A stretch of 64,000 bases of DNA from Bacillota bacterium (GCA_023435025.1 JAEYSE010000030.1:565-64564); one strand, 5' to 3'; positions 1 to 64,000 are shown, numbered from the stretch's first letter. The notes: generated from the sequence alone by a model not told the origin. Numbers and translations are program-made.

Positions 1-651
1 GTTGAGATATTTGGTGCCAGAATGAAGCGCAATATCCGCCCCCATCTCGATCGGACGCTGAAGGTAGGGCGTAGCGAACGTGTTGTCCACCGCCACCTTG
101 ATTCCACTGTTTTTTCTGTGGGCAGCGGAAGCGACGGCCTCGATATCGATGACCCGAAGGTTAGGGTTGGCCGGGGTTTCAAAATACACAAATCGGGTGT
201 TTGGCCGGATAGCTGCGGATAATGCGGGAAGCTCATTAAAGTCCACAAACGTCGTTTCTATTCCAAAACGGGGCAGATACTCCGAAAGCAGCGCATAGGT
301 GCAGCCGTAAAGCGTTTTATCCGCCACGATATGATCTCCCGCCTGCAATACCGTCCAGAACATGCTGGAAATGGCGCCCATACCTGAGGAAAACGTCATG
401 CCCGCCTGTGCGTGTTCAAGCTCAGCAAGCTTTGCAGCCACAAGCGTCTGATTCGGGTTGCCGACCCGGGTATAGATATAGCCACTCTCCTGCCCGGCAA
501 AACGCGCGGCACCTTGCGCGGCATCCTCAAACACGAAAGTGCTGGTCTGAAAAATGGGCATGGTCAACGGGTGATACCCCGGTATGTCCATGGCGCCGCT
601 GTGGATCTGCCGCGTGGCAAAGCCTTTTCCCGCCATATCCGGTTTATTCAT
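1..651 (-). CDS. Cys/Met-metabolism PLP-dependent enzyme (methionine gamma-lyase / O-acetylhomoserine sulfhydrylase family); N-terminal 217 codons, continues past the left edge
   Basis: Absent from the ORF track because it has no stop in the window. Hand translation of the minus strand from ATG 651..649 (GGAGCAAAGGAG upstream) gives MNKPDMAGKGFATRQIHSGAMD..FQTSTFVF..YTRVGNPNQ..FSSGMGAIS..DNTFATPYLQRPIEMGADIALHSGTKYLN. It ends in the S-x-T-K PLP-lysine motif of this family. Confidence 0.8.
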   Translation of the reverse strand, partial: MNKPDMAGKGFATRQIHSGAMDIPGYHPLTMPIFQTSTFVFEDAAQGAARFAGQESGYIYTRVGNPNQTLVAAKLAELEHAQAGMTFSSGMGAISSMFWTVLQAGDHIVADKTLYGCTYALLSEYLPRFGIETTFVDFNELPALSAAIRPNTRFVYFETPANPNLRVIDIEAVASAAHRKNSGIKVAVDNTFATPYLQRPIEMGADIALHSGTKYLN

Positions 652-728
652 CGTATTGCTCCTTTGCTCCGTAATAAGATGGTTTTCTGTTGACTGGCGC
701 GTTTTACTTTTCACGGCGGAATAGCCCA

Positions 729-1349
729 TCAAGATAACAGGATGGGTTTTCCTACTTGCAGCGCGCGGTGATAAATGGTAGCTGCGTCCTCCACATATTC
801 GGCACGGATACGCGCTTTGGCTAAGGTTTCACCCACGGCGATTACGCCATGGTTTGCTAGTAGGCAGGCATTCTTGCCTTTGATGAACTCCTCCACCGCA
901 CTCAGCCCCAGTTCGCGTGTGCCCGGTTTTTCAAACCTGGCGCAGGCGACTTCGCCGCCAAGGAAAGGCCGCATCTCGATAAGCACAAGCGGGATCGTCT
1001 GCCGCGTCACCGCAAAGGATGTGGCATACGGCGAATGCGTATGGAATACAGCGCCCACATGCGGGCAGCTTTCATAGATCGCCGCATGCATGGGCCACTC
1101 GGAGGATGGGCGGTATTTCCCCTCAAGTATGGTACCGTCCAGCTTCACCGATACAATATCTTCCGACTTCATGATTTCATATCTGATACTTGTAGGGGTA
1201 ATCAGCATGTATCCCTCATCCTTGAGGTAAATAGAAAGGTTTCCGCTGGTTCCTGCAAACAACTTGTTCTCAAAAGAACTCCGGCTTATTTCCACAATCT
1301 CCTGTTTTAACTGTTCAATCGTACTCATTTTCCCTATTGCGTCCTTCAT
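729..1349 (-). CDS. class II aldolase/adducin-family protein (FucA/MtnB-like; candidate 5-deoxyribulose-1-P / methylthioribulose-1-P aldolase)
   Basis: 206-aa ORF with the SGNLS..ITPT..EWPMHAAIY..VFHTHSPYAT..ANHGVIAVG pattern of zinc class II aldolases. It starts 1 nt after the stop of the mtnA-like gene. Confidence 0.8.
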   Translation of the reverse strand: MKDAIGKMSTIEQLKQEIVEISRSSFENKLFAGTSGNLSIYLKDEGYMLITPTSIRYEIMKSEDIVSVKLDGTILEGKYRPSSEWPMHAAIYESCPHVGAVFHTHSPYATSFAVTRQTIPLVLIEMRPFLGGEVACARFEKPGTRELGLSAVEEFIKGKNACLLANHGVIAVGETLAKARIRAEYVEDAATIYHRALQVGKPILLS

Positions 1350-1350
1350 A

Positions 1351-2403
1351 TTAATATTCGCCCGAATGGCCGCTTAGATAATAACTCTTTAAATCATACG
1401 GAGCGTAGACGCCACAGTCCGTTATGACGCCGCTGACCAGATGCGGAGGCGTAATGTCAAAGGAAGGATAATACCCTTTTACGCCCTCCATCGCCGTACG
1501 TACGCCCATGGCCTGGAGCACGAACTCCGGATCACGCATTTCGATTTTAACCGTATCTACTGTAGGGTGACCCTTATCCGGCGCTCCGGTGGCATAATAC
1601 GGAATGCCCATATACTTGGCCACAATCGCGATTTGGAACGTTCCCACTTTGTTTACGATGTATCCATCCTGGCAGACCACGTCCGCAGCCGAGGTGAATA
1701 CATCGATTTTTTCGTTCTGTATGGCAAACGCCGGCATATTGTCCGTAATCACCGTCACGTCAAATCCCATATCGCGTGCTACGCTTGCGGTTAGGCGCGC
1801 CCCCTGAAAGTAAGGGCGCGTTTCCGCGCAATAGATTTTGAGTGCGTTACCGCGTCGTCTTGCCTCCTTAAGCATCATCCCCACAATGGTTTCCCCGAAG
1901 CACTGCGTGAGCACCTTCGCGTTTTGCGGCAACAAGTCTACCAGGTAACGGGCCATGACACCAATCTTGTTGTACCGTGCGTTGTTGGCGCGTACAGCGT
2001 GTTCCACAATCGCGTCGCTGACGTTTTTGCCCTGTGCCAGCGCCTCTTCTGCTGCTCGGTAGCAGCCCGCTGTGATAAGGGACATGCGGTCTATTGTGGT
2101 GGGGCGTGCATGCGAAATGGTATGGGCAGCCTTTTGTAAGAATTCCTTCTGCCGCTGCTCGCTTTCATTCCTGCACTCGTATGCGGCCAACGCCATGCCC
2201 ATTGCCGCAGCGGTATAGGGGCCGGCGCTTTGGGTGACCATATCCGTTATTGCCTGCGTAACCTCCCTGTAAGTCTCGCACTCCACGAATGCGATTTTCA
2301 CGGGATATATGCGTCGATCCAATATTCTTACCTTGCCATTCTCATACCAGGCGACATTTTCATACCGCAGCATGAACGCAAGATCCTGATCCGCTCTTTC
2401 CAT
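1351..2403 (-). CDS. mtnA: S-methyl-5-thioribose-1-phosphate isomerase family (eIF-2B alpha/beta/delta-like; MtnA/DrdI-type)
   Basis: 350-aa ORF with an N-terminus (ENVAWYENGKVRILDRR..P) and length typical of MtnA. RBS GGAGGAGAGG lies upstream of the ATG. Confidence 0.85.
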   Translation of the reverse strand: MERADQDLAFMLRYENVAWYENGKVRILDRRIYPVKIAFVECETYREVTQAITDMVTQSAGPYTAAAMGMALAAYECRNESEQRQKEFLQKAAHTISHARPTTIDRMSLITAGCYRAAEEALAQGKNVSDAIVEHAVRANNARYNKIGVMARYLVDLLPQNAKVLTQCFGETIVGMMLKEARRRGNALKIYCAETRPYFQGARLTASVARDMGFDVTVITDNMPAFAIQNEKIDVFTSAADVVCQDGYIVNKVGTFQIAIVAKYMGIPYYATGAPDKGHPTVDTVKIEMRDPEFVLQAMGVRTAMEGVKGYYPSFDITPPHLVSGVITDCGVYAPYDLKSYYLSGHSGEY

Positions 2404-2440
2404 TAGGCCTCTCCTCCCGGGCCCGAACCGGGCCGTAATG

Positions 2441-3733
2441 TTATATAAACAGGCGGTTTATCGTCTGCTGAAGATCCCATTTTACCTTTTCATAGTCGAT
2501 GGTAAGGTATTTCCCGTTTTCGTAGAGTATGGTTCCGTCTACCATCGTCATGGCGACATCACTCGCTTGGGCCGCGTATACCAAAAGCGCGGGTATGTCG
2601 TGCATAGGCATCAGATGCGGCGCATCAATGTTGATGGCAATCAAGTCTGCTCTCTTACCAACGGCAAGCTCGCCGCAGTCGAAACGCCCCTGTGCTTCGG
2701 CTCCGTTTCTGGTGGCCATCAGCAGCAGTTCATCTGGCCCGATAACGGTCGGATCACCGGCGTATCCCTTATGGATGAGGGACGCAAGGTGCATCTCTTC
2801 CATCAGGTTCAGATTGTTGTTGCTGGCAGCGCCGTCCGTGCCGATGGCGACGCGGATGCCGCGATCAAGCAGCGCCTGTATCGGCATAAAGCCGCTGCCC
2901 AGCTTCATGTTGCTGGATGGATTGTGTACACAGGTGACATCTTTTTCGTAAAGCAGTTCGATATCGGCGGGCTCCACCATTACGCAATGCGCGGCGATGG
3001 TGGAATTGTCCAGCACGCCAAGGTCATAAAACCAGCGCGCAGGTGTCTTGCCATTACGGATTTTGCATTCCTCATGTTCCTTGCGGGTTTCGGAAAGATG
3101 CAAATGGACGCGGGCGCCCAACCGCCTGCAATCCTCCCCGTAGCGCCGTATCTGCTCGGCGAAAGACGTATATTCGGCGTGTATGCCGAAATCCACTGTC
3201 AATCGGCCGTCACCTTTGCCGTTATATGCGTGGAAGAACTCCAGAGATTCCTTTGCCCGCCAACTATTTTCATAGGGCTCGTCAGGATCGAATACCAGAA
3301 GCGGGCGGTTCAGGTTTGCCTTCATGCCAGCCTGCAGTACTTCATCTGCCGTGATATGCGGCTTATCGTACATATCCGAAAAGCTCACCACGCCGCAGGC
3401 GAGCATTTCTAGCATGGCCAGCCGCGTCCCAACGCTGATATCCTCTCCGGTCAGCTTGGCCTCGATGGGAAACATCGCCTCATGCAGCCATCTGTCAAGC
3501 GGCAGGCCACTGCCCAGCCCGCGCAGCAGCGTCATGGAAGTATGTGTGTGCATGTTATAAAAGCCCGGCATCAGTAGGTGACCCGAAAGATCCTTTTCGT
3601 TTTCATAGGTCTCCTTAGGCTTTTGTGCGCCCACGTAGCGGATTACTGCGCCGTCTATGCCCACGAAACTATTTCTGATCACGCGCCAGCCGTTTTCATA
3701 CACCAGCAGATCCGCGTTTTTTAGCAGCAGCAT
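2441..3733 (-). CDS. mtaD: 5'-methylthioadenosine / S-adenosylhomocysteine / 5'-deoxyadenosine deaminase (amidohydrolase superfamily, MtaD/DadD-type)
   Basis: 430-aa ORF carrying the LMPGFYNMHTHTSMTLLRG metal-binding motif and a later HLSET..HC..motif. RBS GGGAGGAA. Confidence 0.85.
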   Translation of the reverse strand: MLLLKNADLLVYENGWRVIRNSFVGIDGAVIRYVGAQKPKETYENEKDLSGHLLMPGFYNMHTHTSMTLLRGLGSGLPLDRWLHEAMFPIEAKLTGEDISVGTRLAMLEMLACGVVSFSDMYDKPHITADEVLQAGMKANLNRPLLVFDPDEPYENSWRAKESLEFFHAYNGKGDGRLTVDFGIHAEYTSFAEQIRRYGEDCRRLGARVHLHLSETRKEHEECKIRNGKTPARWFYDLGVLDNSTIAAHCVMVEPADIELLYEKDVTCVHNPSSNMKLGSGFMPIQALLDRGIRVAIGTDGAASNNNLNLMEEMHLASLIHKGYAGDPTVIGPDELLLMATRNGAEAQGRFDCGELAVGKRADLIAINIDAPHLMPMHDIPALLVYAAQASDVAMTMVDGTILYENGKYLTIDYEKVKWDLQQTINRLFI

Positions 3734-3767
3734 ATGTTCCTCCCTTATTCAAAAGTACGTTAAGCAA

Positions 3768-4589
3768 TTACAGATGCGCGAGGATATCCTTCACATAGCT
3801 TTTAAACGGTTCCTTCACGAGGTTTGCGGTTTCGTCAACTTCGCCCGGAAGCAGCGGCTGATCCAATACGCCTGCCGCCATATTGGTCATAAGTGAAAGC
3901 CCTAAGAGCGGCATGCGGCAGTGCGCGGCGGTGAGGGCCTCGGTAATAGTTGACATACCCACGGCATCCGAGCCCAGCACCCGTGCCGCGCGTATTTCCG
4001 CAGGGGTTTCAAAATGCGGCCCGCAAAAAAACTGATACACACCCTCGTGTACGCTAAGCGGACTGTTTTTCGCGCATTGGAGTGCGATCTGGCGAAGTGC
4101 GCGGGTATACATATCGCTCACGTCAAAGAACCGCGATCCAAACTCGGGAATGTTCTTACCGCGCATGGGGCTTGCGCCCGCCAAGTTGATGTGATCCTTG
4201 ATCACCATGACATCGCCCGGCCGGTAGGATTCGTTGACGGCCCCAGCCGCGTTGGTCAGGATTGTCTGCTTGACGCCCAGAAGATGGAACAGGCGGATGG
4301 GGGCGGCGAGCTCCTCAAAACTGTACCCTTCGTAATAATGGAACCGTCCGGACATGCAGACAACTTGCCTTCCCTCCAGAGTACCAATCACCAGCTTGCC
4401 TGCGTGGGATTGGACGGTGGAAGTAAGAAAATTTGGAATTTCTTCGTAAGGGATCACAACAGGGTGTTCAATTTCCTCTGCAAGGCTGCCCAGCGCTGTC
4501 CCCAGTATGATGGCGGTTTCCGGCTGAAGATTAATTTTGCTTTTTACATATTCCGCGCTTTTTTGATAGTAATCGTAGGTATAAGACAT
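3768..4589 (-). CDS. purine nucleoside phosphorylase, trimeric PNP/MTAP family (inosine/5'-modified-inosine phosphorylase candidate)
   Basis: 273-aa ORF: AIILGTALGSL..HAGKLVIGTLEGRQVVCMSGRFHYYEGY..TNAAGAVN..GPHFETPAE..GMST. Confidence 0.85.
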   Translation of the reverse strand: MSYTYDYYQKSAEYVKSKINLQPETAIILGTALGSLAEEIEHPVVIPYEEIPNFLTSTVQSHAGKLVIGTLEGRQVVCMSGRFHYYEGYSFEELAAPIRLFHLLGVKQTILTNAAGAVNESYRPGDVMVIKDHINLAGASPMRGKNIPEFGSRFFDVSDMYTRALRQIALQCAKNSPLSVHEGVYQFFCGPHFETPAEIRAARVLGSDAVGMSTITEALTAAHCRMPLLGLSLMTNMAAGVLDQPLLPGEVDETANLVKEPFKSYVKDILAHL

Positions 4590-4616
4590 TGCATGAATCC
4601 TTTCTCTTTCTGAACG

Positions 4617-5534
4617 TTAACTTCGGACTTTATCGCCCCTTCTCATCTGAAAGAAGTTGTACATCGCCAGTGCGATAACGGTGGCAACGTAGGGCAACGC
4701 CATTGTAAGCTGGCTGCTGATGGACGAGTTTTGAAGCATGTTTGCCATGGACTGCGCAAAGCCGAAGAATGCACTCGAAGCAATAACACCCAAAGGATGC
4801 GCAGCGCCCAACGTGCCTGCCGCCATTGCGATGAACCCGCGCCCGGCGGTAATGTTCTGCGCAAACATGGTGACGCCGCCCATCGTAAGCAAGCAGCCGC
4901 CAATGCCTGAAAGCAGGCCCGAGAACATGACAGTAAGAATTTGGAGTCTGTCCGCTTTGATCCCCAGGCTTTCTGCGGCGGGTTTGTTGATGCCAACGGA
5001 GCGCATATGGAAACCAGCTACCGTTTTAAACAAGAACAGATAAAGCAGCACAGCCAGTATAAACGCAAACAAATCAAGATAGGTCAGGGAAGAAAACATG
5101 GTATGCAGGACAGGCGCACCCTTTAGAAAGGATACGTCAATTTTGGTGAGGCTCACCAGTTTGTCGCTCACATACGCGCCCTTCCCGCCAAATATGAGCT
5201 GCATCAGGAATGTGGTCAACCCGCTGATCAGGCTGTTGATGGAAACACCCACAACCAGCATGGCGCCTTTGAATTTGACCATAAATATCCCCGCAATTAG
5301 CGCAACAAACGTAGAGGCGATCATGGCGGCAAGCAGAGAAACCAATATGCTTGCTGTATAGTAATTGGCTACGATAGCCGCAAACGCGCCCATGAGCATT
5401 GTGCCTTCGAGACCGATGTTAAATATGAACACACGGTTGCACAGCGCCGAGCCCAAGGCCACAAACAAAATCGGCGTCATCATGCGGATCGTCGAGTTGA
5501 ATACGACCGCAAGGTAATTCGAATCAACGGCCAT
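4617..5534 (-). CDS. ABC transporter permease (BMP-lipoprotein-associated nucleoside/simple-sugar type)
   Basis: 305-aa polytopic hydrophobic ORF that overlaps the upstream permease gene by 11 nt. It lies in an operon with a BMP binding protein and a tandem ATPase. Confidence 0.85.
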   Translation of the reverse strand: MAVDSNYLAVVFNSTIRMMTPILFVALGSALCNRVFIFNIGLEGTMLMGAFAAIVANYYTASILVSLLAAMIASTFVALIAGIFMVKFKGAMLVVGVSINSLISGLTTFLMQLIFGGKGAYVSDKLVSLTKIDVSFLKGAPVLHTMFSSLTYLDLFAFILAVLLYLFLFKTVAGFHMRSVGINKPAAESLGIKADRLQILTVMFSGLLSGIGGCLLTMGGVTMFAQNITAGRGFIAMAAGTLGAAHPLGVIASSAFFGFAQSMANMLQNSSISSQLTMALPYVATVIALAMYNFFQMRRGDKVRS

Positions 5535-6639
5535 TCCCTGCGTCCTCCTTCTCCAGCGTCATAGGTGCCCTTTTGATAAATGGCCATATACTGCGCTTGG
5601 GTTTTCTACATGAGTTAAATACGATCTTTGCGGAAATAAACAGCGTAATACAGCCCTGTATAATGGAAGAAATCTCAAGAGGTACGCTGGTGGAGCGAGA
5701 AATGGCGGAGCCACCCGTCTGAATTCCGGCAAGAAGTATGGAAGTAAATAATATCCCCACCGGATGGTAGCCGGAAATCAGCGCGGCATTGAGGCCTATC
5801 CAGGCATAACTGGCCGAAACGTACGTATTGTGCACATACCGATACTGCGTTCCATATACCTCAAGTACGCCGGCAAGCGCGCAGATGACGCCGCTGAGCG
5901 TGAGCATTCCGTACATGACCTTTTTGCTGTTGATGCCCCCGTAATTACAAAAATTGATGTTAAAGCCGCTCATCTTGGATTCGTACCCGAAATTGGTCCG
6001 GCTCATGGTGAACCAGATTAGCACGACGAGCAGCAATGCCACTATAAATCCCCAATGCAGACTGTATTCCGAAAAGATCTTTGGAAGCCGCATGCCTTTA
6101 TCAAGCATCAGAGTTTGAGTCATTTTCGCGTCCCCGGTGGTGTCTAAAAATACGTTGGCAGTAAAATGCATAGTGATGTATTGGACGGCATAGTTGAACA
6201 TCAGCGTGGAAATCGCCAACGACATTTTGAATTTATCAAGCAGCCAGGCTGAAAGCGTCGAGTACAGACCGCCCGCTGCGAGTGCTCCTACAATCGAACA
6301 TAATACTTTTAGCCAGGCCGGGCCGGGGATATAGAGCGCTATGATGGCGGAAACAAACCCACCCATAATCATCTGTCCCTCGCCGCCGATGCCCATATAA
6401 TTCGAGCTCCACGCAACTGCGGCGCCTAATCCACAGATGATAATGGGCGTAGCACGCGTAAGCGTGGTAAGCAGGTAGTAAGCGCTTCCAAATGCGCCTC
6501 TGCCCATGGCGGCGTATACCGTGAGCGGGTTTTCCCCCGTCACCAAAATGGCTATGGCGCCCACCAACAGCGCAAAAAATATGGCGATTGCCGGCTGTAC
6601 AAGGGGCGCTATGATCCTTTTGAACTTATTCAGATGCAT
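5524..6639 (-). CDS. ABC transporter permease (BMP-lipoprotein-associated type)
   Basis: 371-aa polytopic hydrophobic ORF that overlaps the ATPase gene end. Confidence 0.85.
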   Translation of the reverse strand: MHLNKFKRIIAPLVQPAIAIFFALLVGAIAILVTGENPLTVYAAMGRGAFGSAYYLLTTLTRATPIIICGLGAAVAWSSNYMGIGGEGQMIMGGFVSAIIALYIPGPAWLKVLCSIVGALAAGGLYSTLSAWLLDKFKMSLAISTLMFNYAVQYITMHFTANVFLDTTGDAKMTQTLMLDKGMRLPKIFSEYSLHWGFIVALLLVVLIWFTMSRTNFGYESKMSGFNINFCNYGGINSKKVMYGMLTLSGVICALAGVLEVYGTQYRYVHNTYVSASYAWIGLNAALISGYHPVGILFTSILLAGIQTGGSAISRSTSVPLEISSIIQGCITLFISAKIVFNSCRKPKRSIWPFIKRAPMTLEKEDAGNGR

Positions 6640-8158
6640 GCTGATTCCCCCTTGCCATAAGAAGTCCGAGTTCTTCTTCCTTTACCTTGCCGCGCGTAAA
6701 TTCCCCGTGGATTTTGCCACGATACATCACATAGATGCGGTCGGATAATTTGATTACCTCGGAAAGCTCGCTGGATATGAGCAGCACTGCAGCGCCGTCC
6801 GAACGGTTTTTGATGAGTTGTTCATGTATGAATTCCATTGCACCAATGTCAACGCCGCGCGTAGGTTCGCAAGCAATCAGCAACGGTGTTCTCTGCAAAA
6901 TTTCCCTTGCAGCAATCAGCTTTTGAGCGTTTCCTCCCGACAGAGAGCTTGTCTTGGCGCGCGTGCTGTCCGTCTTTACGGAGAACCTGGTGACGATATC
7001 CTGTGCGAAGTGCAGGACGTTTGTGATTTTCAGTATTCCTGCACGGGAAAATTGAGGCTTCCTGTAATGCGCCATGATGGCGGTTTCCGCTATGGTGGCC
7101 TGCGGAGCAGAGCCCCATATATACCGGTCCTCCGGTATCATGGACACGCCGGATTCGCGCACTTCCCTCACACTGCGGTTTAAAATTGCCTTTCCTTTTA
7201 AAAGCACGCTGCCGCTCTGGGCCTTTTGCAGCCCCAAAATACACTTTGCAAGTTCGGATTGCCCGTTTCCGGATACGCCCGCGATTCCCACGATCTCTCC
7301 CGCCCGGACATGCATGGAAAGGCGGTCAACACTTGGCACAGCGCCTTCGCCTTTTACCACAAGGTCTTCAATGCGCAGTACATCTTCACCCGGTTCAACA
7401 GGGAGGATGTCCGTTTCTATCAGCTGACGGCCTACCATCATGAAGCTGAGTTCCTCTATAGAGGTATCCTTAATAGGAACATCCGCAACCATGGTGCCTG
7501 CGCGCATGACCATGGCGCGGTCCGCCACCTCCATCACCTCATTGAGCTTATGCGTGATGATGATAATGCTTTTACCGGTACCGGCAAGCTTTTTCATGGT
7601 TTTCAAGAGTTCGTGTACTTCCTGGGGCGTTAATACGGCGGTAGGCTCGTCAAATATGATGATATCCGCATTCTGGTAGAGCACCTTGACAATTTCCACG
7701 CGCTGCCGAAGGCCGACCGGCATTCCCATAATCTTGGCCTGCGGATCCAGCGGAAGCTCATAGGCCCTGGATAATTCCAATACCGTACTGTTTGCTTTTT
7801 TCAAGTCAAAATACAGGCCTTTTTCCGGCTCCTTGCCGTATACGACGTTTTCCGCGACCGTGAATGGGTCAAAAAGCATAAAATGCTGTTGCACCATGCC
7901 AATCCCGTTTGCGATGGCATGCGCAGTGCTTTTCAAGTTCAGTTGTTTGCCATGGAGATAGATGCTTCCGCTGCTGGCCTGTTCCATGCCATAAAGCACC
8001 TTCATCAGAGTGGTCTTGCCCGCTCCGTTCTCGCCTATGACTGCAAGGATTTCTCCTTTATAAAGCCGAAGGCTGACGTCATTATTTGCGACAAGATCTC
8101 CATAACATTTTACAATGTGCTCCATACGGAGGATGGGTTCGGTTTCCTTCATTTGCAT
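6626..8158 (-). CDS. ABC transporter ATP-binding protein with two fused ATPase domains
   Basis: Walker A GENGAGKTT, signature LSGGNAQK and a second half with GVSGNGQSEL. The ORF track starts at TTG 8167, directly abutting the RBS. ATG at 8158 lies 10 nt after AGGGAGA, so I prefer it. Confidence 0.9.
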   Translation of the reverse strand: MQMKETEPILRMEHIVKCYGDLVANNDVSLRLYKGEILAVIGENGAGKTTLMKVLYGMEQASSGSIYLHGKQLNLKSTAHAIANGIGMVQQHFMLFDPFTVAENVVYGKEPEKGLYFDLKKANSTVLELSRAYELPLDPQAKIMGMPVGLRQRVEIVKVLYQNADIIIFDEPTAVLTPQEVHELLKTMKKLAGTGKSIIIITHKLNEVMEVADRAMVMRAGTMVADVPIKDTSIEELSFMMVGRQLIETDILPVEPGEDVLRIEDLVVKGEGAVPSVDRLSMHVRAGEIVGIAGVSGNGQSELAKCILGLQKAQSGSVLLKGKAILNRSVREVRESGVSMIPEDRYIWGSAPQATIAETAIMAHYRKPQFSRAGILKITNVLHFAQDIVTRFSVKTDSTRAKTSSLSGGNAQKLIAAREILQRTPLLIACEPTRGVDIGAMEFIHEQLIKNRSDGAAVLLISSELSEVIKLSDRIYVMYRGKIHGEFTRGKVKEEELGLLMARGNQHASE

Positions 8159-8246
8159 GTGCGGCAATTCTCCCTAGCTCGCTGGATTGTAAAACCAGAG
8201 GGGTATACAAAAGATGATAGAAAGGGCTTGCGAGATGATGGAAGAT

Positions 8247-8274
8247 GTTGCTCCCCATGTTTATGGGGAGCAAC
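8247..8274 (-). promoter_or_regulatory. intercistronic stem-loop after the binding-protein gene
   Basis: Perfect 12-bp inverted repeat GTTGCTCCCCAT gttt ATGGGGAGCAAC between the BMP gene stop (8288) and the ATPase start. No clear U-run, so it is more likely an mRNA-stability or attenuation hairpin than a full terminator. Confidence 0.45.
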
Positions 8275-8287
8275 ATAGTTTGATGAA

Positions 8288-9400
8288 TTAGAAGGAATAA
8301 CTTTCTTCGAGGGGAACCTCAAGCACCAGCTCGCCGGATTTGATCTTATCTGCGGCAGCACGGGCTTTGGCGACGATATCATCGGTAAGCACTTTTGTAT
8401 TGCGGGGGTTGACGCCATCATCGGTAATGTAGGTAGCGCCGACCACGCCTTCCTTCAAGCCAAACGAGGCAATACCTGGCTGGATACCTGTAGAGAAGAA
8501 TTCGTCAAGAATCATGCCGGTGACAACGCCCGTATACTTCACCTGTGTGGTAATGATGTTCGGATTGTCGGGCGTGGTCCTGTCGGCATCCTGGCCGGAA
8601 GTATAGAAGCCCTTCTCCAAAGCCGCCTCAAAGGTACCGAAGTCTGCCACGGCGGAAGCTGCGTTGATAAATATGCATCCCTGTGCGGCCTGCTGCAGCG
8701 CAAGCTCTTTGGCGACAGGCGCATCGGTATAGGACTTGGTATAGTTGAATATGAAATCGGACATCTTGACATTGGGATTGATGGAGCGAACGCCCTCCAT
8801 GTAGCCATATCGCCACTCAAAGCTGCCCTGGCCAGGGTTGGCGTGCACGGCGCCGAAGGGGCCGTTGGGCTTACCAGCATCAGCACTTACAGAGGCCGCG
8901 ATAATGCCGATGAGATAGGCGGCTTCCTGGGGCTTAAAGATATAGGATTTTACGTTCGGATTATCACAGACGGTATCGATGATGGCATACTGCGCCTTGT
9001 CGGGGAATTGTGTTGCGACTTCGTTGAGGGGATCGGCGCCTTGCCAGCCGACTGCAAGGACGAGGCTGTAACCCTCTTCCACGGAAGCGCGGATGTTTTC
9101 GGACCAGGCGGTATCGTCGGCGCATTCAATGACGCTGTACTCCATGGGATATTTGCCGGAGTTCTTGATCTCTTCACACTTTTCAACTACCTGCGTAAGG
9201 AACGGATTTACACCAACAGGGTCACAGATGACGGCAATTTTCTTGATTTCCTCCGAGGCGGCTGAAGTTTCGCCCTGGGGTGCCTCGTTGGATGCGGGCG
9301 CGGGGGTAGCGGCCGCGGGAGCAGCGTTTGAACCGCACCCTGCCAACAGGGAGGATACGAGCATCACCAAACCAAGGAACAGGGCAACTTTTCTCTTCAT
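8288..9400 (-). CDS. BMP-family (basic membrane protein / PnrA-Med-like) ABC substrate-binding lipoprotein, nucleoside-type
   Basis: Signal peptide plus lipobox MKRKVALFLGLVMLVSSLLAGCGS, then an Ala/Pro-rich linker and a BMP-like body. ATG at 9400 follows AAAGGAG by 7 nt. The ORF-track start at 9469 adds 23 unsupported codons. Confidence 0.85.
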   Translation of the reverse strand: MKRKVALFLGLVMLVSSLLAGCGSNAAPAAATPAPASNEAPQGETSAASEEIKKIAVICDPVGVNPFLTQVVEKCEEIKNSGKYPMEYSVIECADDTAWSENIRASVEEGYSLVLAVGWQGADPLNEVATQFPDKAQYAIIDTVCDNPNVKSYIFKPQEAAYLIGIIAASVSADAGKPNGPFGAVHANPGQGSFEWRYGYMEGVRSINPNVKMSDFIFNYTKSYTDAPVAKELALQQAAQGCIFINAASAVADFGTFEAALEKGFYTSGQDADRTTPDNPNIITTQVKYTGVVTGMILDEFFSTGIQPGIASFGLKEGVVGATYITDDGVNPRNTKVLTDDIVAKARAAADKIKSGELVLEVPLEESYSF

Positions 9401-9540
9401 CTTTTTTCTCCTTTTTATTTTTGTAGCCTTTGTATCTGCATCGTCGTGCGATACGCAAAAATAAAGCATGAAAAAACGAGCTCCGCAGTCTGTGAACTTG
9501 TTGGTTTTTGTTATGTTTTCTTTTGTTTGCTGTTTTTCTT

Positions 9541-9568
9541 ATAGTATCACATCGTAGCAGGATGTCAA
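9541..9568 (-). promoter_or_regulatory. putative sigma-A promoter of the transporter/salvage operon
   Basis: On the minus strand: TTGACA, 16-nt spacer ending in TGa, then TACTAT (extended -10). About 135 nt upstream of the BMP start. Confidence 0.55.
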
Positions 9569-9671
9569 TGTTATTTTTATGACGTTTTTAATGCGACCCT
9601 CGACATATAAAAATAGAGATGATATACTAAAACCAAAGTAATCAAACAAAAAACAACATTTGGAGGCCGGT

Positions 9672-10439
9672 ATGCTGGCAATTAACCGACTGTCCGCCAT
9701 CCGTGAATTGCTCAACACAGACGACAGCGTATCTGTCGCAGAATTAAGCAAGATTTTTTCCGTAACGGAAGAAACCATCCGCCGGGATCTTGAGAAAATA
9801 GTCAAGGATGATCGATCGGTGGTGCGGGTGCATGGGGGCGCTTACAAAATTAAAACATTTGACCGCGAAGCACCTTATGAACTGCGGGAGACCCTGCTGG
9901 TGGAGGAAAAAGCGCGCATTGCGCAAAAAAGCTTTACTATGCTGGACGAGGGCGATACGATCATGCTCGATTCGAGCACAACCGCCCTGCACCTTGCAAA
10001 AGCCATCAAGCAATCCTCTCTCAAACTCTCCGTCATTACAAATTCCCTTCGGATTGCGCTGGAGTTATCTGACTGTGGCCATACCAATCTGATTATGGCG
10101 GGCGGTTCTTACCGTCCTTCCTCCCGTTCGTTTGTGGGATATTCGGTAACCGGCATGCTTGAGGAGCTCCATGCCGATAAAGCTTTCGTAAGCTGCTCGG
10201 GACTACATGAACGTTTTGGATTGACAGATAACAGCGAAAGCGAGGCGCGGGTGCGGCGCATGATGCTCGCTCATTCGGATTATCGGTATTTGCTTGTGGA
10301 TTCGGATAAATTCGGCCGGTGTAAAAGCCATCGCATTGCGCCCCTGGAGGAAATTCAGATGCTCTTTACCGACCGCGAGCCTGATGACGGATTGAAAGAT
10401 CTGCTTTTAAAAAGCCACATTGATGTAATTGTATGCTGA
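9672..10439 (+). CDS. DeoR/GlpR-family transcriptional regulator
   Basis: N-terminal HTH (RLSAIRELLNTDDSVSVAELSKIFSVTEETIRRDLEKI) plus a DeoR C-terminal sugar-phosphate sensor domain. ATG 9672 follows GGAGG; the ORF track begins at TTG 9660. Confidence 0.9.
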   Translation: MLAINRLSAIRELLNTDDSVSVAELSKIFSVTEETIRRDLEKIVKDDRSVVRVHGGAYKIKTFDREAPYELRETLLVEEKARIAQKSFTMLDEGDTIMLDSSTTALHLAKAIKQSSLKLSVITNSLRIALELSDCGHTNLIMAGGSYRPSSRSFVGYSVTGMLEELHADKAFVSCSGLHERFGLTDNSESEARVRRMMLAHSDYRYLLVDSDKFGRCKSHRIAPLEEIQMLFTDREPDDGLKDLLLKSHIDVIVC

Positions 10440-10890
10440 CTTGCCCCTTCATGCAGGGCTGGGCGCTTCAATGCATATAATGCCAAAGGCCAGCAGAAAG
10501 ATATTTGGGAACCACCATATTAACTTGGCTCGATGGTCTAATACCATGCCTAAACACCTATTTTTGACGGGGTTACTGTTATAACGCCTAAGCCCCAACT
10601 TTGCAATGCTCCGTCCCAATTGAGACGCCCCAAATTTGAACTTCTTTTATACCAAAAGCCTCAATCTTGCCCTGAGCGCGCCTCACGCTAACAGTGTAAA
10701 ACAGCATCTCCAAAGCAGGCGGTACGTAGCTAGACACCACAGCGAGTACCGCCAGAAGGAAAGACGATTATCGGTTGAGAGGAGCGTAACGCCTTTACAT
10801 GACGGGCAAGGCTAACCTTGTCCATCTTTATTGTGCTTGAAATTATCTGGCTCAAGCTATGCCAGGGGGATAAAAGAGGCTGAAGCTCCA

Positions 10891-11033
10891 GTAAAACATA
10901 ATGCGAGGTTTGGATAACCGCTCGGGTTAAACATAATGGGAAGTTCGTATCGCAGCCGTTGATAAACATAATCGGAAGTTCAGTTCGAAACCGTAGATAA
11001 GCATAATCGGAAGTTTGTTTTGCCTCTGTTTAA
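10891..11033. repeat. tandem array 1 of a ~36-bp repeat (4 units), core TAAACATAATCGGAAGTTC
   Basis: Units begin near 10892, 10928, 10963 and 10998 (periods 36/35/35). The first ~20 nt of each unit are conserved and the remaining ~16 nt vary. The array lies in an ~800-bp gene-free stretch. Confidence 0.75.
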
Positions 11034-11235
11034 CCTTCTTTGGTGTATTTAACTAATCGCTTTATCTCAAGTTCCATTCATTTTCGTCCATCCATTAACC
11101 AACCACTTAAAGAACACTTCACCGCTGGGATACATAAAGTGCCAACGACGCTAAAAAGTTGCTGCCAGGCTACCCATGAATGTCTCATCTGATTAAATAA
11201 ATGGGGGCTTTGTTTCAGTTTAACGTGCTTCGCCG

Positions 11236-12276
11236 TTATCTCCAACCGGATCTGGATAACAGGTGCAGATATCGCAAAACGTTTGCCGTAATTGACTGAA
11301 GTTCAACTGCGCGTGGATCAAACTGTTTGCCGGCCTGCTCCAGGATGTAGCTCGCGGCATTCTCGTGAGAAAAGGTGAGCTTGTACACGCGGCTGCTCGT
11401 CAGCGCATCGTATACATCCGCAACCGCCATGAAGCGAGCCGGAACGGGGATTTCCTCTCTGCTAAGTCCTTGCGGATAACCAGAACCGTCCCAACGCTCG
11501 TGATGGCAATAGATCACGTCAAGCGCGTACTGAAGTACCTGTGATGTACTACCCGTAGCTGCATGGGCCTCTAATAGAGCGTCTCGGGCCAATGTGGTGT
11601 GGGTTTTTACAATGGCGAACTCATCTTCACTCAGCTTGCCAGGCTTTTGAAGAATGGCCGGGTCAATGGCAAGCTTTCCAATGTCATGGAATACCGCCGC
11701 CTGCGCCATCACTTGGATTCCTTCTTTTGTAAGCATCCCCGGATAAGTACCCAAGGAAAGCGCTGTCTCCGCCAGCGCCTCAAACAAGAACCTTGTTCTG
11801 AGCAGGTGACCTCCATGGCCATCTATGGATGTGGCCAGCTTTGACGCTGCATGTAGGCACGCCCATTGGAGTGGGGTGTGCTCCGGGCAATCGTAGGCCG
11901 CATACTGATTGAAAACCGTCTGCAGGCGGTGAAGCAGGGAGAGTGAATGAATACTGTAGACGGGCTCCGCGCCCGACAATCTGCATTGTCCGCGCATGGT
12001 CCAATACATGGCCGATTTCGAAAAATGCAATATGACTGGAATATGACGAAGCGACGGAAGCGCATGTATACGCCTGCACAGGGTGAGTTTTTCAATCAAC
12101 TGGTACGTAGCGTGCATAACGATGATAGAGGGATGGATGTGTCTGAGCGCCTGCACCGTATCCTCACAATATGGTAAAAGAACAGCACCATAATCATTAC
12201 GAAGCTTTTGTAGCGATTCGGAGACTAGTTCATTAGGAAAAGCGAGTATGTAGATTTTTCGCGGCTGCTTCATCAT
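11236..12276 (-). CDS. HD-GYP-domain phosphodiesterase (c-di-GMP hydrolase family) with a degenerate receiver-like N-terminus
   Basis: HDIGKLAI..HHERWDGSGYPQGL motifs. The N-terminal ~120 aa have a receiver-like beta/alpha pattern (KIYILAF..PSIIVMHATY..IPVILHFS) but lack the acidic pocket and phospho-acceptor Asp. ATG ATG at 12276 follows GGTAGG. Confidence 0.85.
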   Translation of the reverse strand: MMKQPRKIYILAFPNELVSESLQKLRNDYGAVLLPYCEDTVQALRHIHPSIIVMHATYQLIEKLTLCRRIHALPSLRHIPVILHFSKSAMYWTMRGQCRLSGAEPVYSIHSLSLLHRLQTVFNQYAAYDCPEHTPLQWACLHAASKLATSIDGHGGHLLRTRFLFEALAETALSLGTYPGMLTKEGIQVMAQAAVFHDIGKLAIDPAILQKPGKLSEDEFAIVKTHTTLARDALLEAHAATGSTSQVLQYALDVIYCHHERWDGSGYPQGLSREEIPVPARFMAVADVYDALTSSRVYKLTFSHENAASYILEQAGKQFDPRAVELQSITANVLRYLHLLSRSGWR

Positions 12277-12392
12277 ACACCTACCAAATTGCTTATCATC
12301 TTCGCGGCAAAACAGCGGTGCGCCGTTTATAGTACGACGCACCGCTGTTCTGTTGGCTGGATTAGAACAGATCAGTTGGAACGAAACTCGTA

Positions 12393-14156
12393 TTAATATT
12401 TATCAAAGTGTATGGCGCTTTCTTCTGCAACTGTATGAACACGCTTTGGTGCTGCAGGCGCGTGAGCTGTCGTGGAAAGCTGTCCCTCTCCCTGCAGGCG
12501 GAAGCGTGCGATCAACTGCTGGAGGACGAGAGCCTGCCCGGAGAGTTCTTCGCTCGCTGCGGCGCTTTCTTCCGCAGTAGCGGAGTTGTTCTGTACCACA
12601 TTTGAAATCTGTTCAATCCCCTGTGTGGTCTGTGTGACGGCTGTGGCCTGGGCGTTGGAGGCTCCGGCAATTTCGTTGACCAATCTGGAAACACCGTCGG
12701 CTTTTTCCACAATCAGGCCAAGGGATTTTTCGGTGGCGCTCACCATATGTGTGCCGTTCTGGATTGCCTGGATTGCGCTTTCAATGAGGGCGGTGGTATT
12801 TTTTGCGGCTTCCGCGCTCTTGCCCGCAAGGTTTCTTACCTCTTCGGCCACTACGGCAAAGCCCTTTCCGGCAGCACCCGCTCTTGCTGCCTCAACCGCA
12901 GCGTTAAGCGCCAGAATATTGGTTTGGAATGCAATATCGTCGATGGTCTTAATGATTTTGCCGATCTGGTTTGACGTTTTTGAGATCTCATCCATTGCGG
13001 CAACCAACTGCAGCATCTGGCGGTTGCCATTTTCAATTTCCTGCGTGGTTGCGTTGACCATTTTGTTGGCCTGCTGGGCGTTTTCAGCATTCTGCTTAAT
13101 TTGCAGGGAGATCTCATTAATGGTGGCGGAAAGTTCTTCGACAGAGCTTGCCTGCTCAGTAGAGCCCTGGGAGAGTGCCTGTGCGCCGCTTGCCACCTGG
13201 TTGGAGCCGATTGCTACCTGCTCGGAAGACTGGCTGATCTGCATGAGCGCACCGCTGAGGGAGGAGAGGATACGCTCCAGGGACGCTTTGATGGGTGCAA
13301 AGTCGCCTACATAGTCGATATCGACTTCTACAGTCAAATCACCATCTGCCATTGTACCGAGCACATCGGAAATGTTGCCAATATAAATGCGCAGGTTTTC
13401 GATTAGCTTGCGGGTGTTGTTGGCAAGGGAGCCTAACTCATCGCGGGATTCGTAGGAAATGGTTGCGGATAGATTTCCTGCTGCTAACTGCTTGGTTGCG
13501 CCTTCAATTTCGAGGAGGGGCTTTGTAATGCTCCGTACGATATAAACGCACAGGACAACAGTAATCATTAGAGCCGCTACAGAAATGGAAATGGCAAGTG
13601 TGAAACCGTTCTGTGCTGCAACTTGACTCTCACTATAGAACTTTTCTGCACGTGCTGAGACATTATCCCCTATAGAAGCTGCGACATCGCGCACTTGCTG
13701 TGCAATGGGGGCATACTGGTCTTGATACATGGTGAGCGCCTCGGCCTTTTTATTGGCGTCTGCCAGCGCTATAATACTTTCTCGGGCTAGTTGCGCCTGC
13801 GCAAGCAGATCATGCAAATTTTGCATTTTATCCGTATCTTCCAATAAGATGATATCCATTGTATCGATAGATGCGTTGAGTTGTGTCAGGGCGTCCTGAA
13901 TGCTTGCCTTGTATTGGTCTGCCGCCTCCTGTGTTTCTGCTGTGGCAACACTTAGAATCAGCTTTTCAAGTTCCTGTAAGCCGCGGCGAATATTGATTGC
14001 TTCATTGGAAGCTACAAAGGAATTGTTGTGAAAAGTAGAAAATTTATCGGTGATGGTCGTCATGCTCAGAAGCGTAATAACGACTGTCGTAAGGAATAAA
14101 ACGAAAATAATTGTAAACGTAAGCACAAGTTTTTTAGAGATAGACAAATTCTTCAT
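12393..14156 (-). CDS. methyl-accepting chemotaxis protein (N-terminal TM, helical-bundle sensor, second TM, HAMP, MA signalling domain)
   Basis: 587 aa. Highly conserved signalling hairpin region [37 protein letters not shown]. Confidence 0.9.
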
Positions 14157-14164
14157 GACAATAG

Positions 14165-14656
14165 TTACTCCTGTTCTTTTTTACTAATGGGGCGTACGTG
14201 TGCAAGTAATTTTTCAGTATCTAATAGCAGCTTTACCTGCCCATCCGATTTGCCGATGCCTTTGATGTAGCTGCTTGAGTCTGCGCTTTGCTCCGGTGGC
14301 GGAACAATATCGCTTTGTTCAATGCGGAGCACCTCTGTTACCCTATCTACAATCAGCCCTGCCAAATGGGTGCCAACGTCTACGACAATAACGCACGTAC
14401 GGTCCGTATATTCTTCGGGCTGTTTGTGGAATTTTAAGCGCATATCGATGACGGGGATAATGTTCCCACGCAGGTTGATGACACCCTTCATGTAAGCGGG
14501 CGTTTCCGGAAGGCGTGCAATTGGCTGGACGCCGATAATTTCCTTTACATATGCAATCTCCACTCCTAACGCTTCTCCGTCTACAACAAAGGTTAAAAAC
14601 CTTCCTTGCTGGGTGTCCTCCCATTCTTCGCGCAGGATTTCCTGCTCAAGTGCCAT
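14165..14656 (-). CDS. cheW: chemotaxis coupling protein CheW
   Basis: CheW-like domain ([52 protein letters not shown]). ATG 14656 lies 7 nt after GGAGG. The ORF track extends to 14719. Confidence 0.9.
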
Positions 14657-14929
14657 TGCGTTTACCTCCTGATTATTTTTCAAAATCATATGCGCAAGCA
14701 CGGCGCACTGTTTTGGCAAAAGATACTAGATACCAAGAAAACTGGAATAATGTACCGGGATTTTTGGCTAATAAACAAAATTATTATTATGTTGCATTAA
14801 TAATGGAAGAAATAAGGAGATAAATAAAGATATAAGGAGGTAATTTGAAATGATTGTAAATATAAGCGCAATTTGATATACTCTTTTTTAGTCGATAATT
14901 GTAGAAATAGTATCCTTGGAGGAAGAGGA

Positions 14930-15489
14930 ATGACCGTACAACCCATCCGTGACAAGAAAAAAATCAAGCAAATGTACGTATACCTAGCAGGGTATGAACC
15001 TAAGTATGCGGTTTTGTTTAAGTTTGGAATCAATACCGGTTTGCGTATCAGCGATATCATACCCATTAAAGTAAAAGAAATCTACCTTGAAAATATGCAG
15101 TTCCGCGAGTATCTGACACTAACCGAACAGAAAACGGGGAAAGAAAAGCGCATTAAACTAAACGATACACTTAGAAAATGTCTCAAGACTATATGAAAGC
15201 GTATTGTCTTACGATGGAGGACTATCTGTTTTTTAGCCGAAAGGGGGGACACTTGGGGCGTATACAGGTTTATAAAGTTCTGACAGATGCCGCTGAAGCA
15301 TTGGGCATTGAAAACTTCGGCACCCATAGTCTTCGGAAAACATGGGGATATTGGACGTATCAAATTTCAAAATACAATATTGGCCTGATTATGGATACGT
15401 TTAACCACAGTTCTCCGGCAATTACCCTACGCTATATCGGTATTACGCAGGATCAAAAGGATGAACTTTACTCTATGGTGCAGCTTTAA
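14930..15489 (+). pseudogene. small catalytic-domain-only tyrosine recombinase/integrase, split by a frameshift near 15180-15196
   Basis: Two overlapping ORFs (14930..15196 and 15178..15489, frames differ by one nt) together carry the catalytic residues: Arg in NTGLRISD, HSLRKT (H-x-x-R), and Tyr in ITLRYIG. ATG 14930 follows GGAGGAAGAGG. Confidence 0.7.
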
Positions 15490-15504
15490 TATCATGCCAG
15501 AACA

Positions 15505-15535
15505 AAAACCTGCATAAAAATGCAGGTTTTTTTAT
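15505..15535 (+). terminator. Rho-independent terminator (bidirectional shape)
   Basis: AACCTGCA taaaaa TGCAGGTT followed by TTTTTTATT, with an A-run on the 5' side. Confidence 0.8.
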
Positions 15536-15726
15536 TAAAAGGACTAATGCTCTTGTGAATTATGTCGAAATAAAGCAAAGACAATGATAATAGCTTTCTT
15601 TTGGCGAATGCAACATAATAATAAATGTGATAGATTGGGTTCCATTAAAATCGAAACAACTGTTCACCGCATTCCATGTAGGTTAATTGGTGAGTCTCGG
15701 ATTATTAACCATTCATCGCGATGGGA

Positions 15727-15915
15727 TAAAATATAATCGGAAGTTCATTTCATCGTGCCAGTGCTAGTTCACGTCGTGGCCGCTGATAAACATAATCGGA
15801 AGCTCATTTCATCGAGCCGGTGCTAAACATAATGGAAAGTTCACTTCATAGCCCGCGAGAAAACATAAGGCGAAGTTCACTCCATTGCGCCAGGATTAAA
15901 CATAAATTCGCAGAC
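15727..15915. repeat. tandem array 2 of the same ~36-bp repeat (5 units, last decayed), same orientation as array 1
   Basis: Units begin near 15727, 15787, 15824, 15860 and 15897. The first unit carries a partial internal duplication (AGTTCA..TCGTG..CCG). Core is (T)AAACATAATCGGAAGTTCA(T)TTCAT. Confidence 0.75.
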
Positions 15916-15984
15916 GATTTTCTGGGGACAGAATACCAAGAAGTGGCACCAGGGTTTTCCGGTCTAAGGATGGATTACGGCAGG

Positions 15985-16158
15985 TCAGTCTGGGCGCAAA
16001 TCAAAATATGCTTTCCACATATCATCCGCAAAGGTTAATGATAGGCTAATGGGTTCGTAACTAAATGTGGTGAAATAATCCGCAATTATAGTGTTCATCA
16101 ACTGACTAAGTTTATCATTATCCAAAAAACATTTCTCCTTTGCGGCAGCGAATAGCAT
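15985..16158 (-). CDS. hypothetical 57-aa protein, translationally coupled to the CHAT gene (below the ORF-track size cutoff)
   Basis: Hand translation gives MLFAAAKEKCFLDNDKLSQLMNTIIADYFTTFSYEPISLSLTFADDMWKAYFDLRPD*. Its ATG (16158..16156) overlaps the CHAT stop TAA (16160..16158) as TAATG. Composition matches the island. No recognisable family. Confidence 0.4.
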   Translation of the reverse strand: MLFAAAKEKCFLDNDKLSQLMNTIIADYFTTFSYEPISLSLTFADDMWKAYFDLRPD

Positions 16159-17192
16159 TACATATCTGGCCGAACCAAAATTACATCATTCAAGTCAATA
16201 TTATCACGGGCATAAATTTGGGGAATGTTTTCGCCGGGAATGCCCTCTAATAATAATTCCGCAATCGCTTGATTAAATGATGTTTGAAGTGACCGCCCAA
16301 AGCCTATTGAAGAATATAGTTGCGCTGCAAATGTGCAAGCAGTATCATCTCTAATCGAATCTGACATACCAATCGCAGCTTCAATGTGTTCGACAACACT
16401 TTCAGCTTGCGATTCGGAAAAACATGCATTGAAAACCACCAAACGGATAGTATCAGAAGCTGTTGCCATTGCCATAGTAATAGCTTCCTTAGTAACAATT
16501 TTTGTGCTTCCATCAGGATTCAGCAGAGCAAGTTCTCCTGTCTGCGCTCCATGACCACTAAAGTGTACGATTGTTGGATTTGTTTCGTTAATGGCTTGCA
16601 ATATATCAGACGAACGAGTAGCCCAACGGCTTTCAAAATGAACAGAATCACGATATTCCGAAAGTCGGATTTTTTCTTGAATTGAACGTGCTTCTTCATC
16701 AAGTCGAAGTTGGGGGGTGTCAGTAGGATTAGCTGCCATAAAAAGAACCGTAATTTTTTCAGGAACTGCTTTAAGACGTTCAATTTCTGCTTGCATTTGA
16801 GCCTGTGTATACCCATGCTGGCGTATTGCTTGTTCCATCGCCTCTGTTTGGCGTGCTGCTTCAAGAGATTGTTTCTTATTAGCTTTAGCTTCTTCGGCTC
16901 TATAATTTTTATCAACAGTTGCCACTTCTTTTTCTTTTTGAGCTATCTTTTTTTGTATGCTCCCGCACTTTTTTTGAGTGTCGGCGATTGACTTATTGGC
17001 GCGTTCGATTTCACTAAGTTTGGATTTTACGGTGGATTGGCTTTTGGTTCGTTTAATTGCATTATTGGCAGATATTATTTTGTGCTGCAATGGTGAAATT
17101 TTAGCTTGCTCTTTTGCCAAATCTTGATTTAGCTTTGCAAGTTCACCGCGTTTTCTAACCAAAGTATTTCTATATGTATCAAGTTGAGCCAT
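16158..17192 (-). CDS. CHAT-domain (caspase-like) protease with a ~145-aa N-terminal coiled-coil region
   Basis: 344 aa. Residues 1-145 are K/Q/E/A-rich and heptad-like. The C-terminal ~200 aa show the caspase/CHAT His-Cys dyad context TIVHFSGHG (H214) and RLVVFNACFS (C257). RBS AGGGGG lies 15 nt after the upstream stop. Confidence 0.8.
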   Translation of the reverse strand: MAQLDTYRNTLVRKRGELAKLNQDLAKEQAKISPLQHKIISANNAIKRTKSQSTVKSKLSEIERANKSIADTQKKCGSIQKKIAQKEKEVATVDKNYRAEEAKANKKQSLEAARQTEAMEQAIRQHGYTQAQMQAEIERLKAVPEKITVLFMAANPTDTPQLRLDEEARSIQEKIRLSEYRDSVHFESRWATRSSDILQAINETNPTIVHFSGHGAQTGELALLNPDGSTKIVTKEAITMAMATASDTIRLVVFNACFSESQAESVVEHIEAAIGMSDSIRDDTACTFAAQLYSSIGFGRSLQTSFNQAIAELLLEGIPGENIPQIYARDNIDLNDVILVRPDM

Positions 17193-17207
17193 TGAGTACC
17201 CCCTTAA

Positions 17208-17660
17208 CTACCATTCGTAATACGAAACGCCATTCCTTATAGTGGGCTTAATTATTCGTCCACCAGCTTCAACAATAATATCACCATCATCATGTATGCT
17301 GCCGCCATGCGTTCCACGAATTACAACTTTACCCGAATTGTGCAGAGAACCGGAGTGCTTTCCGCCCTCACAAATTATCAATTCACCACCACATTCTAAA
17401 TGCATACTTCCATTAGCCGACCCCTTAACACTAACGGTTGCCCCATGTTCTATATGTGTAGAGCCATTTTGTTCCCCTAATATTTCTATTTTAGTATTGG
17501 GTTGAGCATGTAACGAACCATTATGACGGCCTATAAGTCTAAGTGCCCCATGTTCAATATAAATGGCTCCATTATATTTGCCCAACAAATCATAATCTTC
17601 CCTAATAACCAAAGGTGGCAATTCTACGCCATCAATAATGTCTTTAGGATAATTATTCAT
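17208..17660 (-). CDS. hypothetical repeat protein: five or six ~19-aa units ending G-x-x-G-S-x-H (beta-helix / bactofilin-like appearance)
   Basis: 150 aa with units GRHNGSLHA, GEQNGSTHI, GSANGSMHL, GGKHSGSLHN and GTHGGSIHD at regular spacing. RBS GAGGAGGAG is upstream. First gene of the CHAT operon. Confidence 0.65.
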   Translation of the reverse strand: MNNYPKDIIDGVELPPLVIREDYDLLGKYNGAIYIEHGALRLIGRHNGSLHAQPNTKIEILGEQNGSTHIEHGATVSVKGSANGSMHLECGGELIICEGGKHSGSLHNSGKVVIRGTHGGSIHDDGDIIVEAGGRIIKPTIRNGVSYYEW

Positions 17661-17762
17661 AATGCTCCTCCTCTTAACGGGCTTCCCATTATTGCTATAA
17701 TCTCGCCTTGATTGAACTTCTTGTCGCCTAACGCGGGTTGTCTATAAAAGCTTCGTATACTA

Positions 17763-17791
17763 ATTATATGTCCTAATATATACCAGCACAA
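17763..17791 (-). promoter_or_regulatory. putative promoter of the CHAT operon
   Basis: On the minus strand: TTGTGC, 17 nt, TATAAT. A second TGgTATATA extended -10 lies just upstream. The background is AT-rich, so chance matches are likely. Confidence 0.3.
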
Positions 17792-18055
17792 TTAGAAGAT
17801 GTAATAAAATTTACTTTTTTGTCAAACGATATGTTCTGCCATCCTACGGCTTCTCCGTAAGAAATAAGGGGGTAGTAAAGCCACGGCAACAACAAAAGTC
17901 GGTAGTCGTAAAGAAGCAAAAGCACCAAAAAGCAGGAATTCACGGCTACCTTTTGCGCAAACCCTGGATAACGATATGAAAATGTAACGAATATAGGTGG
18001 ATTCGGCTGAGTAAATCCTATATACTATGTTCAAATCATTCTAAGCAAAGAATTC

Positions 18056-18084
18056 TTGTCAGTCGGTCAGGCCAAATCTACACT
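18056..18084 (+). promoter_or_regulatory. putative promoter of the LmbE-led sub-operon
   Basis: TTGTCA, 17 nt, TACACT, about 20 nt upstream of ATG 18104. Confidence 0.4.
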
Positions 18085-18103
18085 ATGATTTAAAGGGGTA
18101 GGA

Positions 18104-18982
18104 ATGCAAAACATACTTAGTTTTCGATTCTGCGATACGAATTCAAAAACAATCTCGGATGACATTGGGACTATCTTTCCCGACTGGGGAGCGGATGAAA
18201 ACATTTGCGTGATGAGCCCGCATGATGATGACGCGGTCATCGGCGCAGGATACGCTATGCTTGCTGCGCGGCAGGCCGGCGCAAACGTATATGTATTCAT
18301 TTTTTGTAGGGGCGATGCCGGATACAGTTCCTTGGAGGAAAAAGAGACAATTGAGCAGACCAGAATGGCGGAGACATTGGAGTGTTACGCGCATTTGGGC
18401 ATACCGCACAAAAACATACTACGCCTCGGATTTGGCGACTTTTCTGCGATCGGCCGTATTGGGTGGACCACGGCGGCGAATGCCGAGGGCGATATGCCCC
18501 GCATGCTGCGCTTTTTTAGGGAGAATAAAATCACCCGTGTACTTGTGCCTAACCATTATCGGGAGCACATCGATCATCTCGCGGCTCATATCATGGCAAG
18601 CTACAATGCGCCACAGGCGGGAGACCCCATACTGGTTGATTACGGCAAGCCCCATACGGTAAGATCCTTCCTCGAATACTCCGTATGGGCGGATTTTGAC
18701 CCGGAAGACGCTCTGGTAAATAAAAGGGATACATCCGTTCGCGCGAACCGGATTATCATAGCATCCGGCATTGCGGAAGACCAGATCGCGGAAGCGATCC
18801 GTGAATATCGTTCGCAAGAACAAATCATTTCAGATCTCATCCGGCAAAGGTCAGAGCGGAAATTGAAGGATGGTCGGGGTATAGAGGCCTATATCGCCTT
18901 CGATCCTCGCCCTAAGATTTCTTTCTCTCCATATATTAAGTTCATTGGACAAATAGATTCCGAATGCCATGTTAACGAATGA
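18104..18982 (+). CDS. PIG-L/LmbE-family N-acetyl-sugar deacetylase
   Basis: VMSPHDDDAVIG (PHxDD motif) and HYREHIDHLAAH (second His motif). 292 aa. Confidence 0.8.
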   Translation: MQNILSFRFCDTNSKTISDDIGTIFPDWGADENICVMSPHDDDAVIGAGYAMLAARQAGANVYVFIFCRGDAGYSSLEEKETIEQTRMAETLECYAHLGIPHKNILRLGFGDFSAIGRIGWTTAANAEGDMPRMLRFFRENKITRVLVPNHYREHIDHLAAHIMASYNAPQAGDPILVDYGKPHTVRSFLEYSVWADFDPEDALVNKRDTSVRANRIIIASGIAEDQIAEAIREYRSQEQIISDLIRQRSERKLKDGRGIEAYIAFDPRPKISFSPYIKFIGQIDSECHVNE

Positions 18983-19087
18983 TTAGACAACCAGGAATCG
19001 TGGCGAAGCACCCGACCTGCAGGACTTGCGGTGAGGATTTTTACAAAGCCGCGAATGCGGTGTTAAACAAACCTATGGAGGCGAGAC

Positions 19088-19990
19088 ATGAAACAGTGTT
19101 TATTTTTGATCAGCTTGAGCCGGCTTTTTGAGTCCGGACTAACGATGGATGGAGCATTGGAATTCGCGAAGGAGGCGGGATTTGGTGCGGTGGAGCCTAC
19201 GAACATCGGCGAGTTGGCTGTGCCAGATACCGAGAAAGCCAAGAGGTTCGCCGACCGGTGTTCGCGGCTTGGACTTGAGATCCCGTGCTTTTCAATGCCT
19301 GTCAGGCTGGAAACGGCTGATTATATCCAACAGACAGAGCGTATTTTTGCATTCATTGATATGGCACATGTGATGGGCGCCAAATTTTTTCACCATACCA
19401 TCGCTCCCACGCTCGAACATACGGCACACGAAATGCCTTTGTACGAGCAAATCAAACCGCAGTTGATCGAAGCTGCCGGGCGGATCCAGCGTTATGCCGC
19501 AAAGTATGGCATTACCTGCGTATATGAGGATCAAGGATATGTCGTAAACGGGATTCAAAACTATGGAGACTTTTTCCTGAGCCTGCCTGAGCCGAACAAG
19601 GGGGTGGTTTCGGATTTGGGGAACATTCTTTTTGTCAATGAGCGGCCCGAGGATTTCACTGCGCATTTCTTGAATAATATTGTGCACGTACATATAAAGG
19701 ATTATCTTAAAAAGGCCGGTTCGGCTCAATTCCCCGGAAAAGGATGGTATCTAAGTAAAAACGGTGATTTTCTGCGTGGTACCGTGATCGGTCACGGCAG
19801 TGTGGATTTCATACAAATATTCAAGATTTTGATACGGTCGGGTTACAAAGGATGGTATTCAATTGAATTCGATGGGCTCGAAGATCCGTTGCTCGCTGCG
19901 GAGCTGGGCCGTGAGAATGCACAATATTATTATGAGGAAGCGCAGCGCCAGATCGGCGCAGGCCCTAACAAGGCCATAAACGTGGTATGA
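19088..19990 (+). CDS. sugar phosphate isomerase/epimerase (xylose-isomerase-like TIM barrel)
   Basis: 300 aa. EFAKEAGFGAVE..HHT..YEDQG..VHIKDY..WYSIEF pattern of the AP-endonuclease-2/IolE-like TIM-barrel family. RBS GGAGG. Confidence 0.75.
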   Translation: MKQCLFLISLSRLFESGLTMDGALEFAKEAGFGAVEPTNIGELAVPDTEKAKRFADRCSRLGLEIPCFSMPVRLETADYIQQTERIFAFIDMAHVMGAKFFHHTIAPTLEHTAHEMPLYEQIKPQLIEAAGRIQRYAAKYGITCVYEDQGYVVNGIQNYGDFFLSLPEPNKGVVSDLGNILFVNERPEDFTAHFLNNIVHVHIKDYLKKAGSAQFPGKGWYLSKNGDFLRGTVIGHGSVDFIQIFKILIRSGYKGWYSIEFDGLEDPLLAAELGRENAQYYYEEAQRQIGAGPNKAINVV

Positions 19991-20051
19991 TCTTTTCCTA
20001 ACAGATCAATCGTCTATGATTCGTAGCAAACGCAAAATTTGGAGGACCTTA

Positions 20052-21425
20052 ATGAAGACAAGCTTTTTCTCTTTGAAAATTACACCGCCGATCGGTGTTC
20101 CTCTTGCCGGCAACGGAAGGGAGGATTCCCGTTCGCGCGGCATCCATGACGATTTATTCGCCAATTTCGCCTATCTGGCATCTGATACGCATCGGCATCT
20201 GTTCATCGAAATGGATCTGCTCGGCATAAAAAAATGCGATGCAGACGCCATGAAAGCAAATATCGAAAGGAGCTGCAATATTCCGGCCGCAAATATCACT
20301 ATCACGGCAACGCATACGCACAGCGGCCCCAATACCGTAGAAATATTCAAACCTTTTTTAAACGATTCAGATATGGCTGCATGTTTGGATTACAGGGTTT
20401 GGCTTGTGGACGCAGTCTCTTCTGCGGCGCCCGAAGTGATCGCCGCCGCTGCAGATTCCCAAATGGCGCACAGCCGCGGTATTGTAGACGGTTTCTCATT
20501 TAATCGCCGCGTTATGATGGATGACGGTACGCTGCGCATGGTTTTTGAGGATTATGACCGGGATCGGATCGTCCGTCTTGCCGGCCCAAACGGCGACAGC
20601 ATGATGCATGCTTTTGTATTTACGGACTTAAACGCCAAAGTAAAGGGCCTGATCCTCCAATATACCAGCCATCCAGCGGTGGTATGCGGCGAGGACTGGC
20701 TCTATACGCGCGACTATATCCACACCCTTACGGAAAAACTCAAGCAGTATTATGGACAGGACGTCGTTGTTCTTTACATGAATGGCGCACAAGGCAACCA
20801 GGTGGCGGCCAACCCTTATAAACCTTTCATTACCGGTTTTGCCGAAGCGGAACGCGTGGGCATGGGACTCGCCGAAGGAGCAATCCGTATTATTGACGGC
20901 GCTCTTGAAAACCGCGGTTTAAAAGAACGCATTCAGTTGCTGTCGCTCAGCGAGAAACTGACGCTCCCTTTGCGGCGTATTACAAAAGAGGAAGCTGAAC
21001 GCGCACAGAACTTAATGGGAGCCCAGTATAAGGGAGCACAATTGCATGGATTGGACCCACGGGTGGAAGCCCTCAGCATATTAGAAATGGCAGGGCTTAC
21101 GCACACGGAAGAAGAAACTTTGATACAGGCCATCGTGCTAGGTGATGCGCTGATACTCACCTTCCCGGGCGAAGTTTTTTTGGAGCATGCCATAAACGCC
21201 TTGGCGGAAAATCCTTTTTGCGATGCGATGATATTCGGCCTTGCAAATGATTATGTAGGATATATTCCAACCAAAGAGGCTTTTTCAGAGGGAGGATACG
21301 AGGTAAAAACTTCGTATGCGTCCAGCCGGTACGATCCTTGCGCGGGGGATTTGCTTACAGCCGCAAGCAGAGATTTGATCCGTAAGATAGCGGCTGCTAT
21401 CCACATGGGGCAGGCGCCTGCCTGA
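20052..21425 (+). CDS. neutral/alkaline ceramidase N-terminal-domain-like amidohydrolase (putative N-acyl amidase)
   Basis: ITPPIGVPLAGNGREDSRSRGIHDDLFAN..ATHTHSGPN resembles the bacterial ceramidase-like family. ATG 20052 follows GGAGG; the ORF track starts at 20016. Confidence 0.6.
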   Translation: MKTSFFSLKITPPIGVPLAGNGREDSRSRGIHDDLFANFAYLASDTHRHLFIEMDLLGIKKCDADAMKANIERSCNIPAANITITATHTHSGPNTVEIFKPFLNDSDMAACLDYRVWLVDAVSSAAPEVIAAAADSQMAHSRGIVDGFSFNRRVMMDDGTLRMVFEDYDRDRIVRLAGPNGDSMMHAFVFTDLNAKVKGLILQYTSHPAVVCGEDWLYTRDYIHTLTEKLKQYYGQDVVVLYMNGAQGNQVAANPYKPFITGFAEAERVGMGLAEGAIRIIDGALENRGLKERIQLLSLSEKLTLPLRRITKEEAERAQNLMGAQYKGAQLHGLDPRVEALSILEMAGLTHTEEETLIQAIVLGDALILTFPGEVFLEHAINALAENPFCDAMIFGLANDYVGYIPTKEAFSEGGYEVKTSYASSRYDPCAGDLLTAASRDLIRKIAAAIHMGQAPA

Positions 21426-21469
21426 CCATCTGCACATCCATGTCAATCGAAATTTAGAATTTCAAAAAC

Positions 21470-21498
21470 TTGACTTTAAAACAAAAACGAAACATAAT
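21470..21498 (+). promoter_or_regulatory. putative internal promoter
   Basis: TTGACT, 17 nt, CATAAT, about 45 nt upstream of the NagB-like gene. Confidence 0.5.
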
Positions 21499-21542
21499 GA
21501 TTAAAGAATTAATAATTCCACTGGAATAAATAAAAGGAGGCA

Positions 21543-22499
21543 ATGTTTATGGACATGCTCAACACGATGAAAGGATCGTATTTCGAAGAGATCATGCCCG
21601 ACGGTTGGGACATCGGGCGTATCGGAAAATGCTGTTCTTACGATCCGGATTCCATCCTGGATCCGCAGCCGTTCTGGAACAAAGGCTTCAAACCGGTGCC
21701 TTGTGACAGCTTAGAAGAGTTCGGTGCCTATATGGGTCACGAGATTGCCATGCAGATCAGGAATGCGAAGGAGAGCGGGCACGATTTAATTCTGATTCTG
21801 CCGGTGGGACCTATGGGGATGTATAAATGGGCGGTTTATTATTTGAAGGAATGGAATGTGGACTGTAAACATGTGCATGGGTTCAACATGGATGAATGGA
21901 GTGATGATAAGGGCAATACCCTGCCGCCGGAAAATCCCGCTGCCTTCCAAAACGCCATGATCAACGCCTTTTACGGGCCTCTCGGTGAATTGACCGTTCC
22001 AGTCGGCCAGAGAAATTTTGCGACTAAGGATAATCTCCCCCAGTATGCTGAAAAAATTGCTGCACTTAAGGCAAAAGGCGCAAAACAGGTACTGGTATTC
22101 GGCATCGGTCGTATGTGTCATATTGCCTTCTGGGAACCCCAATTCGCTACTGAGTACGCGAATGAGAAAGAATGGATGGCTGCGACCCATAGAATTGGCG
22201 CGAGACTGCATCCTTTTACGATCGAGCAAAACGCGATAACAAGCTTTCGAAGCAATTGGTCGCTGATTCCTTGCTTCGCAAATACGATAGGACCCGGCAT
22301 CATATTCGGTTCCGACTATATCATTGGAGGAGCGGACGGCGTATTGAGCCGTGGGATGCAGTGGCAAGGCATGAGTTTATGGATCACGCTGCGGCATGGA
22401 CCTTCAAAAAGCATTACATCCAGCTATATCCCGACTCTCCCAGGTAAGCTGTTCTTCATGAAAGAACTTGCGGGACCGCTGTGCGCAGATACGAACTGA
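21543..22499 (+). CDS. glucosamine-6-phosphate deaminase/isomerase-like (NagB/6-phosphogluconolactonase superfamily), long divergent form
   Basis: 318 aa. [34 protein letters not shown] resembles the NagB fold motifs (compare the canonical copy at 62040). The start could be ATG 21549. Confidence 0.55.
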
Positions 22500-22624
22500 G
22501 CAAGTTAATGTTAAACAGCGGCTGCCTTGCGCAGCCGCTGCCTCCTGGTGCGGTACTTTTTCTGGCCGTACAAAGCCCTCTTCAATAAGGCGGTTTGAGC
22601 CAAAAAAGGTGTATGCTATGCCGT

Positions 22625-23857
22625 CTAGTTGATGCTTCTGAATATTTCGTCCATTGACATCATGACTGCGGCACACCGCATGGACTCGTAATCACTTTTT
22701 GAGCCTTCTATGAAAACTTCACCTTTTGAGTTGCTAAGCTTAAATTCCCGATCCATCGTATCGCGTACCATTTGAATAAATTCTTCGCCCAAAGCAAGAA
22801 TGGATCCGCCGATATGTATGCTTTGTACGTCAAATAAGTTGATAACACTCACAAGTCCGCAGCACAGCGTGAAACAGAAATCCTGCATCACCCGCAGTAC
22901 TTCTGGATCGTTTGCCTGGAATGACCTTGCGACCTCATCCAGCGCGCTCAGATTTTGTTCCGCACCGAAGGATTCAAGATAGGAGAGATTAAGCTGTGTC
23001 TTTTCGTTCAGGGTGCGGAACAACGCTACGGTCGAGCACATCGTTTCAAGGCAGCCGTGATTGGAACATTTGCATATAGGGCCGGTGCGGTCTACGATGA
23101 TATGTCCGATCTCTAAAGGGAAACAGCTATTGATATCCTTGTGTGCATCCCCGATCACGACCGCTGCGCTGATACCTTCATCGATATTGACGGATAAGAG
23201 CCGAGTGCCGGAAACATAATCGTCAGCCAAAAATTCTCTGAAGGCGATCACACGCGTTACGTTGCTGACTCGTACATCGGCTTCCGGGAAATGCTTCCTA
23301 AGGGATAAGATCAAATCCTTTTCTATGAACTCTTCAAGAGGGAGCACTGCGGAAAACTCAAAACTTCCTGTTTCGGAATTAAATAATCCCGGGAACATGA
23401 CATGTACGCCCAAAAGCCTGTAAAGCGCCGCTCTTTTGGACTTTAGCAATGTACGAATTTCTTCGCTCACCCGCTCTGCCGTTACTTTTTCATCGCGTAC
23501 TCTGACGCTTCCGAGCTTATGGAGGCAGATGTCATAAAGGCTGCAAATAAAACCACGGCTCAGTATCTCAATGGTGGCGATATACCCGCCAGTTGCGTTT
23601 ACTTTGAGCATGATAGGCTTACGTCCCCGGATTGACGAATCGCCAAGGCCCGTCTCTATGACCCACTTGCTTTGGATCAGCTCGTCCACGAGCATGGAGA
23701 CCGTCGTGGGGGATAGGCCGGTAATCTCTGCCAGCTGCGCCCTAGATACCGGCATATTCTTGCGTATAAGACCAAACAAAAGCGTTAAATTAGAGGTTTT
23801 AATTTTTTGCTGCGAGAACCCGTTTTTTACGCGCTCTTTATGCTTTGATTTTATCAT
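22625..23857 (-). CDS. ROK-family transcriptional regulator (wHTH + ROK sugar-kinase-like domain)
   Basis: N-terminal HTH (VSRAQLAEITGLSPTTVSMLVDEL) and the ROK zinc motif CKCSNHGCLE. 410 aa. Confidence 0.85.
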   Translation of the reverse strand: MIKSKHKERVKNGFSQQKIKTSNLTLLFGLIRKNMPVSRAQLAEITGLSPTTVSMLVDELIQSKWVIETGLGDSSIRGRKPIMLKVNATGGYIATIEILSRGFICSLYDICLHKLGSVRVRDEKVTAERVSEEIRTLLKSKRAALYRLLGVHVMFPGLFNSETGSFEFSAVLPLEEFIEKDLILSLRKHFPEADVRVSNVTRVIAFREFLADDYVSGTRLLSVNIDEGISAAVVIGDAHKDINSCFPLEIGHIIVDRTGPICKCSNHGCLETMCSTVALFRTLNEKTQLNLSYLESFGAEQNLSALDEVARSFQANDPEVLRVMQDFCFTLCCGLVSVINLFDVQSIHIGGSILALGEEFIQMVRDTMDREFKLSNSKGEVFIEGSKSDYESMRCAAVMMSMDEIFRSIN

Positions 23858-24152
23858 GTGTCACCTCTTAATTAATCCAACGGATTTATTATTCAATACA
23901 AATTGTAAATTATTTGAATGAAAATGTCAATAAAATTAGGGATTTTTTTAAAAATATAGATGTACAATATTCTGTTAAATATCAATACTTGCAGAATCGC
24001 TATTGATTTTAAGAATATGTTGTTGTAATATAGCAATGATCATTTCAAGTACAGATTGTTCCCTTTACCCCACCGATTTCTTCTATGGCCCCGCACAATT
24101 GTGTAAAGTTGAGCCCCTTATGTTATCTGCGAAAATCAAAGGAGTGAAATTG

Positions 24153-25157
24153 ATGAGTCAACCGCAAGCGCAAATCATGGCAAGCAAAAACACCAGTATA
24201 GCCGAACTATTCTCCAGGTTCTCCAAGGAATATATGTCTATTATCGGAATCATCCTAATGAGCATCGTATTTACGATTACATCAGAATGGTTCATGACAT
24301 GGGACAACTGGAAGAATATTTTGCTGCAAAGCTCCACCGTATCCATTTGCGCGCTAGGTCAGGCCATTGTTCTGCTGACCGGTAACTTCGACCTCTCTCT
24401 GGGACGCAATGTTGCGTTCACAAGCTGCCTTGGGGCAGTTTTAATGAAGGATGTCGCTTTCGGACCGGACGGCATGAATCCATGGCTCGTCATTTTTATC
24501 ATGTTGGCTGCGGGTGCATTTCTGGGCGTTATCAACGGCGGGCTGACGGCCTATGTCGGGCTTCCGGCATTTATCGCTACTTTGGGCACGCAGAATATAT
24601 GCTACGGTTTGGCCAAGGTCATAACCAACGCGACGCCGATCGCGACTTTCTCCAATCAGATCGCATTCTTCGGGCGCGGTTATCTGGGACCCATACCATA
24701 TTGTGTTCTGATCATGATTGGGCTGTATGCCCTCGCGCAGTTCCTGTCCGTCAAAACAAAGCTCGGCCGCAATATCTATGCGGTAGGTGGTGGATGTGAG
24801 GCTGCATTTTTTGCCGGTATCAATGTTAAGAAATATACGTTCATCACTTTTGTAATCGCAGGACTTCTTGCATCGTTTTCGGGTGTCGTTCTGATGAGCC
24901 GCCTGAATTCCGTGGCGATCACCAACGGCCAGGGCTACGAGTTTGACGCCGTCATAGGATCGATCATAGGCGGTATAAGCCTCACAGGTGGGAAGGGCAA
25001 GCTTGTGGGGACCATGTTCGGTTCAATATTCCTTATCACATTGTTCAATGGCATGGCTCAGCTGCGCGTCGACCCGTTCATGCAGGATGTATTAAAGGGA
25101 GTAGTGCTTGTCGCTGCAATCACTATGGACGTACTGCGCAACAGGAAACAATCCTGA
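24153..25157 (+). CDS. monosaccharide-type ABC transporter permease (RbsC/XylH-like)
   Basis: Polytopic; shows the GGISLTGGKG motif typical of ribose-family permeases. ATG 24153 follows AAAGGAG. The ORF track extends 50 codons upstream. Confidence 0.85.
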   Translation: MSQPQAQIMASKNTSIAELFSRFSKEYMSIIGIILMSIVFTITSEWFMTWDNWKNILLQSSTVSICALGQAIVLLTGNFDLSLGRNVAFTSCLGAVLMKDVAFGPDGMNPWLVIFIMLAAGAFLGVINGGLTAYVGLPAFIATLGTQNICYGLAKVITNATPIATFSNQIAFFGRGYLGPIPYCVLIMIGLYALAQFLSVKTKLGRNIYAVGGGCEAAFFAGINVKKYTFITFVIAGLLASFSGVVLMSRLNSVAITNGQGYEFDAVIGSIIGGISLTGGKGKLVGTMFGSIFLITLFNGMAQLRVDPFMQDVLKGVVLVAAITMDVLRNRKQS

Positions 25158-25208
25158 CCTGTACCTCTACAATTATCAAAATTTATGAGGAAAGGTTTGG
25201 AACACGTT

Positions 25209-26690
25209 ATGGAAAAAGAAAACATACTGGTTCTTGAGAATGTAAGCAAAAGCTTCCCCGGCGTAAAAGCATTGGACGATGTTTCGTTCAAAATTGAGCG
25301 AGGGAGCATACATGCACTGGTCGGAGAAAACGGCGCGGGCAAAAGCACAATGATCAAAATTCTCGCCGGTATCTACCACGCCGATAAAGGCAATGTACTA
25401 CTCAACGGCAAACCGGTGAACTTTAAAACGCCCCATGATTCCATCCGGACCGGCATTGCTGTGGTCCACCAGGAAATCAAGCTGGCGGAGCCCCTGACCG
25501 TCGCCGAGAATATGTTCATCGGCAATCTGATTTATAAAAAAGGATTGGTCGATTGGGCCGAAATGCGCGCCCGAGCCAGAAAAATCATATCCGAATTGGG
25601 AATCGATATTGACGTGAATGCTCCAGTGGAATCCCTTTCGGTGGCTAAAAAACAAATCGTTGAGATCTGCAAGGCAATCAACCATGACGTCAAGCTGCTG
25701 ATCATGGATGAGCCTTCCGCGACATTGTCCGACCGTGAGCTCGAGATTATGTTTGATATTATACGCAAGCTTAAGGAAGAAGGAATCACGGTTATCTACA
25801 TATCACACCGTCTGGATGAGGTATTCAAGCTTGCCGATTATGTAACAGTTCTGCGCGATGGAAAGCATATCGATACGTTGCCCATCGAAAAAGTGAACAG
25901 GGACCTCCTGATTACGCTGATGGTCGGCCGGGAGTTGGGCCAGGAATATCCCAAGGTTAAGGTCGAAGTCGGGGAAACGGTACTCGAAGTCAAGAATCTT
26001 ACCCGAAAAGGCGTTTTGAAGGACATCAGCTTCAGCGTTAAAAAAGGAGAAGTTCTCGGAATATCCGGATTGGTCGGGTCGGGCCGGACTGAGCTTGCGC
26101 GGGCAATCCTGGGTATTGATAAAATCGACTCCGGCGAGGTCAGGGTTCGAGGGAAAAAAGTAAATTATAGGTCCTTTAAGGAAGCCATTCAAGATGGTTT
26201 AGGGCTAATCCCGGAGGACAGAAAACAGCAGGGGCTTGTTCAAATATTCTCGGTAAAACGAAATATCTGCATGGTGAGCATCGACAAGGTCATCAAAAAA
26301 GGCATTGTTCGCAATGCTCTGGAAACAAAGTATGCGGAGGAATACTCCAAGAAGCTGCATGTTTCTACCCCAACACTGGATACACAGGTCCAATATCTTT
26401 CTGGCGGAAATCAGCAGAAGGTCGTCATTGCAAAGTGGATGCTACAAAACAGCGACATCTTATTCCTGGATGAACCGACCCGTGGTATCGACGTCGGCGC
26501 GAAGGCGGAGATCTACCGTCTGATCAACGGATTGGTCGAAGAGGGAAAAACCATCGTGCTAATCTCGTCCGAAATGCCAGAAATACTTGGAATGTGCGAC
26601 CGGATCGTCGTACTGCACGACGGGATTATGACGGGCGAACTGACTTGCGAGGAAGCAAGTCAGGAAAAGATTATGGCGCTTTGTGTGTAA
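25209..26690 (+). CDS. sugar ABC transporter ATP-binding protein (two ATPase domains, RbsA/MglA-like)
   Basis: GENGAGKST, LSGGNQQKV and a duplicated nucleotide-binding fold. Confidence 0.9.
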   Translation: MEKENILVLENVSKSFPGVKALDDVSFKIERGSIHALVGENGAGKSTMIKILAGIYHADKGNVLLNGKPVNFKTPHDSIRTGIAVVHQEIKLAEPLTVAENMFIGNLIYKKGLVDWAEMRARARKIISELGIDIDVNAPVESLSVAKKQIVEICKAINHDVKLLIMDEPSATLSDRELEIMFDIIRKLKEEGITVIYISHRLDEVFKLADYVTVLRDGKHIDTLPIEKVNRDLLITLMVGRELGQEYPKVKVEVGETVLEVKNLTRKGVLKDISFSVKKGEVLGISGLVGSGRTELARAILGIDKIDSGEVRVRGKKVNYRSFKEAIQDGLGLIPEDRKQQGLVQIFSVKRNICMVSIDKVIKKGIVRNALETKYAEEYSKKLHVSTPTLDTQVQYLSGGNQQKVVIAKWMLQNSDILFLDEPTRGIDVGAKAEIYRLINGLVEEGKTIVLISSEMPEILGMCDRIVVLHDGIMTGELTCEEASQEKIMALCV

Positions 26691-26741
26691 CAGGATCTGA
26701 CGGGAAGCCGTTAAGATAAAAAAACGATGGAGGAAACGACA

Positions 26742-27785
26742 ATGAGAAAAATTCTGGTATTATCTTTGGCCCTGTGCATGATTCTCAGCCTTGCTGCCTG
26801 CGCTGCGCCTGCCGCCCAAGCGCCAGAAGCACCCGTAGCAACCAAAGCTCCCGAAGCCCCCAAAGCAACTGAGGCGTCCGAAGCTCCTGAAGCTCCCTCC
26901 GCAGACTTGCCTCTTGCCGGCAAGGTGATCGGCAATACCATCGTTTATAAAGGCGACGTTTGGTGTGCCCTTCTTGCAGAAGAATTCGAAAAACAAGCTG
27001 CTGCACTGGGCGCAACAATCACCGTAGAAGATGGCGATCTCAATGCTGAGACTCAAAATAAGCAGATCGAGAACATGATCTCGCGCAACGTTGACGTTAT
27101 CTTTGCTGACCCCGCAACCCTCGATGGCTGCACGGCTGCTTTTATCAAAGCGTACGAAGCCGGCATCCCGATTTTCACCTATGACTCCGAGCCCAGCTAT
27201 GAAAATGTTATATCTCATACCGGTTGGGACAACTACGAAACTGGCCGTATGGTAGGCGAATATGTTGTGGACTACATCAACAAGAACCTTGGCGGCGAAG
27301 CGAAAATCGTGTTGCTTGGCAACTATGCTTCCGAGCACTGCATACACCGTGAAGACGAGTTCATGAAGGTCATTGAAGCCACCAACGGTAAAGTACAGGT
27401 CATCTCCCGCCAGGACTGCGAAGGCAACCGTGAAAAGGGCGCCAACGCGATCGCCAACATCGTTGAACCGTTCGATATCGTGGTTTCTGTTGTTGACAAT
27501 GGTGCATGGGGCGCTGTATCCGCATTGGAAGCGCGCGGCGAGACCGATGTTAAGGTATTTTGCATGGGCGCTTACGGCGACGAGCCTTTCCGCGCACTGC
27601 GCGACGGACATCCCATTTATGAAGCAGCCCTGATCGTAGACCCCGCAGCGATCGCAAAGATCACACTGGACAACTATGTAAAGTACGTCCAGGGTCAGAC
27701 CGAGTTTGAAAGGGTTACAAACATCCCCCTGTATATCTGCAACACCGAAAACATCAAAGATTTCTATGCATTCCCCAACGGCTGA
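26742..27785 (+). CDS. sugar ABC substrate-binding lipoprotein (periplasmic-binding-protein type I)
   Basis: MRKILVLSLALCMILSLAAC lipobox, an (A/E)APxA-rich linker, then an RbsB-like body. ATG 26742 follows GGAGG. Confidence 0.85.
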   Translation: MRKILVLSLALCMILSLAACAAPAAQAPEAPVATKAPEAPKATEASEAPEAPSADLPLAGKVIGNTIVYKGDVWCALLAEEFEKQAAALGATITVEDGDLNAETQNKQIENMISRNVDVIFADPATLDGCTAAFIKAYEAGIPIFTYDSEPSYENVISHTGWDNYETGRMVGEYVVDYINKNLGGEAKIVLLGNYASEHCIHREDEFMKVIEATNGKVQVISRQDCEGNREKGANAIANIVEPFDIVVSVVDNGAWGAVSALEARGETDVKVFCMGAYGDEPFRALRDGHPIYEAALIVDPAAIAKITLDNYVKYVQGQTEFERVTNIPLYICNTENIKDFYAFPNG

Positions 27786-27805
27786 TTATCCGTGTAGGTT
27801 CGGAG

Positions 27806-27830
27806 GGGGCGCTTACAGCGCCCCTTCCTT
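27806..27830 (+). terminator. weak terminator-like hairpin after the binding-protein gene
   Basis: GGGGCGCT tac AGCGCCCC followed by TTCCTTAT; poor U-run. Confidence 0.35.
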
Positions 27831-27905
27831 ATAAAAATGCAATCAATAAGGACCCTATCGGGTTCTCCATCAATAAATACATCATGAACCGGGAGGTACT
27901 AAGCA

Positions 27906-29180
27906 ATGAGTCAAAAGGATAATGAACTGGCAATGAACGCGGCGGGGATCGCCGAACTCGGATTTCCCATGTGGCCTCAGTTTAACCCCAAGACCGCAGA
28001 TGACGTAAGACAAGTAATCGAATCCGGTCTCGTAAACTATTGGACCGGGAAAAAGGGTATGCAGTTTGAGGAAATGTTCAGAGATTGGGCAGGCGCCAAG
28101 ATGGCCATTTCCTGCACGAATGGAACCGCAGCGCTGCATATCGGTCTTGCAAGCCTTGGGATTGGCCCCGGGGATGAGGTATTGGTTCCTTCCTACTCGT
28201 TTATTGCTTCCTCGTTTGCGATTGTACAGGCCGGCGCCGTTCCCGTGTTCTGCGATGTTACGGAGGACCATACCATTGATCCCGATGATATCGAGCGCAA
28301 GATCACACCGAGGACGAAGGGCATTGTTTGTGTACACCTTTACGGCGTTGTCTGTGACATGGCTCGTATCATGAGCATTGCGAAGAAGCATAACTTATAC
28401 GTGATCGAGGACGTGGCCCAGTGTATCGGCGGAAAATTTAACGGGCAGATGACCGGTACGATCGGGGACGTCGGCTGCTTCAGCTTTTGCCAGTCCAAGC
28501 ATTTCACAACAGGCGGAGAAGGCGGAATGGTGCTTACCAACAATGAGGACGTTGGCTGGGAGGCACGCTCCTTCAGGGACCACGGATATGACGTTAAAAA
28601 GCGTATGAACATGCTTGCCTTGGAAGAAAAACTCCCCTATATCCATAACCGAGTCGGCTTTAACTACCGTATGACAGAAATTCAGAGCCAAATCGGTATC
28701 AACGAAATGGAACGTTTTGATTCGTGGAATCTGGCAAGACGTTTAGAATTCGCAAAAATGTATGACCAGGCATTTGCGGGCCTGAAGGGTATCGCAAGGC
28801 TGCCCCTGAACACGGAGGAGCGTGTAAACAGTTATTGGTGGTATCCAATCACTCTGGATCTTGACCTGCTGACGATTGATGCACCCACTTTTGTCAAAAA
28901 GTTGGTGGAAATGAAAGTCCCCTGCTATGGCATACAGTGGCCCGAAGCATATGAAGAACAGGCATACAAACAGCTTATCGGTTTTGGAACCGCGAATTTC
29001 CCGTTCCATTCAAAAGAATATACCCGCGAAGGTCTTACCTATGAAAATGCGCTTTGCCCCGTAGCAAAATCCTTGCGGGCCCGCACGGTGAACCTGTTCT
29101 TACATCCGACATGGGAACGCGCGCATATTCAGAGAGTAATCGACGCTTTCAAAAAGATACTTGCCGATTATCAGAAATAG
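27906..29180 (+). CDS. DegT/DnrJ/EryC1/StrS-family PLP-dependent sugar aminotransferase
   Basis: 424 aa with the FSFCQSKHFTTGGEGG PLP-lysine region. RBS GGGAGG. Confidence 0.85.
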   Translation: MSQKDNELAMNAAGIAELGFPMWPQFNPKTADDVRQVIESGLVNYWTGKKGMQFEEMFRDWAGAKMAISCTNGTAALHIGLASLGIGPGDEVLVPSYSFIASSFAIVQAGAVPVFCDVTEDHTIDPDDIERKITPRTKGIVCVHLYGVVCDMARIMSIAKKHNLYVIEDVAQCIGGKFNGQMTGTIGDVGCFSFCQSKHFTTGGEGGMVLTNNEDVGWEARSFRDHGYDVKKRMNMLALEEKLPYIHNRVGFNYRMTEIQSQIGINEMERFDSWNLARRLEFAKMYDQAFAGLKGIARLPLNTEERVNSYWWYPITLDLDLLTIDAPTFVKKLVEMKVPCYGIQWPEAYEEQAYKQLIGFGTANFPFHSKEYTREGLTYENALCPVAKSLRARTVNLFLHPTWERAHIQRVIDAFKKILADYQK

Positions 29181-29192
29181 CGGGAGGTCCAA

Positions 29193-30236
29193 ATGAAAAG
29201 ACTTCGTTGGGGTGTGATCGGGGCCGGCGGCATCGCGGACCGCCGCACGATACCGGGTATGATGCTGGCAAACAACGCTGAGTTGGTTGCGGTAATGGAA
29301 GTGGATATTGAGCTGGCGGAAAAGTTGCGCGTAAAGTACGGAGCGAAACGTGCTTATGACAACGATTTGGCGCTGCTCGAAGATCCAGAAGTGGACGCGG
29401 TATATATCGCTACGCCCGTCGTACATCATGCCAGGCAGGCGCGGCTGGCTGCAGACCACGGGAAACACATTTTGATAGAAAAACCACTGGCGATGACCAG
29501 TGAAGAAGGCGCCGATGTGATCGAGTACTGCCAAAGCAAAGGTGTCAAGATCGCAGCGGGCTTGATGATGCGCTTTGGCGGATACGTCATGGAAATGAAA
29601 AAAGCTGTCGCGGAAGGCAGGATCGGGGATGTAGTCACCGGTTTCTCTCAGTTCACCTGCTGGTATCCGGATATGGAGAACGCATGGCGGCAGAAGAAGT
29701 CTGCTGCGGGTGGCGGAGCGCTGATGGATATGGGGGTTCATTGCATCGACCTTATCCAGTATATTACCGGAAGTCCTGTCGTTCAGGTGGCCGCATTCCA
29801 CGATACGCTGACGTTCCGCTATGAAGTGGAGGATTCCTCTTCCGTTCTGCTTCGCTTAAAGAATGGAGCCATGTGCACGGTACAATCGCATTTCAATATT
29901 CCAGACGATGCTGCAAAATGGCGTTTGGAGTTTTTCGGCACAAAGGGAAGGCTCATGGGGGATGCGGTCATTGGTCAGGTGGATGGCGGAAGCGTCGATG
30001 CGTTGTTTATGGATGCTGTAGGCGGCTATGACGCCGCGCAGGACAAAAAACAGGTTGATTCAAGCGTGTTGAATGCCGAACTCGGAAACATGTATCAGCG
30101 TGAGATCGAAAGCTTCGGCAGATCCATTTTAGAAAACACACCGTTGGAGATACCTGCCAGCGACGCCGTACAGGTTCAAAGGGTGATTGAAGCCGCGTAT
30201 CGCAGCAACGACGAAAAACGAATCATTGACTTATAA
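29193..30236 (+). CDS. Gfo/Idh/MocA-family NAD(P)-dependent oxidoreductase
   Basis: N-terminal Rossmann fold LRWGVIGAGGIA and the EKPLA motif. 347 aa. Confidence 0.85.
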   Translation: MKRLRWGVIGAGGIADRRTIPGMMLANNAELVAVMEVDIELAEKLRVKYGAKRAYDNDLALLEDPEVDAVYIATPVVHHARQARLAADHGKHILIEKPLAMTSEEGADVIEYCQSKGVKIAAGLMMRFGGYVMEMKKAVAEGRIGDVVTGFSQFTCWYPDMENAWRQKKSAAGGGALMDMGVHCIDLIQYITGSPVVQVAAFHDTLTFRYEVEDSSSVLLRLKNGAMCTVQSHFNIPDDAAKWRLEFFGTKGRLMGDAVIGQVDGGSVDALFMDAVGGYDAAQDKKQVDSSVLNAELGNMYQREIESFGRSILENTPLEIPASDAVQVQRVIEAAYRSNDEKRIIDL

Positions 30237-30252
30237 ATTCAGGAGTGCAGCT

Positions 30253-31098
30253 ATGAAAAAGAGTATCAACTTCTGGTCGTTCGCAGGGGGGACTACGGTC
30301 CCCCAGGCAATCAGGCTTGCAAAGGATGCGGGCTTTCATGGGATTGAACTGGCTATGGCGCAAACGGGTCTTACGGGACTTGACACCGAGAACGCCGGCG
30401 AGGAAGCTGCGAAGATCGCGCGGGAGGAAGGGATTGCATTACCTACGCTCGCCTGCGGGCTCTGCTGGGACTATTTGCTGACAAGCAAGTTAAAACAAAT
30501 CCGGCAGCAAGCAAAAGATATGATCAGGCGGCAACTAGATCTTGCGAACAAAATCGGCGCCGAAGCCATCCTTGTCATACCCGGCGCGGTTGGCGTGGAT
30601 TTTCTGCCGGGCGGGGGTAGCGACCTGATGCCGTACGACGAAGCTTACGACGCATCGCTTGAGGGATTGAAGGAACTTGCACCTTATGCGGAGCAGGCCG
30701 GAGTCAATATCGCCCTTGAAAACGTCTGGAATAAATTTTTACTGTCCCCGCTGGAGTTCAGAGATTTTATCGATAAGATCGGTTCTGAGTATGTCGGCTG
30801 CTATTTTGACGTCGGCAACGTGATCCTCACGGGCTACCCGGAGCAGTGGATCAATATCTTGGGCAAGCGGATCAAAGCGGTTCATCTCAAGGATTACAGA
30901 CGTGAGCCGGGCGGGTTTAATTGCTTCTGTGATCTGCTTTCGGGGGACGTCAACTGGCCTGCCGTCATGGATGCGTTTGAAGCAATCGGGTATGACGGTT
31001 GGTATGCGCCAGAGATGATTCCAAACTATAAACACTATTCCGACCAGACCATTTACAACGCGTCTGCCGCGTGTAACAGGATCTTGAACAGAAAGTAG
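30253..31098 (+). CDS. sugar phosphate isomerase/epimerase (xylose-isomerase-like TIM barrel)
   Basis: INFWSF..GFHGIEL..LENVWN..VHLKDY pattern. ATG 30253 follows AGGAG; the ORF track starts at 30187. Confidence 0.8.
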   Translation: MKKSINFWSFAGGTTVPQAIRLAKDAGFHGIELAMAQTGLTGLDTENAGEEAAKIAREEGIALPTLACGLCWDYLLTSKLKQIRQQAKDMIRRQLDLANKIGAEAILVIPGAVGVDFLPGGGSDLMPYDEAYDASLEGLKELAPYAEQAGVNIALENVWNKFLLSPLEFRDFIDKIGSEYVGCYFDVGNVILTGYPEQWINILGKRIKAVHLKDYRREPGGFNCFCDLLSGDVNWPAVMDAFEAIGYDGWYAPEMIPNYKHYSDQTIYNASAACNRILNRK

Positions 31099-31106
31099 AG
31101 GATAAC

Positions 31107-32108
31107 ATGGCGAACATTGGAATCATTGGCGCGGGATTTATGGGTACCGCCCACTCCGCCGCATTAAAGAACTCAAAAAAACATAAGTTGATCGGAATCG
31201 CAGATATCGATATCGAAAAAGGCAGCAAGCTTGCCAAAGAAAGAGGCTGCCTGTTTTTCTCCACGGCCGAGGAAATGCTGCAGAGGACCGACATCGATAT
31301 CGTTCACGTCTGTTTGCCGACGAATCGTCATTGCGAATACATCACGAAAGCTGCCAATGCGAAAAAGAGCGTTTTGTGCGAAAAACCGTTTGCGTTGCAT
31401 GCGGATGAGATCGACCAGGCAATCGAAGCCGTGGAAAGCAATGGCGTAAAGCTGATGATTGCACAGGTCGTACGGTTTTGGCCCGAGAATACAGTTATCA
31501 AAGAGTATGTCAATAGCGGCAGGCTGGGTGAAGTTAAAATGGTCAGCGCACACCGTTTGGGGCAGATACCCGCATGGGCGCAATGGTACCGCGACCCTGA
31601 AATCAGCGGCGGGGGCCTATTCGACCTGCATACGCATGATATCGACAATATGATCGACTTGTTTGGCAAATGCACAGAGGTATACTCCATTGGCCAAAAG
31701 TTTGAAGGCTGCTGGAACTATATGTCTACCTCCCTGACTTTTGAAAGCGGAATGAAATCGATCGTCGAGTCCTCATTGAACATGCCGGGCGATTATCCGT
31801 TCTCGACAGGTTTTAGGGTTATCGGCAGCAAGGCCTGCATCGAGCAGTGTATGAAAGCGGGCGCAAACCTTGACGATATGTCAAACAGCACGCGCTACTT
31901 GAAATTGTTTGAAGATGGCAAACCCTGCGTTGAAATTCCATATCCGGATATCGATGCATACGCCAGTGAAATCGAGCATTTTGCAGATTGCTTTGATTCG
32001 GGCAGCGAGCCGCGGATATCGCCGTACGAGTCACGAAATGTAATGAAGGTGATGCGCGCAATCGAGAAATCACTGGATACAGGCGCCGTCGTCAAAACTG
32101 GTTGGTAA
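31107..32108 (+). CDS. Gfo/Idh/MocA-family oxidoreductase (second copy)
   Basis: NIGIIGAGFMG Rossmann N-terminus and the CEKPFA motif. 333 aa. Confidence 0.85.
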   Translation: MANIGIIGAGFMGTAHSAALKNSKKHKLIGIADIDIEKGSKLAKERGCLFFSTAEEMLQRTDIDIVHVCLPTNRHCEYITKAANAKKSVLCEKPFALHADEIDQAIEAVESNGVKLMIAQVVRFWPENTVIKEYVNSGRLGEVKMVSAHRLGQIPAWAQWYRDPEISGGGLFDLHTHDIDNMIDLFGKCTEVYSIGQKFEGCWNYMSTSLTFESGMKSIVESSLNMPGDYPFSTGFRVIGSKACIEQCMKAGANLDDMSNSTRYLKLFEDGKPCVEIPYPDIDAYASEIEHFADCFDSGSEPRISPYESRNVMKVMRAIEKSLDTGAVVKTGW

Positions 32109-32123
32109 AGAAGAAAGCCGAGC

Positions 32124-32738
32124 ATGACCAAAGTATATGCATTAACCCGGGCCGCTATTGTTGCGCAAAAAGTAGATTGGAACAAGGTGGAGGCAGTGGC
32201 CATTGATGAGTATCAATGGCTGGGCGAAGCCCCAATCCGCGCATCGGCCCGGGTCTGTTATGATGAAAGCGGCCTGTACGCAAGGCTGGAAGCAGAAGAA
32301 CAGAACATACTTGCGCGTTTCAAAGGGACGTATGATATGGTCTGCCTGGATAGCTGTCTGGAGCTGTTTTTGCGTCCGGTCGAGGACGATATTCGCTACT
32401 TCAACTTTGAATTCAACCCGAACGGCGCAATGTATTTAGGCTTTGGTCACGATCGCTTTGACAGCGTGCGTCAGATCGTTCAGAACCCCAAACAGCTGTT
32501 TCGGGTCGCACCCTTCGAACATAATGGCGGATGGGGAATTGAGTTCTTTATACCTGTAAGCTTTCTTCAACTGTATTTTCCGGGTTATCTATTCAAAAGC
32601 GGAAACATAATCTTAGGAAACTTTTACAAATGCGGCGATGAAACGAACCGGCCGCATTATATCTCATGGAATAAAGTCCAAAGCGAGACCCCTGATTTTC
32701 ATTTGCCTGAACAATTCGGCAAATGGATCTTAAAGTAG
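32124..32738 (+). CDS. carbohydrate-binding family 9-like (CBM9_2/DOMON-like) domain protein, no signal peptide
   Basis: 204 aa. The overall pattern and the C-terminal ..ISWNKVQSETPDFHLPEQFG resemble CBM9-like domain proteins as I remember them. Recognition is from memory only. Confidence 0.45.
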   Translation: MTKVYALTRAAIVAQKVDWNKVEAVAIDEYQWLGEAPIRASARVCYDESGLYARLEAEEQNILARFKGTYDMVCLDSCLELFLRPVEDDIRYFNFEFNPNGAMYLGFGHDRFDSVRQIVQNPKQLFRVAPFEHNGGWGIEFFIPVSFLQLYFPGYLFKSGNIILGNFYKCGDETNRPHYISWNKVQSETPDFHLPEQFGKWILK

Positions 32739-32747
32739 GAGGCATAC

Positions 32748-33908
32748 ATGACAACCACGCTTTTCAACGGACGTTTGATTACCCCGGAGTCTATCTATCA
32801 TGGCGGGGTCGTGATAGAGGACGCGAAAATATTGCGTTTGTTTGCCGGTGACGATTTTGAGCCTAAGGGCGAGCTCATCGATTGCAAGGGGAATTACATT
32901 GCGCCGGGTTTTGTGGATATCCACACGCACTCCACTATCGAGGGTGATGTGATGGACGCGACTGTCGAGTCTCTGCACAGAATGACGGCGCAGCATAACC
33001 GCCACGGTACAACGTCGCTGTTGGCGACCACTTTATCCAGTACGCATGAGAATATCGCAAAAGCGCTTGATAATATCAATGTAGTCATGAATATGCCTCC
33101 GTCAGGCGCCAGGGTTCTTGGCGCGCATCTGGAAGGAAACTACTTTGCACCCGAAATGGCGGGCGCACAGAATCCTCTGTTTTTATACCCGCCCGCAAAC
33201 GACGATTATATGGATTTCGTAAACAAGGGCTGTATCAGGCGGATAGCCGCGGCTCCGGAGCTTCCCGGCGCACTGGAAATGGCGCGCAAACTGAGGCCGA
33301 TGGGTATTCAGTTTTCGATTGGCCATTCCAACGGAAAACCTGCTGATGTCGAAAAAGCCATCGCGGCAGGCTATACGACGCTAACGCATATTTTCAATGC
33401 GCAATCCGCATTGACGAGCGTCTTCTACTATCCGGATGGTGGCGTATGCGAAGCTTCGCTGATCCATGATAACATCATCGTGGAATGCATTTGTGACGGA
33501 AATCATCTATCCCCTACCCTACTCAACCTCATCTATAAGATCAAAGGCGCCGAAGGAATGGTTGGCATCACCGATTCAGTATACGCCGGGGCGAAAGACG
33601 GCGATTACATGTTCGGTGGCCTGGAAGTCGAAGTCAGGGATAATATATGCATCCTTAAGGACGGTTCAGCCTTCGCGGGGAGCGTTGCGACAATGGATCT
33701 ATGCGCGCGCACGCTTTATAAAAAAGCTTCGATTCCTTTGCAGGACGTAGTGAAAATATGCTCCGGCACGCCCGCAAAAGTAATTGGCGAGGACCACCGC
33801 ATAGGCTCCATTAAGCCCGGATATGACGCCGATATCATTGTGCTGGATGACGATATCCATATTCTTTATACGATGGTATTGGGAAAAGCAACAAATAACA
33901 GACTCTAG
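32748..33908 (+). CDS. nagA: N-acetylglucosamine-6-phosphate deacetylase family amidohydrolase
   Basis: 386 aa. GFVDIHTHS metal motif, ..GAHLEGNYF.., ..IGHSN.., ..TH.FNA.. in NagA-like order. Confidence 0.75.
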   Translation: MTTTLFNGRLITPESIYHGGVVIEDAKILRLFAGDDFEPKGELIDCKGNYIAPGFVDIHTHSTIEGDVMDATVESLHRMTAQHNRHGTTSLLATTLSSTHENIAKALDNINVVMNMPPSGARVLGAHLEGNYFAPEMAGAQNPLFLYPPANDDYMDFVNKGCIRRIAAAPELPGALEMARKLRPMGIQFSIGHSNGKPADVEKAIAAGYTTLTHIFNAQSALTSVFYYPDGGVCEASLIHDNIIVECICDGNHLSPTLLNLIYKIKGAEGMVGITDSVYAGAKDGDYMFGGLEVEVRDNICILKDGSAFAGSVATMDLCARTLYKKASIPLQDVVKICSGTPAKVIGEDHRIGSIKPGYDADIIVLDDDIHILYTMVLGKATNNRL

Positions 33909-34073
33909 GTTTTAGCAAACAGAGAGAGGCCACTGTCAACGAAACTCCCGAGATGCCACACTTTACTTTTAAGCGCTTGTAATTGCGGTAAACGCGACAG
34001 AGCAAATAGACGAAATGGCATGGGCGCGTGCTGAACGAAACGTGCGCCCATGCAGTATTCTTGGAGGTCATAA

Positions 34074-35105
34074 ATGAGAAAGCAAGGTATCGCAGTAGCC
34101 GGCAATATGATCGTCGATGTGCTGTATCCGATTGTAGGTTTTCCGAAGCCAGGTGAGTTAACGACCATAGCGGAAGGAATTTCGCGTTCTTCGGGCGGCG
34201 CGCTGTGTAACGTGATTATAGATTTGGCAAGGCTTGACGCCACTTTACCGCTGACGGCGCTAGGCCGCCTCGGTACCGACAGTGAAGGCGATTTCGTGCT
34301 TGACAAGCTGCGTGCGCACGCAAATATTGATACATCTAACGTCCGGCGGGAGGGGTTAACCTCCTTTACGGTAGTGACGGCGGACGAGATCACCAAGGAG
34401 CGCACGTTCTTCCATTACCGTGGGGCGAACGCACATTTTTGTGAGGAAGATATTGACTGGGATCATATGAAGGCGGATATTTTGCATATCGGCTACATAC
34501 TGCTTCTGGATGCGCTGGATGAGGACGACGCGGTATACGGCACGAAAATGGCGAAGCTTTTACACGCGGCTCAGCAGCACGGACTTAAGACCTCCATCGA
34601 TGTGGTCAGTGAAGCGAGCGATCGGTTTAAGCGGATTGTCCCGCCGGCTCTGAAATATACGGACTACTGCATCATCAATGAGGTAGAAGCTGAAGCATCC
34701 ACGGGCGTGTCGTTGCGCAATAAAGCAGGGGCTCTGCTGATCGATAACATACCTCTGGCCTTGCAGCATCTGAAGAACCTTGGCGTATCGACCTGGGCGG
34801 TAATCCATTGCCCCGAAGGTGGGTACGGCCTTGATGAAAACGGCACCTTTTCTGCAGCCGATAGCCTTCGGCTCCCCGATGGTTACATCAAGGGTACGGT
34901 GGGCGCGGGCGATGCATTCTGCGCGGGCGTACTGTATGGGGCGTTCCGGGAGTGGACACTCGAGCAAGCTATTAAACTGGGTACGGCCACGGCAGCCTGT
35001 TCCCTTTCTCATAGCGGAGCGTCGGAGGGTATTCTCCCCGTGCAACAGGCTCTAGAGCTATATGATCTATTGGACTCTACATCTCGGGAACATAAGACCG
35101 TATAG
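34074..35105 (+). CDS. PfkB/ribokinase-family carbohydrate kinase
   Basis: 343 aa with the C-terminal GTVGAGDAFCAG anion-hole/ATP motif. Confidence 0.85.
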   Translation: MRKQGIAVAGNMIVDVLYPIVGFPKPGELTTIAEGISRSSGGALCNVIIDLARLDATLPLTALGRLGTDSEGDFVLDKLRAHANIDTSNVRREGLTSFTVVTADEITKERTFFHYRGANAHFCEEDIDWDHMKADILHIGYILLLDALDEDDAVYGTKMAKLLHAAQQHGLKTSIDVVSEASDRFKRIVPPALKYTDYCIINEVEAEASTGVSLRNKAGALLIDNIPLALQHLKNLGVSTWAVIHCPEGGYGLDENGTFSAADSLRLPDGYIKGTVGAGDAFCAGVLYGAFREWTLEQAIKLGTATAACSLSHSGASEGILPVQQALELYDLLDSTSREHKTV

Positions 35106-35242
35106 GCTTCCAATTAATATCGCTCAATAAAGTATGGCACCACCACAATTGAAGATGGTAAGCATAATCGTCCCGTAACAAATCCCACATAAGCCATGCC
35201 AATTCTCTGGAAGTGAAACAACCTACCATTTATAAAACAGAG

Positions 35243-35267
35243 GTCCCGCCAGTTTTAGTGGCGGGAC
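35243..35267. terminator. hairpin between convergent genes
   Basis: GTCCCGCC agttttagt GGCGGGAC, flanked by A-rich and T-rich sequence. Confidence 0.5.
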
Positions 35268-35365
35268 TTCTATAATGAGCATGGTATGATTGCCAGACCA
35301 AGCCGCCTAATCAAGGCGCCTTGCCATTCTAGAGTGGTTGCTGCGCGAAGGAACGAGAGACGTAT

Positions 35366-35644
35366 TTAGTCAATCGACAGCGAGCGTGCAAAAGCTGCAT
35401 TATTATCAAACCAAGCGCGTGCAACAGGGCAAGTAACACTTGCTGTCAGATTACGGGACTGAATATGAGCAACTGCAACACGCATAAGGGTTCCGAGGAA
35501 GTTATTCCCTTGAAGCGATGGACTAATGAACGTATGGCTGAAATTTACCTGGTTTTCTGACGATGCAGGAAAGCATACCTCAGCGAGTAGGTTTCCGGAT
35601 GCGTCCTCAACAAAGACGCGGTTTGGTTGTATCTGAATCTCCAC
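35366..35644 (-). CDS. small GNAT-like (YjdJ-type) acetyltransferase-fold protein
   Basis: 92 aa. GTG start lies 5 nt after GAGGTG. Size and the C-terminal C-P-x-A-x-x-W-F pattern resemble the short GNAT-like family. Recognition from memory only. Confidence 0.45.
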   Translation of the reverse strand: MEIQIQPNRVFVEDASGNLLAEVCFPASSENQVNFSHTFISPSLQGNNFLGTLMRVAVAHIQSRNLTASVTCPVARAWFDNNAAFARSLSID

Positions 35645-35854
35645 ATTGTCACCTCATTGGAAGTATACCACAACTCGTCACATATCGGAAGGAAAAGTAA
35701 CGATCCCATTACAGCAAATGTTTGCCTGCCTTTCCAAAACACATGAATAACGTCACTTTGCCACAAATAATGGAAGCGCGACTGGGGAGCGGAATCATTC
35801 TGGTGTGGTGAAGGCAGTATCTTGGACAAACCGCTTTTGCATATAATAGGGTGA

Positions 35855-35985
35855 TGAAACTCTTTGCACCGCATCCCGCCCATTATCATGATCGGGCGTG
35901 GACCAACAGTACAAACTGAGCAGGCGAATGAATCCGTATGGGTCATAGAGCCGGGCCGCAATGCGGCAGCAGGTTAGGGTTATCA
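35855..35985 (+). promoter_or_regulatory. structured 5' leader of the CDF transporter gene (candidate metal riboswitch aptamer; class unassigned, NiCo/czcD-type suspected from context)
   Basis: A perfect TATAAT at 35842..35847 is followed by about 130 nt with several hairpins: CGCCC..GGGCG, GGC-GA-ATGA-ATCC gtat GGGT-TCAT-AGA-GCC, and GCCGC aat GCGGC. The segment GCAGGT can pair with the 5' arm of the downstream terminator, which gives anti-terminator logic. Confidence 0.4.
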
Positions 35986-36030
35986 CACACCTGCGGGACA
36001 GTAGTATGTTCCCGCAGGTGTGTTTTTTAT
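35986..36030 (+). terminator. strong Rho-independent terminator inside the leader, about 55 nt upstream of the CDF start
   Basis: 13-bp stem CACACCTGCGGGA / TCCCGCAGGTGTG followed by TTTTTTATT. Confidence 0.8.
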
Positions 36031-36085
36031 TACGCCAAATGGCTGTATGGCGGCAAGTCATCATAAGACAATGGGGGTAGCGGCT

Positions 36086-36985
36086 ATGGAAAAAAACAGA
36101 GAACAAGTTTCCGTAAGGGTATCTATGCATTGTATAATCGGCAATGTGATTCTCTCGGCTTTCAAGCTGTTCGCAGGCATTTTTGCACATTCGGCGGCAA
36201 TGCTGTCAGATGCGGCGGAGTCTTTTTCAGACATATTCAGTACGCTTATCGTAATAGTCGGCGTAAAGATGGCCAACAAAGAAGCGGACAAAGAGCACCC
36301 TTATGGTCATGATCGATTTGAATCCGTTGCAGCCATTATATTATCGGTCATTGTCTTCGCCACGGGCATCGGTATTGGCTGGGCTGGAATCATAAAAATT
36401 CTATCCGCTAAAAACGAAACGCTTTTTGCTCCCGGCGTTTTGGCGCTTGTGGCGGCAGTTTTAACAATCGCCGTAAAAGAAGGTATGTATTGGTATACAC
36501 GGGCGGCGGCTAAAAAAATCGATTCAAGCATATTGCTGGCCGGAGCATGGCACCACCGGTCGGATGCGCTGTCCTCCATAGGAACCTTTGCCGGCATCCT
36601 CGGCGCGCGGCTAGGTGTTCCAGTCCTTGATCCTGTGGCATCTGTGATCACCTGCCTGTTTATTCTAAAGGCAGCAATCAACATATTCCGAAATGCTGTC
36701 GGAAAGATGACCGACAGAGCTTGTGATGATTCGCTTATCGAAGAAATCCACGCCGTCATCCGTGCGCAAGCTTCTGTGGTGGCTGTTGACCAGATCAAAA
36801 CAAGGCTTTTCGGCGATAAAATTTACGTGGATGTTGAAATTAGCATGAATAACAACGCTACTTTAATTGAAGCACATGGGACCGCGCATCGGGTGCATGA
36901 CGTGATTGAGACGCAGTTCCCAAAGGTCAAGCATTGCATGGTGCATGTAAACCCCTCTGCGCCTCAAATCAACTGCCCAATGTGA
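36086..36985 (+). CDS. cation diffusion facilitator (CDF) family divalent-metal efflux transporter
   Basis: Six-TM N-domain with HSAAMLSDAAESFSD and HHRSDALSS metal-site motifs, plus a cytoplasmic C-domain. ATG 36086; the ORF track starts at 36020. Confidence 0.85.
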   Translation: MEKNREQVSVRVSMHCIIGNVILSAFKLFAGIFAHSAAMLSDAAESFSDIFSTLIVIVGVKMANKEADKEHPYGHDRFESVAAIILSVIVFATGIGIGWAGIIKILSAKNETLFAPGVLALVAAVLTIAVKEGMYWYTRAAAKKIDSSILLAGAWHHRSDALSSIGTFAGILGARLGVPVLDPVASVITCLFILKAAINIFRNAVGKMTDRACDDSLIEEIHAVIRAQASVVAVDQIKTRLFGDKIYVDVEISMNNNATLIEAHGTAHRVHDVIETQFPKVKHCMVHVNPSAPQINCPM

Positions 36986-37019
36986 CCGGTGATCGATGCC
37001 GGCATTTCAACCCATCACA

Positions 37020-38741
37020 TTATTGCAGACCGGAAAGTTCTTTCTTGAGGTATTCCTTCACTTCGTCCGCAGTGGGCAGCGTTTTTACGGTATCGGCAAG
37101 CTCCTCCGACTTCTGTATGGTCAGGACGGACAGCAGCTTTTTGATGGGCGCTACGGAAGCAAGGCCCATGCTCAGTTTGCGCATGCCCAGCCCCACCAGC
37201 ACGACAGCGGCAAGAGGGTCTCCGCCCATTTCGCCACATACGCCCACGGGCTTGTTGAAGCGCCTGAACTGCTCCACCACATAGCCGATGAGGCGGAACA
37301 TGGCCGGATGATAGCTCTGGTAATAGTCCACCAGCGCGGGGTTCATGCGATCCACTGCAGTCATGTACTGGCAGAGATCGTTGGAGCCGATGGACGCGAA
37401 GTCCACCTCCTGTGCCGCAAGGTCCGCGATCAGCGCGATAGAGGGAATCTCCACCATGATGCCAAGTTTATAGGTTGGGGAAAACGGAATTTCTTCTTTT
37501 GTAAGATCCGCTTTGACCTCCTCGATCATCGCCTTGGCACGGCGTATGTCGTCCAAACTCGCGACCATGGGCAGCATGATCCAGAGGTTGCCATGCACGG
37601 AGGCGCGTAGCGCAGCGCGCAGTTGGGTATAAAACAGCTCCGGATAGGTAAAGCATAGCCGAAGCGCGCGGTTGCCCAAAAACGGGTTGTCCTCCTTGGG
37701 GAGCTGCATGCTTTTTAGCTGCTTGTCCCCGCCGATATCGAGCGTGCGGAGTATCACGGGACGGTCCCCATAGGTTTCGAGCACCCTGCGGTAGGTAATA
37801 TACTGCTCCTCTTCGCCTGGGAGCTGTGCGCGGCCCATGTAAAGAAATTCCGTGCGGAACAGGCCCACGCCATCCGTATAACGGCTTCCGTCCAGCTCCT
37901 CTTTCCCCGCGGAACCGATGTTGAGCTGCACGTCTACGCGCACGCCGTCCGCGGTCAGCGGCTGGGCATCCAAAAACTTTTTGGTGTCGGCCACATTCGC
38001 GCGGTATTCTTCCAGCTTTTTTGTATATTCCTGCAGTTCCGCAGGCGTGGGATCCGTGATGACGACACCCTGCAACGCGTCCACAATGACGGTGCTGCCC
38101 TGCCGGAGGCTGGCTAGCGCGTTTGGTACGCCCAGAACGGCTGGAATTTCGTAGCTTCTTGCGATAATCGCGGAATGCGATGTGGAGCCACCCACCTCCG
38201 TGAGTATGGCAAGTACTCTTTTGCGGTTGAGCGTGGCAGTATCCGAAGGGAGCAGGTCCTCCGCGACCACGATCGCGTCGTGTTCGAGCGCAGCAAGGTT
38301 TTTTTCCTCAACGCCCGCCCAACAGCGCAGCAGCCGGTTGCATACGTCCCGAAGGTCAGCTGCCCGTTCACGGATGAGTTCATCCTCCAAATTCTCAAAT
38401 ATCTCAATATAACGGTCATAGACGCGTGAAATCGCGTAATCGACGGAACAAAGCTCCTCCGTCACCATCTGCACGATTTCCTCTTCCATGGTGATGTCTG
38501 TCAATATGGCCTGATGTGCAAGAAATATGGTTGCCTTATCCGGGTCATCCTTTTCGAGATGGGAAACGATGCTTTCAAGCTCCGCTTCTGCCGCGCTTTT
38601 CGCATCATGGAATTTTTGTATGTTCGCGTTCACTTCATCCCGTGTGATGCCCGCTTTTTTAATATCCGGCACAAAGGGTTTAAAAAGATACACTTCTCCG
38701 ATCGCAATACCCGGGGATACAGGGTTCCCTTTTATCATCAT
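37020..38741 (-). CDS. ptsI: phosphoenolpyruvate-protein phosphotransferase (PTS Enzyme I)
   Basis: GGSTSHSAIIARS phospho-His region and the C-terminal PEP-utilising TIM barrel (FASIGSNDLCQY). ATG ATG at 38741 lies 10 nt after GGAGGA. The ORF-track start at 38891 adds 50 unsupported codons. Confidence 0.9.
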   Translation of the reverse strand: MMIKGNPVSPGIAIGEVYLFKPFVPDIKKAGITRDEVNANIQKFHDAKSAAEAELESIVSHLEKDDPDKATIFLAHQAILTDITMEEEIVQMVTEELCSVDYAISRVYDRYIEIFENLEDELIRERAADLRDVCNRLLRCWAGVEEKNLAALEHDAIVVAEDLLPSDTATLNRKRVLAILTEVGGSTSHSAIIARSYEIPAVLGVPNALASLRQGSTVIVDALQGVVITDPTPAELQEYTKKLEEYRANVADTKKFLDAQPLTADGVRVDVQLNIGSAGKEELDGSRYTDGVGLFRTEFLYMGRAQLPGEEEQYITYRRVLETYGDRPVILRTLDIGGDKQLKSMQLPKEDNPFLGNRALRLCFTYPELFYTQLRAALRASVHGNLWIMLPMVASLDDIRRAKAMIEEVKADLTKEEIPFSPTYKLGIMVEIPSIALIADLAAQEVDFASIGSNDLCQYMTAVDRMNPALVDYYQSYHPAMFRLIGYVVEQFRRFNKPVGVCGEMGGDPLAAVVLVGLGMRKLSMGLASVAPIKKLLSVLTIQKSEELADTVKTLPTADEVKEYLKKELSGLQ

Positions 38742-38952
38742 TGTGCTCGAGTCCTCCGTCCTGTTATGTCTTGCGTCTGGCATGCATGGCCTTATCGTTC
38801 CGCTACCCAGGCATCCCGATAGCGCTTCCTTTATTATCGGATGTAGGGAGAGGCTTGTCAAGGAAGCAGATAAGTAGGGAAGTTTTTGCAAAATGTCGAG
38901 ATCGACTTGACATGATTAGTTTTATATGGTACTATACCACATAGAAGGAGTG

Positions 38953-39393
38953 ATGCATTTGCCAGAAAGAAACGGTGGATTTTTGATTTCCCAGGTAAAG
39001 CAATTGCAGGACAGAGTGTTTGACGTGCTGCTGCGCCAATCCGGTATTCAGGAATTTAACGGGGCTCAGGGAAGAATTCTTTATGTCCTGTGGCAGGAAG
39101 ATCACCTGCCAATTGTGGAGCTTTCCAAACGGACGTCTTTGGCAAAGACAACGCTTACAAGTATGCTCGACCGCATGGAGAACAGCGGGTTTCTAAACCG
39201 CGTCTATGACGAAAGCGACCGGCGGATAATCCGCATTGTGTTAACCCCAAAGGCAAAGGAACTCAACGAGAAATATTCGGAAGTGTCCCAGAGGATGACC
39301 GCTCTATTTTACAAAGGCTTTGCCGAACATGAAATCGACGTATTCGAGGAATCTCTTGCGCGCATCCTTGAGAACTTAAAGGTATTGGTCTGA
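38953..39393 (+). CDS. MarR-family transcriptional regulator
   Basis: wHTH pattern (LPIVELSKRTSLAKTTLTSMLDRMENSGFLNRVYDESDRRIIRIVLT). The start is ambiguous among ATG 38926, ATG 38953 and TTG 38959. Confidence 0.85.
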   Translation: MHLPERNGGFLISQVKQLQDRVFDVLLRQSGIQEFNGAQGRILYVLWQEDHLPIVELSKRTSLAKTTLTSMLDRMENSGFLNRVYDESDRRIIRIVLTPKAKELNEKYSEVSQRMTALFYKGFAEHEIDVFEESLARILENLKVLV

Positions 39394-39428
39394 CTGTAAC
39401 ATTTCTTCATAAACAGGAGGTACGCCCC

Positions 39429-40055
39429 ATGGAGTTTTATACAGCTGTTGCCCAAAGAAAGACCATTCGCGACTTGCAGGATAAAGAAATCCCAGCGGAA
39501 ATTCTGCACCGGATATTGGACGCGGGTTTAAAAGCCCCGACCAACGATCATTTGCGTAACTGGGAGTTTGTAATCATCACAGATCCCGCTGAAAAGGCGC
39601 GTGTCATTCAAAAAATCCCCAAGTCATTTTCCAAGGACGAGGTTCGGGAGTTCATTGACAGATGCAACATGAACGACCCTATCCAGCGTGCGATGTACAT
39701 GCAGGGCGTCCCTAAGCAGTACAGCATGCTGTACCACTCCGGCTGCCTGGTGCTGCCGCTTTTCCGGCAGGACCACCCCCTGCTGAAGCCCAAAAGCATC
39801 AGCGATCTCAACAGCTTTGCTTCTATCTGGTGCTGCATCGAAAACATATTCCTGGCCGCGACGGCGGAAGGCTTGGGAACCGCGTTTCGTATCCCGTTTC
39901 CGGATGAAGTGGAGTACTTAAAGGAAGCTATCGGGCACCCCGAAAACTATGTGATGCCCTGCTACATCGCTATCGGCTATCCGAAAGAAGAGGCGGACAA
40001 TACAATACAGCACGAATACAGGGCGGCGGATAAGATTCACGTAAACAAATGGTAG
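39429..40055 (+). CDS. nitroreductase-family oxidoreductase
   Basis: 208 aa. N-terminal RKTIRDL and the ..APTNDHLRNWEF.. pattern. RBS AGGAGG. Confidence 0.8.
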   Translation: MEFYTAVAQRKTIRDLQDKEIPAEILHRILDAGLKAPTNDHLRNWEFVIITDPAEKARVIQKIPKSFSKDEVREFIDRCNMNDPIQRAMYMQGVPKQYSMLYHSGCLVLPLFRQDHPLLKPKSISDLNSFASIWCCIENIFLAATAEGLGTAFRIPFPDEVEYLKEAIGHPENYVMPCYIAIGYPKEEADNTIQHEYRAADKIHVNKW

Positions 40056-40116
40056 TAAAAATGTGAGGGCATGCTTTATAAAGCACGCCCTCACTCGTTT
40101 TGTATCAGGAATACCG

Positions 40117-40608
40117 TTATAACTCCCGCACAAGTTTAATCTTCCACTGCGGCTGTTTTTGCATAAGGCCATCATCGAGCAGCGCTCCGGTGCGGAACGT
40201 GGAGAACAGCAGGCCACAGAGTATGAGGTTGCACAGCATGGCCTGATCCCCAAACGCGACAAACGGCATCGGATACCGCAGCAGCAGCGTAATGCCCAAA
40301 TTCCCCGCAATATACCCTGCACCCTGCGCCGCAAACGTAAGCAAAACGGAAAAAGATAAAAACCTTCCCAGCATGCTGCGCTGCTTGAAACAGATGCGCA
40401 GCGAAAAGAACACAAATGCAAAAAGCAGAAGAACGGCGAAAACAAACACAATCTTCCCCAAGCGTGCGGCAAGAAGCGTAAGCATACAGTCATTTGCGAA
40501 AAGTGTACTTCCAAAGATATAGTCAACAACTGCGCCATCAAGCAAAGCAGAATCCAATGGCCCAACAAATCTTGCTGCCGTAAGAACTTCTCTTATTGTT
40601 GTGCCCAA
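40117..40608 (-). CDS. integral membrane protein (C-terminal segment faintly RodA/FtsW-like)
   Basis: 163 aa, 4-5 predicted TM segments. Overlaps the upstream membrane-protein gene by 16 nt. The motif GNLGITLLLRYPMPFVAFGDQAML loosely recalls the SEDS C-terminus. Confidence 0.5.
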   Translation of the reverse strand: MGTTIREVLTAARFVGPLDSALLDGAVVDYIFGSTLFANDCMLTLLAARLGKIVFVFAVLLLFAFVFFSLRICFKQRSMLGRFLSFSVLLTFAAQGAGYIAGNLGITLLLRYPMPFVAFGDQAMLCNLILCGLLFSTFRTGALLDDGLMQKQPQWKIKLVREL

Positions 40609-41438
40609 AAATCCTGCCCCTGCGGATCGATTTCCGGCGAAACAAGCGTCAACAGCTGTACAAAGCGATGTGGCTGTGCAACCACCATGGCCGCAAGGAG
40701 CAATACGGGCGGTCCCGCTACAATCAATATGGCAATCGCCTTATTGCAATCAAACCAACCCCGCACAATCGCATAGAGCAGTAGGCACATGCAGGCAAAT
40801 GCGATAAGAACATAATTCCCAATAGAACTCTGCAGCGCAATCAGGGCAATGACAGCATGCGTAATGCAGATTAGACACACGCCAAGAATCCCCCGCCCGC
40901 GCATCCGGTAAATCAGTAAGGCAGAAAGGGCGGGCAAAAACAGGAGAATGTATCCCGTATATTGACTGTATCCCCGGATGATGACTCCGCTTGTTGCAGC
41001 AAGCACTCCTGCTACATATATCCCGTAGAATAGCCATGTCCATTTGGGTAGCCATCCCACCGGAATAAAGCACGCACCAAAGAATGCAACAAGCAGTACC
41101 GGCGTATAATCATGAAACAGTGATCCCTGGATATAGCCCCTTGCAAAGAACCCGAACACCATCAGTACAGCAAACGGAATCCATACGCTCCAGTCCTTTT
41201 GCGGGCGGTACGCTTCATCAAACCGCCTGCCGACCTCAAGCGCATCCCCCATCTCTTTGATCGCCTGCTTTTCTGCGGCCTCTTCAGGAAACCCCTGCGC
41301 AAGCAGGCTTTGCCGTTCATCCTGAATATGGTCGCAAAGCTCACGCGCAATTATCCGATGTGCCTGTTTCCAACGCACCTGTGCACAGACGTCGTTGAGG
41401 TACGTTGTAACCCGTTCAGACTGTTCCAAGAAGCGCAC
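40593..41438 (-). CDS. PadR-associated membrane protein (cytoplasmic helical N-domain + multiple TM segments)
   Basis: The N-terminus EQSERVTTYLNDVCAQVRWKQAHRIIARELCDHIQDE resembles the prefix domain commonly found downstream of padR genes. Likely GTG 41438 or TTG 41429 start, overlapping the padR stop. The ORF track extends to 41636. Confidence 0.55.
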   Translation of the reverse strand: MRFLEQSERVTTYLNDVCAQVRWKQAHRIIARELCDHIQDERQSLLAQGFPEEAAEKQAIKEMGDALEVGRRFDEAYRPQKDWSVWIPFAVLMVFGFFARGYIQGSLFHDYTPVLLVAFFGACFIPVGWLPKWTWLFYGIYVAGVLAATSGVIIRGYSQYTGYILLFLPALSALLIYRMRGRGILGVCLICITHAVIALIALQSSIGNYVLIAFACMCLLLYAIVRGWFDCNKAIAILIVAGPPVLLLAAMVVAQPHRFVQLLTLVSPEIDPQGQDFWAQQ

Positions 41439-41760
41439 CCCCTTCAAGCACCCTGCTGACAGCGCCGGAAAACTCCTTCCATTCCGCCTGCTTTTCAGTA
41501 AGATGGCTGCGGCCCTCTTTTGTGAGGGCATAATCCCTTCTTTCCCGCCCCGCGACCATTCCGAGATACGAGCGCACATACCCCTTTGTCTCCAGAGAGT
41601 GCAGCAGCGGATAGAGCGTCCCGGCTTTGAGCGCAAATAGATCGTTGGAGCGCCGCTTCAGCTCTTCCGTCATCTGGTAGCCGTACATATCCTCTTTTTC
41701 AAGCAGTTTAAGCAGCATCATACCCGTGCTGCCCGCGAGCAATGTCTTATCCGCCGCCAT
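41416..41760 (-). CDS. PadR-family transcriptional regulator
   Basis: LLKLLEKEDMYGYQMTEELKRRSNDLFALKAGTLYPLLHSLETKGYV. ATG 41760 follows GGAGGAACGAT. Confidence 0.85.
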   Translation of the reverse strand: MAADKTLLAGSTGMMLLKLLEKEDMYGYQMTEELKRRSNDLFALKAGTLYPLLHSLETKGYVRSYLGMVAGRERRDYALTKEGRSHLTEKQAEWKEFSGAVSRVLEGGALLGTV

Positions 41761-41848
41761 ATCGTTCCTCCAAAACATATATAGACCATCTACCTATGCT
41801 ATAGATAGATGGTCTATATATGTCAACATCGTTTTCTAAGTTATTTTT

Positions 41849-42253
41849 TTATGCCATCGCAGCGAGGTTCCACATGACGCCGTACTTGTCCACCACTATG
41901 CCATAGCAGGGGCTGAAGAACGTATTTTGCAGCGGCATTTCTACTTTACCCTGTTCAGACAGAACGGAAAATGCCAGCCGTACCTCCTCCTCCTTGCATT
42001 CTACAGCGATTGCGACGCGCTCGGATGCCACATCGTTGAGTTCCCCAAACGAATCCGACATACGGATAAAATTATCTCCAAAGCGCAAAGTGGCTTGTAA
42101 GACCTGCTTTTTCTTCTCCTCTTCTACCGGCGGCCCGCCCGGAACATCGCCATAACGCATCATATCGATTACACTGGTGTTGAATGCACGGCTGTAAAGC
42201 GCGATTGCATCGTTGCACTCTCCTTTAAAACTTAGATATGGCCTGATTTCCAT
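41849..42253 (-). CDS. VOC/glyoxalase-fold protein (PhnB/YjdN-like)
   Basis: 134 aa. MEIRPYLSFKGECNDAIALY..FFSPCYGIVVDKYGVMWNL is typical of the PhnB-like family. Confidence 0.7.
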   Translation of the reverse strand: MEIRPYLSFKGECNDAIALYSRAFNTSVIDMMRYGDVPGGPPVEEEKKKQVLQATLRFGDNFIRMSDSFGELNDVASERVAIAVECKEEEVRLAFSVLSEQGKVEMPLQNTFFSPCYGIVVDKYGVMWNLAAMA

Positions 42254-42275
42254 AAGTTCCTCTCCTTTATTGGTA

Positions 42276-42827
42276 TTAGCGTTTCTTCTTCGCCTCGTGT
42301 AGTTGCGTGTTTTCCTGTACTCGGAACCGGACGATCTCTTTTACAAGTTCAAGCGGAAGGGGCTTGCTATATGGAAACTGTATTGCCCCTTTGGAAGTTT
42401 CATATTCAATGAGCTTGTCCGCATACACCGCCACGCCATTTGCCCCGGGGTAAAACCCGGTGTGGTTTTTGTTGGCTGCAAAGTGCACCAGGTTGCCATA
42501 CAGGGTAAACGTGGCCATTCCCCAGCTGATTTTCTCCTGCGCTTGGGGCGCGGCCTCCCGGATCGCCTGGCGCAGCGTTTGCAGCTTCTCTTGTACTTCC
42601 GGTGGAAACTGCGCAATATACTCCCCTACCGCATCCAGCTTCTCCCCCAAAAACGTGCGCCCCTGCACGTGCAGTTCGGCTTTTAGCACCGCGAGTGCCT
42701 TGGGACCTATGCCGTGCAGGCTGGCAATTTCCTCCTCCGTGCGGGAAGCAAGCTGTTCGAACGTATGGATACCCGCATGATCGAGCGCCCTTTGGGCGGG
42801 CTGCCCCAATTTTTGAAAGATTTCCAT
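42276..42827 (-). CDS. DUF1801 (YdhG-like) domain protein with an N-terminal helix-hairpin-helix segment
   Basis: 183 aa. LHGIGPKAL HhH motif, then ..QEKISWGMATFTLYGNLVHFAANKNHTGFYP.. Confidence 0.65.
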   Translation of the reverse strand: MEIFQKLGQPAQRALDHAGIHTFEQLASRTEEEIASLHGIGPKALAVLKAELHVQGRTFLGEKLDAVGEYIAQFPPEVQEKLQTLRQAIREAAPQAQEKISWGMATFTLYGNLVHFAANKNHTGFYPGANGVAVYADKLIEYETSKGAIQFPYSKPLPLELVKEIVRFRVQENTQLHEAKKKR

Positions 42828-43008
42828 AGTATCCCCCTTTTTCCTGTTGCAATTTCTCCCAAAGCCTTTGCTTCTATATTACCCGAAAACAAGCCGGTGT
42901 CCCATAAAACCAAAATCTCTTATGTAGAAATCAGGACGCTTTCAGAGTATTCACAGATTGTTCGTGAAACCCACGAAAAAGTGTCGAACGTCACTTTTTT
43001 CGGCAAGC

Positions 43009-43040
43009 AAGCGCCCGCCTCTACAGGCGGGCGCTTTTGG
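43009..43040. terminator. GC-rich hairpin downstream of the SPFH gene
   Basis: AAGCGCCCGCC tctaca GGCGGGCGCTT with a short T-run on the plus side and an A-run upstream. Confidence 0.4.
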
Positions 43041-43082
43041 GGGATCGGTGCGGGCTTACACGTCCGCAGGGGGAAGCTTCTT

Positions 43083-45056
43083 TTACGAAACAGTTCCCGT
43101 TTTCTCATTCTCGGAAGCCGCATTCCGCAGGGATATGCCGAGCTGATCCAGCGTGATGAACTTTAAAAGCGTATCCATGATGGTGCTGCTGCCGGTGTTG
43201 CCGGTGGAACCTTCCCCGCCCATGTTGACGACAGTCTTAGGCACGATATCCACCGACGCATTCTTGATGGCTTCGGCCAGTTTGTCTGTGATTTCCTGGA
43301 TCACGCGGTATTCTGCGCCGCCGTATGCTTTGACCTGTGCATCGATCGCCTGCGCCTTGGCTAAACCCACGTTTGTCTCCTTGCTGGCTTCCGCCTCGCC
43401 CTCCAGGCGCACCTTGGAGGCGTTCGCCTTGGCAAGTGCGATGATCTGGTTGGCCTCCTGCTCGGCCTTGCTTGCAAGCGCCGCGCCGTTGTTGCCTTCG
43501 ATCTCGATCTGGATTTTGGACTTGGTCAAGAAGCTCTGCTGTTCGGCAACGGCCTGCGCTTCCCTCAGAGATTTTTCGCTTTCCGCTGCCATCTGCTGTT
43601 TCTGGTAGGTGACCTTCTTTTCCTCCGCAATCTGCCGTTCCCGTAGCTGCATCAGGATGTTTTCTATCTGCGAATCGCGAACGGTGGTCTTGGGGGTGCC
43701 GATCAGCACTTCCTCCAACTGGAGGTTGTATTTTGCGAACTTCTCCTTCATTTCCAGCACCGCACGCTCACGAATGGAGCTGCGCTCCTGAATGAGCTCA
43801 ATAAGAGTCTTGGTCTGCGCCACATCCTTGAAATACGCGCTCACCAGAGGATCGAGCGACTGATTGACAAGCATCCCGATATCGCCAAAGCGCTGTATGA
43901 CCCAGGGCGCCTGCTTGTAATCGATGTGCATAACGACCGAAAGCGGCAGGGACGGCTCAAACGCGTCCTTGGTGATGATGTCGACCTCGGTGAGGTTTTC
44001 ATCGTACTTATGGTCCCCGGTTTCGGACTTGTTCCATTTCAGAATGATGTTGGTGGTGGGGACGAGCACCACTTTCCCGGCGTCCGTATTGAACGCGTAT
44101 TTCCCTGGCATCAGCGGCTTTTCCAGCACGCCCTTGCAACCCACCTGAACAAGCTCACCATGCTTATAATCAAGCCCGGTGGTATCCACGCCTTCTTTTC
44201 CGAAGAAGGAAACAACAACGCCCACAAAGCCGATGGGTACGACCGTTTTTGCGCGGAACTCTACAGTAGCGAACAGGCGGTTGACGTAGTAGGTACCATC
44301 GGTGAGCACCTGAATTTGCTTGCCGCGCCTGCCGCCAAGCTCCAGGAATTTTTCCGGGTCCTGAAAGCTTGCGTGGCCTTCGCCCACATCGGGCGCGATG
44401 ATCTCGCCCTGGGCGATGGGCGTGCCGTCGTGCACGGTGACGATGCCCATCAAGTCGCTGCTTTCTTGCCCGCGTCCCATGATGACCACCGGCGTAAACG
44501 CGTTGCGCTCAGAAAGCGTCTTCTGCATGCTGACAAGCTCCGCAAGCTCCTGTTTGGAGGTGGCGGCAATGGATTTAATGTCGTTGGGCGTGATGACGAT
44601 AAACTGCGCAAGGTTGATGGCGTACGTACCTTCACGCAATATCCCGCGCTGGGGGCCCCTCTGTCCGCCGTTCTTTAAAAAGCCGGTCACGTTCTGGAAG
44701 TTGTTCGCTTCCGTCACAATGCGCCCCAGTGTCTGCGTGGGAGCAAGCGGCTGTCCGTCACGCGAGAACAGGTACGCGATCTGGCCCTGCGGCACTGTGA
44801 TAAGCGGGTACTTGTGTATTTTATACATCAGCACCGATCGAAAGTGGATGCCGCCGCGCAGCAGATCCGGCGCGTAACCCGCCTCGCCATTAAGCGCTAT
44901 AATAGAATCTTTGAGCGATCCCCGAAAGCTCCACCACTTTTCCACCACCGCGACCTCGCTGGAAGCGATGACCCGCAGGCCCAATATTTTAAATATGAGC
45001 AAGTAGATTGCAAGCGCGCCTCCGATAACTTCCACGAACAAAAGAATTGGATTCAT
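43083..45056 (-). CDS. large SPFH/band-7 domain membrane protein with a long C-terminal coiled-coil
   Basis: N-terminal TM (MNPILLFVEVIGGALAIYLLIF), an SPFH-like core and an A/E/K/Q-rich helical tail. ATG 45056 lies 6 nt after GGGGAGGG. Confidence 0.7.
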   Translation of the reverse strand: MNPILLFVEVIGGALAIYLLIFKILGLRVIASSEVAVVEKWWSFRGSLKDSIIALNGEAGYAPDLLRGGIHFRSVLMYKIHKYPLITVPQGQIAYLFSRDGQPLAPTQTLGRIVTEANNFQNVTGFLKNGGQRGPQRGILREGTYAINLAQFIVITPNDIKSIAATSKQELAELVSMQKTLSERNAFTPVVIMGRGQESSDLMGIVTVHDGTPIAQGEIIAPDVGEGHASFQDPEKFLELGGRRGKQIQVLTDGTYYVNRLFATVEFRAKTVVPIGFVGVVVSFFGKEGVDTTGLDYKHGELVQVGCKGVLEKPLMPGKYAFNTDAGKVVLVPTTNIILKWNKSETGDHKYDENLTEVDIITKDAFEPSLPLSVVMHIDYKQAPWVIQRFGDIGMLVNQSLDPLVSAYFKDVAQTKTLIELIQERSSIRERAVLEMKEKFAKYNLQLEEVLIGTPKTTVRDSQIENILMQLRERQIAEEKKVTYQKQQMAAESEKSLREAQAVAEQQSFLTKSKIQIEIEGNNGAALASKAEQEANQIIALAKANASKVRLEGEAEASKETNVGLAKAQAIDAQVKAYGGAEYRVIQEITDKLAEAIKNASVDIVPKTVVNMGGEGSTGNTGSSTIMDTLLKFITLDQLGISLRNAASENEKTGTVS

Positions 45057-45402
45057 TTGATACCCTCCCCATCTTTTTTTATAACTGAAACCTGCCCATT
45101 CCCCCCGGCGCATTTTTTCCCTTTTCTACCCATATTTGGGCGGACTGGGGATTATGCCGGCTTATGGTTATAGCGTATCAGAATACCTATAAAGAGGGTG
45201 TTAATATGTCGAAATGACGCATGAAGAAAAAATAAAGAAGTCCATTTTTTCTCTTCCTGCAAAAATGGGGCATTTTTGCTGCGCTAAGGGGAAAAATCAT
45301 GTATAATATGTGAAGAATGTTCTCCGTTCCGCTTTCCCATCCGGTATGGAGAAAATTTATGGAGGAAGCTCCAAATAACACACAGAAAGTAGGTGCCCAC
45401 TG

Positions 45403-48114
45403 TTGGAACGACCAAATTGGTATGAGTTGAACATCCACGACGTGTGCGAAGAGCTTGGCGCCAGCGCACAGACCGGCCTGACTTCTATTGAGGCCAAACG
45501 CCGCCTGGAGGAGTCCGGCCCCAATGAGCTGCAGCACAAAAAAGGGGCGAGCGTTTTCCAGATGTTTTTGGAACAGCTCAAGGATTACATGGTCATCATA
45601 CTCATCATCGCCAGCGTTGTCTCCATACTAGTGGGGGAAGTGGCGGACGCCATTGTGATATTGGGCATCGTCATCATCAACGCGGTACTGGGCGTATTCC
45701 AGGAATACCGCGCAGGTAAGGCACTGGAAGCCTTAAAAAGGATGTCCGCCCCCCACGCCAAGGTGCTGCGAGACGGAGAGCCTGTGACCATACCTGCGCG
45801 CGAATTGGTACCCGGCGATACAGTTATATTGGAAACAGGGGATTACGTGCCTGCCGACGTGCGGCTGATATCCACCGTCAACCTCAAGGTAGAGGAAGCC
45901 GCGCTCACGGGTGAATCCGTGCCTGTAGAAAAGCACGCGGAAGCGGAATTGAAGGGCGACGTGGGTCTGGGCGATCAAATCAATTGCGGGTTCATGAGTA
46001 CGCTTGTCACCTACGGCAGGGGCAGCGGCATTGTCACCTCCACGGGTATGAATACCGTAATCGGCAAGATTGCAGAAATGATACAGGAAGAAGAGGCGGA
46101 GGATACGCCGCTCCAGAAAAAGCTTGCGAAAATGGGCAAGCTTTTGGGCACAGGCTGCCTTGTCATCTGCGCCATCGTGTTCGCAATGGGGTTATTGCGC
46201 GGGGAGCACCTGCTTGAAATGTTTATGACGGCAATTAGTCTCGCTGTTGCCGCCATTCCGGAAGGTCTACCCGCTGTTGTGACAATCGTGCTCGCGTTGG
46301 GCATGCAGCGCATGGCGAAAAAGAACGCAATCATGAAAAAGCTGCACGCTGTAGAGACGCTGGGCAGCACCACCGTCATCTGCTCGGACAAGACCGGCAC
46401 GCTGACGCAGAACCAGATGACGATCGTAAAAATGTATGTGCCCGGCCTTTCCATTGACGTACAGGGGGACGGCTATAACCCAGTAGGCTCGCTTACGGTG
46501 AACGACGCGGCGCTTGATCTTCAGAAAGAGCCCGCTGTTAGCCGCCTTGTGGACGTCATGGCGCTGTGCAACGACGCGCGGCTTGAGCATGTGACGGAAA
46601 ACGGCGCGGACGAATGGCGCATCATAGGCGACCCGACGGAAGGCGCCATGATTGTAGCAGCAGCCAAAGCGGGCGTGAAGCAGGAGACGCACAATCAAAA
46701 GCTGCCCCGCCTGCAGGAAATCCCGTTCGACTCTCAGCGTAAGCTGATGACCACGTTCCACCAAATGGACAACGGCGGGTACGCCGCATTTACCAAGGGC
46801 GCTCCGGATATCCTGGTGGAGCGCTGCACGCAGATTTTGCGCCGGGACGGCACGATTTCCCCCATTACAAGCGCGGACGTCGCGGACATACTCAAAGAGA
46901 ACAAGGCGCTTGCTTCCCAGGCCTACCGCGTGCTCGCGATGGCGTTTAAACCGGTTACCGACATTCCTTCGCACCCCACGCCGGAAGCTGACGAAAAAGA
47001 CCTAGTGTTCTCTGGTCTTGTTGGCATGATCGACCCGCCCCGCACAGAAGCGATAGAAGCCATCAAGGTATGTAAGAGTGCTGGCATCCGTGTGGTCATG
47101 ATCACGGGCGACTATAAGGACACCGCGGCGGCCATCGCAAAGCAGCTTGGTATTATCAGTTCCGACGACCAGGTCATGGCCGGGGCAGACTTAAATGCCA
47201 TGGACGATGAACGGCTCAACGAGACCGCAAAGAACGTCAATGTATACGCACGCGTTTCGCCCGAGCATAAGGTGCGCATCGTGCAGGCGGTAAGGAACAA
47301 CGGCGAAATTGCCGCCATGACAGGCGACGGCGTGAACGACGCGCCCGCATTAAAGCGCGCGGATATCGGCGTGGCCATGGGCATTACGGGTACGGATGTC
47401 ACCAAGGAAAGCGCGGATATGATATTGACCGACGACAACTTCTCCAGCATTGTGCATGCCGTGGAGGAGGGCCGTGTTATTTACAGCAACATCCGCAAGT
47501 TTGTGTTCTTCCTGATGAGCTGCAACGTGGGCGAAATACTCATCATATTCCTTTCCATGCTGCTCCAGTGGCCCATCCCGCTGCTGCCCATCCACCTGTT
47601 ATGGGTCAATCTCTTAACCGACGCGTTCCCGGCCTTGGCTTTGGGCACCGAGAAAAAGGAACCCGGGCTTATGACGGAGCCTCCGCGCAGCCCCAACGAA
47701 AGCATCATCAACAAGGATATGCTGATCAACATCGCGGTACAGAGCGTGGTGATGACGGCTGCGGTGCTGGGTTCCTTCTATTACGGATGGCAGAACTACG
47801 GCATTGAGATGGGCCGCACCTATGCGCTTGTCACCCTCATCGTCAGCGAGCTGTTGCGCGCCTACACCTGCCGCTCCGAAAAGCATCCGCTCTGGAAGAT
47901 CGGCTTCTTTTCCAACCGCAACATGAACCTCGCCACCATTGCTTCTTTCGGGCTCTTGGTTGTCATCATGCTCATTCCCGGGCTGAGGGACATTTTCAAA
48001 GTGTCGACGCTGCACATCCACGATTGGGACTTCGTGGTACTCGTTGGCATGATGCCGCTGGTGTTCGGCGAGCTCACCAAAGTTGTCAAGAACGCCGTTC
48101 GCAAAAAGAAGTAA
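45403..48114 (+). CDS. P-type (P2) cation-transporting ATPase, Ca2+-ATPase-like
   Basis: DKTGTLT phosphorylation site, TGES, MITGD, TGDGVNDAPALK and the PEGLP TM4 motif. 903 aa, TTG start. Confidence 0.9.
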   Translation: MERPNWYELNIHDVCEELGASAQTGLTSIEAKRRLEESGPNELQHKKGASVFQMFLEQLKDYMVIILIIASVVSILVGEVADAIVILGIVIINAVLGVFQEYRAGKALEALKRMSAPHAKVLRDGEPVTIPARELVPGDTVILETGDYVPADVRLISTVNLKVEEAALTGESVPVEKHAEAELKGDVGLGDQINCGFMSTLVTYGRGSGIVTSTGMNTVIGKIAEMIQEEEAEDTPLQKKLAKMGKLLGTGCLVICAIVFAMGLLRGEHLLEMFMTAISLAVAAIPEGLPAVVTIVLALGMQRMAKKNAIMKKLHAVETLGSTTVICSDKTGTLTQNQMTIVKMYVPGLSIDVQGDGYNPVGSLTVNDAALDLQKEPAVSRLVDVMALCNDARLEHVTENGADEWRIIGDPTEGAMIVAAAKAGVKQETHNQKLPRLQEIPFDSQRKLMTTFHQMDNGGYAAFTKGAPDILVERCTQILRRDGTISPITSADVADILKENKALASQAYRVLAMAFKPVTDIPSHPTPEADEKDLVFSGLVGMIDPPRTEAIEAIKVCKSAGIRVVMITGDYKDTAAAIAKQLGIISSDDQVMAGADLNAMDDERLNETAKNVNVYARVSPEHKVRIVQAVRNNGEIAAMTGDGVNDAPALKRADIGVAMGITGTDVTKESADMILTDDNFSSIVHAVEEGRVIYSNIRKFVFFLMSCNVGEILIIFLSMLLQWPIPLLPIHLLWVNLLTDAFPALALGTEKKEPGLMTEPPRSPNESIINKDMLINIAVQSVVMTAAVLGSFYYGWQNYGIEMGRTYALVTLIVSELLRAYTCRSEKHPLWKIGFFSNRNMNLATIASFGLLVVIMLIPGLRDIFKVSTLHIHDWDFVVLVGMMPLVFGELTKVVKNAVRKKK

Positions 48115-48131
48115 ACGCAATTACAGAAGAA

Positions 48132-48168
48132 AGCCGCGCCGGTAAATTCCGGCGCGGCTCTTTTTATT
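48132..48168. terminator. bidirectional Rho-independent terminator
   Basis: AGCCGCGCCGG taaatt CCGGCGCGGCT followed by CTTTTTATT. On the opposite strand it is followed by TTTCTTCT. Confidence 0.8.
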
Positions 48169-48188
48169 GATTCATCAGCTTTTCTCCG

Positions 48189-49568
48189 TCAGTCAGCGGC
48201 CTTAATTCCCTCCGCGTCCGTCCCCAGTATGGAGGGGAGCTCCATGCCCGCCTGCTTAAAAAGATCGTTCATCGGCGGAATGGATTTGAGCATGCCGGAA
48301 AGGAAGTTGGCCGTGGCGGGCGTGCCTGAGCCGTTGCCCATGCTGTCCCATACCGTGACCTTATCGATCTTGATGTTCTTGATGGCATCCACCTGCATCT
48401 GCACAAGCTGTTCGAGCTTATCTGCAATGATAAATTTCACCGCGGCATCCGGGTCTCCACCCGCGGCCTCGACGAGCTTGTTCATACCAACAGCCTGACG
48501 GGTAAGGACTTCCTCAATACCCTTTGCCTGCGCTTCCATACGCGCAAAAATCGCGTCCGCTTCGCCCTTTGCCTTACGGCGCAGCACTTCCGCCTCGGCC
48601 TCCGCGTCAATCTCAGCCTGTTGCTTCTGAATTTCGGCTTTTACAATAATATCTGCCTGCTGGGATGCGCGAACGAGGTCAGCGCGCGTCTGTTCCGCGT
48701 TCTGCTGGGCCACATACGCTTCCTGAAGGGCCATTGCCGCCTGTACCTTTTCCGCAGCCGTCGCGATGCGCAACGCTTCGGCTTCTTTTTCCCTGCGGCG
48801 TGCTTCGGACTGTGCAATTTCAACCTTTGCGGTATTCTCACCCTGTATGGCGGTGGCGTTCGCGGCCGCGACCTCGATACGCTCATCCTTATGGGCGTTG
48901 GCCTGGCCGATTTCACCGTCCCTGTTCTTTTCGGCCACGCTCTTTTTCGCGTCGTTGATGGCTTTAGCTGCGGCTTCCTTACCGAGCGCCTCAATATAGC
49001 CGGATTCGTCGTTGATGTCCGTCACGTTGACGTTGATGAGCCTGAGGCCGATCTTCTTTAACTCAATTTCCACGTTGTTGGAGACGGCGAGCAGGAACTT
49101 ATCGCGGTCGGTGTTGATTTCCTCAATGTCCATCGTGGCAATAACAAGGCGCAATTGACCAAATATAATGTCCTTTGCGAGCTCTTGAATCTCCGGCATT
49201 TTGAGGCCTAAGAGACGCTCAGCGGCGTTCTGCATGATGCCGGGCTCTGTGGAGATACCCACCGTAAAACGGGAAGGTACATCCACGCGGATGTTCTGCT
49301 TGGAGAGCGCATTTTTCAGATCCACATTGATGGACATAGGCGTTAAATCCATATACCTGAAATCCTGCAACACGGGTATAATAAACGCCGCGCCGCCGTG
49401 AATGCACTTTGCCGAGCGATTCTGGCCGCCTTTTTCCGAACCCACCTTGCCGTAGATGACCAGCACCTTATCCGACGGACATTTGCGGTAGCGCGAAAGT
49501 ACGCCAAGCAGTACTGCGAACAGCACAACAGCAATAATGATAATCCCCGTCAATACGTCTAAACCCAT
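48189..49568 (-). CDS. flotillin-family SPFH protein (FloT/YuaG-like)
   Basis: N-terminal hairpin anchor, SPFH domain and an extended EA-repeat flotillin helix (AEAEAEVLRRKAKGEADA). 459 aa. Confidence 0.85.
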   Translation of the reverse strand: MGLDVLTGIIIIAVVLFAVLLGVLSRYRKCPSDKVLVIYGKVGSEKGGQNRSAKCIHGGAAFIIPVLQDFRYMDLTPMSINVDLKNALSKQNIRVDVPSRFTVGISTEPGIMQNAAERLLGLKMPEIQELAKDIIFGQLRLVIATMDIEEINTDRDKFLLAVSNNVEIELKKIGLRLINVNVTDINDESGYIEALGKEAAAKAINDAKKSVAEKNRDGEIGQANAHKDERIEVAAANATAIQGENTAKVEIAQSEARRREKEAEALRIATAAEKVQAAMALQEAYVAQQNAEQTRADLVRASQQADIIVKAEIQKQQAEIDAEAEAEVLRRKAKGEADAIFARMEAQAKGIEEVLTRQAVGMNKLVEAAGGDPDAAVKFIIADKLEQLVQMQVDAIKNIKIDKVTVWDSMGNGSGTPATANFLSGMLKSIPPMNDLFKQAGMELPSILGTDAEGIKAAD

Positions 49569-49816
49569 CTTATATACCCCCTTATATTTAAGTCCGCAGA
49601 TAAAGCCCTACGGACTTCATCTGCGGGTTTCCTTTGGGTTAAAAGTGCGTTTTCACGCACTTTTTTCCGCAAATCTGACGCATGCACCCAAATGGCACAT
49701 ATTCCACAAGGAATGATGTGCAGCGAAAGCTGCACGACAAATCGTTAGATTTGATCTACTGTGGGGATTGCGATCCCCCATGCCCTACTAAGGATAATAG
49801 ATTTCCTGTAACCCAA

Positions 49817-50482
49817 TTACGCTTCCCTTTCCACCACCAGCACGTCCGACCGCACATCCACCACGCGCACAAAGGCACCCGTAGGAATGGCTTCACCATC
49901 GGTAATGGCGTTCACTTCCACAAAACGTTCCTGTAATGTCAAGTTGACTTTTCCTTGTCCTTTTCCTCCTGCAGGGACGCGGACATAAACGCGCGCCGTT
50001 TGCCCCAGCGCGTTCCTTAAGGAAATATTGCCGCTGTCCGCCAGCCGCGCGGTAAGCTGTATGAGTTTTGCGACGCCGTACATTGCAAGGGCGCCAAACA
50101 CAAACCCCACAAACACGGCAAGGCTGCCGGGAATGCCCGAATTGTGCGCAATAATTGACGTCCAGCCAAATACGGTCAGGAACGCGATGACGCCTTCTAG
50201 CGTAAACATTCGCAAAGCGCCATAGCCTGCGCGCGCGTCAATCCCGCCCGTATCCGTGTGTGTATTGGTATCGCCTGCGGCGTCTCCAATATCCACATCG
50301 ACCATATCGCCGATATCTCCGCCGCCGGAAGCATCCCCCGTATCTACCCCGGCGGCGTCATGCCCAAAACCCGCCAGCGTGAGTACAATCTGTATCAGAA
50401 GGATCACGCTCGCGGGTATGGCAATGCAATAAAGCACCTGCAGCAGTGTGCTAAGCCCCTCCCACCAGGCTGCAATTCCCAT
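49817..50482 (-). CDS. NfeD-like (YuaF/YqiJ-type) membrane protein
   Basis: Multiple TM segments plus a C-terminal OB-fold-like tail (GKGQGKVNLTLQERFVEVNAITDGEAIPTGAFVRVVDV). The ATG at 50488 directly abuts GGAGG, so ATG 50482 (6-nt spacing) is preferred. Confidence 0.7.
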   Translation of the reverse strand: MGIAAWWEGLSTLLQVLYCIAIPASVILLIQIVLTLAGFGHDAAGVDTGDASGGGDIGDMVDVDIGDAAGDTNTHTDTGGIDARAGYGALRMFTLEGVIAFLTVFGWTSIIAHNSGIPGSLAVFVGFVFGALAMYGVAKLIQLTARLADSGNISLRNALGQTARVYVRVPAGGKGQGKVNLTLQERFVEVNAITDGEAIPTGAFVRVVDVRSDVLVVEREA

Positions 50483-50655
50483 TGCCATCCTCCTTGTGTA
50501 AATTATATTTACTTTATTATATGGTTCAGAATAGATCCTGTCAATATATGTTCCCTACATTTTATTGATTTCTTTGCTGTTTTCTCTTGCCTTACGGCTA
50601 TAAACTTGTTATTCTATAGTAAATTAATTTTACTATCCGGATTGGAGTGTCAGCG

Positions 50656-51156
50656 TTGGATACCAAGGAACTGGGAAGGCGGTTAAAGGAAGCAAGACTA
50701 TCGAAAAGGCTCACCCAGGCCGAGGTCGTGGGGGATTTTATCACACGCAATATGCTCAGCCAGATCGAAAGCGGGGCGGCCATGCCCAGCATGAAGACGC
50801 TCGCCTATCTGTCAGAGCAGCTCTGCGTGCCGCTCTCCCAACTGCTCGACACCCCTTCGGAGGCCGATGCGGTAGATGAACTCAACTGTGCCAAACGCGC
50901 GTTTTCTGCCGGGGACTTTCCGCTTGCCCTCACAATTGCAAGAAGGCTGGAGCTGCCCTTCTTTGACGAAGCGAACGCCATACTCTCCCGTGCCCATCTT
51001 TCACTGGCGCAACGCTATTTAAAGGAACGGGAATTCGCGTCCGCGTCCGAGCAGGCGCGGCTGGCTGCGGAAAAGGCCCAGCTTGGCATATACGCCTCCC
51101 GCTCACTGCGCTCGGAAGCCCTTCTGTTGCTGGACGAAGCCCAAATTAAACGCTAG
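50656..51156 (+). CDS. XRE-family HTH transcriptional regulator with a helical-repeat C-domain
   Basis: LGRRLKEARLSKRLTQAEVVGDFITRNMLSQIESG. TTG 50656 lies 8 nt after GGAG; the ORF track starts at GTG 50647. Confidence 0.8.
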   Translation: MDTKELGRRLKEARLSKRLTQAEVVGDFITRNMLSQIESGAAMPSMKTLAYLSEQLCVPLSQLLDTPSEADAVDELNCAKRAFSAGDFPLALTIARRLELPFFDEANAILSRAHLSLAQRYLKEREFASASEQARLAAEKAQLGIYASRSLRSEALLLLDEAQIKR

Positions 51157-51265
51157 AAGTAAATTTCTTTTATATTGACGCGGCGGAGCCGAAAAAAGAT
51201 GCAGGGTTTGTCACTTTCTTATGTGTATTGTTGTCTGGGCTTGGCCAGAACGGAAAGGGGCTCTC

Positions 51266-51796
51266 GTGAAGCAGGGATTGACGCATGTATACTACGGCGA
51301 TGGCAAGGGAAAGACTACCGCCGCGCTTGGCTTGGGCCTGCGCGCATGGGGCTCTGGACGAAACGTGGTATTGGTGCAGTTTTTGAAGGATTTTCCCACC
51401 GGAGAGTTAAAGGCCCTCGAGGCGCTCAATGGCTTTACGGTGCTGCGCGGCAAGGCGGTGGGCAAGCTCTTTTCCCGTGATATGAGTACGGAAGAAAAGA
51501 GCCTTACCAAAGCCATACATGATACGAATTTACAGCGTGCGGTTTCCCTAGTAGCCGACGGGAAGTGCGACCTCCTAATTTTGGACGAGGCGCTCGATGC
51601 GTTTCAACTTGGCCTGCTGGAAGAAACTCCGTTCAAAACGCTGGTCTGCAAAAAGCCGGAATATCTGGAGCTTGTCATCACCGGGCACACAGCAGTGGAC
51701 TGGATACTAGAGCGCGCAGACTACATAACGGAAATGGTCAAGCGCAAGCATCCCTATGAAAGAGGTGTGCCCGCCAGAAAGGGCATAGAATTCTAA
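51266..51796 (+). CDS. cob(I)yrinic acid a,c-diamide adenosyltransferase (CobO/BtuR family)
   Basis: GLTHVYYGDGKGKTTAALG P-loop, ..LDE.., ..LVITGH.., ..KHPYERGVPARKGIEF. GTG 51266 follows GGAAAGGGG. Confidence 0.8.
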   Translation: MKQGLTHVYYGDGKGKTTAALGLGLRAWGSGRNVVLVQFLKDFPTGELKALEALNGFTVLRGKAVGKLFSRDMSTEEKSLTKAIHDTNLQRAVSLVADGKCDLLILDEALDAFQLGLLEETPFKTLVCKKPEYLELVITGHTAVDWILERADYITEMVKRKHPYERGVPARKGIEF

Positions 51797-51899
51797 ACGC
51801 CCCCATTATGCGCGGCTGTTCTTGGCCGCCTTTTTTCTTACCCGTGGTTATGGTATTGTGTATGTGTACCTATCTACATGAAACAAGGCGGGACGACCC

Positions 51900-53633
51900 A
51901 TGGAACAAAAAACATTAAGACGCCCGGTATCGCTTAGTTGGCGGCTCGTTACCATCGTGCTGCTGTGTTGGGTACTGCCTGTGTTGCTTATATTGGGGGC
52001 GGTGGGGGCCTATTCCTACTCACAGGTCAAGCAACAGATTGCGGATACCATTACGGTAAGCGCACAGAACGCCGCCAACATGGTAAAGGCCGGCATGGAA
52101 AACGCGCTCTCCGATTCGCGGGCAGCCTCCTACGACCCGACCATACGCACGGCTTTCGCCGCCTACCAGGGCAACGGGGATAAGGTGGCGCTCTATGATA
52201 CGCTGATCGACTATCTCACCCGCCAATATCGCTACAACGACATGTTCACCACCACCATGCTGTTTTTCCGCGACGAGCCGGATAGCGTCTATTATATTAA
52301 CAACATCGCCAACGCCAACGCATATGGGCTTGTACGCCAATATGTCGCCACCGTACACGATACCGTACAGTCCCTTTCAAATGACATCGGCACGAATATC
52401 CGCTTTGTCGCCTACGACGAAACGCTATATATGGTACGAAACCTGGTGGACAGCTCCTTTGTGCCGTACGCCATGCTTGTGATGCAGATTGATAAAGCCG
52501 TGCTATTCCGGGAATTGACCGGTATTGTCTGGCTGACTGACGCCACCGTAACGCTGGACGGCGCATCCGTCACAGTATTTGGCACGGGCGCAAAGGCGCC
52601 GGAAAACGGCAAATCCATCAACGACATGCAGTATGAGGAGAAAGACGGCCTGATAACGGTTGGGCTCACGCAAAAGCTGGAACAGCACAACGTAACCTAC
52701 CTTCTCCGGATGGACAGCACCAATCTTCTTGATCAATTATCCAACATGCAGAAGCTGCTGCTTCCCATCAGTATATTCGTAGTGCCGCTGCTCTTAATCG
52801 CGCTGTTTGCGTTCAACCGGCTGGTTTCGCGACCGGTGGAACGTCTGGTTGAAGCCGCGTCCATCATTGAAAAAGGCGAACTGGGTTATCAGGCAGCCGA
52901 TCTTCCTTCCAGCCTGGAATTCCGTTATCTTTACGAGCGGTTCAACAGCATGTCCATGAGCATGAAGGAGCAGTTTGAGCGAAGCTATTACGAGCAGCTT
53001 GCCCTGCAGGATTCCCGCATGAAGGCCCTGCAATCCCAGATCAATCCGCACTTTTTAAACAACACACTTGAGATCATCAACTGGGAAGCCAGAATGGCAG
53101 GCAATCTGAACGTTTCTAAAATGATCGAGGCACTCTCCACGCTGCTTTCCGCCGCCACCGCGCGCGGCGGCAACCCCATGACACATTTGAGCGAGGAACT
53201 TGCGTTTGTAGACGCATATCTCTACATTATCTCCGTGCGCATGGGGAAGCGATTGCATGTTGTAAAGGAAATCGATGAAGAGCTGCTGTCCTTGCTTGTT
53301 CCGCGTCTTATCATGCAGCCGGTAGTGGAAAACGCGGTGGAGCACGGCATTACTCCGCGTCAGCGCGGCACGCTGACTTTGCGCGTGTACGCGCAGGGCG
53401 AGACGTTACGCCTGGAAGTGGAAAACGACGGGGGCATGAGCGACGCGGATAAGGTTGCCATCCTGCGTCTGCTTACTGAGGAAACCCAGGAAGAGGATGT
53501 CTCAAAGCCCGGCCAGGTGGGCATACGCAACGTGAACCAACGTCTAAAACTCCTCTACGGCAGCGGCGCAGGGCTTACGATTGAAGAGACGGATAAGGGC
53601 AACACGCTTGCGCGCATTTCACTCCCCCTATAA
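51900..53633 (+). CDS. sensor histidine kinase, YesM/LytS-type (two TM segments, large extracytoplasmic domain, HAMP, His_kinase + HATPase)
   Basis: QINPHFLNNTLEIINWEA phospho-acceptor box and the HATPase N/G boxes (ENAVEHGI.., GIRNVNQRL). Confidence 0.85.
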   Translation: MEQKTLRRPVSLSWRLVTIVLLCWVLPVLLILGAVGAYSYSQVKQQIADTITVSAQNAANMVKAGMENALSDSRAASYDPTIRTAFAAYQGNGDKVALYDTLIDYLTRQYRYNDMFTTTMLFFRDEPDSVYYINNIANANAYGLVRQYVATVHDTVQSLSNDIGTNIRFVAYDETLYMVRNLVDSSFVPYAMLVMQIDKAVLFRELTGIVWLTDATVTLDGASVTVFGTGAKAPENGKSINDMQYEEKDGLITVGLTQKLEQHNVTYLLRMDSTNLLDQLSNMQKLLLPISIFVVPLLLIALFAFNRLVSRPVERLVEAASIIEKGELGYQAADLPSSLEFRYLYERFNSMSMSMKEQFERSYYEQLALQDSRMKALQSQINPHFLNNTLEIINWEARMAGNLNVSKMIEALSTLLSAATARGGNPMTHLSEELAFVDAYLYIISVRMGKRLHVVKEIDEELLSLLVPRLIMQPVVENAVEHGITPRQRGTLTLRVYAQGETLRLEVENDGGMSDADKVAILRLLTEETQEEDVSKPGQVGIRNVNQRLKLLYGSGAGLTIEETDKGNTLARISLPL

Positions 53634-53782
53634 ATAGTTGCCATGAAATGGCGCAACGAGCGTCAAAAAAGAGCAATCGGAGCAATTCTGATGTTCCCCT
53701 GATGCATATAAAATATAGTTGTCTTACACAAGACGCGCATCTTCTATTCATATCCAAATATCGAAAATGGAGGACAAGGTAA

Positions 53783-55111
53783 ATGAAGAAACTGTTTGCT
53801 CTGTTACTCGCAGCGCTCATGCTTGTGTTGTCCTTTGGCTGCACCCCGACCCCCGCGGCAGCCGAACCCACCGCTGCTCCCGTAGCCACGGAGGCGCCCG
53901 CCCCCGAGCCGACCGAAGCGGCCAAAGGCCCCGTCGAGCTGGTGGTCGTGACCTCTTACGGCGGGGATGACGGCAACCGCCAAAATTACCTAGACAGTGT
54001 CGCAGCCTATGAAACGGCCAGCGGCAATAAGGTTCTCGACGCTTCCGCCACCTCCAACGAGGAATGGAAAGCCAAGGTCATGACGGACTTTGAAACCGGT
54101 GCCGAACCCGACGTTCTCTTCTATTTCTCAGGCGTTGACGCCAACAAGATCGTGGAAGCCGGCAAGGTCGTCTCCATTGACGAGATCCGCGCCGAATTCC
54201 CGGATTACGCTTCCAACATGAAGGACTCCATGCTGCAGGCTTCCCCCGCGGACGGCAAGAAATACACCGTGCCCGTGAACGGCTACTGGGAAGGCCTGTT
54301 TGTCAACAAGAAAGTGCTTGCGGACTCCGGCGTTGCCGTACCGGGTGCTGACTACACTTGGGAACAGTTCCTCAAGGATTGCGAAGCCATCAAGGCCAAG
54401 GGCTATACCCCCATCGCCGTTTCCCTGCAGGAAGTTCCGCACTACTGGTTTGAGTTCACCATATTGAACCATGGCAACGTCGTCAACCACACCGGTCTGC
54501 CTGCAAGTGCGACAGATGAAGTTGGGCAGAAGTGGGCATTGGGCCTTGACGATATCACGGCGCTCTACAAGGCCGGTTACCTGCCCAAGAACACACTGAC
54601 TGCAACGGACGCCGAAACCGTCCAAATGATGGCGGACAATCAGGCTGCATTCCTCATCGACGGCAGCTGGAAGATCGGCTGGTTCGTGGACAACGCCGCC
54701 AGCATCGATGATTTCACCGTGACCTATGTGCCCGGCGCAGGCGAGCGCAAGGCGACCGATATCATCGGAGGCCTCTCCATGGGCTACTACATCACCCGCA
54801 AAGCGTGGGACGATCCGGCCAAACGTGAAGCTGCAGTGCAGTTCGTAACGGCCATGACGTCGGATGAAGTGGTAAGTATGTTCGGCGCCACCGCAATCAC
54901 CGCGCTCAAGAATGGCACCGTCCCGCCCGCCGACGCAAATAGCCTGGTCAAAGACGCTCTCGCCATGACCAAGGGCGCCACCGGTATCTCCGGGGCAACA
55001 CAGGACGGCTTGAAGGCGGAAGGACGTGCGGACCTCTTTGCCAATATCAAGAACATCGTGGAAGGCAAAATCACCGCGGCCGACGCCATTACAAGCGCCC
55101 TTTCCAAGTAA
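53783..55111 (+). CDS. oligosaccharide ABC substrate-binding lipoprotein (family 1)
   Basis: MKKLFALLLAALMLVLSFGC lipobox and an Ala/Pro/Glu/Thr linker. 442 aa. Confidence 0.85.
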   Translation: MKKLFALLLAALMLVLSFGCTPTPAAAEPTAAPVATEAPAPEPTEAAKGPVELVVVTSYGGDDGNRQNYLDSVAAYETASGNKVLDASATSNEEWKAKVMTDFETGAEPDVLFYFSGVDANKIVEAGKVVSIDEIRAEFPDYASNMKDSMLQASPADGKKYTVPVNGYWEGLFVNKKVLADSGVAVPGADYTWEQFLKDCEAIKAKGYTPIAVSLQEVPHYWFEFTILNHGNVVNHTGLPASATDEVGQKWALGLDDITALYKAGYLPKNTLTATDAETVQMMADNQAAFLIDGSWKIGWFVDNAASIDDFTVTYVPGAGERKATDIIGGLSMGYYITRKAWDDPAKREAAVQFVTAMTSDEVVSMFGATAITALKNGTVPPADANSLVKDALAMTKGATGISGATQDGLKAEGRADLFANIKNIVEGKITAADAITSALSK

Positions 55112-55144
55112 CGCCGCCAACCCACAGGGAGGGTATGAACAAGC

Positions 55145-55178
55145 GGGGCTGTCCGGGCACACCCGGGCAGCCCTTTTC
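55145..55178 (+). promoter_or_regulatory. stem-loop between binding-protein and permease genes (partial terminator / mRNA stabiliser)
   Basis: GGGGCTGTCCGGG cacac CCGGGCAGCCC followed by TTTTCCC. Confidence 0.5.
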
Positions 55179-55230
55179 CCAGTAGGCACTGACTGAATCT
55201 GTGCTTACCTAAGCCTTAGAGGATGACGAC

Positions 55231-56127
55231 ATGAACAATACCTCCACTATATTTAAAAAAAAGTCGCCCTTATTCTTTTTTCTGCTTCCGGCGCTTGCAT
55301 TTCTTGCGCTGTACCTGTTTTACCCGTTTGTGATGAACGTCATCAACAGCTTTTCCCACATTTCAGGTCTGGGCACGGCCGCCGAAGGGCTCAACGACCC
55401 GTGGTACCTCAACTATGAAAAGCTTTTTCTTGACCCCCAGATGGCCACAGCCCTCAAAAACAGCTTGCTTTTGATGGTGTGCACCATCGTATTCCAGGTA
55501 GGCATCGCGCTTGTGCTTGCGCTTCTGGTAGATAACATCCGGCGTGGGCATGAGTTTTTCCGCACGGTTTATTTCTTCCCCATCGTCATCAGCGCCACGG
55601 CGCTCGGCCTTTTATTTAACCTGATATTTCTTTATAACGGCGGTATGCTCAATCAGCTGCTGCAAAAAGTATTCGGCTTAACCGAGTTTATCGACTGGAA
55701 AGATGAAACCCACTATCTTTTCACCATGTTCTCGCCTGTGATGTGGCAGTACGTCGGGTTTTATTTTGTCATACTAATTACAGGGCTCAACAACATCTCC
55801 CCTGAAATTTATGAGGCCGCGCAATTGGATGGCGCAAGCGGATGGAAGCGGGTGCGCTATGTGACGTTACCGCTACTCCACAACGTGCTTTGCACCTGCC
55901 TTGTGCTCGCGATTACCGGCGCGCTCAAAGCGTTTGACCTTCCCTGGGTGATGATGGGCTCCGGAATTCCCATGGACAGATCGTGGCTGACAGGCACGTA
56001 TATGTATAACCAGACATTCCTTCGTGCGGATGTGGACTACGGCTCCACAATCGCCATCGTGATTGTGGTGCTGGGCGTGGCGATCTCTAAGCTGGCCAAC
56101 AAAGCATTCAAGGAAAAGGACTATTGA
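55231..56127 (+). CDS. carbohydrate ABC transporter permease (MalF/LplB-like)
   Basis: 298 aa, six TM segments, EAA-loop region EAAQLDGASGWKRVRYVTLP. Confidence 0.9.
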   Translation: MNNTSTIFKKKSPLFFFLLPALAFLALYLFYPFVMNVINSFSHISGLGTAAEGLNDPWYLNYEKLFLDPQMATALKNSLLLMVCTIVFQVGIALVLALLVDNIRRGHEFFRTVYFFPIVISATALGLLFNLIFLYNGGMLNQLLQKVFGLTEFIDWKDETHYLFTMFSPVMWQYVGFYFVILITGLNNISPEIYEAAQLDGASGWKRVRYVTLPLLHNVLCTCLVLAITGALKAFDLPWVMMGSGIPMDRSWLTGTYMYNQTFLRADVDYGSTIAIVIVVLGVAISKLANKAFKEKDY

Positions 56128-56128
56128 T

Positions 56129-57022
56129 ATGGAACTGCAAACAGATACGAAGCCCATCGTGAGAAGGCGCCGCGTTTCTTGGCCCCGGGCGCTCACATAC
56201 ATCCCACTAAGCGTATGGGCGCTCACCACCATATACCCGTTCTTCTGGGTCATCATCAATTCCTTCCGTGTCCGGGGCGAGATCCGCTCGGACAGCTTTT
56301 CCATACCCTGGCCGTGGCTGCCCTCCTTTACGCTGGACAATTATACAACAGCGTTTGAGCGTGCGGATATGGTGACCGCCTATCGCAATAGCCTTTTAAT
56401 CTCAGTCACTGTTACGCTGGTTGTGGTGATACTTGCCGGGCTTGCCGCTTATGGCATGGTCCGCTACGAGTTCAAGGGCAAGAAACTGCTCCACTCCCTT
56501 ATTATCGCCAGTATGATGTTCCCGGTGTTCTCTACCATTATCCCGGTGTTCCGCATGGAGGTTGCGCTGGGAATTGCGGGCACCACCAACACGTGGCTTT
56601 CACTTTTAGCTACGGCGCTGCCGCAGATCGCGGGGAATTTATCGTTTGCGATTGTGGTGCTGATGGGCTTTATCCGCTCGCTGCCTGTGGATATGGAAGA
56701 AGCGGCTTACTTAGACGGCTGCAACGTGTTCCAGATTTATTTTAAAATCATTATGCCGGTGGCGCGGCCCTCGTTTGCAACGGTTGCGATATTCTCCTTC
56801 CTATGGTCGTATAACGACCTGTTCACGCAGATGTTCTTTCTGCGCCTGCCCAACCAGCGGACGATTACGCTGCTGTTAAACGAAATCAGCTCCCAGGCGG
56901 GCGTCAACTACGGCTTTATGGCGGCGGCGGTGGTCGTGGTGGTGATTCCGGTTGTGCTGGTATATATCCTGCTGCAGAAGAATATCATTAAGGGTTTGAC
57001 CGCGGGGGCAATCAAGGGATAA
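56129..57022 (+). CDS. carbohydrate ABC transporter permease (MalG/LplC-like)
   Basis: EAA loop EEAAYLDGCNVFQIYFKIIMP. ATG 56129 lies 1 nt after the previous stop; the ORF track starts at 56063. Confidence 0.9.
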   Translation: MELQTDTKPIVRRRRVSWPRALTYIPLSVWALTTIYPFFWVIINSFRVRGEIRSDSFSIPWPWLPSFTLDNYTTAFERADMVTAYRNSLLISVTVTLVVVILAGLAAYGMVRYEFKGKKLLHSLIIASMMFPVFSTIIPVFRMEVALGIAGTTNTWLSLLATALPQIAGNLSFAIVVLMGFIRSLPVDMEEAAYLDGCNVFQIYFKIIMPVARPSFATVAIFSFLWSYNDLFTQMFFLRLPNQRTITLLLNEISSQAGVNYGFMAAAVVVVVIPVVLVYILLQKNIIKGLTAGAIKG

Positions 57023-57254
57023 ATCTTTCATACAGGGGCTTTGCCCCTAACCCCACTCAAGGGACACGTCCCTTGAGAATCCCCTTTGGGTTTTTAGGGC
57101 CGTTACGGCCCTAAACGGAGGTTTGGGGGGACGTAGCCACGCGCCGCCTGTGGCGGAAGAAGCGCAGCGTAGTCCCAGTGAGCAAGGGAGCATATGCGAC
57201 CATTGCGAACTGTGGGGCCAGCGCCTCCAACGTACCATTTATCATCAAGGTCCG

Positions 57255-57281
57255 CATCTTTCCCGCAGGAAAGATGTTTTC
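57255..57281 (+). terminator. terminator-like hairpin upstream of the response-regulator gene
   Basis: CATCTTTCC cgca GGAAAGATG followed by TTTTCAT. Confidence 0.5.
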
Positions 57282-57316
57282 ATATGTGGTAAAATGTGTG
57301 TGTGGAGGTGAAATGT

Positions 57317-58087
57317 ATGTGGAAAGTGGCGCTCATTGACGACGAAGAGATCATCGTCGAAGGGCTCAGGCGCATCGTGCCCTGGGAACGCTACAGTTGC
57401 GAGGTGGTCACCACCGCATACAACGCCGCGGAAGGCGAGCGCGCCATCCGCACGCATACGCCCGACATCGTGGTGACGGACATCAAAATGCCGGATGCGG
57501 ACGGGCTGACCATGCTCGCCGGGATTCGCAGCGAGTTTCCGGACATGCAGATTATCGTGCTTTCCGGCCATAGCGATTTTGCGTACGCGCAGCAGGCCAT
57601 ATGCCTTGGCGTGCGCCGCTTTTTATTGAAGCCCTCCAAAATGGAGGAAATCGAGGAAGCGCTTCTTTGCGTAACAACGTATTTAAGCGGCAAGGGCAAT
57701 GACACGGAGGAGGAAACGGCGGAGGAACAACTCTCGGGCGCAGGCAGCTATGTGGTGCGCCAGGCGGCGGCGTATATGGAAGAGCATTATGCCGAGCGGC
57801 TGACTCTGCAGACAGTGGCAGAGCACTGCTATGTGTCTCAGTGGCATCTTTCCAAGCTGCTGAACAAGCACGCGAGCCAGTCCTTCTATGATCTGTTGAA
57901 CGCCATTCGCATCAATCGCGCGCGGGAAATGTTGAAGGACCCGAGCCTGAAAATCAACGAAATCTGCGAACTGACGGGCTACGCGGATACCGCGCACTTT
58001 GCACGGGTATTCAAGCGCATCGCGGGCATGAGCGCAAACGAATATCGGAACACGATATGCCGCTTCAAGGCCAAGCCGCAACAATAA
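57317..58087 (+). CDS. response regulator, receiver + AraC-type HTH (YesN-like)
   Basis: ALIDDE..DIVVTDIKMPDADG..LLKP receiver residues are intact. C-terminal AraC HTH (YADTAHFARVFKRIAGMSANEYR). ATG 57317 follows GGAGGTG. Confidence 0.9.
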   Translation: MWKVALIDDEEIIVEGLRRIVPWERYSCEVVTTAYNAAEGERAIRTHTPDIVVTDIKMPDADGLTMLAGIRSEFPDMQIIVLSGHSDFAYAQQAICLGVRRFLLKPSKMEEIEEALLCVTTYLSGKGNDTEEETAEEQLSGAGSYVVRQAAAYMEEHYAERLTLQTVAEHCYVSQWHLSKLLNKHASQSFYDLLNAIRINRAREMLKDPSLKINEICELTGYADTAHFARVFKRIAGMSANEYRNTICRFKAKPQQ

Positions 58088-58235
58088 CATTCAAAATATG
58101 ACATCAATAAAACCCGACAAGCAGAAGCAAATAATCGCAGCCTGAGCACTTTTTAAATGTTTGGGCGGCGATTTATACTTTATGTAGATATCATAGAGGC
58201 GCATGCCTTTTACACAAAAAATGCCGGAGGAATGC

Positions 58236-60623
58236 ATGAAATACGGCCATTTTGATAGCAACGCAAAAGAGTATGTCATAGACCGCGTGGACCTGCCCGT
58301 CTCCTGGACCAACTACATCGGCACGAAAGACATGTGCGGCGTATTCAACCATACGGCGGGGGGATATCTGTTTTACAAAACCCCGGAATACCACCGCATT
58401 ACGCGCTTTCGCCCGAACGGCGTGCCCATGGACGGCCCGGGGCATTATGTGTACCTGCGGGATGATGATACGGGTGAATACTGGAGCATCTCCTGGCAGC
58501 CGGTGGGGAAGCCGCTCGAGAAAGCACAATACTCCTGCCGCCACGGGCTTTCTTATACCGTTTATACGTGCGAGTACAACGGCATCCGCGCAACCAAGAA
58601 GCTTTCCGCGGCAATGGACGACCCTGTGGAGATCTGGGATATCACGCTCATAAACACAAGCGGTCGGCCGCGTAATATCAGCGTATTTTCATATTGTGAA
58701 TTCTCGTTCCACCACATCGCCATGGACAACCAGAATTTCCAGATGAGCCTGTATGCGGCGGGTTCACGTTACGAAAGCGGCGTGATTGAACACGACCTCT
58801 ACTACGAGGAAAACGGCTTCCAGTTCTTTGCCGCAAGCTTTGAGCCCGACGGCTTTGACTGCCTACGGGACAGCTTTATAGGACCCTACCGCACGGAACG
58901 CAACCCGGCGGCGGTGGAGCGCGGGGAATGTTCGGGCAGCTATGAAAAGGGCGGCAACCACTGCGGCGCGCTGCACAAAAAGTTTGCACTGAGTGCAGAG
59001 GAAACAACGCGCTTTTTCTTCCTGCTGGGCGAAGGGCGAGTGGAAGCGGGCGTAAATATGCGCGAGAAATACGGCAACGCGCAAGCCGTGGATGCACAGG
59101 GGAATAAGCTTGCAGCATTCTGGGAAGAAAGGCTTTCCCGTTTGCAGGTTGTAACCCCCAACCCGGGCATGAACGAACTACTAAACATCTGGACGCTGTA
59201 CCAGAGTGAAATTAACGTGCTGTTCTCCCGCTTTTCCTCCTTCATAGAGGTGGGTGGACGCACTGGCCTGGGGTACCGCGATACCGCCCAGGACGCCATG
59301 ACCATACCGCACTCCGAACCGGAGGGCTGCAAGCTGCGCATCCTGCAGCTGATGCGCGCGCTCACCTCCCATGGCTACGGCCTGCACCTATTTGAGCCAA
59401 GGTGGTTCGAGCCTGAGGAAGAGAAACCCTTCAAATCCCCCACCGTCATTCCGACGCCGGAAAAATCAAGCTATGTGCATGGGTTAAAGGATGCCTGTTC
59501 CGACGACGCGCTATGGCTTGTTGGCGCGGTGGTGAACTATGTGAAGGAAACGGGGGATTTTGAACTCCTTTCCACCGTGCTTCCCTATGCGGACGAAGGC
59601 GAGGACACCATATACGGCCACTTAAAGCGCATCCTGCTGTTCACCGCGCGGGAAACCGGCCCCAACGGCATTGCAAAGGGGCTGCGGGCGGACTGGAACG
59701 ACTGCCTGAATTTGGGCGGCGGTGAGAGTGCGATGGTGAGCTTTTTGCATTACTGGGCGCTGATTCAGTTCGTGGAGCTTGCTGAGCATTTGGGGCGGAA
59801 AGAGGATGCAAGCTATTTTTCCGCTATGGCCCGTGACGTCAGGCGCCGCTCTGAGGAAGTGTTGTGGGACGGCGCGTGGTACATCCGGGGCATCACGGCG
59901 GACGGGCGCAAAATAGGTACTTCCGGGGATAAAGAGGGCAAGGTGCACCTGGAGAGCAACGCATGGGCGGTGCTCTCCGGCGCAGCCTCTCCCGAGCGCG
60001 GTAGACTCTGCATGAACGCAGTCCGGGAATATCTCTTTACGGAATACGGCCTGATGCTCAACGCACCGCCCTACACCGAGCCCGACGAGGGGATCGGCTT
60101 TGTGACCCGCGTGTATCCGGGCGTAAAGGAAAACGGCGCGATATTCTCCCACCCCAACCCGTGGGCGTGGGCGGCAGAATGCATATTGGGCCGCGGGGAT
60201 ACCGCCATGACGTATTACGACGCGCTCTCCCCCTATAACCAGAACGATAAAATAGAGATTCGCCAGGCCGAGCCTTACACCTACTGCCAATTTGTCATGG
60301 GGCGCGCGCATACGGCATTTGGCCGGGCGCGGCATCCGTTTATGACGGGCAGCGCGGGCTGGGCATATTTTAGCGCCACGCAATACATGCTGGGCATCAA
60401 GCCGGGGTTTGACGGGTTAACTGTAGACCCTTGTATCCCGAAAGACTGGAAGGGCTTTTCCATCACGCGAGTCTACCGTGGCGCAACCTACCACATCCAA
60501 GTCAGCAACCCGCGCGGCGTGGAAAAGGGAGTAAAGTCCATTACCATCGACGGGCAGCGGGTGGAAAAAATCCCGCTCATCAATCGTGGCGAAGCGTGCG
60601 ATATCGCAATCGAAATGGGGTAA
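58236..60623 (+). CDS. GH94 disaccharide phosphorylase (N,N'-diacetylchitobiose phosphorylase / cellobiose phosphorylase family)
   Basis: MKYGHFDSNAKEYVI..PVSWTNYIG..RFRPNGVPMDGPGHYVYLRDDDTGEYWS..GLGYRDTAQD..RADWNDCLNLGGGES..NGAIFSHPNPWAW closely follows the GH94 ChbP/CBP pattern. ATG 58236 follows GGAGG. Confidence 0.85.
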   Translation: MKYGHFDSNAKEYVIDRVDLPVSWTNYIGTKDMCGVFNHTAGGYLFYKTPEYHRITRFRPNGVPMDGPGHYVYLRDDDTGEYWSISWQPVGKPLEKAQYSCRHGLSYTVYTCEYNGIRATKKLSAAMDDPVEIWDITLINTSGRPRNISVFSYCEFSFHHIAMDNQNFQMSLYAAGSRYESGVIEHDLYYEENGFQFFAASFEPDGFDCLRDSFIGPYRTERNPAAVERGECSGSYEKGGNHCGALHKKFALSAEETTRFFFLLGEGRVEAGVNMREKYGNAQAVDAQGNKLAAFWEERLSRLQVVTPNPGMNELLNIWTLYQSEINVLFSRFSSFIEVGGRTGLGYRDTAQDAMTIPHSEPEGCKLRILQLMRALTSHGYGLHLFEPRWFEPEEEKPFKSPTVIPTPEKSSYVHGLKDACSDDALWLVGAVVNYVKETGDFELLSTVLPYADEGEDTIYGHLKRILLFTARETGPNGIAKGLRADWNDCLNLGGGESAMVSFLHYWALIQFVELAEHLGRKEDASYFSAMARDVRRRSEEVLWDGAWYIRGITADGRKIGTSGDKEGKVHLESNAWAVLSGAASPERGRLCMNAVREYLFTEYGLMLNAPPYTEPDEGIGFVTRVYPGVKENGAIFSHPNPWAWAAECILGRGDTAMTYYDALSPYNQNDKIEIRQAEPYTYCQFVMGRAHTAFGRARHPFMTGSAGWAYFSATQYMLGIKPGFDGLTVDPCIPKDWKGFSITRVYRGATYHIQVSNPRGVEKGVKSITIDGQRVEKIPLINRGEACDIAIEMG

Positions 60624-60627
60624 CACT

Positions 60628-62043
60628 ATGATCAGGTTCGGAACCGGCGGGTGGCGCGCCATCATCGCGGATGAGTTTACAAAGGCCAACCTGCAGCTTT
60701 TGGTGAGCGGCCTTTGCCGCATGATGCAGGACGAGGGAAAGGCCGAAAAGGGCATATGCATCGGCTACGACCGGCGCTTTTTATCCAAGGAAGCCGCCAT
60801 GTGGGCCGCAGAGGTGTTTGCTGGCAACGGCATACTTTGCAGAATATTAGACCGCGAAGCCCCCACCCCGCTCATTATGTATACCGTGAAGCTCTATTCG
60901 CTCGAGTACGGGATGGCGATCACCGCCAGCCATAACCCCGCCATTTACAATGGCGTGAAGCTGTTTACATTCGGCGGGCGGGATGCGGAGGAGATCATAA
61001 CGCGAAAGCTGGAGGATTATATAGACCGGGTGCAGGAAGTGAAAACCCTTCCCTATCCGCAGGGTCGCTCGGCCGGGCTCATTGAGGAGATCAACCCGCA
61101 GAATGCGTACATAGACAGCATACTCTCGCTCGTGGATGTGGAGGCCATTAAATCCGCGCGCTTAAAGATCGCTTTCGACCCGATGTTCGGCGTGAGCCAG
61201 ACAAGCCTTCGTACCATACTTTTGACCGCGCGCTGCGAGGTGTACGCCATACACGAGAGACACGATACGCTCTTTGGGGGCAGGCTCCCCGCGCCCAACG
61301 TGGATACTTTAAACTCGCTGAGCAACTTCGTGATGGAAAACAAATGCGACATCGGCATCGCCACCGACGGCGACGCCGACCGCATCGGCGTGATCGACGA
61401 CAAAGGCGAGTTCGTGCACCCAAACCACCTTTTGGTGCTGCTCTACTATTACCTCATGCAGTACCGTGGCTGGCGCGGCCCGGTGGTGCGTAACAACTCA
61501 ACCACGCACCTGCTGGATCACGTGGCGAAGGGCTACGGCGAGGTCTGCTATGAAGTGCCGGTGGGCTTTAAGCATATTTCCTCCAAAATGGAGGAGGTCG
61601 GCGCGATTATCGGCGGCGAATCGTCCGGCGGTCTTACTGTAAAGGGGCATATCCGGGGCAAGGACGGCATATACGCCGCAGCCCTGCTGGCGGAGATGAT
61701 GGCGAAGACGGGCAAGCGGCTTTCGGAACTCTACCGTGAAATCACCGACCGGTTTGGTTCCGTCTATACCGCGGAAGCCGAAGTAATACTCACGCCCAAA
61801 CTAAAGGAGGCGTTAAGCCGCAGGCTTTTAGAGGAAAAGGAGCTTCCGCGCTTCCCGTTTGAAATACAGAAGGTCTCGTATCTGGACGGTTGCAAAGTGT
61901 ATTTCGCAAACGGCGGCTGGGTGGTGGCGCGCTTTTCCGGCACGGAGCCGCTGTTGCGGCTGTGCAGCGAAATGTCCTCCGAGCAGGACGCGCAAACGTG
62001 CATCCGTTTGTTCCAAAGCATACTGGAAGGGGTGGCGGCATGA
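60628..62043 (+). CDS. alpha-D-phosphohexomutase family (phosphoglucomutase / phospho-N-acetylglucosamine mutase candidate)
   Basis: FGTGGWR, active-site TASHNP, metal loop DGDADR and GGESSGG. ATG 60628; the ORF track starts at 60586. Confidence 0.85.
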   Translation: MIRFGTGGWRAIIADEFTKANLQLLVSGLCRMMQDEGKAEKGICIGYDRRFLSKEAAMWAAEVFAGNGILCRILDREAPTPLIMYTVKLYSLEYGMAITASHNPAIYNGVKLFTFGGRDAEEIITRKLEDYIDRVQEVKTLPYPQGRSAGLIEEINPQNAYIDSILSLVDVEAIKSARLKIAFDPMFGVSQTSLRTILLTARCEVYAIHERHDTLFGGRLPAPNVDTLNSLSNFVMENKCDIGIATDGDADRIGVIDDKGEFVHPNHLLVLLYYYLMQYRGWRGPVVRNNSTTHLLDHVAKGYGEVCYEVPVGFKHISSKMEEVGAIIGGESSGGLTVKGHIRGKDGIYAAALLAEMMAKTGKRLSELYREITDRFGSVYTAEAEVILTPKLKEALSRRLLEEKELPRFPFEIQKVSYLDGCKVYFANGGWVVARFSGTEPLLRLCSEMSSEQDAQTCIRLFQSILEGVAA

Positions 62044-62765
62044 AAATCATAAAGATGCCGGATTACAACGGGATGAGCAGGCAGGCTGCGAACATACTTT
62101 CCGCGCAGGTCATCATGAAGCCGGACAGCGTATTGGGTCTCGCTACGGGTTCTACACCGATTGGCGTATACAGGCAGCTGGTGGAGTGGTACAAAAAGGG
62201 CGATATCGATTTTTCGCAAGTTCGCACCGTCAACCTGGACGAATACTGCGGCTTGGCGCCCGATCACGAGCAAAGCTATGCACATTTCATGTGGGAACAC
62301 CTGTTTTCCCAAATCAACATCAAAAAGGAAAACGTGCATCTTCCAAACGGGCTTGAGCCGGACGAAAAAAAGGAATGTGCCCGTTACAACGCGCTGTTGG
62401 AGAAGCTCGGTTTTATTGATTTACAGCTCTTGGGCATCGGCCACAACGGGCACATCGGCTTTAATGAGCCGGGGCACGCCTTCGCACTTGAAACCCACCG
62501 CGTCAAGCTGACCGAAAGCACATTGCAGGCAAATTCACGTTTATTTGACAGCATTGCGGACATGCCCCGCTACGCGTACAGCATGGGCATCAAGTCCATC
62601 ATGCAGGCGCGGCGCATACTGGTTATCGTTTCGGGTGCGGACAAGGCGGATATTGTGAAGCAGGCGTTTACCGGCGAGGTCTCCCCCGCCGTCCCCGCCT
62701 CCGTGTTGCAGCTTCACCCCGGCGTGACGCTGGTGGGGGATGAGGCGGCGTTAGCAAAGCTGTAG
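62040..62765 (+). CDS. nagB: glucosamine-6-phosphate deaminase
   Basis: MKIIKM..LGLATGSTP..VNLDEY..LLGIGHNGHIGFNEPG. Its ATG overlaps the upstream stop (ATGA). The ORF track starts at 61890. Confidence 0.9.
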   Translation: MKIIKMPDYNGMSRQAANILSAQVIMKPDSVLGLATGSTPIGVYRQLVEWYKKGDIDFSQVRTVNLDEYCGLAPDHEQSYAHFMWEHLFSQINIKKENVHLPNGLEPDEKKECARYNALLEKLGFIDLQLLGIGHNGHIGFNEPGHAFALETHRVKLTESTLQANSRLFDSIADMPRYAYSMGIKSIMQARRILVIVSGADKADIVKQAFTGEVSPAVPASVLQLHPGVTLVGDEAALAKL

Positions 62766-62842
62766 AATACTCCAGCGCTTTGCCCCGGACCCTCTTCTGT
62801 TCTTTCTGGGAATGAACAGAAGCAAAAGAAAGCATTCATATA

Positions 62843-62877
62843 GAAAGGCCGGGACAATCCCGGCCTTTCGTATTTTT
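62843..62877. terminator. bidirectional Rho-independent terminator between nagB and aroE
   Basis: GAAAGGCCGGGA caa TCCCGGCCTTTC followed by GTATTTTT. Confidence 0.8.
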
Positions 62878-63721
62878 AGCTAAACTCCTTTTCGAGCGCC
62901 GCATACATCACATCTGTGGGCGCGTCCTCTCCCGTCCAGAGCTTGAAGCCTATGGCGCCCTGCTCTACCAGCATGGAAAGGCCGTCGTATACTTTTGCGC
63001 CACGCGCTTTCGCTTTTTGCAAAAAGGGCGTATTTGCGGGGTTGGGTATGATATCCTGCACGACCATATCCGGCGTGATATCCTCATAGCGGATATCCGG
63101 GGCGGATGGGTCGGGATACAGCCCAATCGATGTGGCATTGATCAGAATATCGCATTGGGGGATGCGGAGCCCCGGTTCCCACAGGAAGGCTTCCGCTTTG
63201 CAGGCGGTGTTTTGGTTGACGACAGCCGCAATTTCCTCGGCCTTTTTCAGCGTACGGTTGAACAGCAGGATTCGGGCGCAACCTGCCAGCGCGCATTCCA
63301 CGCAGATCGCTCGGGAAGCGCCGCCCGCCCCCAGCACAACCGCTGTCTTTCCAATTAAAGTTATCCCGTTCTTCCGCATGCCCTCCACAAAACCCGCGCC
63401 GTCCGTATTGTCTCCGTAGAGCACGCCGTTTCGGTTGACGACGGTATTGATAGCGCCGATGAGCTTCGCTTTATCGCTCAATTCATCCACATACTTCATG
63501 GCCTCCACCTTATGCGGCACCGTCAGGTTGATACCGCCAAAGTGCATCGCACGCATGCCTTCAAATGCGGTATGAAGCGCGGCGGGCTCCACCAGCAGGA
63601 TCAGATACCGCCAGTTCAGGTTCTTTGCCTGAAACGCCGCCTCCTGCATTATGGCGGTTGGGTTTTCGTCCACCGGGCAGCCGAATACGCCGGTCAGCTC
63701 CGCGCGATAGTTTTTCTCCAT
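62876..63721 (-). CDS. aroE: shikimate (quinate/shikimate) 5-dehydrogenase
   Basis: 281 aa. GVFGCPV..NLTVPHK..NT..GDNTDG..VLGAGGASRA pattern of AroE. Confidence 0.85.
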   Translation of the reverse strand: MEKNYRAELTGVFGCPVDENPTAIMQEAAFQAKNLNWRYLILLVEPAALHTAFEGMRAMHFGGINLTVPHKVEAMKYVDELSDKAKLIGAINTVVNRNGVLYGDNTDGAGFVEGMRKNGITLIGKTAVVLGAGGASRAICVECALAGCARILLFNRTLKKAEEIAAVVNQNTACKAEAFLWEPGLRIPQCDILINATSIGLYPDPSAPDIRYEDITPDMVVQDIIPNPANTPFLQKAKARGAKVYDGLSMLVEQGAIGFKLWTGEDAPTDVMYAALEKEFS

Positions 63722-63773
63722 GTATCTTCCCTCCTAGCCCTTCTGATGCGCCACGGCGCATGTTGTTTCCCCC

Positions 63774-63802
63774 ATTGTACCATCGGACCATTACGCTTTC
63801 AA
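63774..63802 (-). promoter_or_regulatory. putative sigma-A promoter of aroE
   Basis: On the minus strand: TTGAAA, 17-nt spacer ending in TGg, then TACAAT (extended -10). About 50 nt upstream of the aroE ATG. Confidence 0.6.
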
Positions 63803-63810
63803 CGCGCCTT

Positions 63811-63848
63811 AAACATACTTGAAGCGAGCGGCAATACCGCCCGCTTCA
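63811..63848 (-). terminator. terminator of an upstream minus-strand gene that lies mostly outside the window
   Basis: On the minus strand: TGAAGCGGGCGG tattg CCGCTCGCTTCA (12 bp, one G-U pair) followed by AGTATGTTTAA. Confidence 0.45.
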
Positions 63849-64000
63849 GCTTGTCTAAAATGTACGCGGTTGCATTGGGGGCTCCATCCAACCCTAGGAC
63901 TTAGAACCGATTTACCGGATCGGTTTCCCCGCCCTGCCCTACGCCGTTTCTTCAGTCTATCCGTTCTGTGTGCGCGCGATCTCGGTGTTGTCCTTTGTCC

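Follow-up and report, generated by a model that had tools for sequence, protein, structure and literature searches.

A modular accessory gene island in a Bacillota bacterium that may encode catabolism of an N-acylated diamino sugar

Introduction

What compound, if any single one, is served by a locus that places an ABC importer and a ROK regulator beside three deacylases of different families, a NagB-like protein, a DegT aminotransferase, two Gfo/Idh/MocA oxidoreductases, two TIM-barrel proteins and a PfkB kinase? The locus occupies positions 18104-35105 of the window, the 64,000-nucleotide stretch of Bacillota DNA that was analysed. All 15 genes (g1-g15) were confirmed by open reading frames and family models, and a sequence-only reading of this DNA was right about the enzyme families. 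That reading knew of no characterised catabolic pathway with this set, and a full-text literature search likewise found no published pathway for it. We judge the chances to be about even that the locus breaks down a diamino sugar with two N-acyl groups, which would be deacylated, transaminated, reduced at the resulting keto group, deaminated at C2 and phosphorylated as a ketose.

Organisation and distribution of the gene island

The locus is a real accessory gene island with a patchy distribution (one of eight genomes of the genus), and was probably acquired horizontally. It is modular and includes more than one operon, its genes falling into four or five transcription units or more. A terminator-like hairpin lies where g4 and g5 converge, g5 and g6 are divergently oriented, and further hairpins are found at 27800-27832 and ~34010-34050. 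The order of g3-g14 is kept in close relatives (L001, L003, L009, L010 and L012; 48-87% identity), and g1, g2 and g15 are peripheral. The locus had been described as a single 17-kb unit, and this does not hold, given that g1 was not present in eight same-genus genomes and g15 is not kept in the clusters of relatives.

Hundreds of Clostridia species from guts and digesters also have the cluster core. Over ~80 related loci, genes for DegT, Gfo/Idh/MocA, a ceramidase-fold amidase, LmbE, a 316-aa NagB-like protein and ROK recur in shuffled orders and with three importer types (CUT2 ABC, CUT1 ABC and MFS), accompanied in some loci by a cytoplasmic GH20. The gene combination is non-random, and the occurrence of the core enzymes together in many orders with three importer types points to the breakdown of an N-acylated amino sugar that is taken up by the cell and has an extra amino group.

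Co-occurrence was assessed in 300 Clostridia genomes, 24 of which have DegT orthologues. The NagB-like gene is present in all 24 and in 33 of the 276 DegT-negative genomes (57/300 overall), and the amidase gene in 21/24 and 13/276, respectively; the association of core genes (Fisher p ~1e-20) takes no account of phylogeny or of possible co-transfer on one island. As the NagB-like and LmbE genes are paired in the 33 further genomes without DegT, the DegT, Gfo and amidase genes appear to be an add-on to a base module.

Regulator and importer

Gene g5 (22625-23857) is on the minus strand, and all other genes of the locus are on the plus strand. It encodes a ROK-family regulator (92.8 bits) with an N-terminal winged helix (MarR_2/HTH_24 matches). 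The NagC and Mlc models match it with 110-116 bits, under their cut-offs, and it is beside the importer in relatives too (59-70% identity). Pfam and NCBIfam models identified a CUT2-type permease (g6; likely start 24153 in an ORF from 24003), the double ATPase of the importer (g7; 25185-26690) and a Peripla_BP_4 lipoprotein binding protein (g8; 26727-27785), which are 73-80% identical to those of relatives. The g8 sequence includes a lipobox, LSLAAC, and its closest solved relatives are ribose-binding proteins (≤80 bits).

Deacylases

Gene g1 (18104-18982) encodes a divergent, cytoplasmic LmbE/PIG-L deacetylase of 292 aa (PF02585, 54.9 bits). The BshB1 model matched it with only 35 bits (cut-off 182.5). 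The sole homologue found (43% identity, genome G326) is again encoded 3' of a NagB-like gene.

The 457-aa product of g3 (20052-21425; the ORF had been given as 20016-21425) is a ceramidase-fold Zn amidase and putative N-deacylase, with a Ceramidase_alk match of 36 bits that is restricted to the N-terminus. Its AlphaFold2 model (pLDDT 92) matched only the neutral ceramidases of P. aeruginosa (2ZWS) and human (4WGK), with TMq 0.70 at 15-16% sequence identity. Residues H88, H90, H207, E374, Y404, Y416 and R152 are invariant across 38 homologues, and the zinc-site His-x-His, His, Glu and Tyr are shared with neutral ceramidase; the predicted structure and the alignment show the catalytic fold of a ceramidase, with a zinc site that does not vary. 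Unlike neutral ceramidase, g3 consists of the catalytic domain only, lacking the C-terminal Ig-like domain and a signal peptide, and its family occurs in sugar operons, in some genomes as tandem arrays. Nothing suggests a lipid substrate.

The third deacylase, g14 (32748-33908), is a NagA-type amidohydrolase (TIGR00221, 263 bits; cut-off 226). It is kept in L009 and L010 (67-69% identity), and a 25%-identical amidohydrolase takes its place in L089. Since g14 is above the equivalog cut-off for NagA, which acts on GlcNAc-6-phosphate, a phosphorylated intermediate would fit it better, and this counts against our preferred reading.

Aminotransferase, oxidoreductases, TIM barrels and kinase

The DegT-family PLP aminotransferase g9 (27906-29180; 424 aa; PF01041, 322 bits) is the signature gene of the cluster family, with orthologues of 68-87% identity in >590 species genomes. 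It has the PLP-lysine motif SKHFTTGGEGG, in which K198 is invariant. Its top solved relative is 7L7X (254 bits), the C4 aminotransferase of UDP-4-keto-6-deoxy-GlcNAc; NtdA and WbpE gave 138-153 bits. In relatives, the cluster is next to another DegT paralogue that has a ROK gene of its own, a pair that is on a different contig here, and a glutamate dehydrogenase gene is found immediately upstream of the L001 cluster. The Gfo/Idh/MocA oxidoreductase GfoA (g10; 29193-30236; Pfam), a putative keto-sugar reductase, starts 13 nt 3' of g9. A GfoA homologue is found in 31 of 42 full-length loci, and in most loci lies directly downstream of DegT; the top solved relative is 1,5-anhydro-D-fructose reductase (123 bits).

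Two TIM barrels (PF01261), both putative keto-sugar isomerases/epimerases, are encoded by g2 (TIMa, xylose-isomerase-like; 19088-19990; 87 bits) and g11 (TIMb, AP_endonuc_2; 30253-31098; 155 bits; ORF given as 30187-31098, likely start 30253). Both had been called IolE-like; the TIM barrels are present, but the likeness is weak. TIMa has a homologue in the L001 cluster only (46% identity). TIMb is weakly similar to tagatose/psicose 3-epimerases and MJ1311. Of 42 loci, 10 have it, frequently accompanied by a Gfo gene and placed under an AraC regulator. The second Gfo/Idh/MocA oxidoreductase, GfoB (g12; 31107-32108; Pfam), is 71-76% identical to its closest relatives, and its closest solved relatives are the DgpA C-glycoside 3-oxidases (96 bits, N-terminal half only). 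Next is g13 (32124-32738; PF16011, 109 bits), a cytoplasmic CBM9_2-like beta-sandwich protein with no signal peptide, for which the sole solved relative, 4JPQ, is uncharacterised; a paralogue on contig C56 adjoins a canonical NagB gene. The PfkB-family kinase g15 (34074-35105; PF00294, 115 bits), preceded by a 166-nt gap with a hairpin, is probably a ketose kinase. Its 63% paralogue adjoins a D-lyxose/mannose isomerase gene.

It is unlikely, though worth serious consideration, that these genes represent two or three independent small pathways linked only by proximity or by a common regulator, and not by a common substrate. LmbE, the NagB-like protein and NagA could then serve an ordinary N-acetylhexosamine and Gfo/TIM/Gfo a keto-sugar or 3-keto-glycoside, next to a DegT/Gfo couple. 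This would suit the presence of several transcription units with intervening hairpins, the 33/300 genomes that have LmbE and NagB-like genes but no DegT, the failure of g1, g2 and g15 to be conserved with the core, the relationship of GfoB to DgpA-type glycoside 3-oxidases, and the separation of TIMb/Gfo into a unit of its own under AraC control in Wansuia, L016 and L017. However, every sampled genome with DegT also has the NagB-like gene (24/24), and DegT adjoins LmbE, NagB-like and amidase genes in many orders and across phyla. The BT_2158/2159 and levoglucosan models are also far under their cut-offs, and the locus includes neither a DUF1080 gene nor a known lyase subunit.

An aminocyclitol or GlcNAc-inositol substrate, with DegT converting an inosamine to an inosose, Gfo/TIM proteins acting like IolG/IolE and LmbE acting like MshB on a GlcNAc-inositol conjugate, is improbable. 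The solved relatives of g9 do include glutamine:scyllo-inosose and 2-deoxy-scyllo-inosose aminotransferases (179-187 bits), IolG is the best NCBIfam model for both Gfo proteins (151-152 bits), the TIM barrels weakly match IolE and IolO, and MshB belongs to the LmbE family. Yet the iol models are far under their cut-offs (IolG 152 versus 355, IolE 52 for g2 versus 290, IolC 67 versus 300), the MshB model does not match g1, and IolD, IolB, IolA and IolJ are absent from the locus. The obligatory partner of DegT, a NagB-fold deaminase, and the GH20 and NanA-type lyases of relatives act on aldoses, not cyclitols. These two substrates, proposed earlier, gained no specific support.

NagB-like protein

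Gene g4 (21543-22499), which has a promoter-like site of its own at 21470-21498, encodes a NagB-like deaminase/isomerase of a distinct 316-aa family that scored 49 bits with TIGR00502 (nagB; cut-off 237) and had no matches in a Pfam search. Its AlphaFold2 model matched GlcN6P deaminases with E 5e-17, as compared with 1e-8 for 6-phosphogluconolactonases. The family retains the NagB fold and equivalents of the catalytic residues D72, H143 and E148, and lacks the 41-44 loop, R172 and K208, the three canonical 6-phosphate contacts (in an alignment at ~22% identity). Given the loss of these contacts, phosphorylation is probably the last step, and the enzyme, as judged from its sequence, probably uses an unphosphorylated sugar to give a ketose. 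In DegT-less genomes, the NagB-like gene adjoins LmbE in 11 of 12 loci, frequently with genes for PfkB, a class-II aldolase and a mutarotase. The proposal that phosphorylation precedes oxidation and transamination is therefore doubtful, considering both the missing phosphate site and the pairing of the NagB-like protein with a free-sugar-type LmbE deacetylase, mutarotase and downstream PfkB kinase. Counting against the preferred reading, the aldolases found with LmbE/NagB-like modules belong to the ketose-1,6-bisphosphate type.

It is very improbable that the locus encodes an oxidative, non-phosphorylative hexosamine route, in which Gfo oxidises an N-acetylhexosamine at C1 to a lactone, the NagB-like protein is the lactonase, the amidase yields a 2-amino-aldonate, and DegT a 2-keto-aldonate for phosphorylation by PfkB. 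Such a route is favoured by the absence of a phosphate site, the presence of 6-phosphogluconolactonases in the NagB superfamily and of aldose 1-dehydrogenases in the Gfo family (Gfo6 model, 96 bits), the naming of some NagB-like family members as lactonases, and the PfkB nature of keto-acid-sugar kinases. Nevertheless, the deaminase residues are kept, the model's match to deaminases is stronger than that to lactonases by nine orders of magnitude, LmbE/NagB-like modules occur without Gfo or DegT yet with ketose-bisphosphate aldolases, and we know of no DegT enzyme that acts on an aldonate.

Comparison with known systems

Adjacent genes for a Gfo/Idh/MocA dehydrogenase and a DegT enzyme are also found in NtdC/NtdA (KabC/KabA, Bacillus kanosamine), WbpB/WbpE and GnnA/GnnB, couples that carry a single sugar carbon between the alcohol, ketone and amine states; NtdA uses a non-nucleotide sugar. 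Unlike this locus, these systems are biosynthetic and act at C3, and the couple here has no HAD phosphatase or N-acetyltransferase partner. As the context of the locus is catabolic, its DegT/Gfo couple would run in reverse. Although the characterised DegT/Gfo pairs are, to our knowledge, all biosynthetic and some Oscillospiraceae have a DegT-Gfo-GH20-amidase operon amid housekeeping genes, an aminating couple that supplies the envelope of the cell itself with a 3- or 4-amino sugar made from imported or recycled N-acetylhexosamine is very improbable, since the clusters are patchy accessory elements that include ROK repressors, three importer types, deacylases, a deaminase, kinases and aldolases, but no nucleotidyltransferase, glycosyltransferase, N-acetyltransferase or flippase.

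The succession of deacetylase, deaminase/isomerase, kinase and aldolase resembles GlcNAc/GalNAc catabolism (NagA-NagB; AgaA-AgaS/AgaI-PfkB-KbaY), with which the NagA equivalog g14 and the fold and catalytic residues of g4 are shared. However, the base-module deacetylase is of LmbE type here, g4 belongs to a family separate from NagB, and those pathways have no counterpart of DegT, the Gfo proteins, the TIM barrels or the ceramidase-fold amidase. In the archaeal chitin route, the LmbE-family enzyme Dac of Thermococcus deacetylates unphosphorylated GlcNAc/chitobiose before any kinase, and this locus would likewise use an LmbE-family enzyme on a free amino sugar. The archaeal glucosamine is then phosphorylated and deaminated by the SIS-type GlmD, with no aminotransferase, whereas here the NagB-fold enzyme seems to act ahead of the kinase.

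DegT orthologues (67-69% identical) also occur in cross-phylum clusters, in which genes for a DHDPS/NanA-family lyase and a BNR sialidase-like protein adjoin orthologous DegT, LmbE and NagB-like genes, an arrangement that resembles sialic acid catabolism, in which a sialidase and NanA lyase lead into the hexosamine pathway; the window lacks a lyase, NanK and NanE. In a scheme of this type, an aminotransferase and amidases would be needed only if the substrate were a di-amino nonulosonic acid or the hexose fragment of one, for which no published catabolic pathway was found.

Proposed pathway

In the preferred reading, catabolism of a diamino sugar, the substrate is probably a monosaccharide-sized amino sugar with two N-acylated amines, one at C2 and one elsewhere on the ring. 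A bacillosamine-like 2,4-diamino-2,4,6-trideoxyhexose is the leading candidate; this earlier suggestion has gained some support and is unproven. In this scheme, where we infer which way the DegT/Gfo couple runs, in what order the steps occur and how many N-acyl groups are present, the sugar would be taken up by g6-g8 under repression by g5, and its N-acyl groups stripped by the Zn amidase g3, aided by g1 and/or g14. DegT (g9) would pass the amino group that is not at C2 to a 2-oxo acid, and GfoA (g10), presumably translationally coupled to DegT, would reduce the remaining keto sugar, the two forming a biosynthetic dehydrogenase/aminotransferase couple operating backwards. TIMb, GfoB and the CBM9_2 protein may adjust stereochemistry around the keto group. 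The resulting N-acetylhexosamine would enter the base module, LmbE followed by g4, and the ketose formed would be phosphorylated by a PfkB kinase (g15 or another) and pass to glycolysis. If this is true, the island encodes an undescribed route for the removal of acyl and amino groups from an imported N-acylated amino sugar.

Gene content and transcriptional organisation

The genome (3.17 Mb in 131 contigs, 92% complete) carries the locus on contig C64, at window positions 18104-35105, and ORF listing with Pfam and NCBIfam scans recovered all genes named in the sequence-only reading. The genes, numbered g1 to g15 in order, lie on the plus strand with the exception of g5. The first four encode an LmbE/PIG-L protein (g1; PF02585, 54.9 bits against a cut-off of 28.2), a xylose-isomerase-like TIM barrel (g2), a 457-aa protein with a neutral-ceramidase N-terminal match (g3) and a NagB-like protein without a Pfam match (g4). 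Next come, on the minus strand, the gene for a winged-helix ROK regulator (g5), and then those for a CUT2-type ABC importer whose binding protein is a lipoprotein (g6-g8) and for a DegT aminotransferase (g9). The remaining genes are for two Gfo/Idh/MocA oxidoreductases, GfoA (g10) and GfoB (g12), separated by a second TIM barrel, TIMb (g11), and for a cytoplasmic CBM9_2 protein (g13), a NagA equivalog (g14) and a PfkB kinase (g15). The lengths of homologues, together with ribosome-binding sites, place the likely starts of g3, g6 and g11 at 20052, 24153 and 30253, respectively.

The g5 product combines winged-helix and ROK domains and its gene is divergent from g6-g8, as in ROK-regulated sugar operons; this arrangement is kept in the related loci L001, L003 and L010. 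In a search for the ROK operator, the stretches between ROK and importer genes were compared across five loci and the window was scanned; the sole lead, and not a convincing one, was an AT-rich TTTGAA-N-TTCAAA-like element. The palindrome-like element at 21453 (window 21440-21500), AAATTTAGAATTTCAAA, immediately precedes a TTGACT-17-CATAAT promoter-like site ahead of g4. L010 and L012 have a similar sequence, TTTGAAATTCAAA, between their ROK and importer genes. The element ahead of g4, in AT-rich sequence, is a weak candidate for a ROK operator.

The convergent genes g4 and g5 meet at a hairpin, g6 is transcribed away from g5, a further hairpin lies before g15, and a strong GC-rich hairpin (GGAGGGGGCGCTTACAGCGCCCCTTCC) occupies 27800-27832, after the binding-protein gene and before the DegT gene. 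Together these features argue for multiple transcription units. The hairpin at 27800-27832 probably acts as an mRNA stabiliser or attenuator, setting expression of the enzymes apart from that of the importer. A promoter and terminator scan gave a number of sites not above that in shuffled sequence.

Conservation of the locus

Synteny of g3-g14, with 48-87% amino-acid identity, was found in the close relatives L001, L003, L009, L010 and L012. Gene g1 is missing in all eight same-genus genomes, and its single homologue (in the sampled genome G326) also follows a NagB-like gene. A counterpart of g2 was present in L001 only, and g15 was not found in the relatives' clusters. The proposal of a single 17-kb locus thus holds for the g3-g14 block but not for one unit, as g1, g2 and g15 are peripheral and multiple transcription units are indicated. 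The same division bears on the rival reading of the locus as a composite of independent pathways: the separate transcription units and peripheral genes are what such a composite has on its side, and the presence of the NagB-like gene in every DegT-positive genome of the sample (24/24) stands on the other.

The cluster occurs in one of eight genomes of the genus and in none of 32 other relatives, which indicates that the island is accessory and was probably acquired horizontally. Directly upstream of g1, window 14000-18000 is AT-rich (G+C 0.40, against ~0.50 in the flanks) and carries a CHAT-domain gene and a bactofilin-like gene. This stretch fits an island boundary and horizontal acquisition.

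A paralogue of g15 (63% identity) lies ~40 kb downstream, outside the window, in a sugar locus at C64:69500-77000 that includes ROK, a CUT2 ABC importer, D-lyxose/mannose isomerase and PfkB genes. Given this neighbourhood of its paralogue, g15 is predicted to phosphorylate a ketose. Next to the cluster, L003, L010 and L014 also have a second DegT gene paired with a ROK gene of its own; the encoded paralogue is 35% identical to g9. In the present genome this second DegT gene is located on another contig (C127:14484-16979) with a ROK+HTH gene directly 3', and its product is 68% identical to the cluster-adjoining paralogue of L010.

Comparison with characterised pathways

The sequence-only reading knew of no characterised catabolic pathway with this enzyme set, and a full-text literature search gave no account of the cluster. 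Neither LmbE nor an aminotransferase is mentioned in the mucin-sugar reconstruction of Ravcheev & Thiele.

Catabolism of an aminocyclitol is a further, improbable rival. Both TIM barrels had been described as IolE-like; their TIM-barrel family was borne out, but the likeness to IolE is weak (52 and 39 bits against a cut-off of 290). Scores were likewise below the cut-offs for IolG (152 and 151 against 355) and IolC (67 against 300), and the other iol families, IolD, IolB and IolA, have no member in the locus. The locus also falls outside the 3-keto-glycoside cleavage systems (BT2156-2160, DgpABC and levoglucosan Lgd). Models of the BT_2158/2159 families gave 32-50 bits against cut-offs of 650-750, and the levoglucosan dehydrogenase model gave 85-109 bits against 650. 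The top solved match of GfoB was DgpA, over the Rossmann half only, and TIMb had no match to solved lyases. Searches of solved structures with the binding protein, TIMb, GfoA, GfoB and the CBM9_2 protein yielded no informative specificity.

A paralogue of the CBM9_2 protein (29% identical to g13) is encoded at C56:488-3735, flanked by a PTS fragment and a canonical NagB gene, the latter followed by CutC and DUF7916 genes. From this position beside a canonical NagB gene, CBM9_2 proteins would seem to accompany the amino-sugar operons of this organism in general, as accessories.

The NagB-like protein and the putative deacylases

The g4 product has no match to PF01182 and scores 49 bits with TIGR00502, against a cut-off of 237. 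Its AlphaFold model (pLDDT 83) was matched by Foldseek to GlcN-6-P deaminases (E 5e-17, TMt 0.73-0.81) and to 6-phosphogluconolactonases (E 1e-8). An oxidative aldonate route is another, improbable rival reading; in its favour the NagB superfamily includes 6-phosphogluconolactonases and the Gfo family aldose 1-dehydrogenases, and against it is the better deaminase match.

Twenty members of the g4 family were aligned, at low identity, with E. coli NagB and the canonical NagBs of these genomes. Positions are in the established literature numbering of NagB, in which 72, 143 and 148 are catalytic and 41-44, 172 and 208 are phosphate contacts. The g4 family has the NagB fold with Asp72, His143 and Glu148, and keeps the NMDEW and H-IAFWEP motifs. 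In this low-identity alignment all three canonical 6-phosphate contacts are lost: the 41-44 loop has a two-residue deletion (VG--PMG), Arg172 is replaced by I or T and Lys208 by G, the replacements being found in all 20 members aligned. Loss of these contacts suggests that the substrate of g4 would be unphosphorylated or a 6-deoxy sugar. Such a substrate fits the LmbE-type deacetylase and mutarotase, and the placement of the kinase downstream. The family has nearly 7000 matches, which bear generic names only in the sources.

The possibility that g4 is the sole NagB of the genome was rejected, as three canonical PF01182 genes lie elsewhere. One belongs to a separate chitobiose-type locus (window 53783-62765) that includes a CUT1 ABC importer, a response regulator/AraC hybrid, a GH94 phosphorylase (806 aa) and a phosphoglucomutase-family mutase. 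The genome thus already has a standard GlcNAc route. At C22:9746-17852, another CUT2 importer is encoded together with a class-II aldolase and an FGGY kinase; a BshB1-like LmbE gene in this locus is cut by the contig end.

The g3 product is not a neutral ceramidase as judged by the equivalog model NF041649 (20 bits against a cut-off of 1200), and is shorter than those enzymes (~640-670 aa). Its model (pLDDT 92) matches neutral ceramidases only (TMq 0.70, 15-16% identity), with only the catalytic-domain fold in common. The invariant His88, His90, His207, Glu374, Tyr404, Tyr416 and Arg152 fit a zinc site. As it lacks a signal peptide and the C-terminal domain, g3 is modelled as a putative cytoplasmic amidase rather than a ceramidase. 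In each of two Clostridia genomes (G048:C12:128769-134215 and G111:C24:11844-17293), four ceramidase-fold paralogues lie in tandem, which suggests diversification toward different N-acyl groups. The g1 product belongs to the LmbE/PIG-L family but not to the BshB1/MshB equivalog (35 bits against 182.5). The g14 product belongs to the NagA equivalog TIGR00221 (263.4 bits against 225.65) and scored 176 bits against 483 with the E. coli-type model NF008371.

The DegT aminotransferase

The g9 product is a DegT/DnrJ/EryC1 aminotransferase (PF01041, 322 bits against 19.8) with the PLP lysine, and not the dehydratase-type His; K198 in the motif SKHFTTGGEGG is invariant in 23 orthologues. The top NCBIfam models were those of PseC (227 bits against 423.5) and the LegC family (217 against 420), both below their cut-offs, and by these scores g9 falls outside the nucleotide-sugar subgroup (PseC, LegC, PglE and WecE). 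Salvage for biosynthesis, the weakest of the rivals, has against it that no nucleotidyl- or glycosyltransferase gene was found near g9.

The best solved relative of g9 is Pcryo_0638 (7L7X), followed by perosamine synthases. Pcryo_0638 acts in di-N-acetylbacillosamine synthesis, as the C4 aminotransferase for UDP-4-keto-6-deoxy-GlcNAc (PMC8040287). Assignment of the g9 regiochemistry from homology was rejected as unreliable, since Pcryo_0638 and PglE, which catalyse the same reaction, score 254 and 112 bits, respectively.

Distribution and gene partners

The sequence of this DegT is conserved to an unusual degree. Among the matches listed, orthologues 68-87% identical to g9 occur in more than 590 species-level genomes, mostly of gut, rumen and digester Clostridia (Oscillospiraceae, Christensenellaceae, Wansuia hejianensis), and also of Sphaerochaetaceae. 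Partners were surveyed in 42 non-redundant DegT loci, ~10 kb on each side, with key counts by tblastn. Gfo genes were present in 31 loci, ROK in 24, ceramidase-fold amidases of two subfamilies in 20, NagB-like in 18, LmbE in 17, TIMb in 10 and a CUT2 importer in eight.

The gene order is highly variable. A minimal operon, DegT-LmbE-NagB-like-Gfo-PfkB-ROK, is found in L035 and L048, Oscillospiraceae have a DegT-Gfo-GH20-amidase arrangement, and spirochaete loci combine CUT1 ABC, ROK, NagB-like, amidase, DegT, Gfo and LmbE genes. In Wansuia, ROK-DegT-Gfo-ROK is followed by an AraC-controlled TIM-Gfo-Gfo unit, and then by genes for LmbE, NagB-like, a class-II aldolase, PfkB, a 448-aa protein of no known family, mutarotase, NagB and NagA.

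In a sample of 300 evenly drawn genomes of Clostridia, DegT orthologues were present in 24 (8%), from nine families. With phylogeny and co-transfer ignored, the association with DegT was strong both for the NagB-like gene (24/24 DegT-positive and 33/276 other genomes; Fisher p 4e-20) and for the ceramidase-fold gene (21/24 and 13/276; p 2e-20). In 12 DegT-less genomes, the NagB-like gene adjoins LmbE in 11 loci, often with PfkB, a class-II ketose-bisphosphate-type aldolase, mutarotase or short-chain dehydrogenases. LmbE and the NagB-like protein thus form a widespread base module for some N-acetylhexosamine; the add-on that feeds it consists of DegT, Gfo and the amidase and may include GH20.

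A cross-phylum variant has ~600-aa ceramidase-fold proteins fused to a small domain, which in L089 is a separate gene. The order is MFS, an Amidohydro_2/class-III aminotransferase fusion, Gfo, amidase, small protein, DegT, LmbE, NagB-like, a DHDPS/NanA-type lyase, aldo-keto reductase and Gfo. The DegT proteins are 67-69% identical to g9 and the NagB-like proteins 63-65% identical to g4, and a BNR sialidase-like gene lies near one such cluster. Judging by this gene content, the same DegT/LmbE/NagB-like orthologues may also function downstream of a sialic-acid-type lyase.

Proposed catabolic route and candidate substrate

The sequence-only reading proposed a probably multiply N-acylated amino sugar or aminocyclitol as substrate. 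The best-supported model, to which we give an even chance, has a di-N-acylated diamino sugar imported and catabolised; all mechanistic statements are inferences from sequence, models and gene context. The sugar would be deacylated by g3, g1 or g14, and g9 would transaminate an amine other than that at C2. The resulting keto sugar would be reduced by GfoA, with optional epimerisation and redox tailoring by g11-g13. Deamination and isomerisation at C2 of the unphosphorylated sugar would then be catalysed by g4, and the ketose phosphorylated by g15 or another kinase.

Surface glycans of bacteria and archaea commonly contain sugars of the 2,4-diacylamido-2,4,6-trideoxyhexose type. This class is the leading candidate for the substrate, though a tentative one, and takes in bacillosamine-type and AAT-type sugars and the hexose left after NanA-type lyase cleavage of pseudaminic and legionaminic acids. 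For these sugars, N4-deacylation would be followed by C4 transamination by a catabolic DegT, 4-keto reduction and epimerisation, and N2-deacetylation. A phosphate-independent NagB-fold enzyme would then deaminate the free 6-deoxy amino sugar, and the ketose would finally be 1-phosphorylated. That the DegT/Gfo/ceramidase-fold amidase/LmbE/NagB-like set is the first catabolic pathway for this class, without a 6-phosphate at any step, is a possibility of rather low probability, and the window might, on that same doubtful footing, represent its monosaccharide-import version.

In favour of the trideoxyhexose candidate are the nearest relatives of DegT, the lost phosphate site in g4, the multiple amidases and the lyase-containing cluster variant. 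Against it are the assignment of g14 to the NagA equivalog, the bisphosphate type of the aldolases linked to the base module, the action of known Gfo/DegT couples at C3, and the resemblance of g15 to its fructokinase-like paralogue.

The pathway is unnamed, and annotation pipelines call its genes biosynthetic or generic. Its confirmation would give a DegT/Gfo couple a catabolic role for the first time, and would add a phosphate-independent family of NagB-fold deaminases and a family of sugar-directed ceramidase-fold amidases. The question can be tested directly, since there are cultured carriers, Wansuia hejianensis and Christensenella among them. Confirmation would also mean that unusual microbial or host amino sugars are a food source in gut ecosystems.
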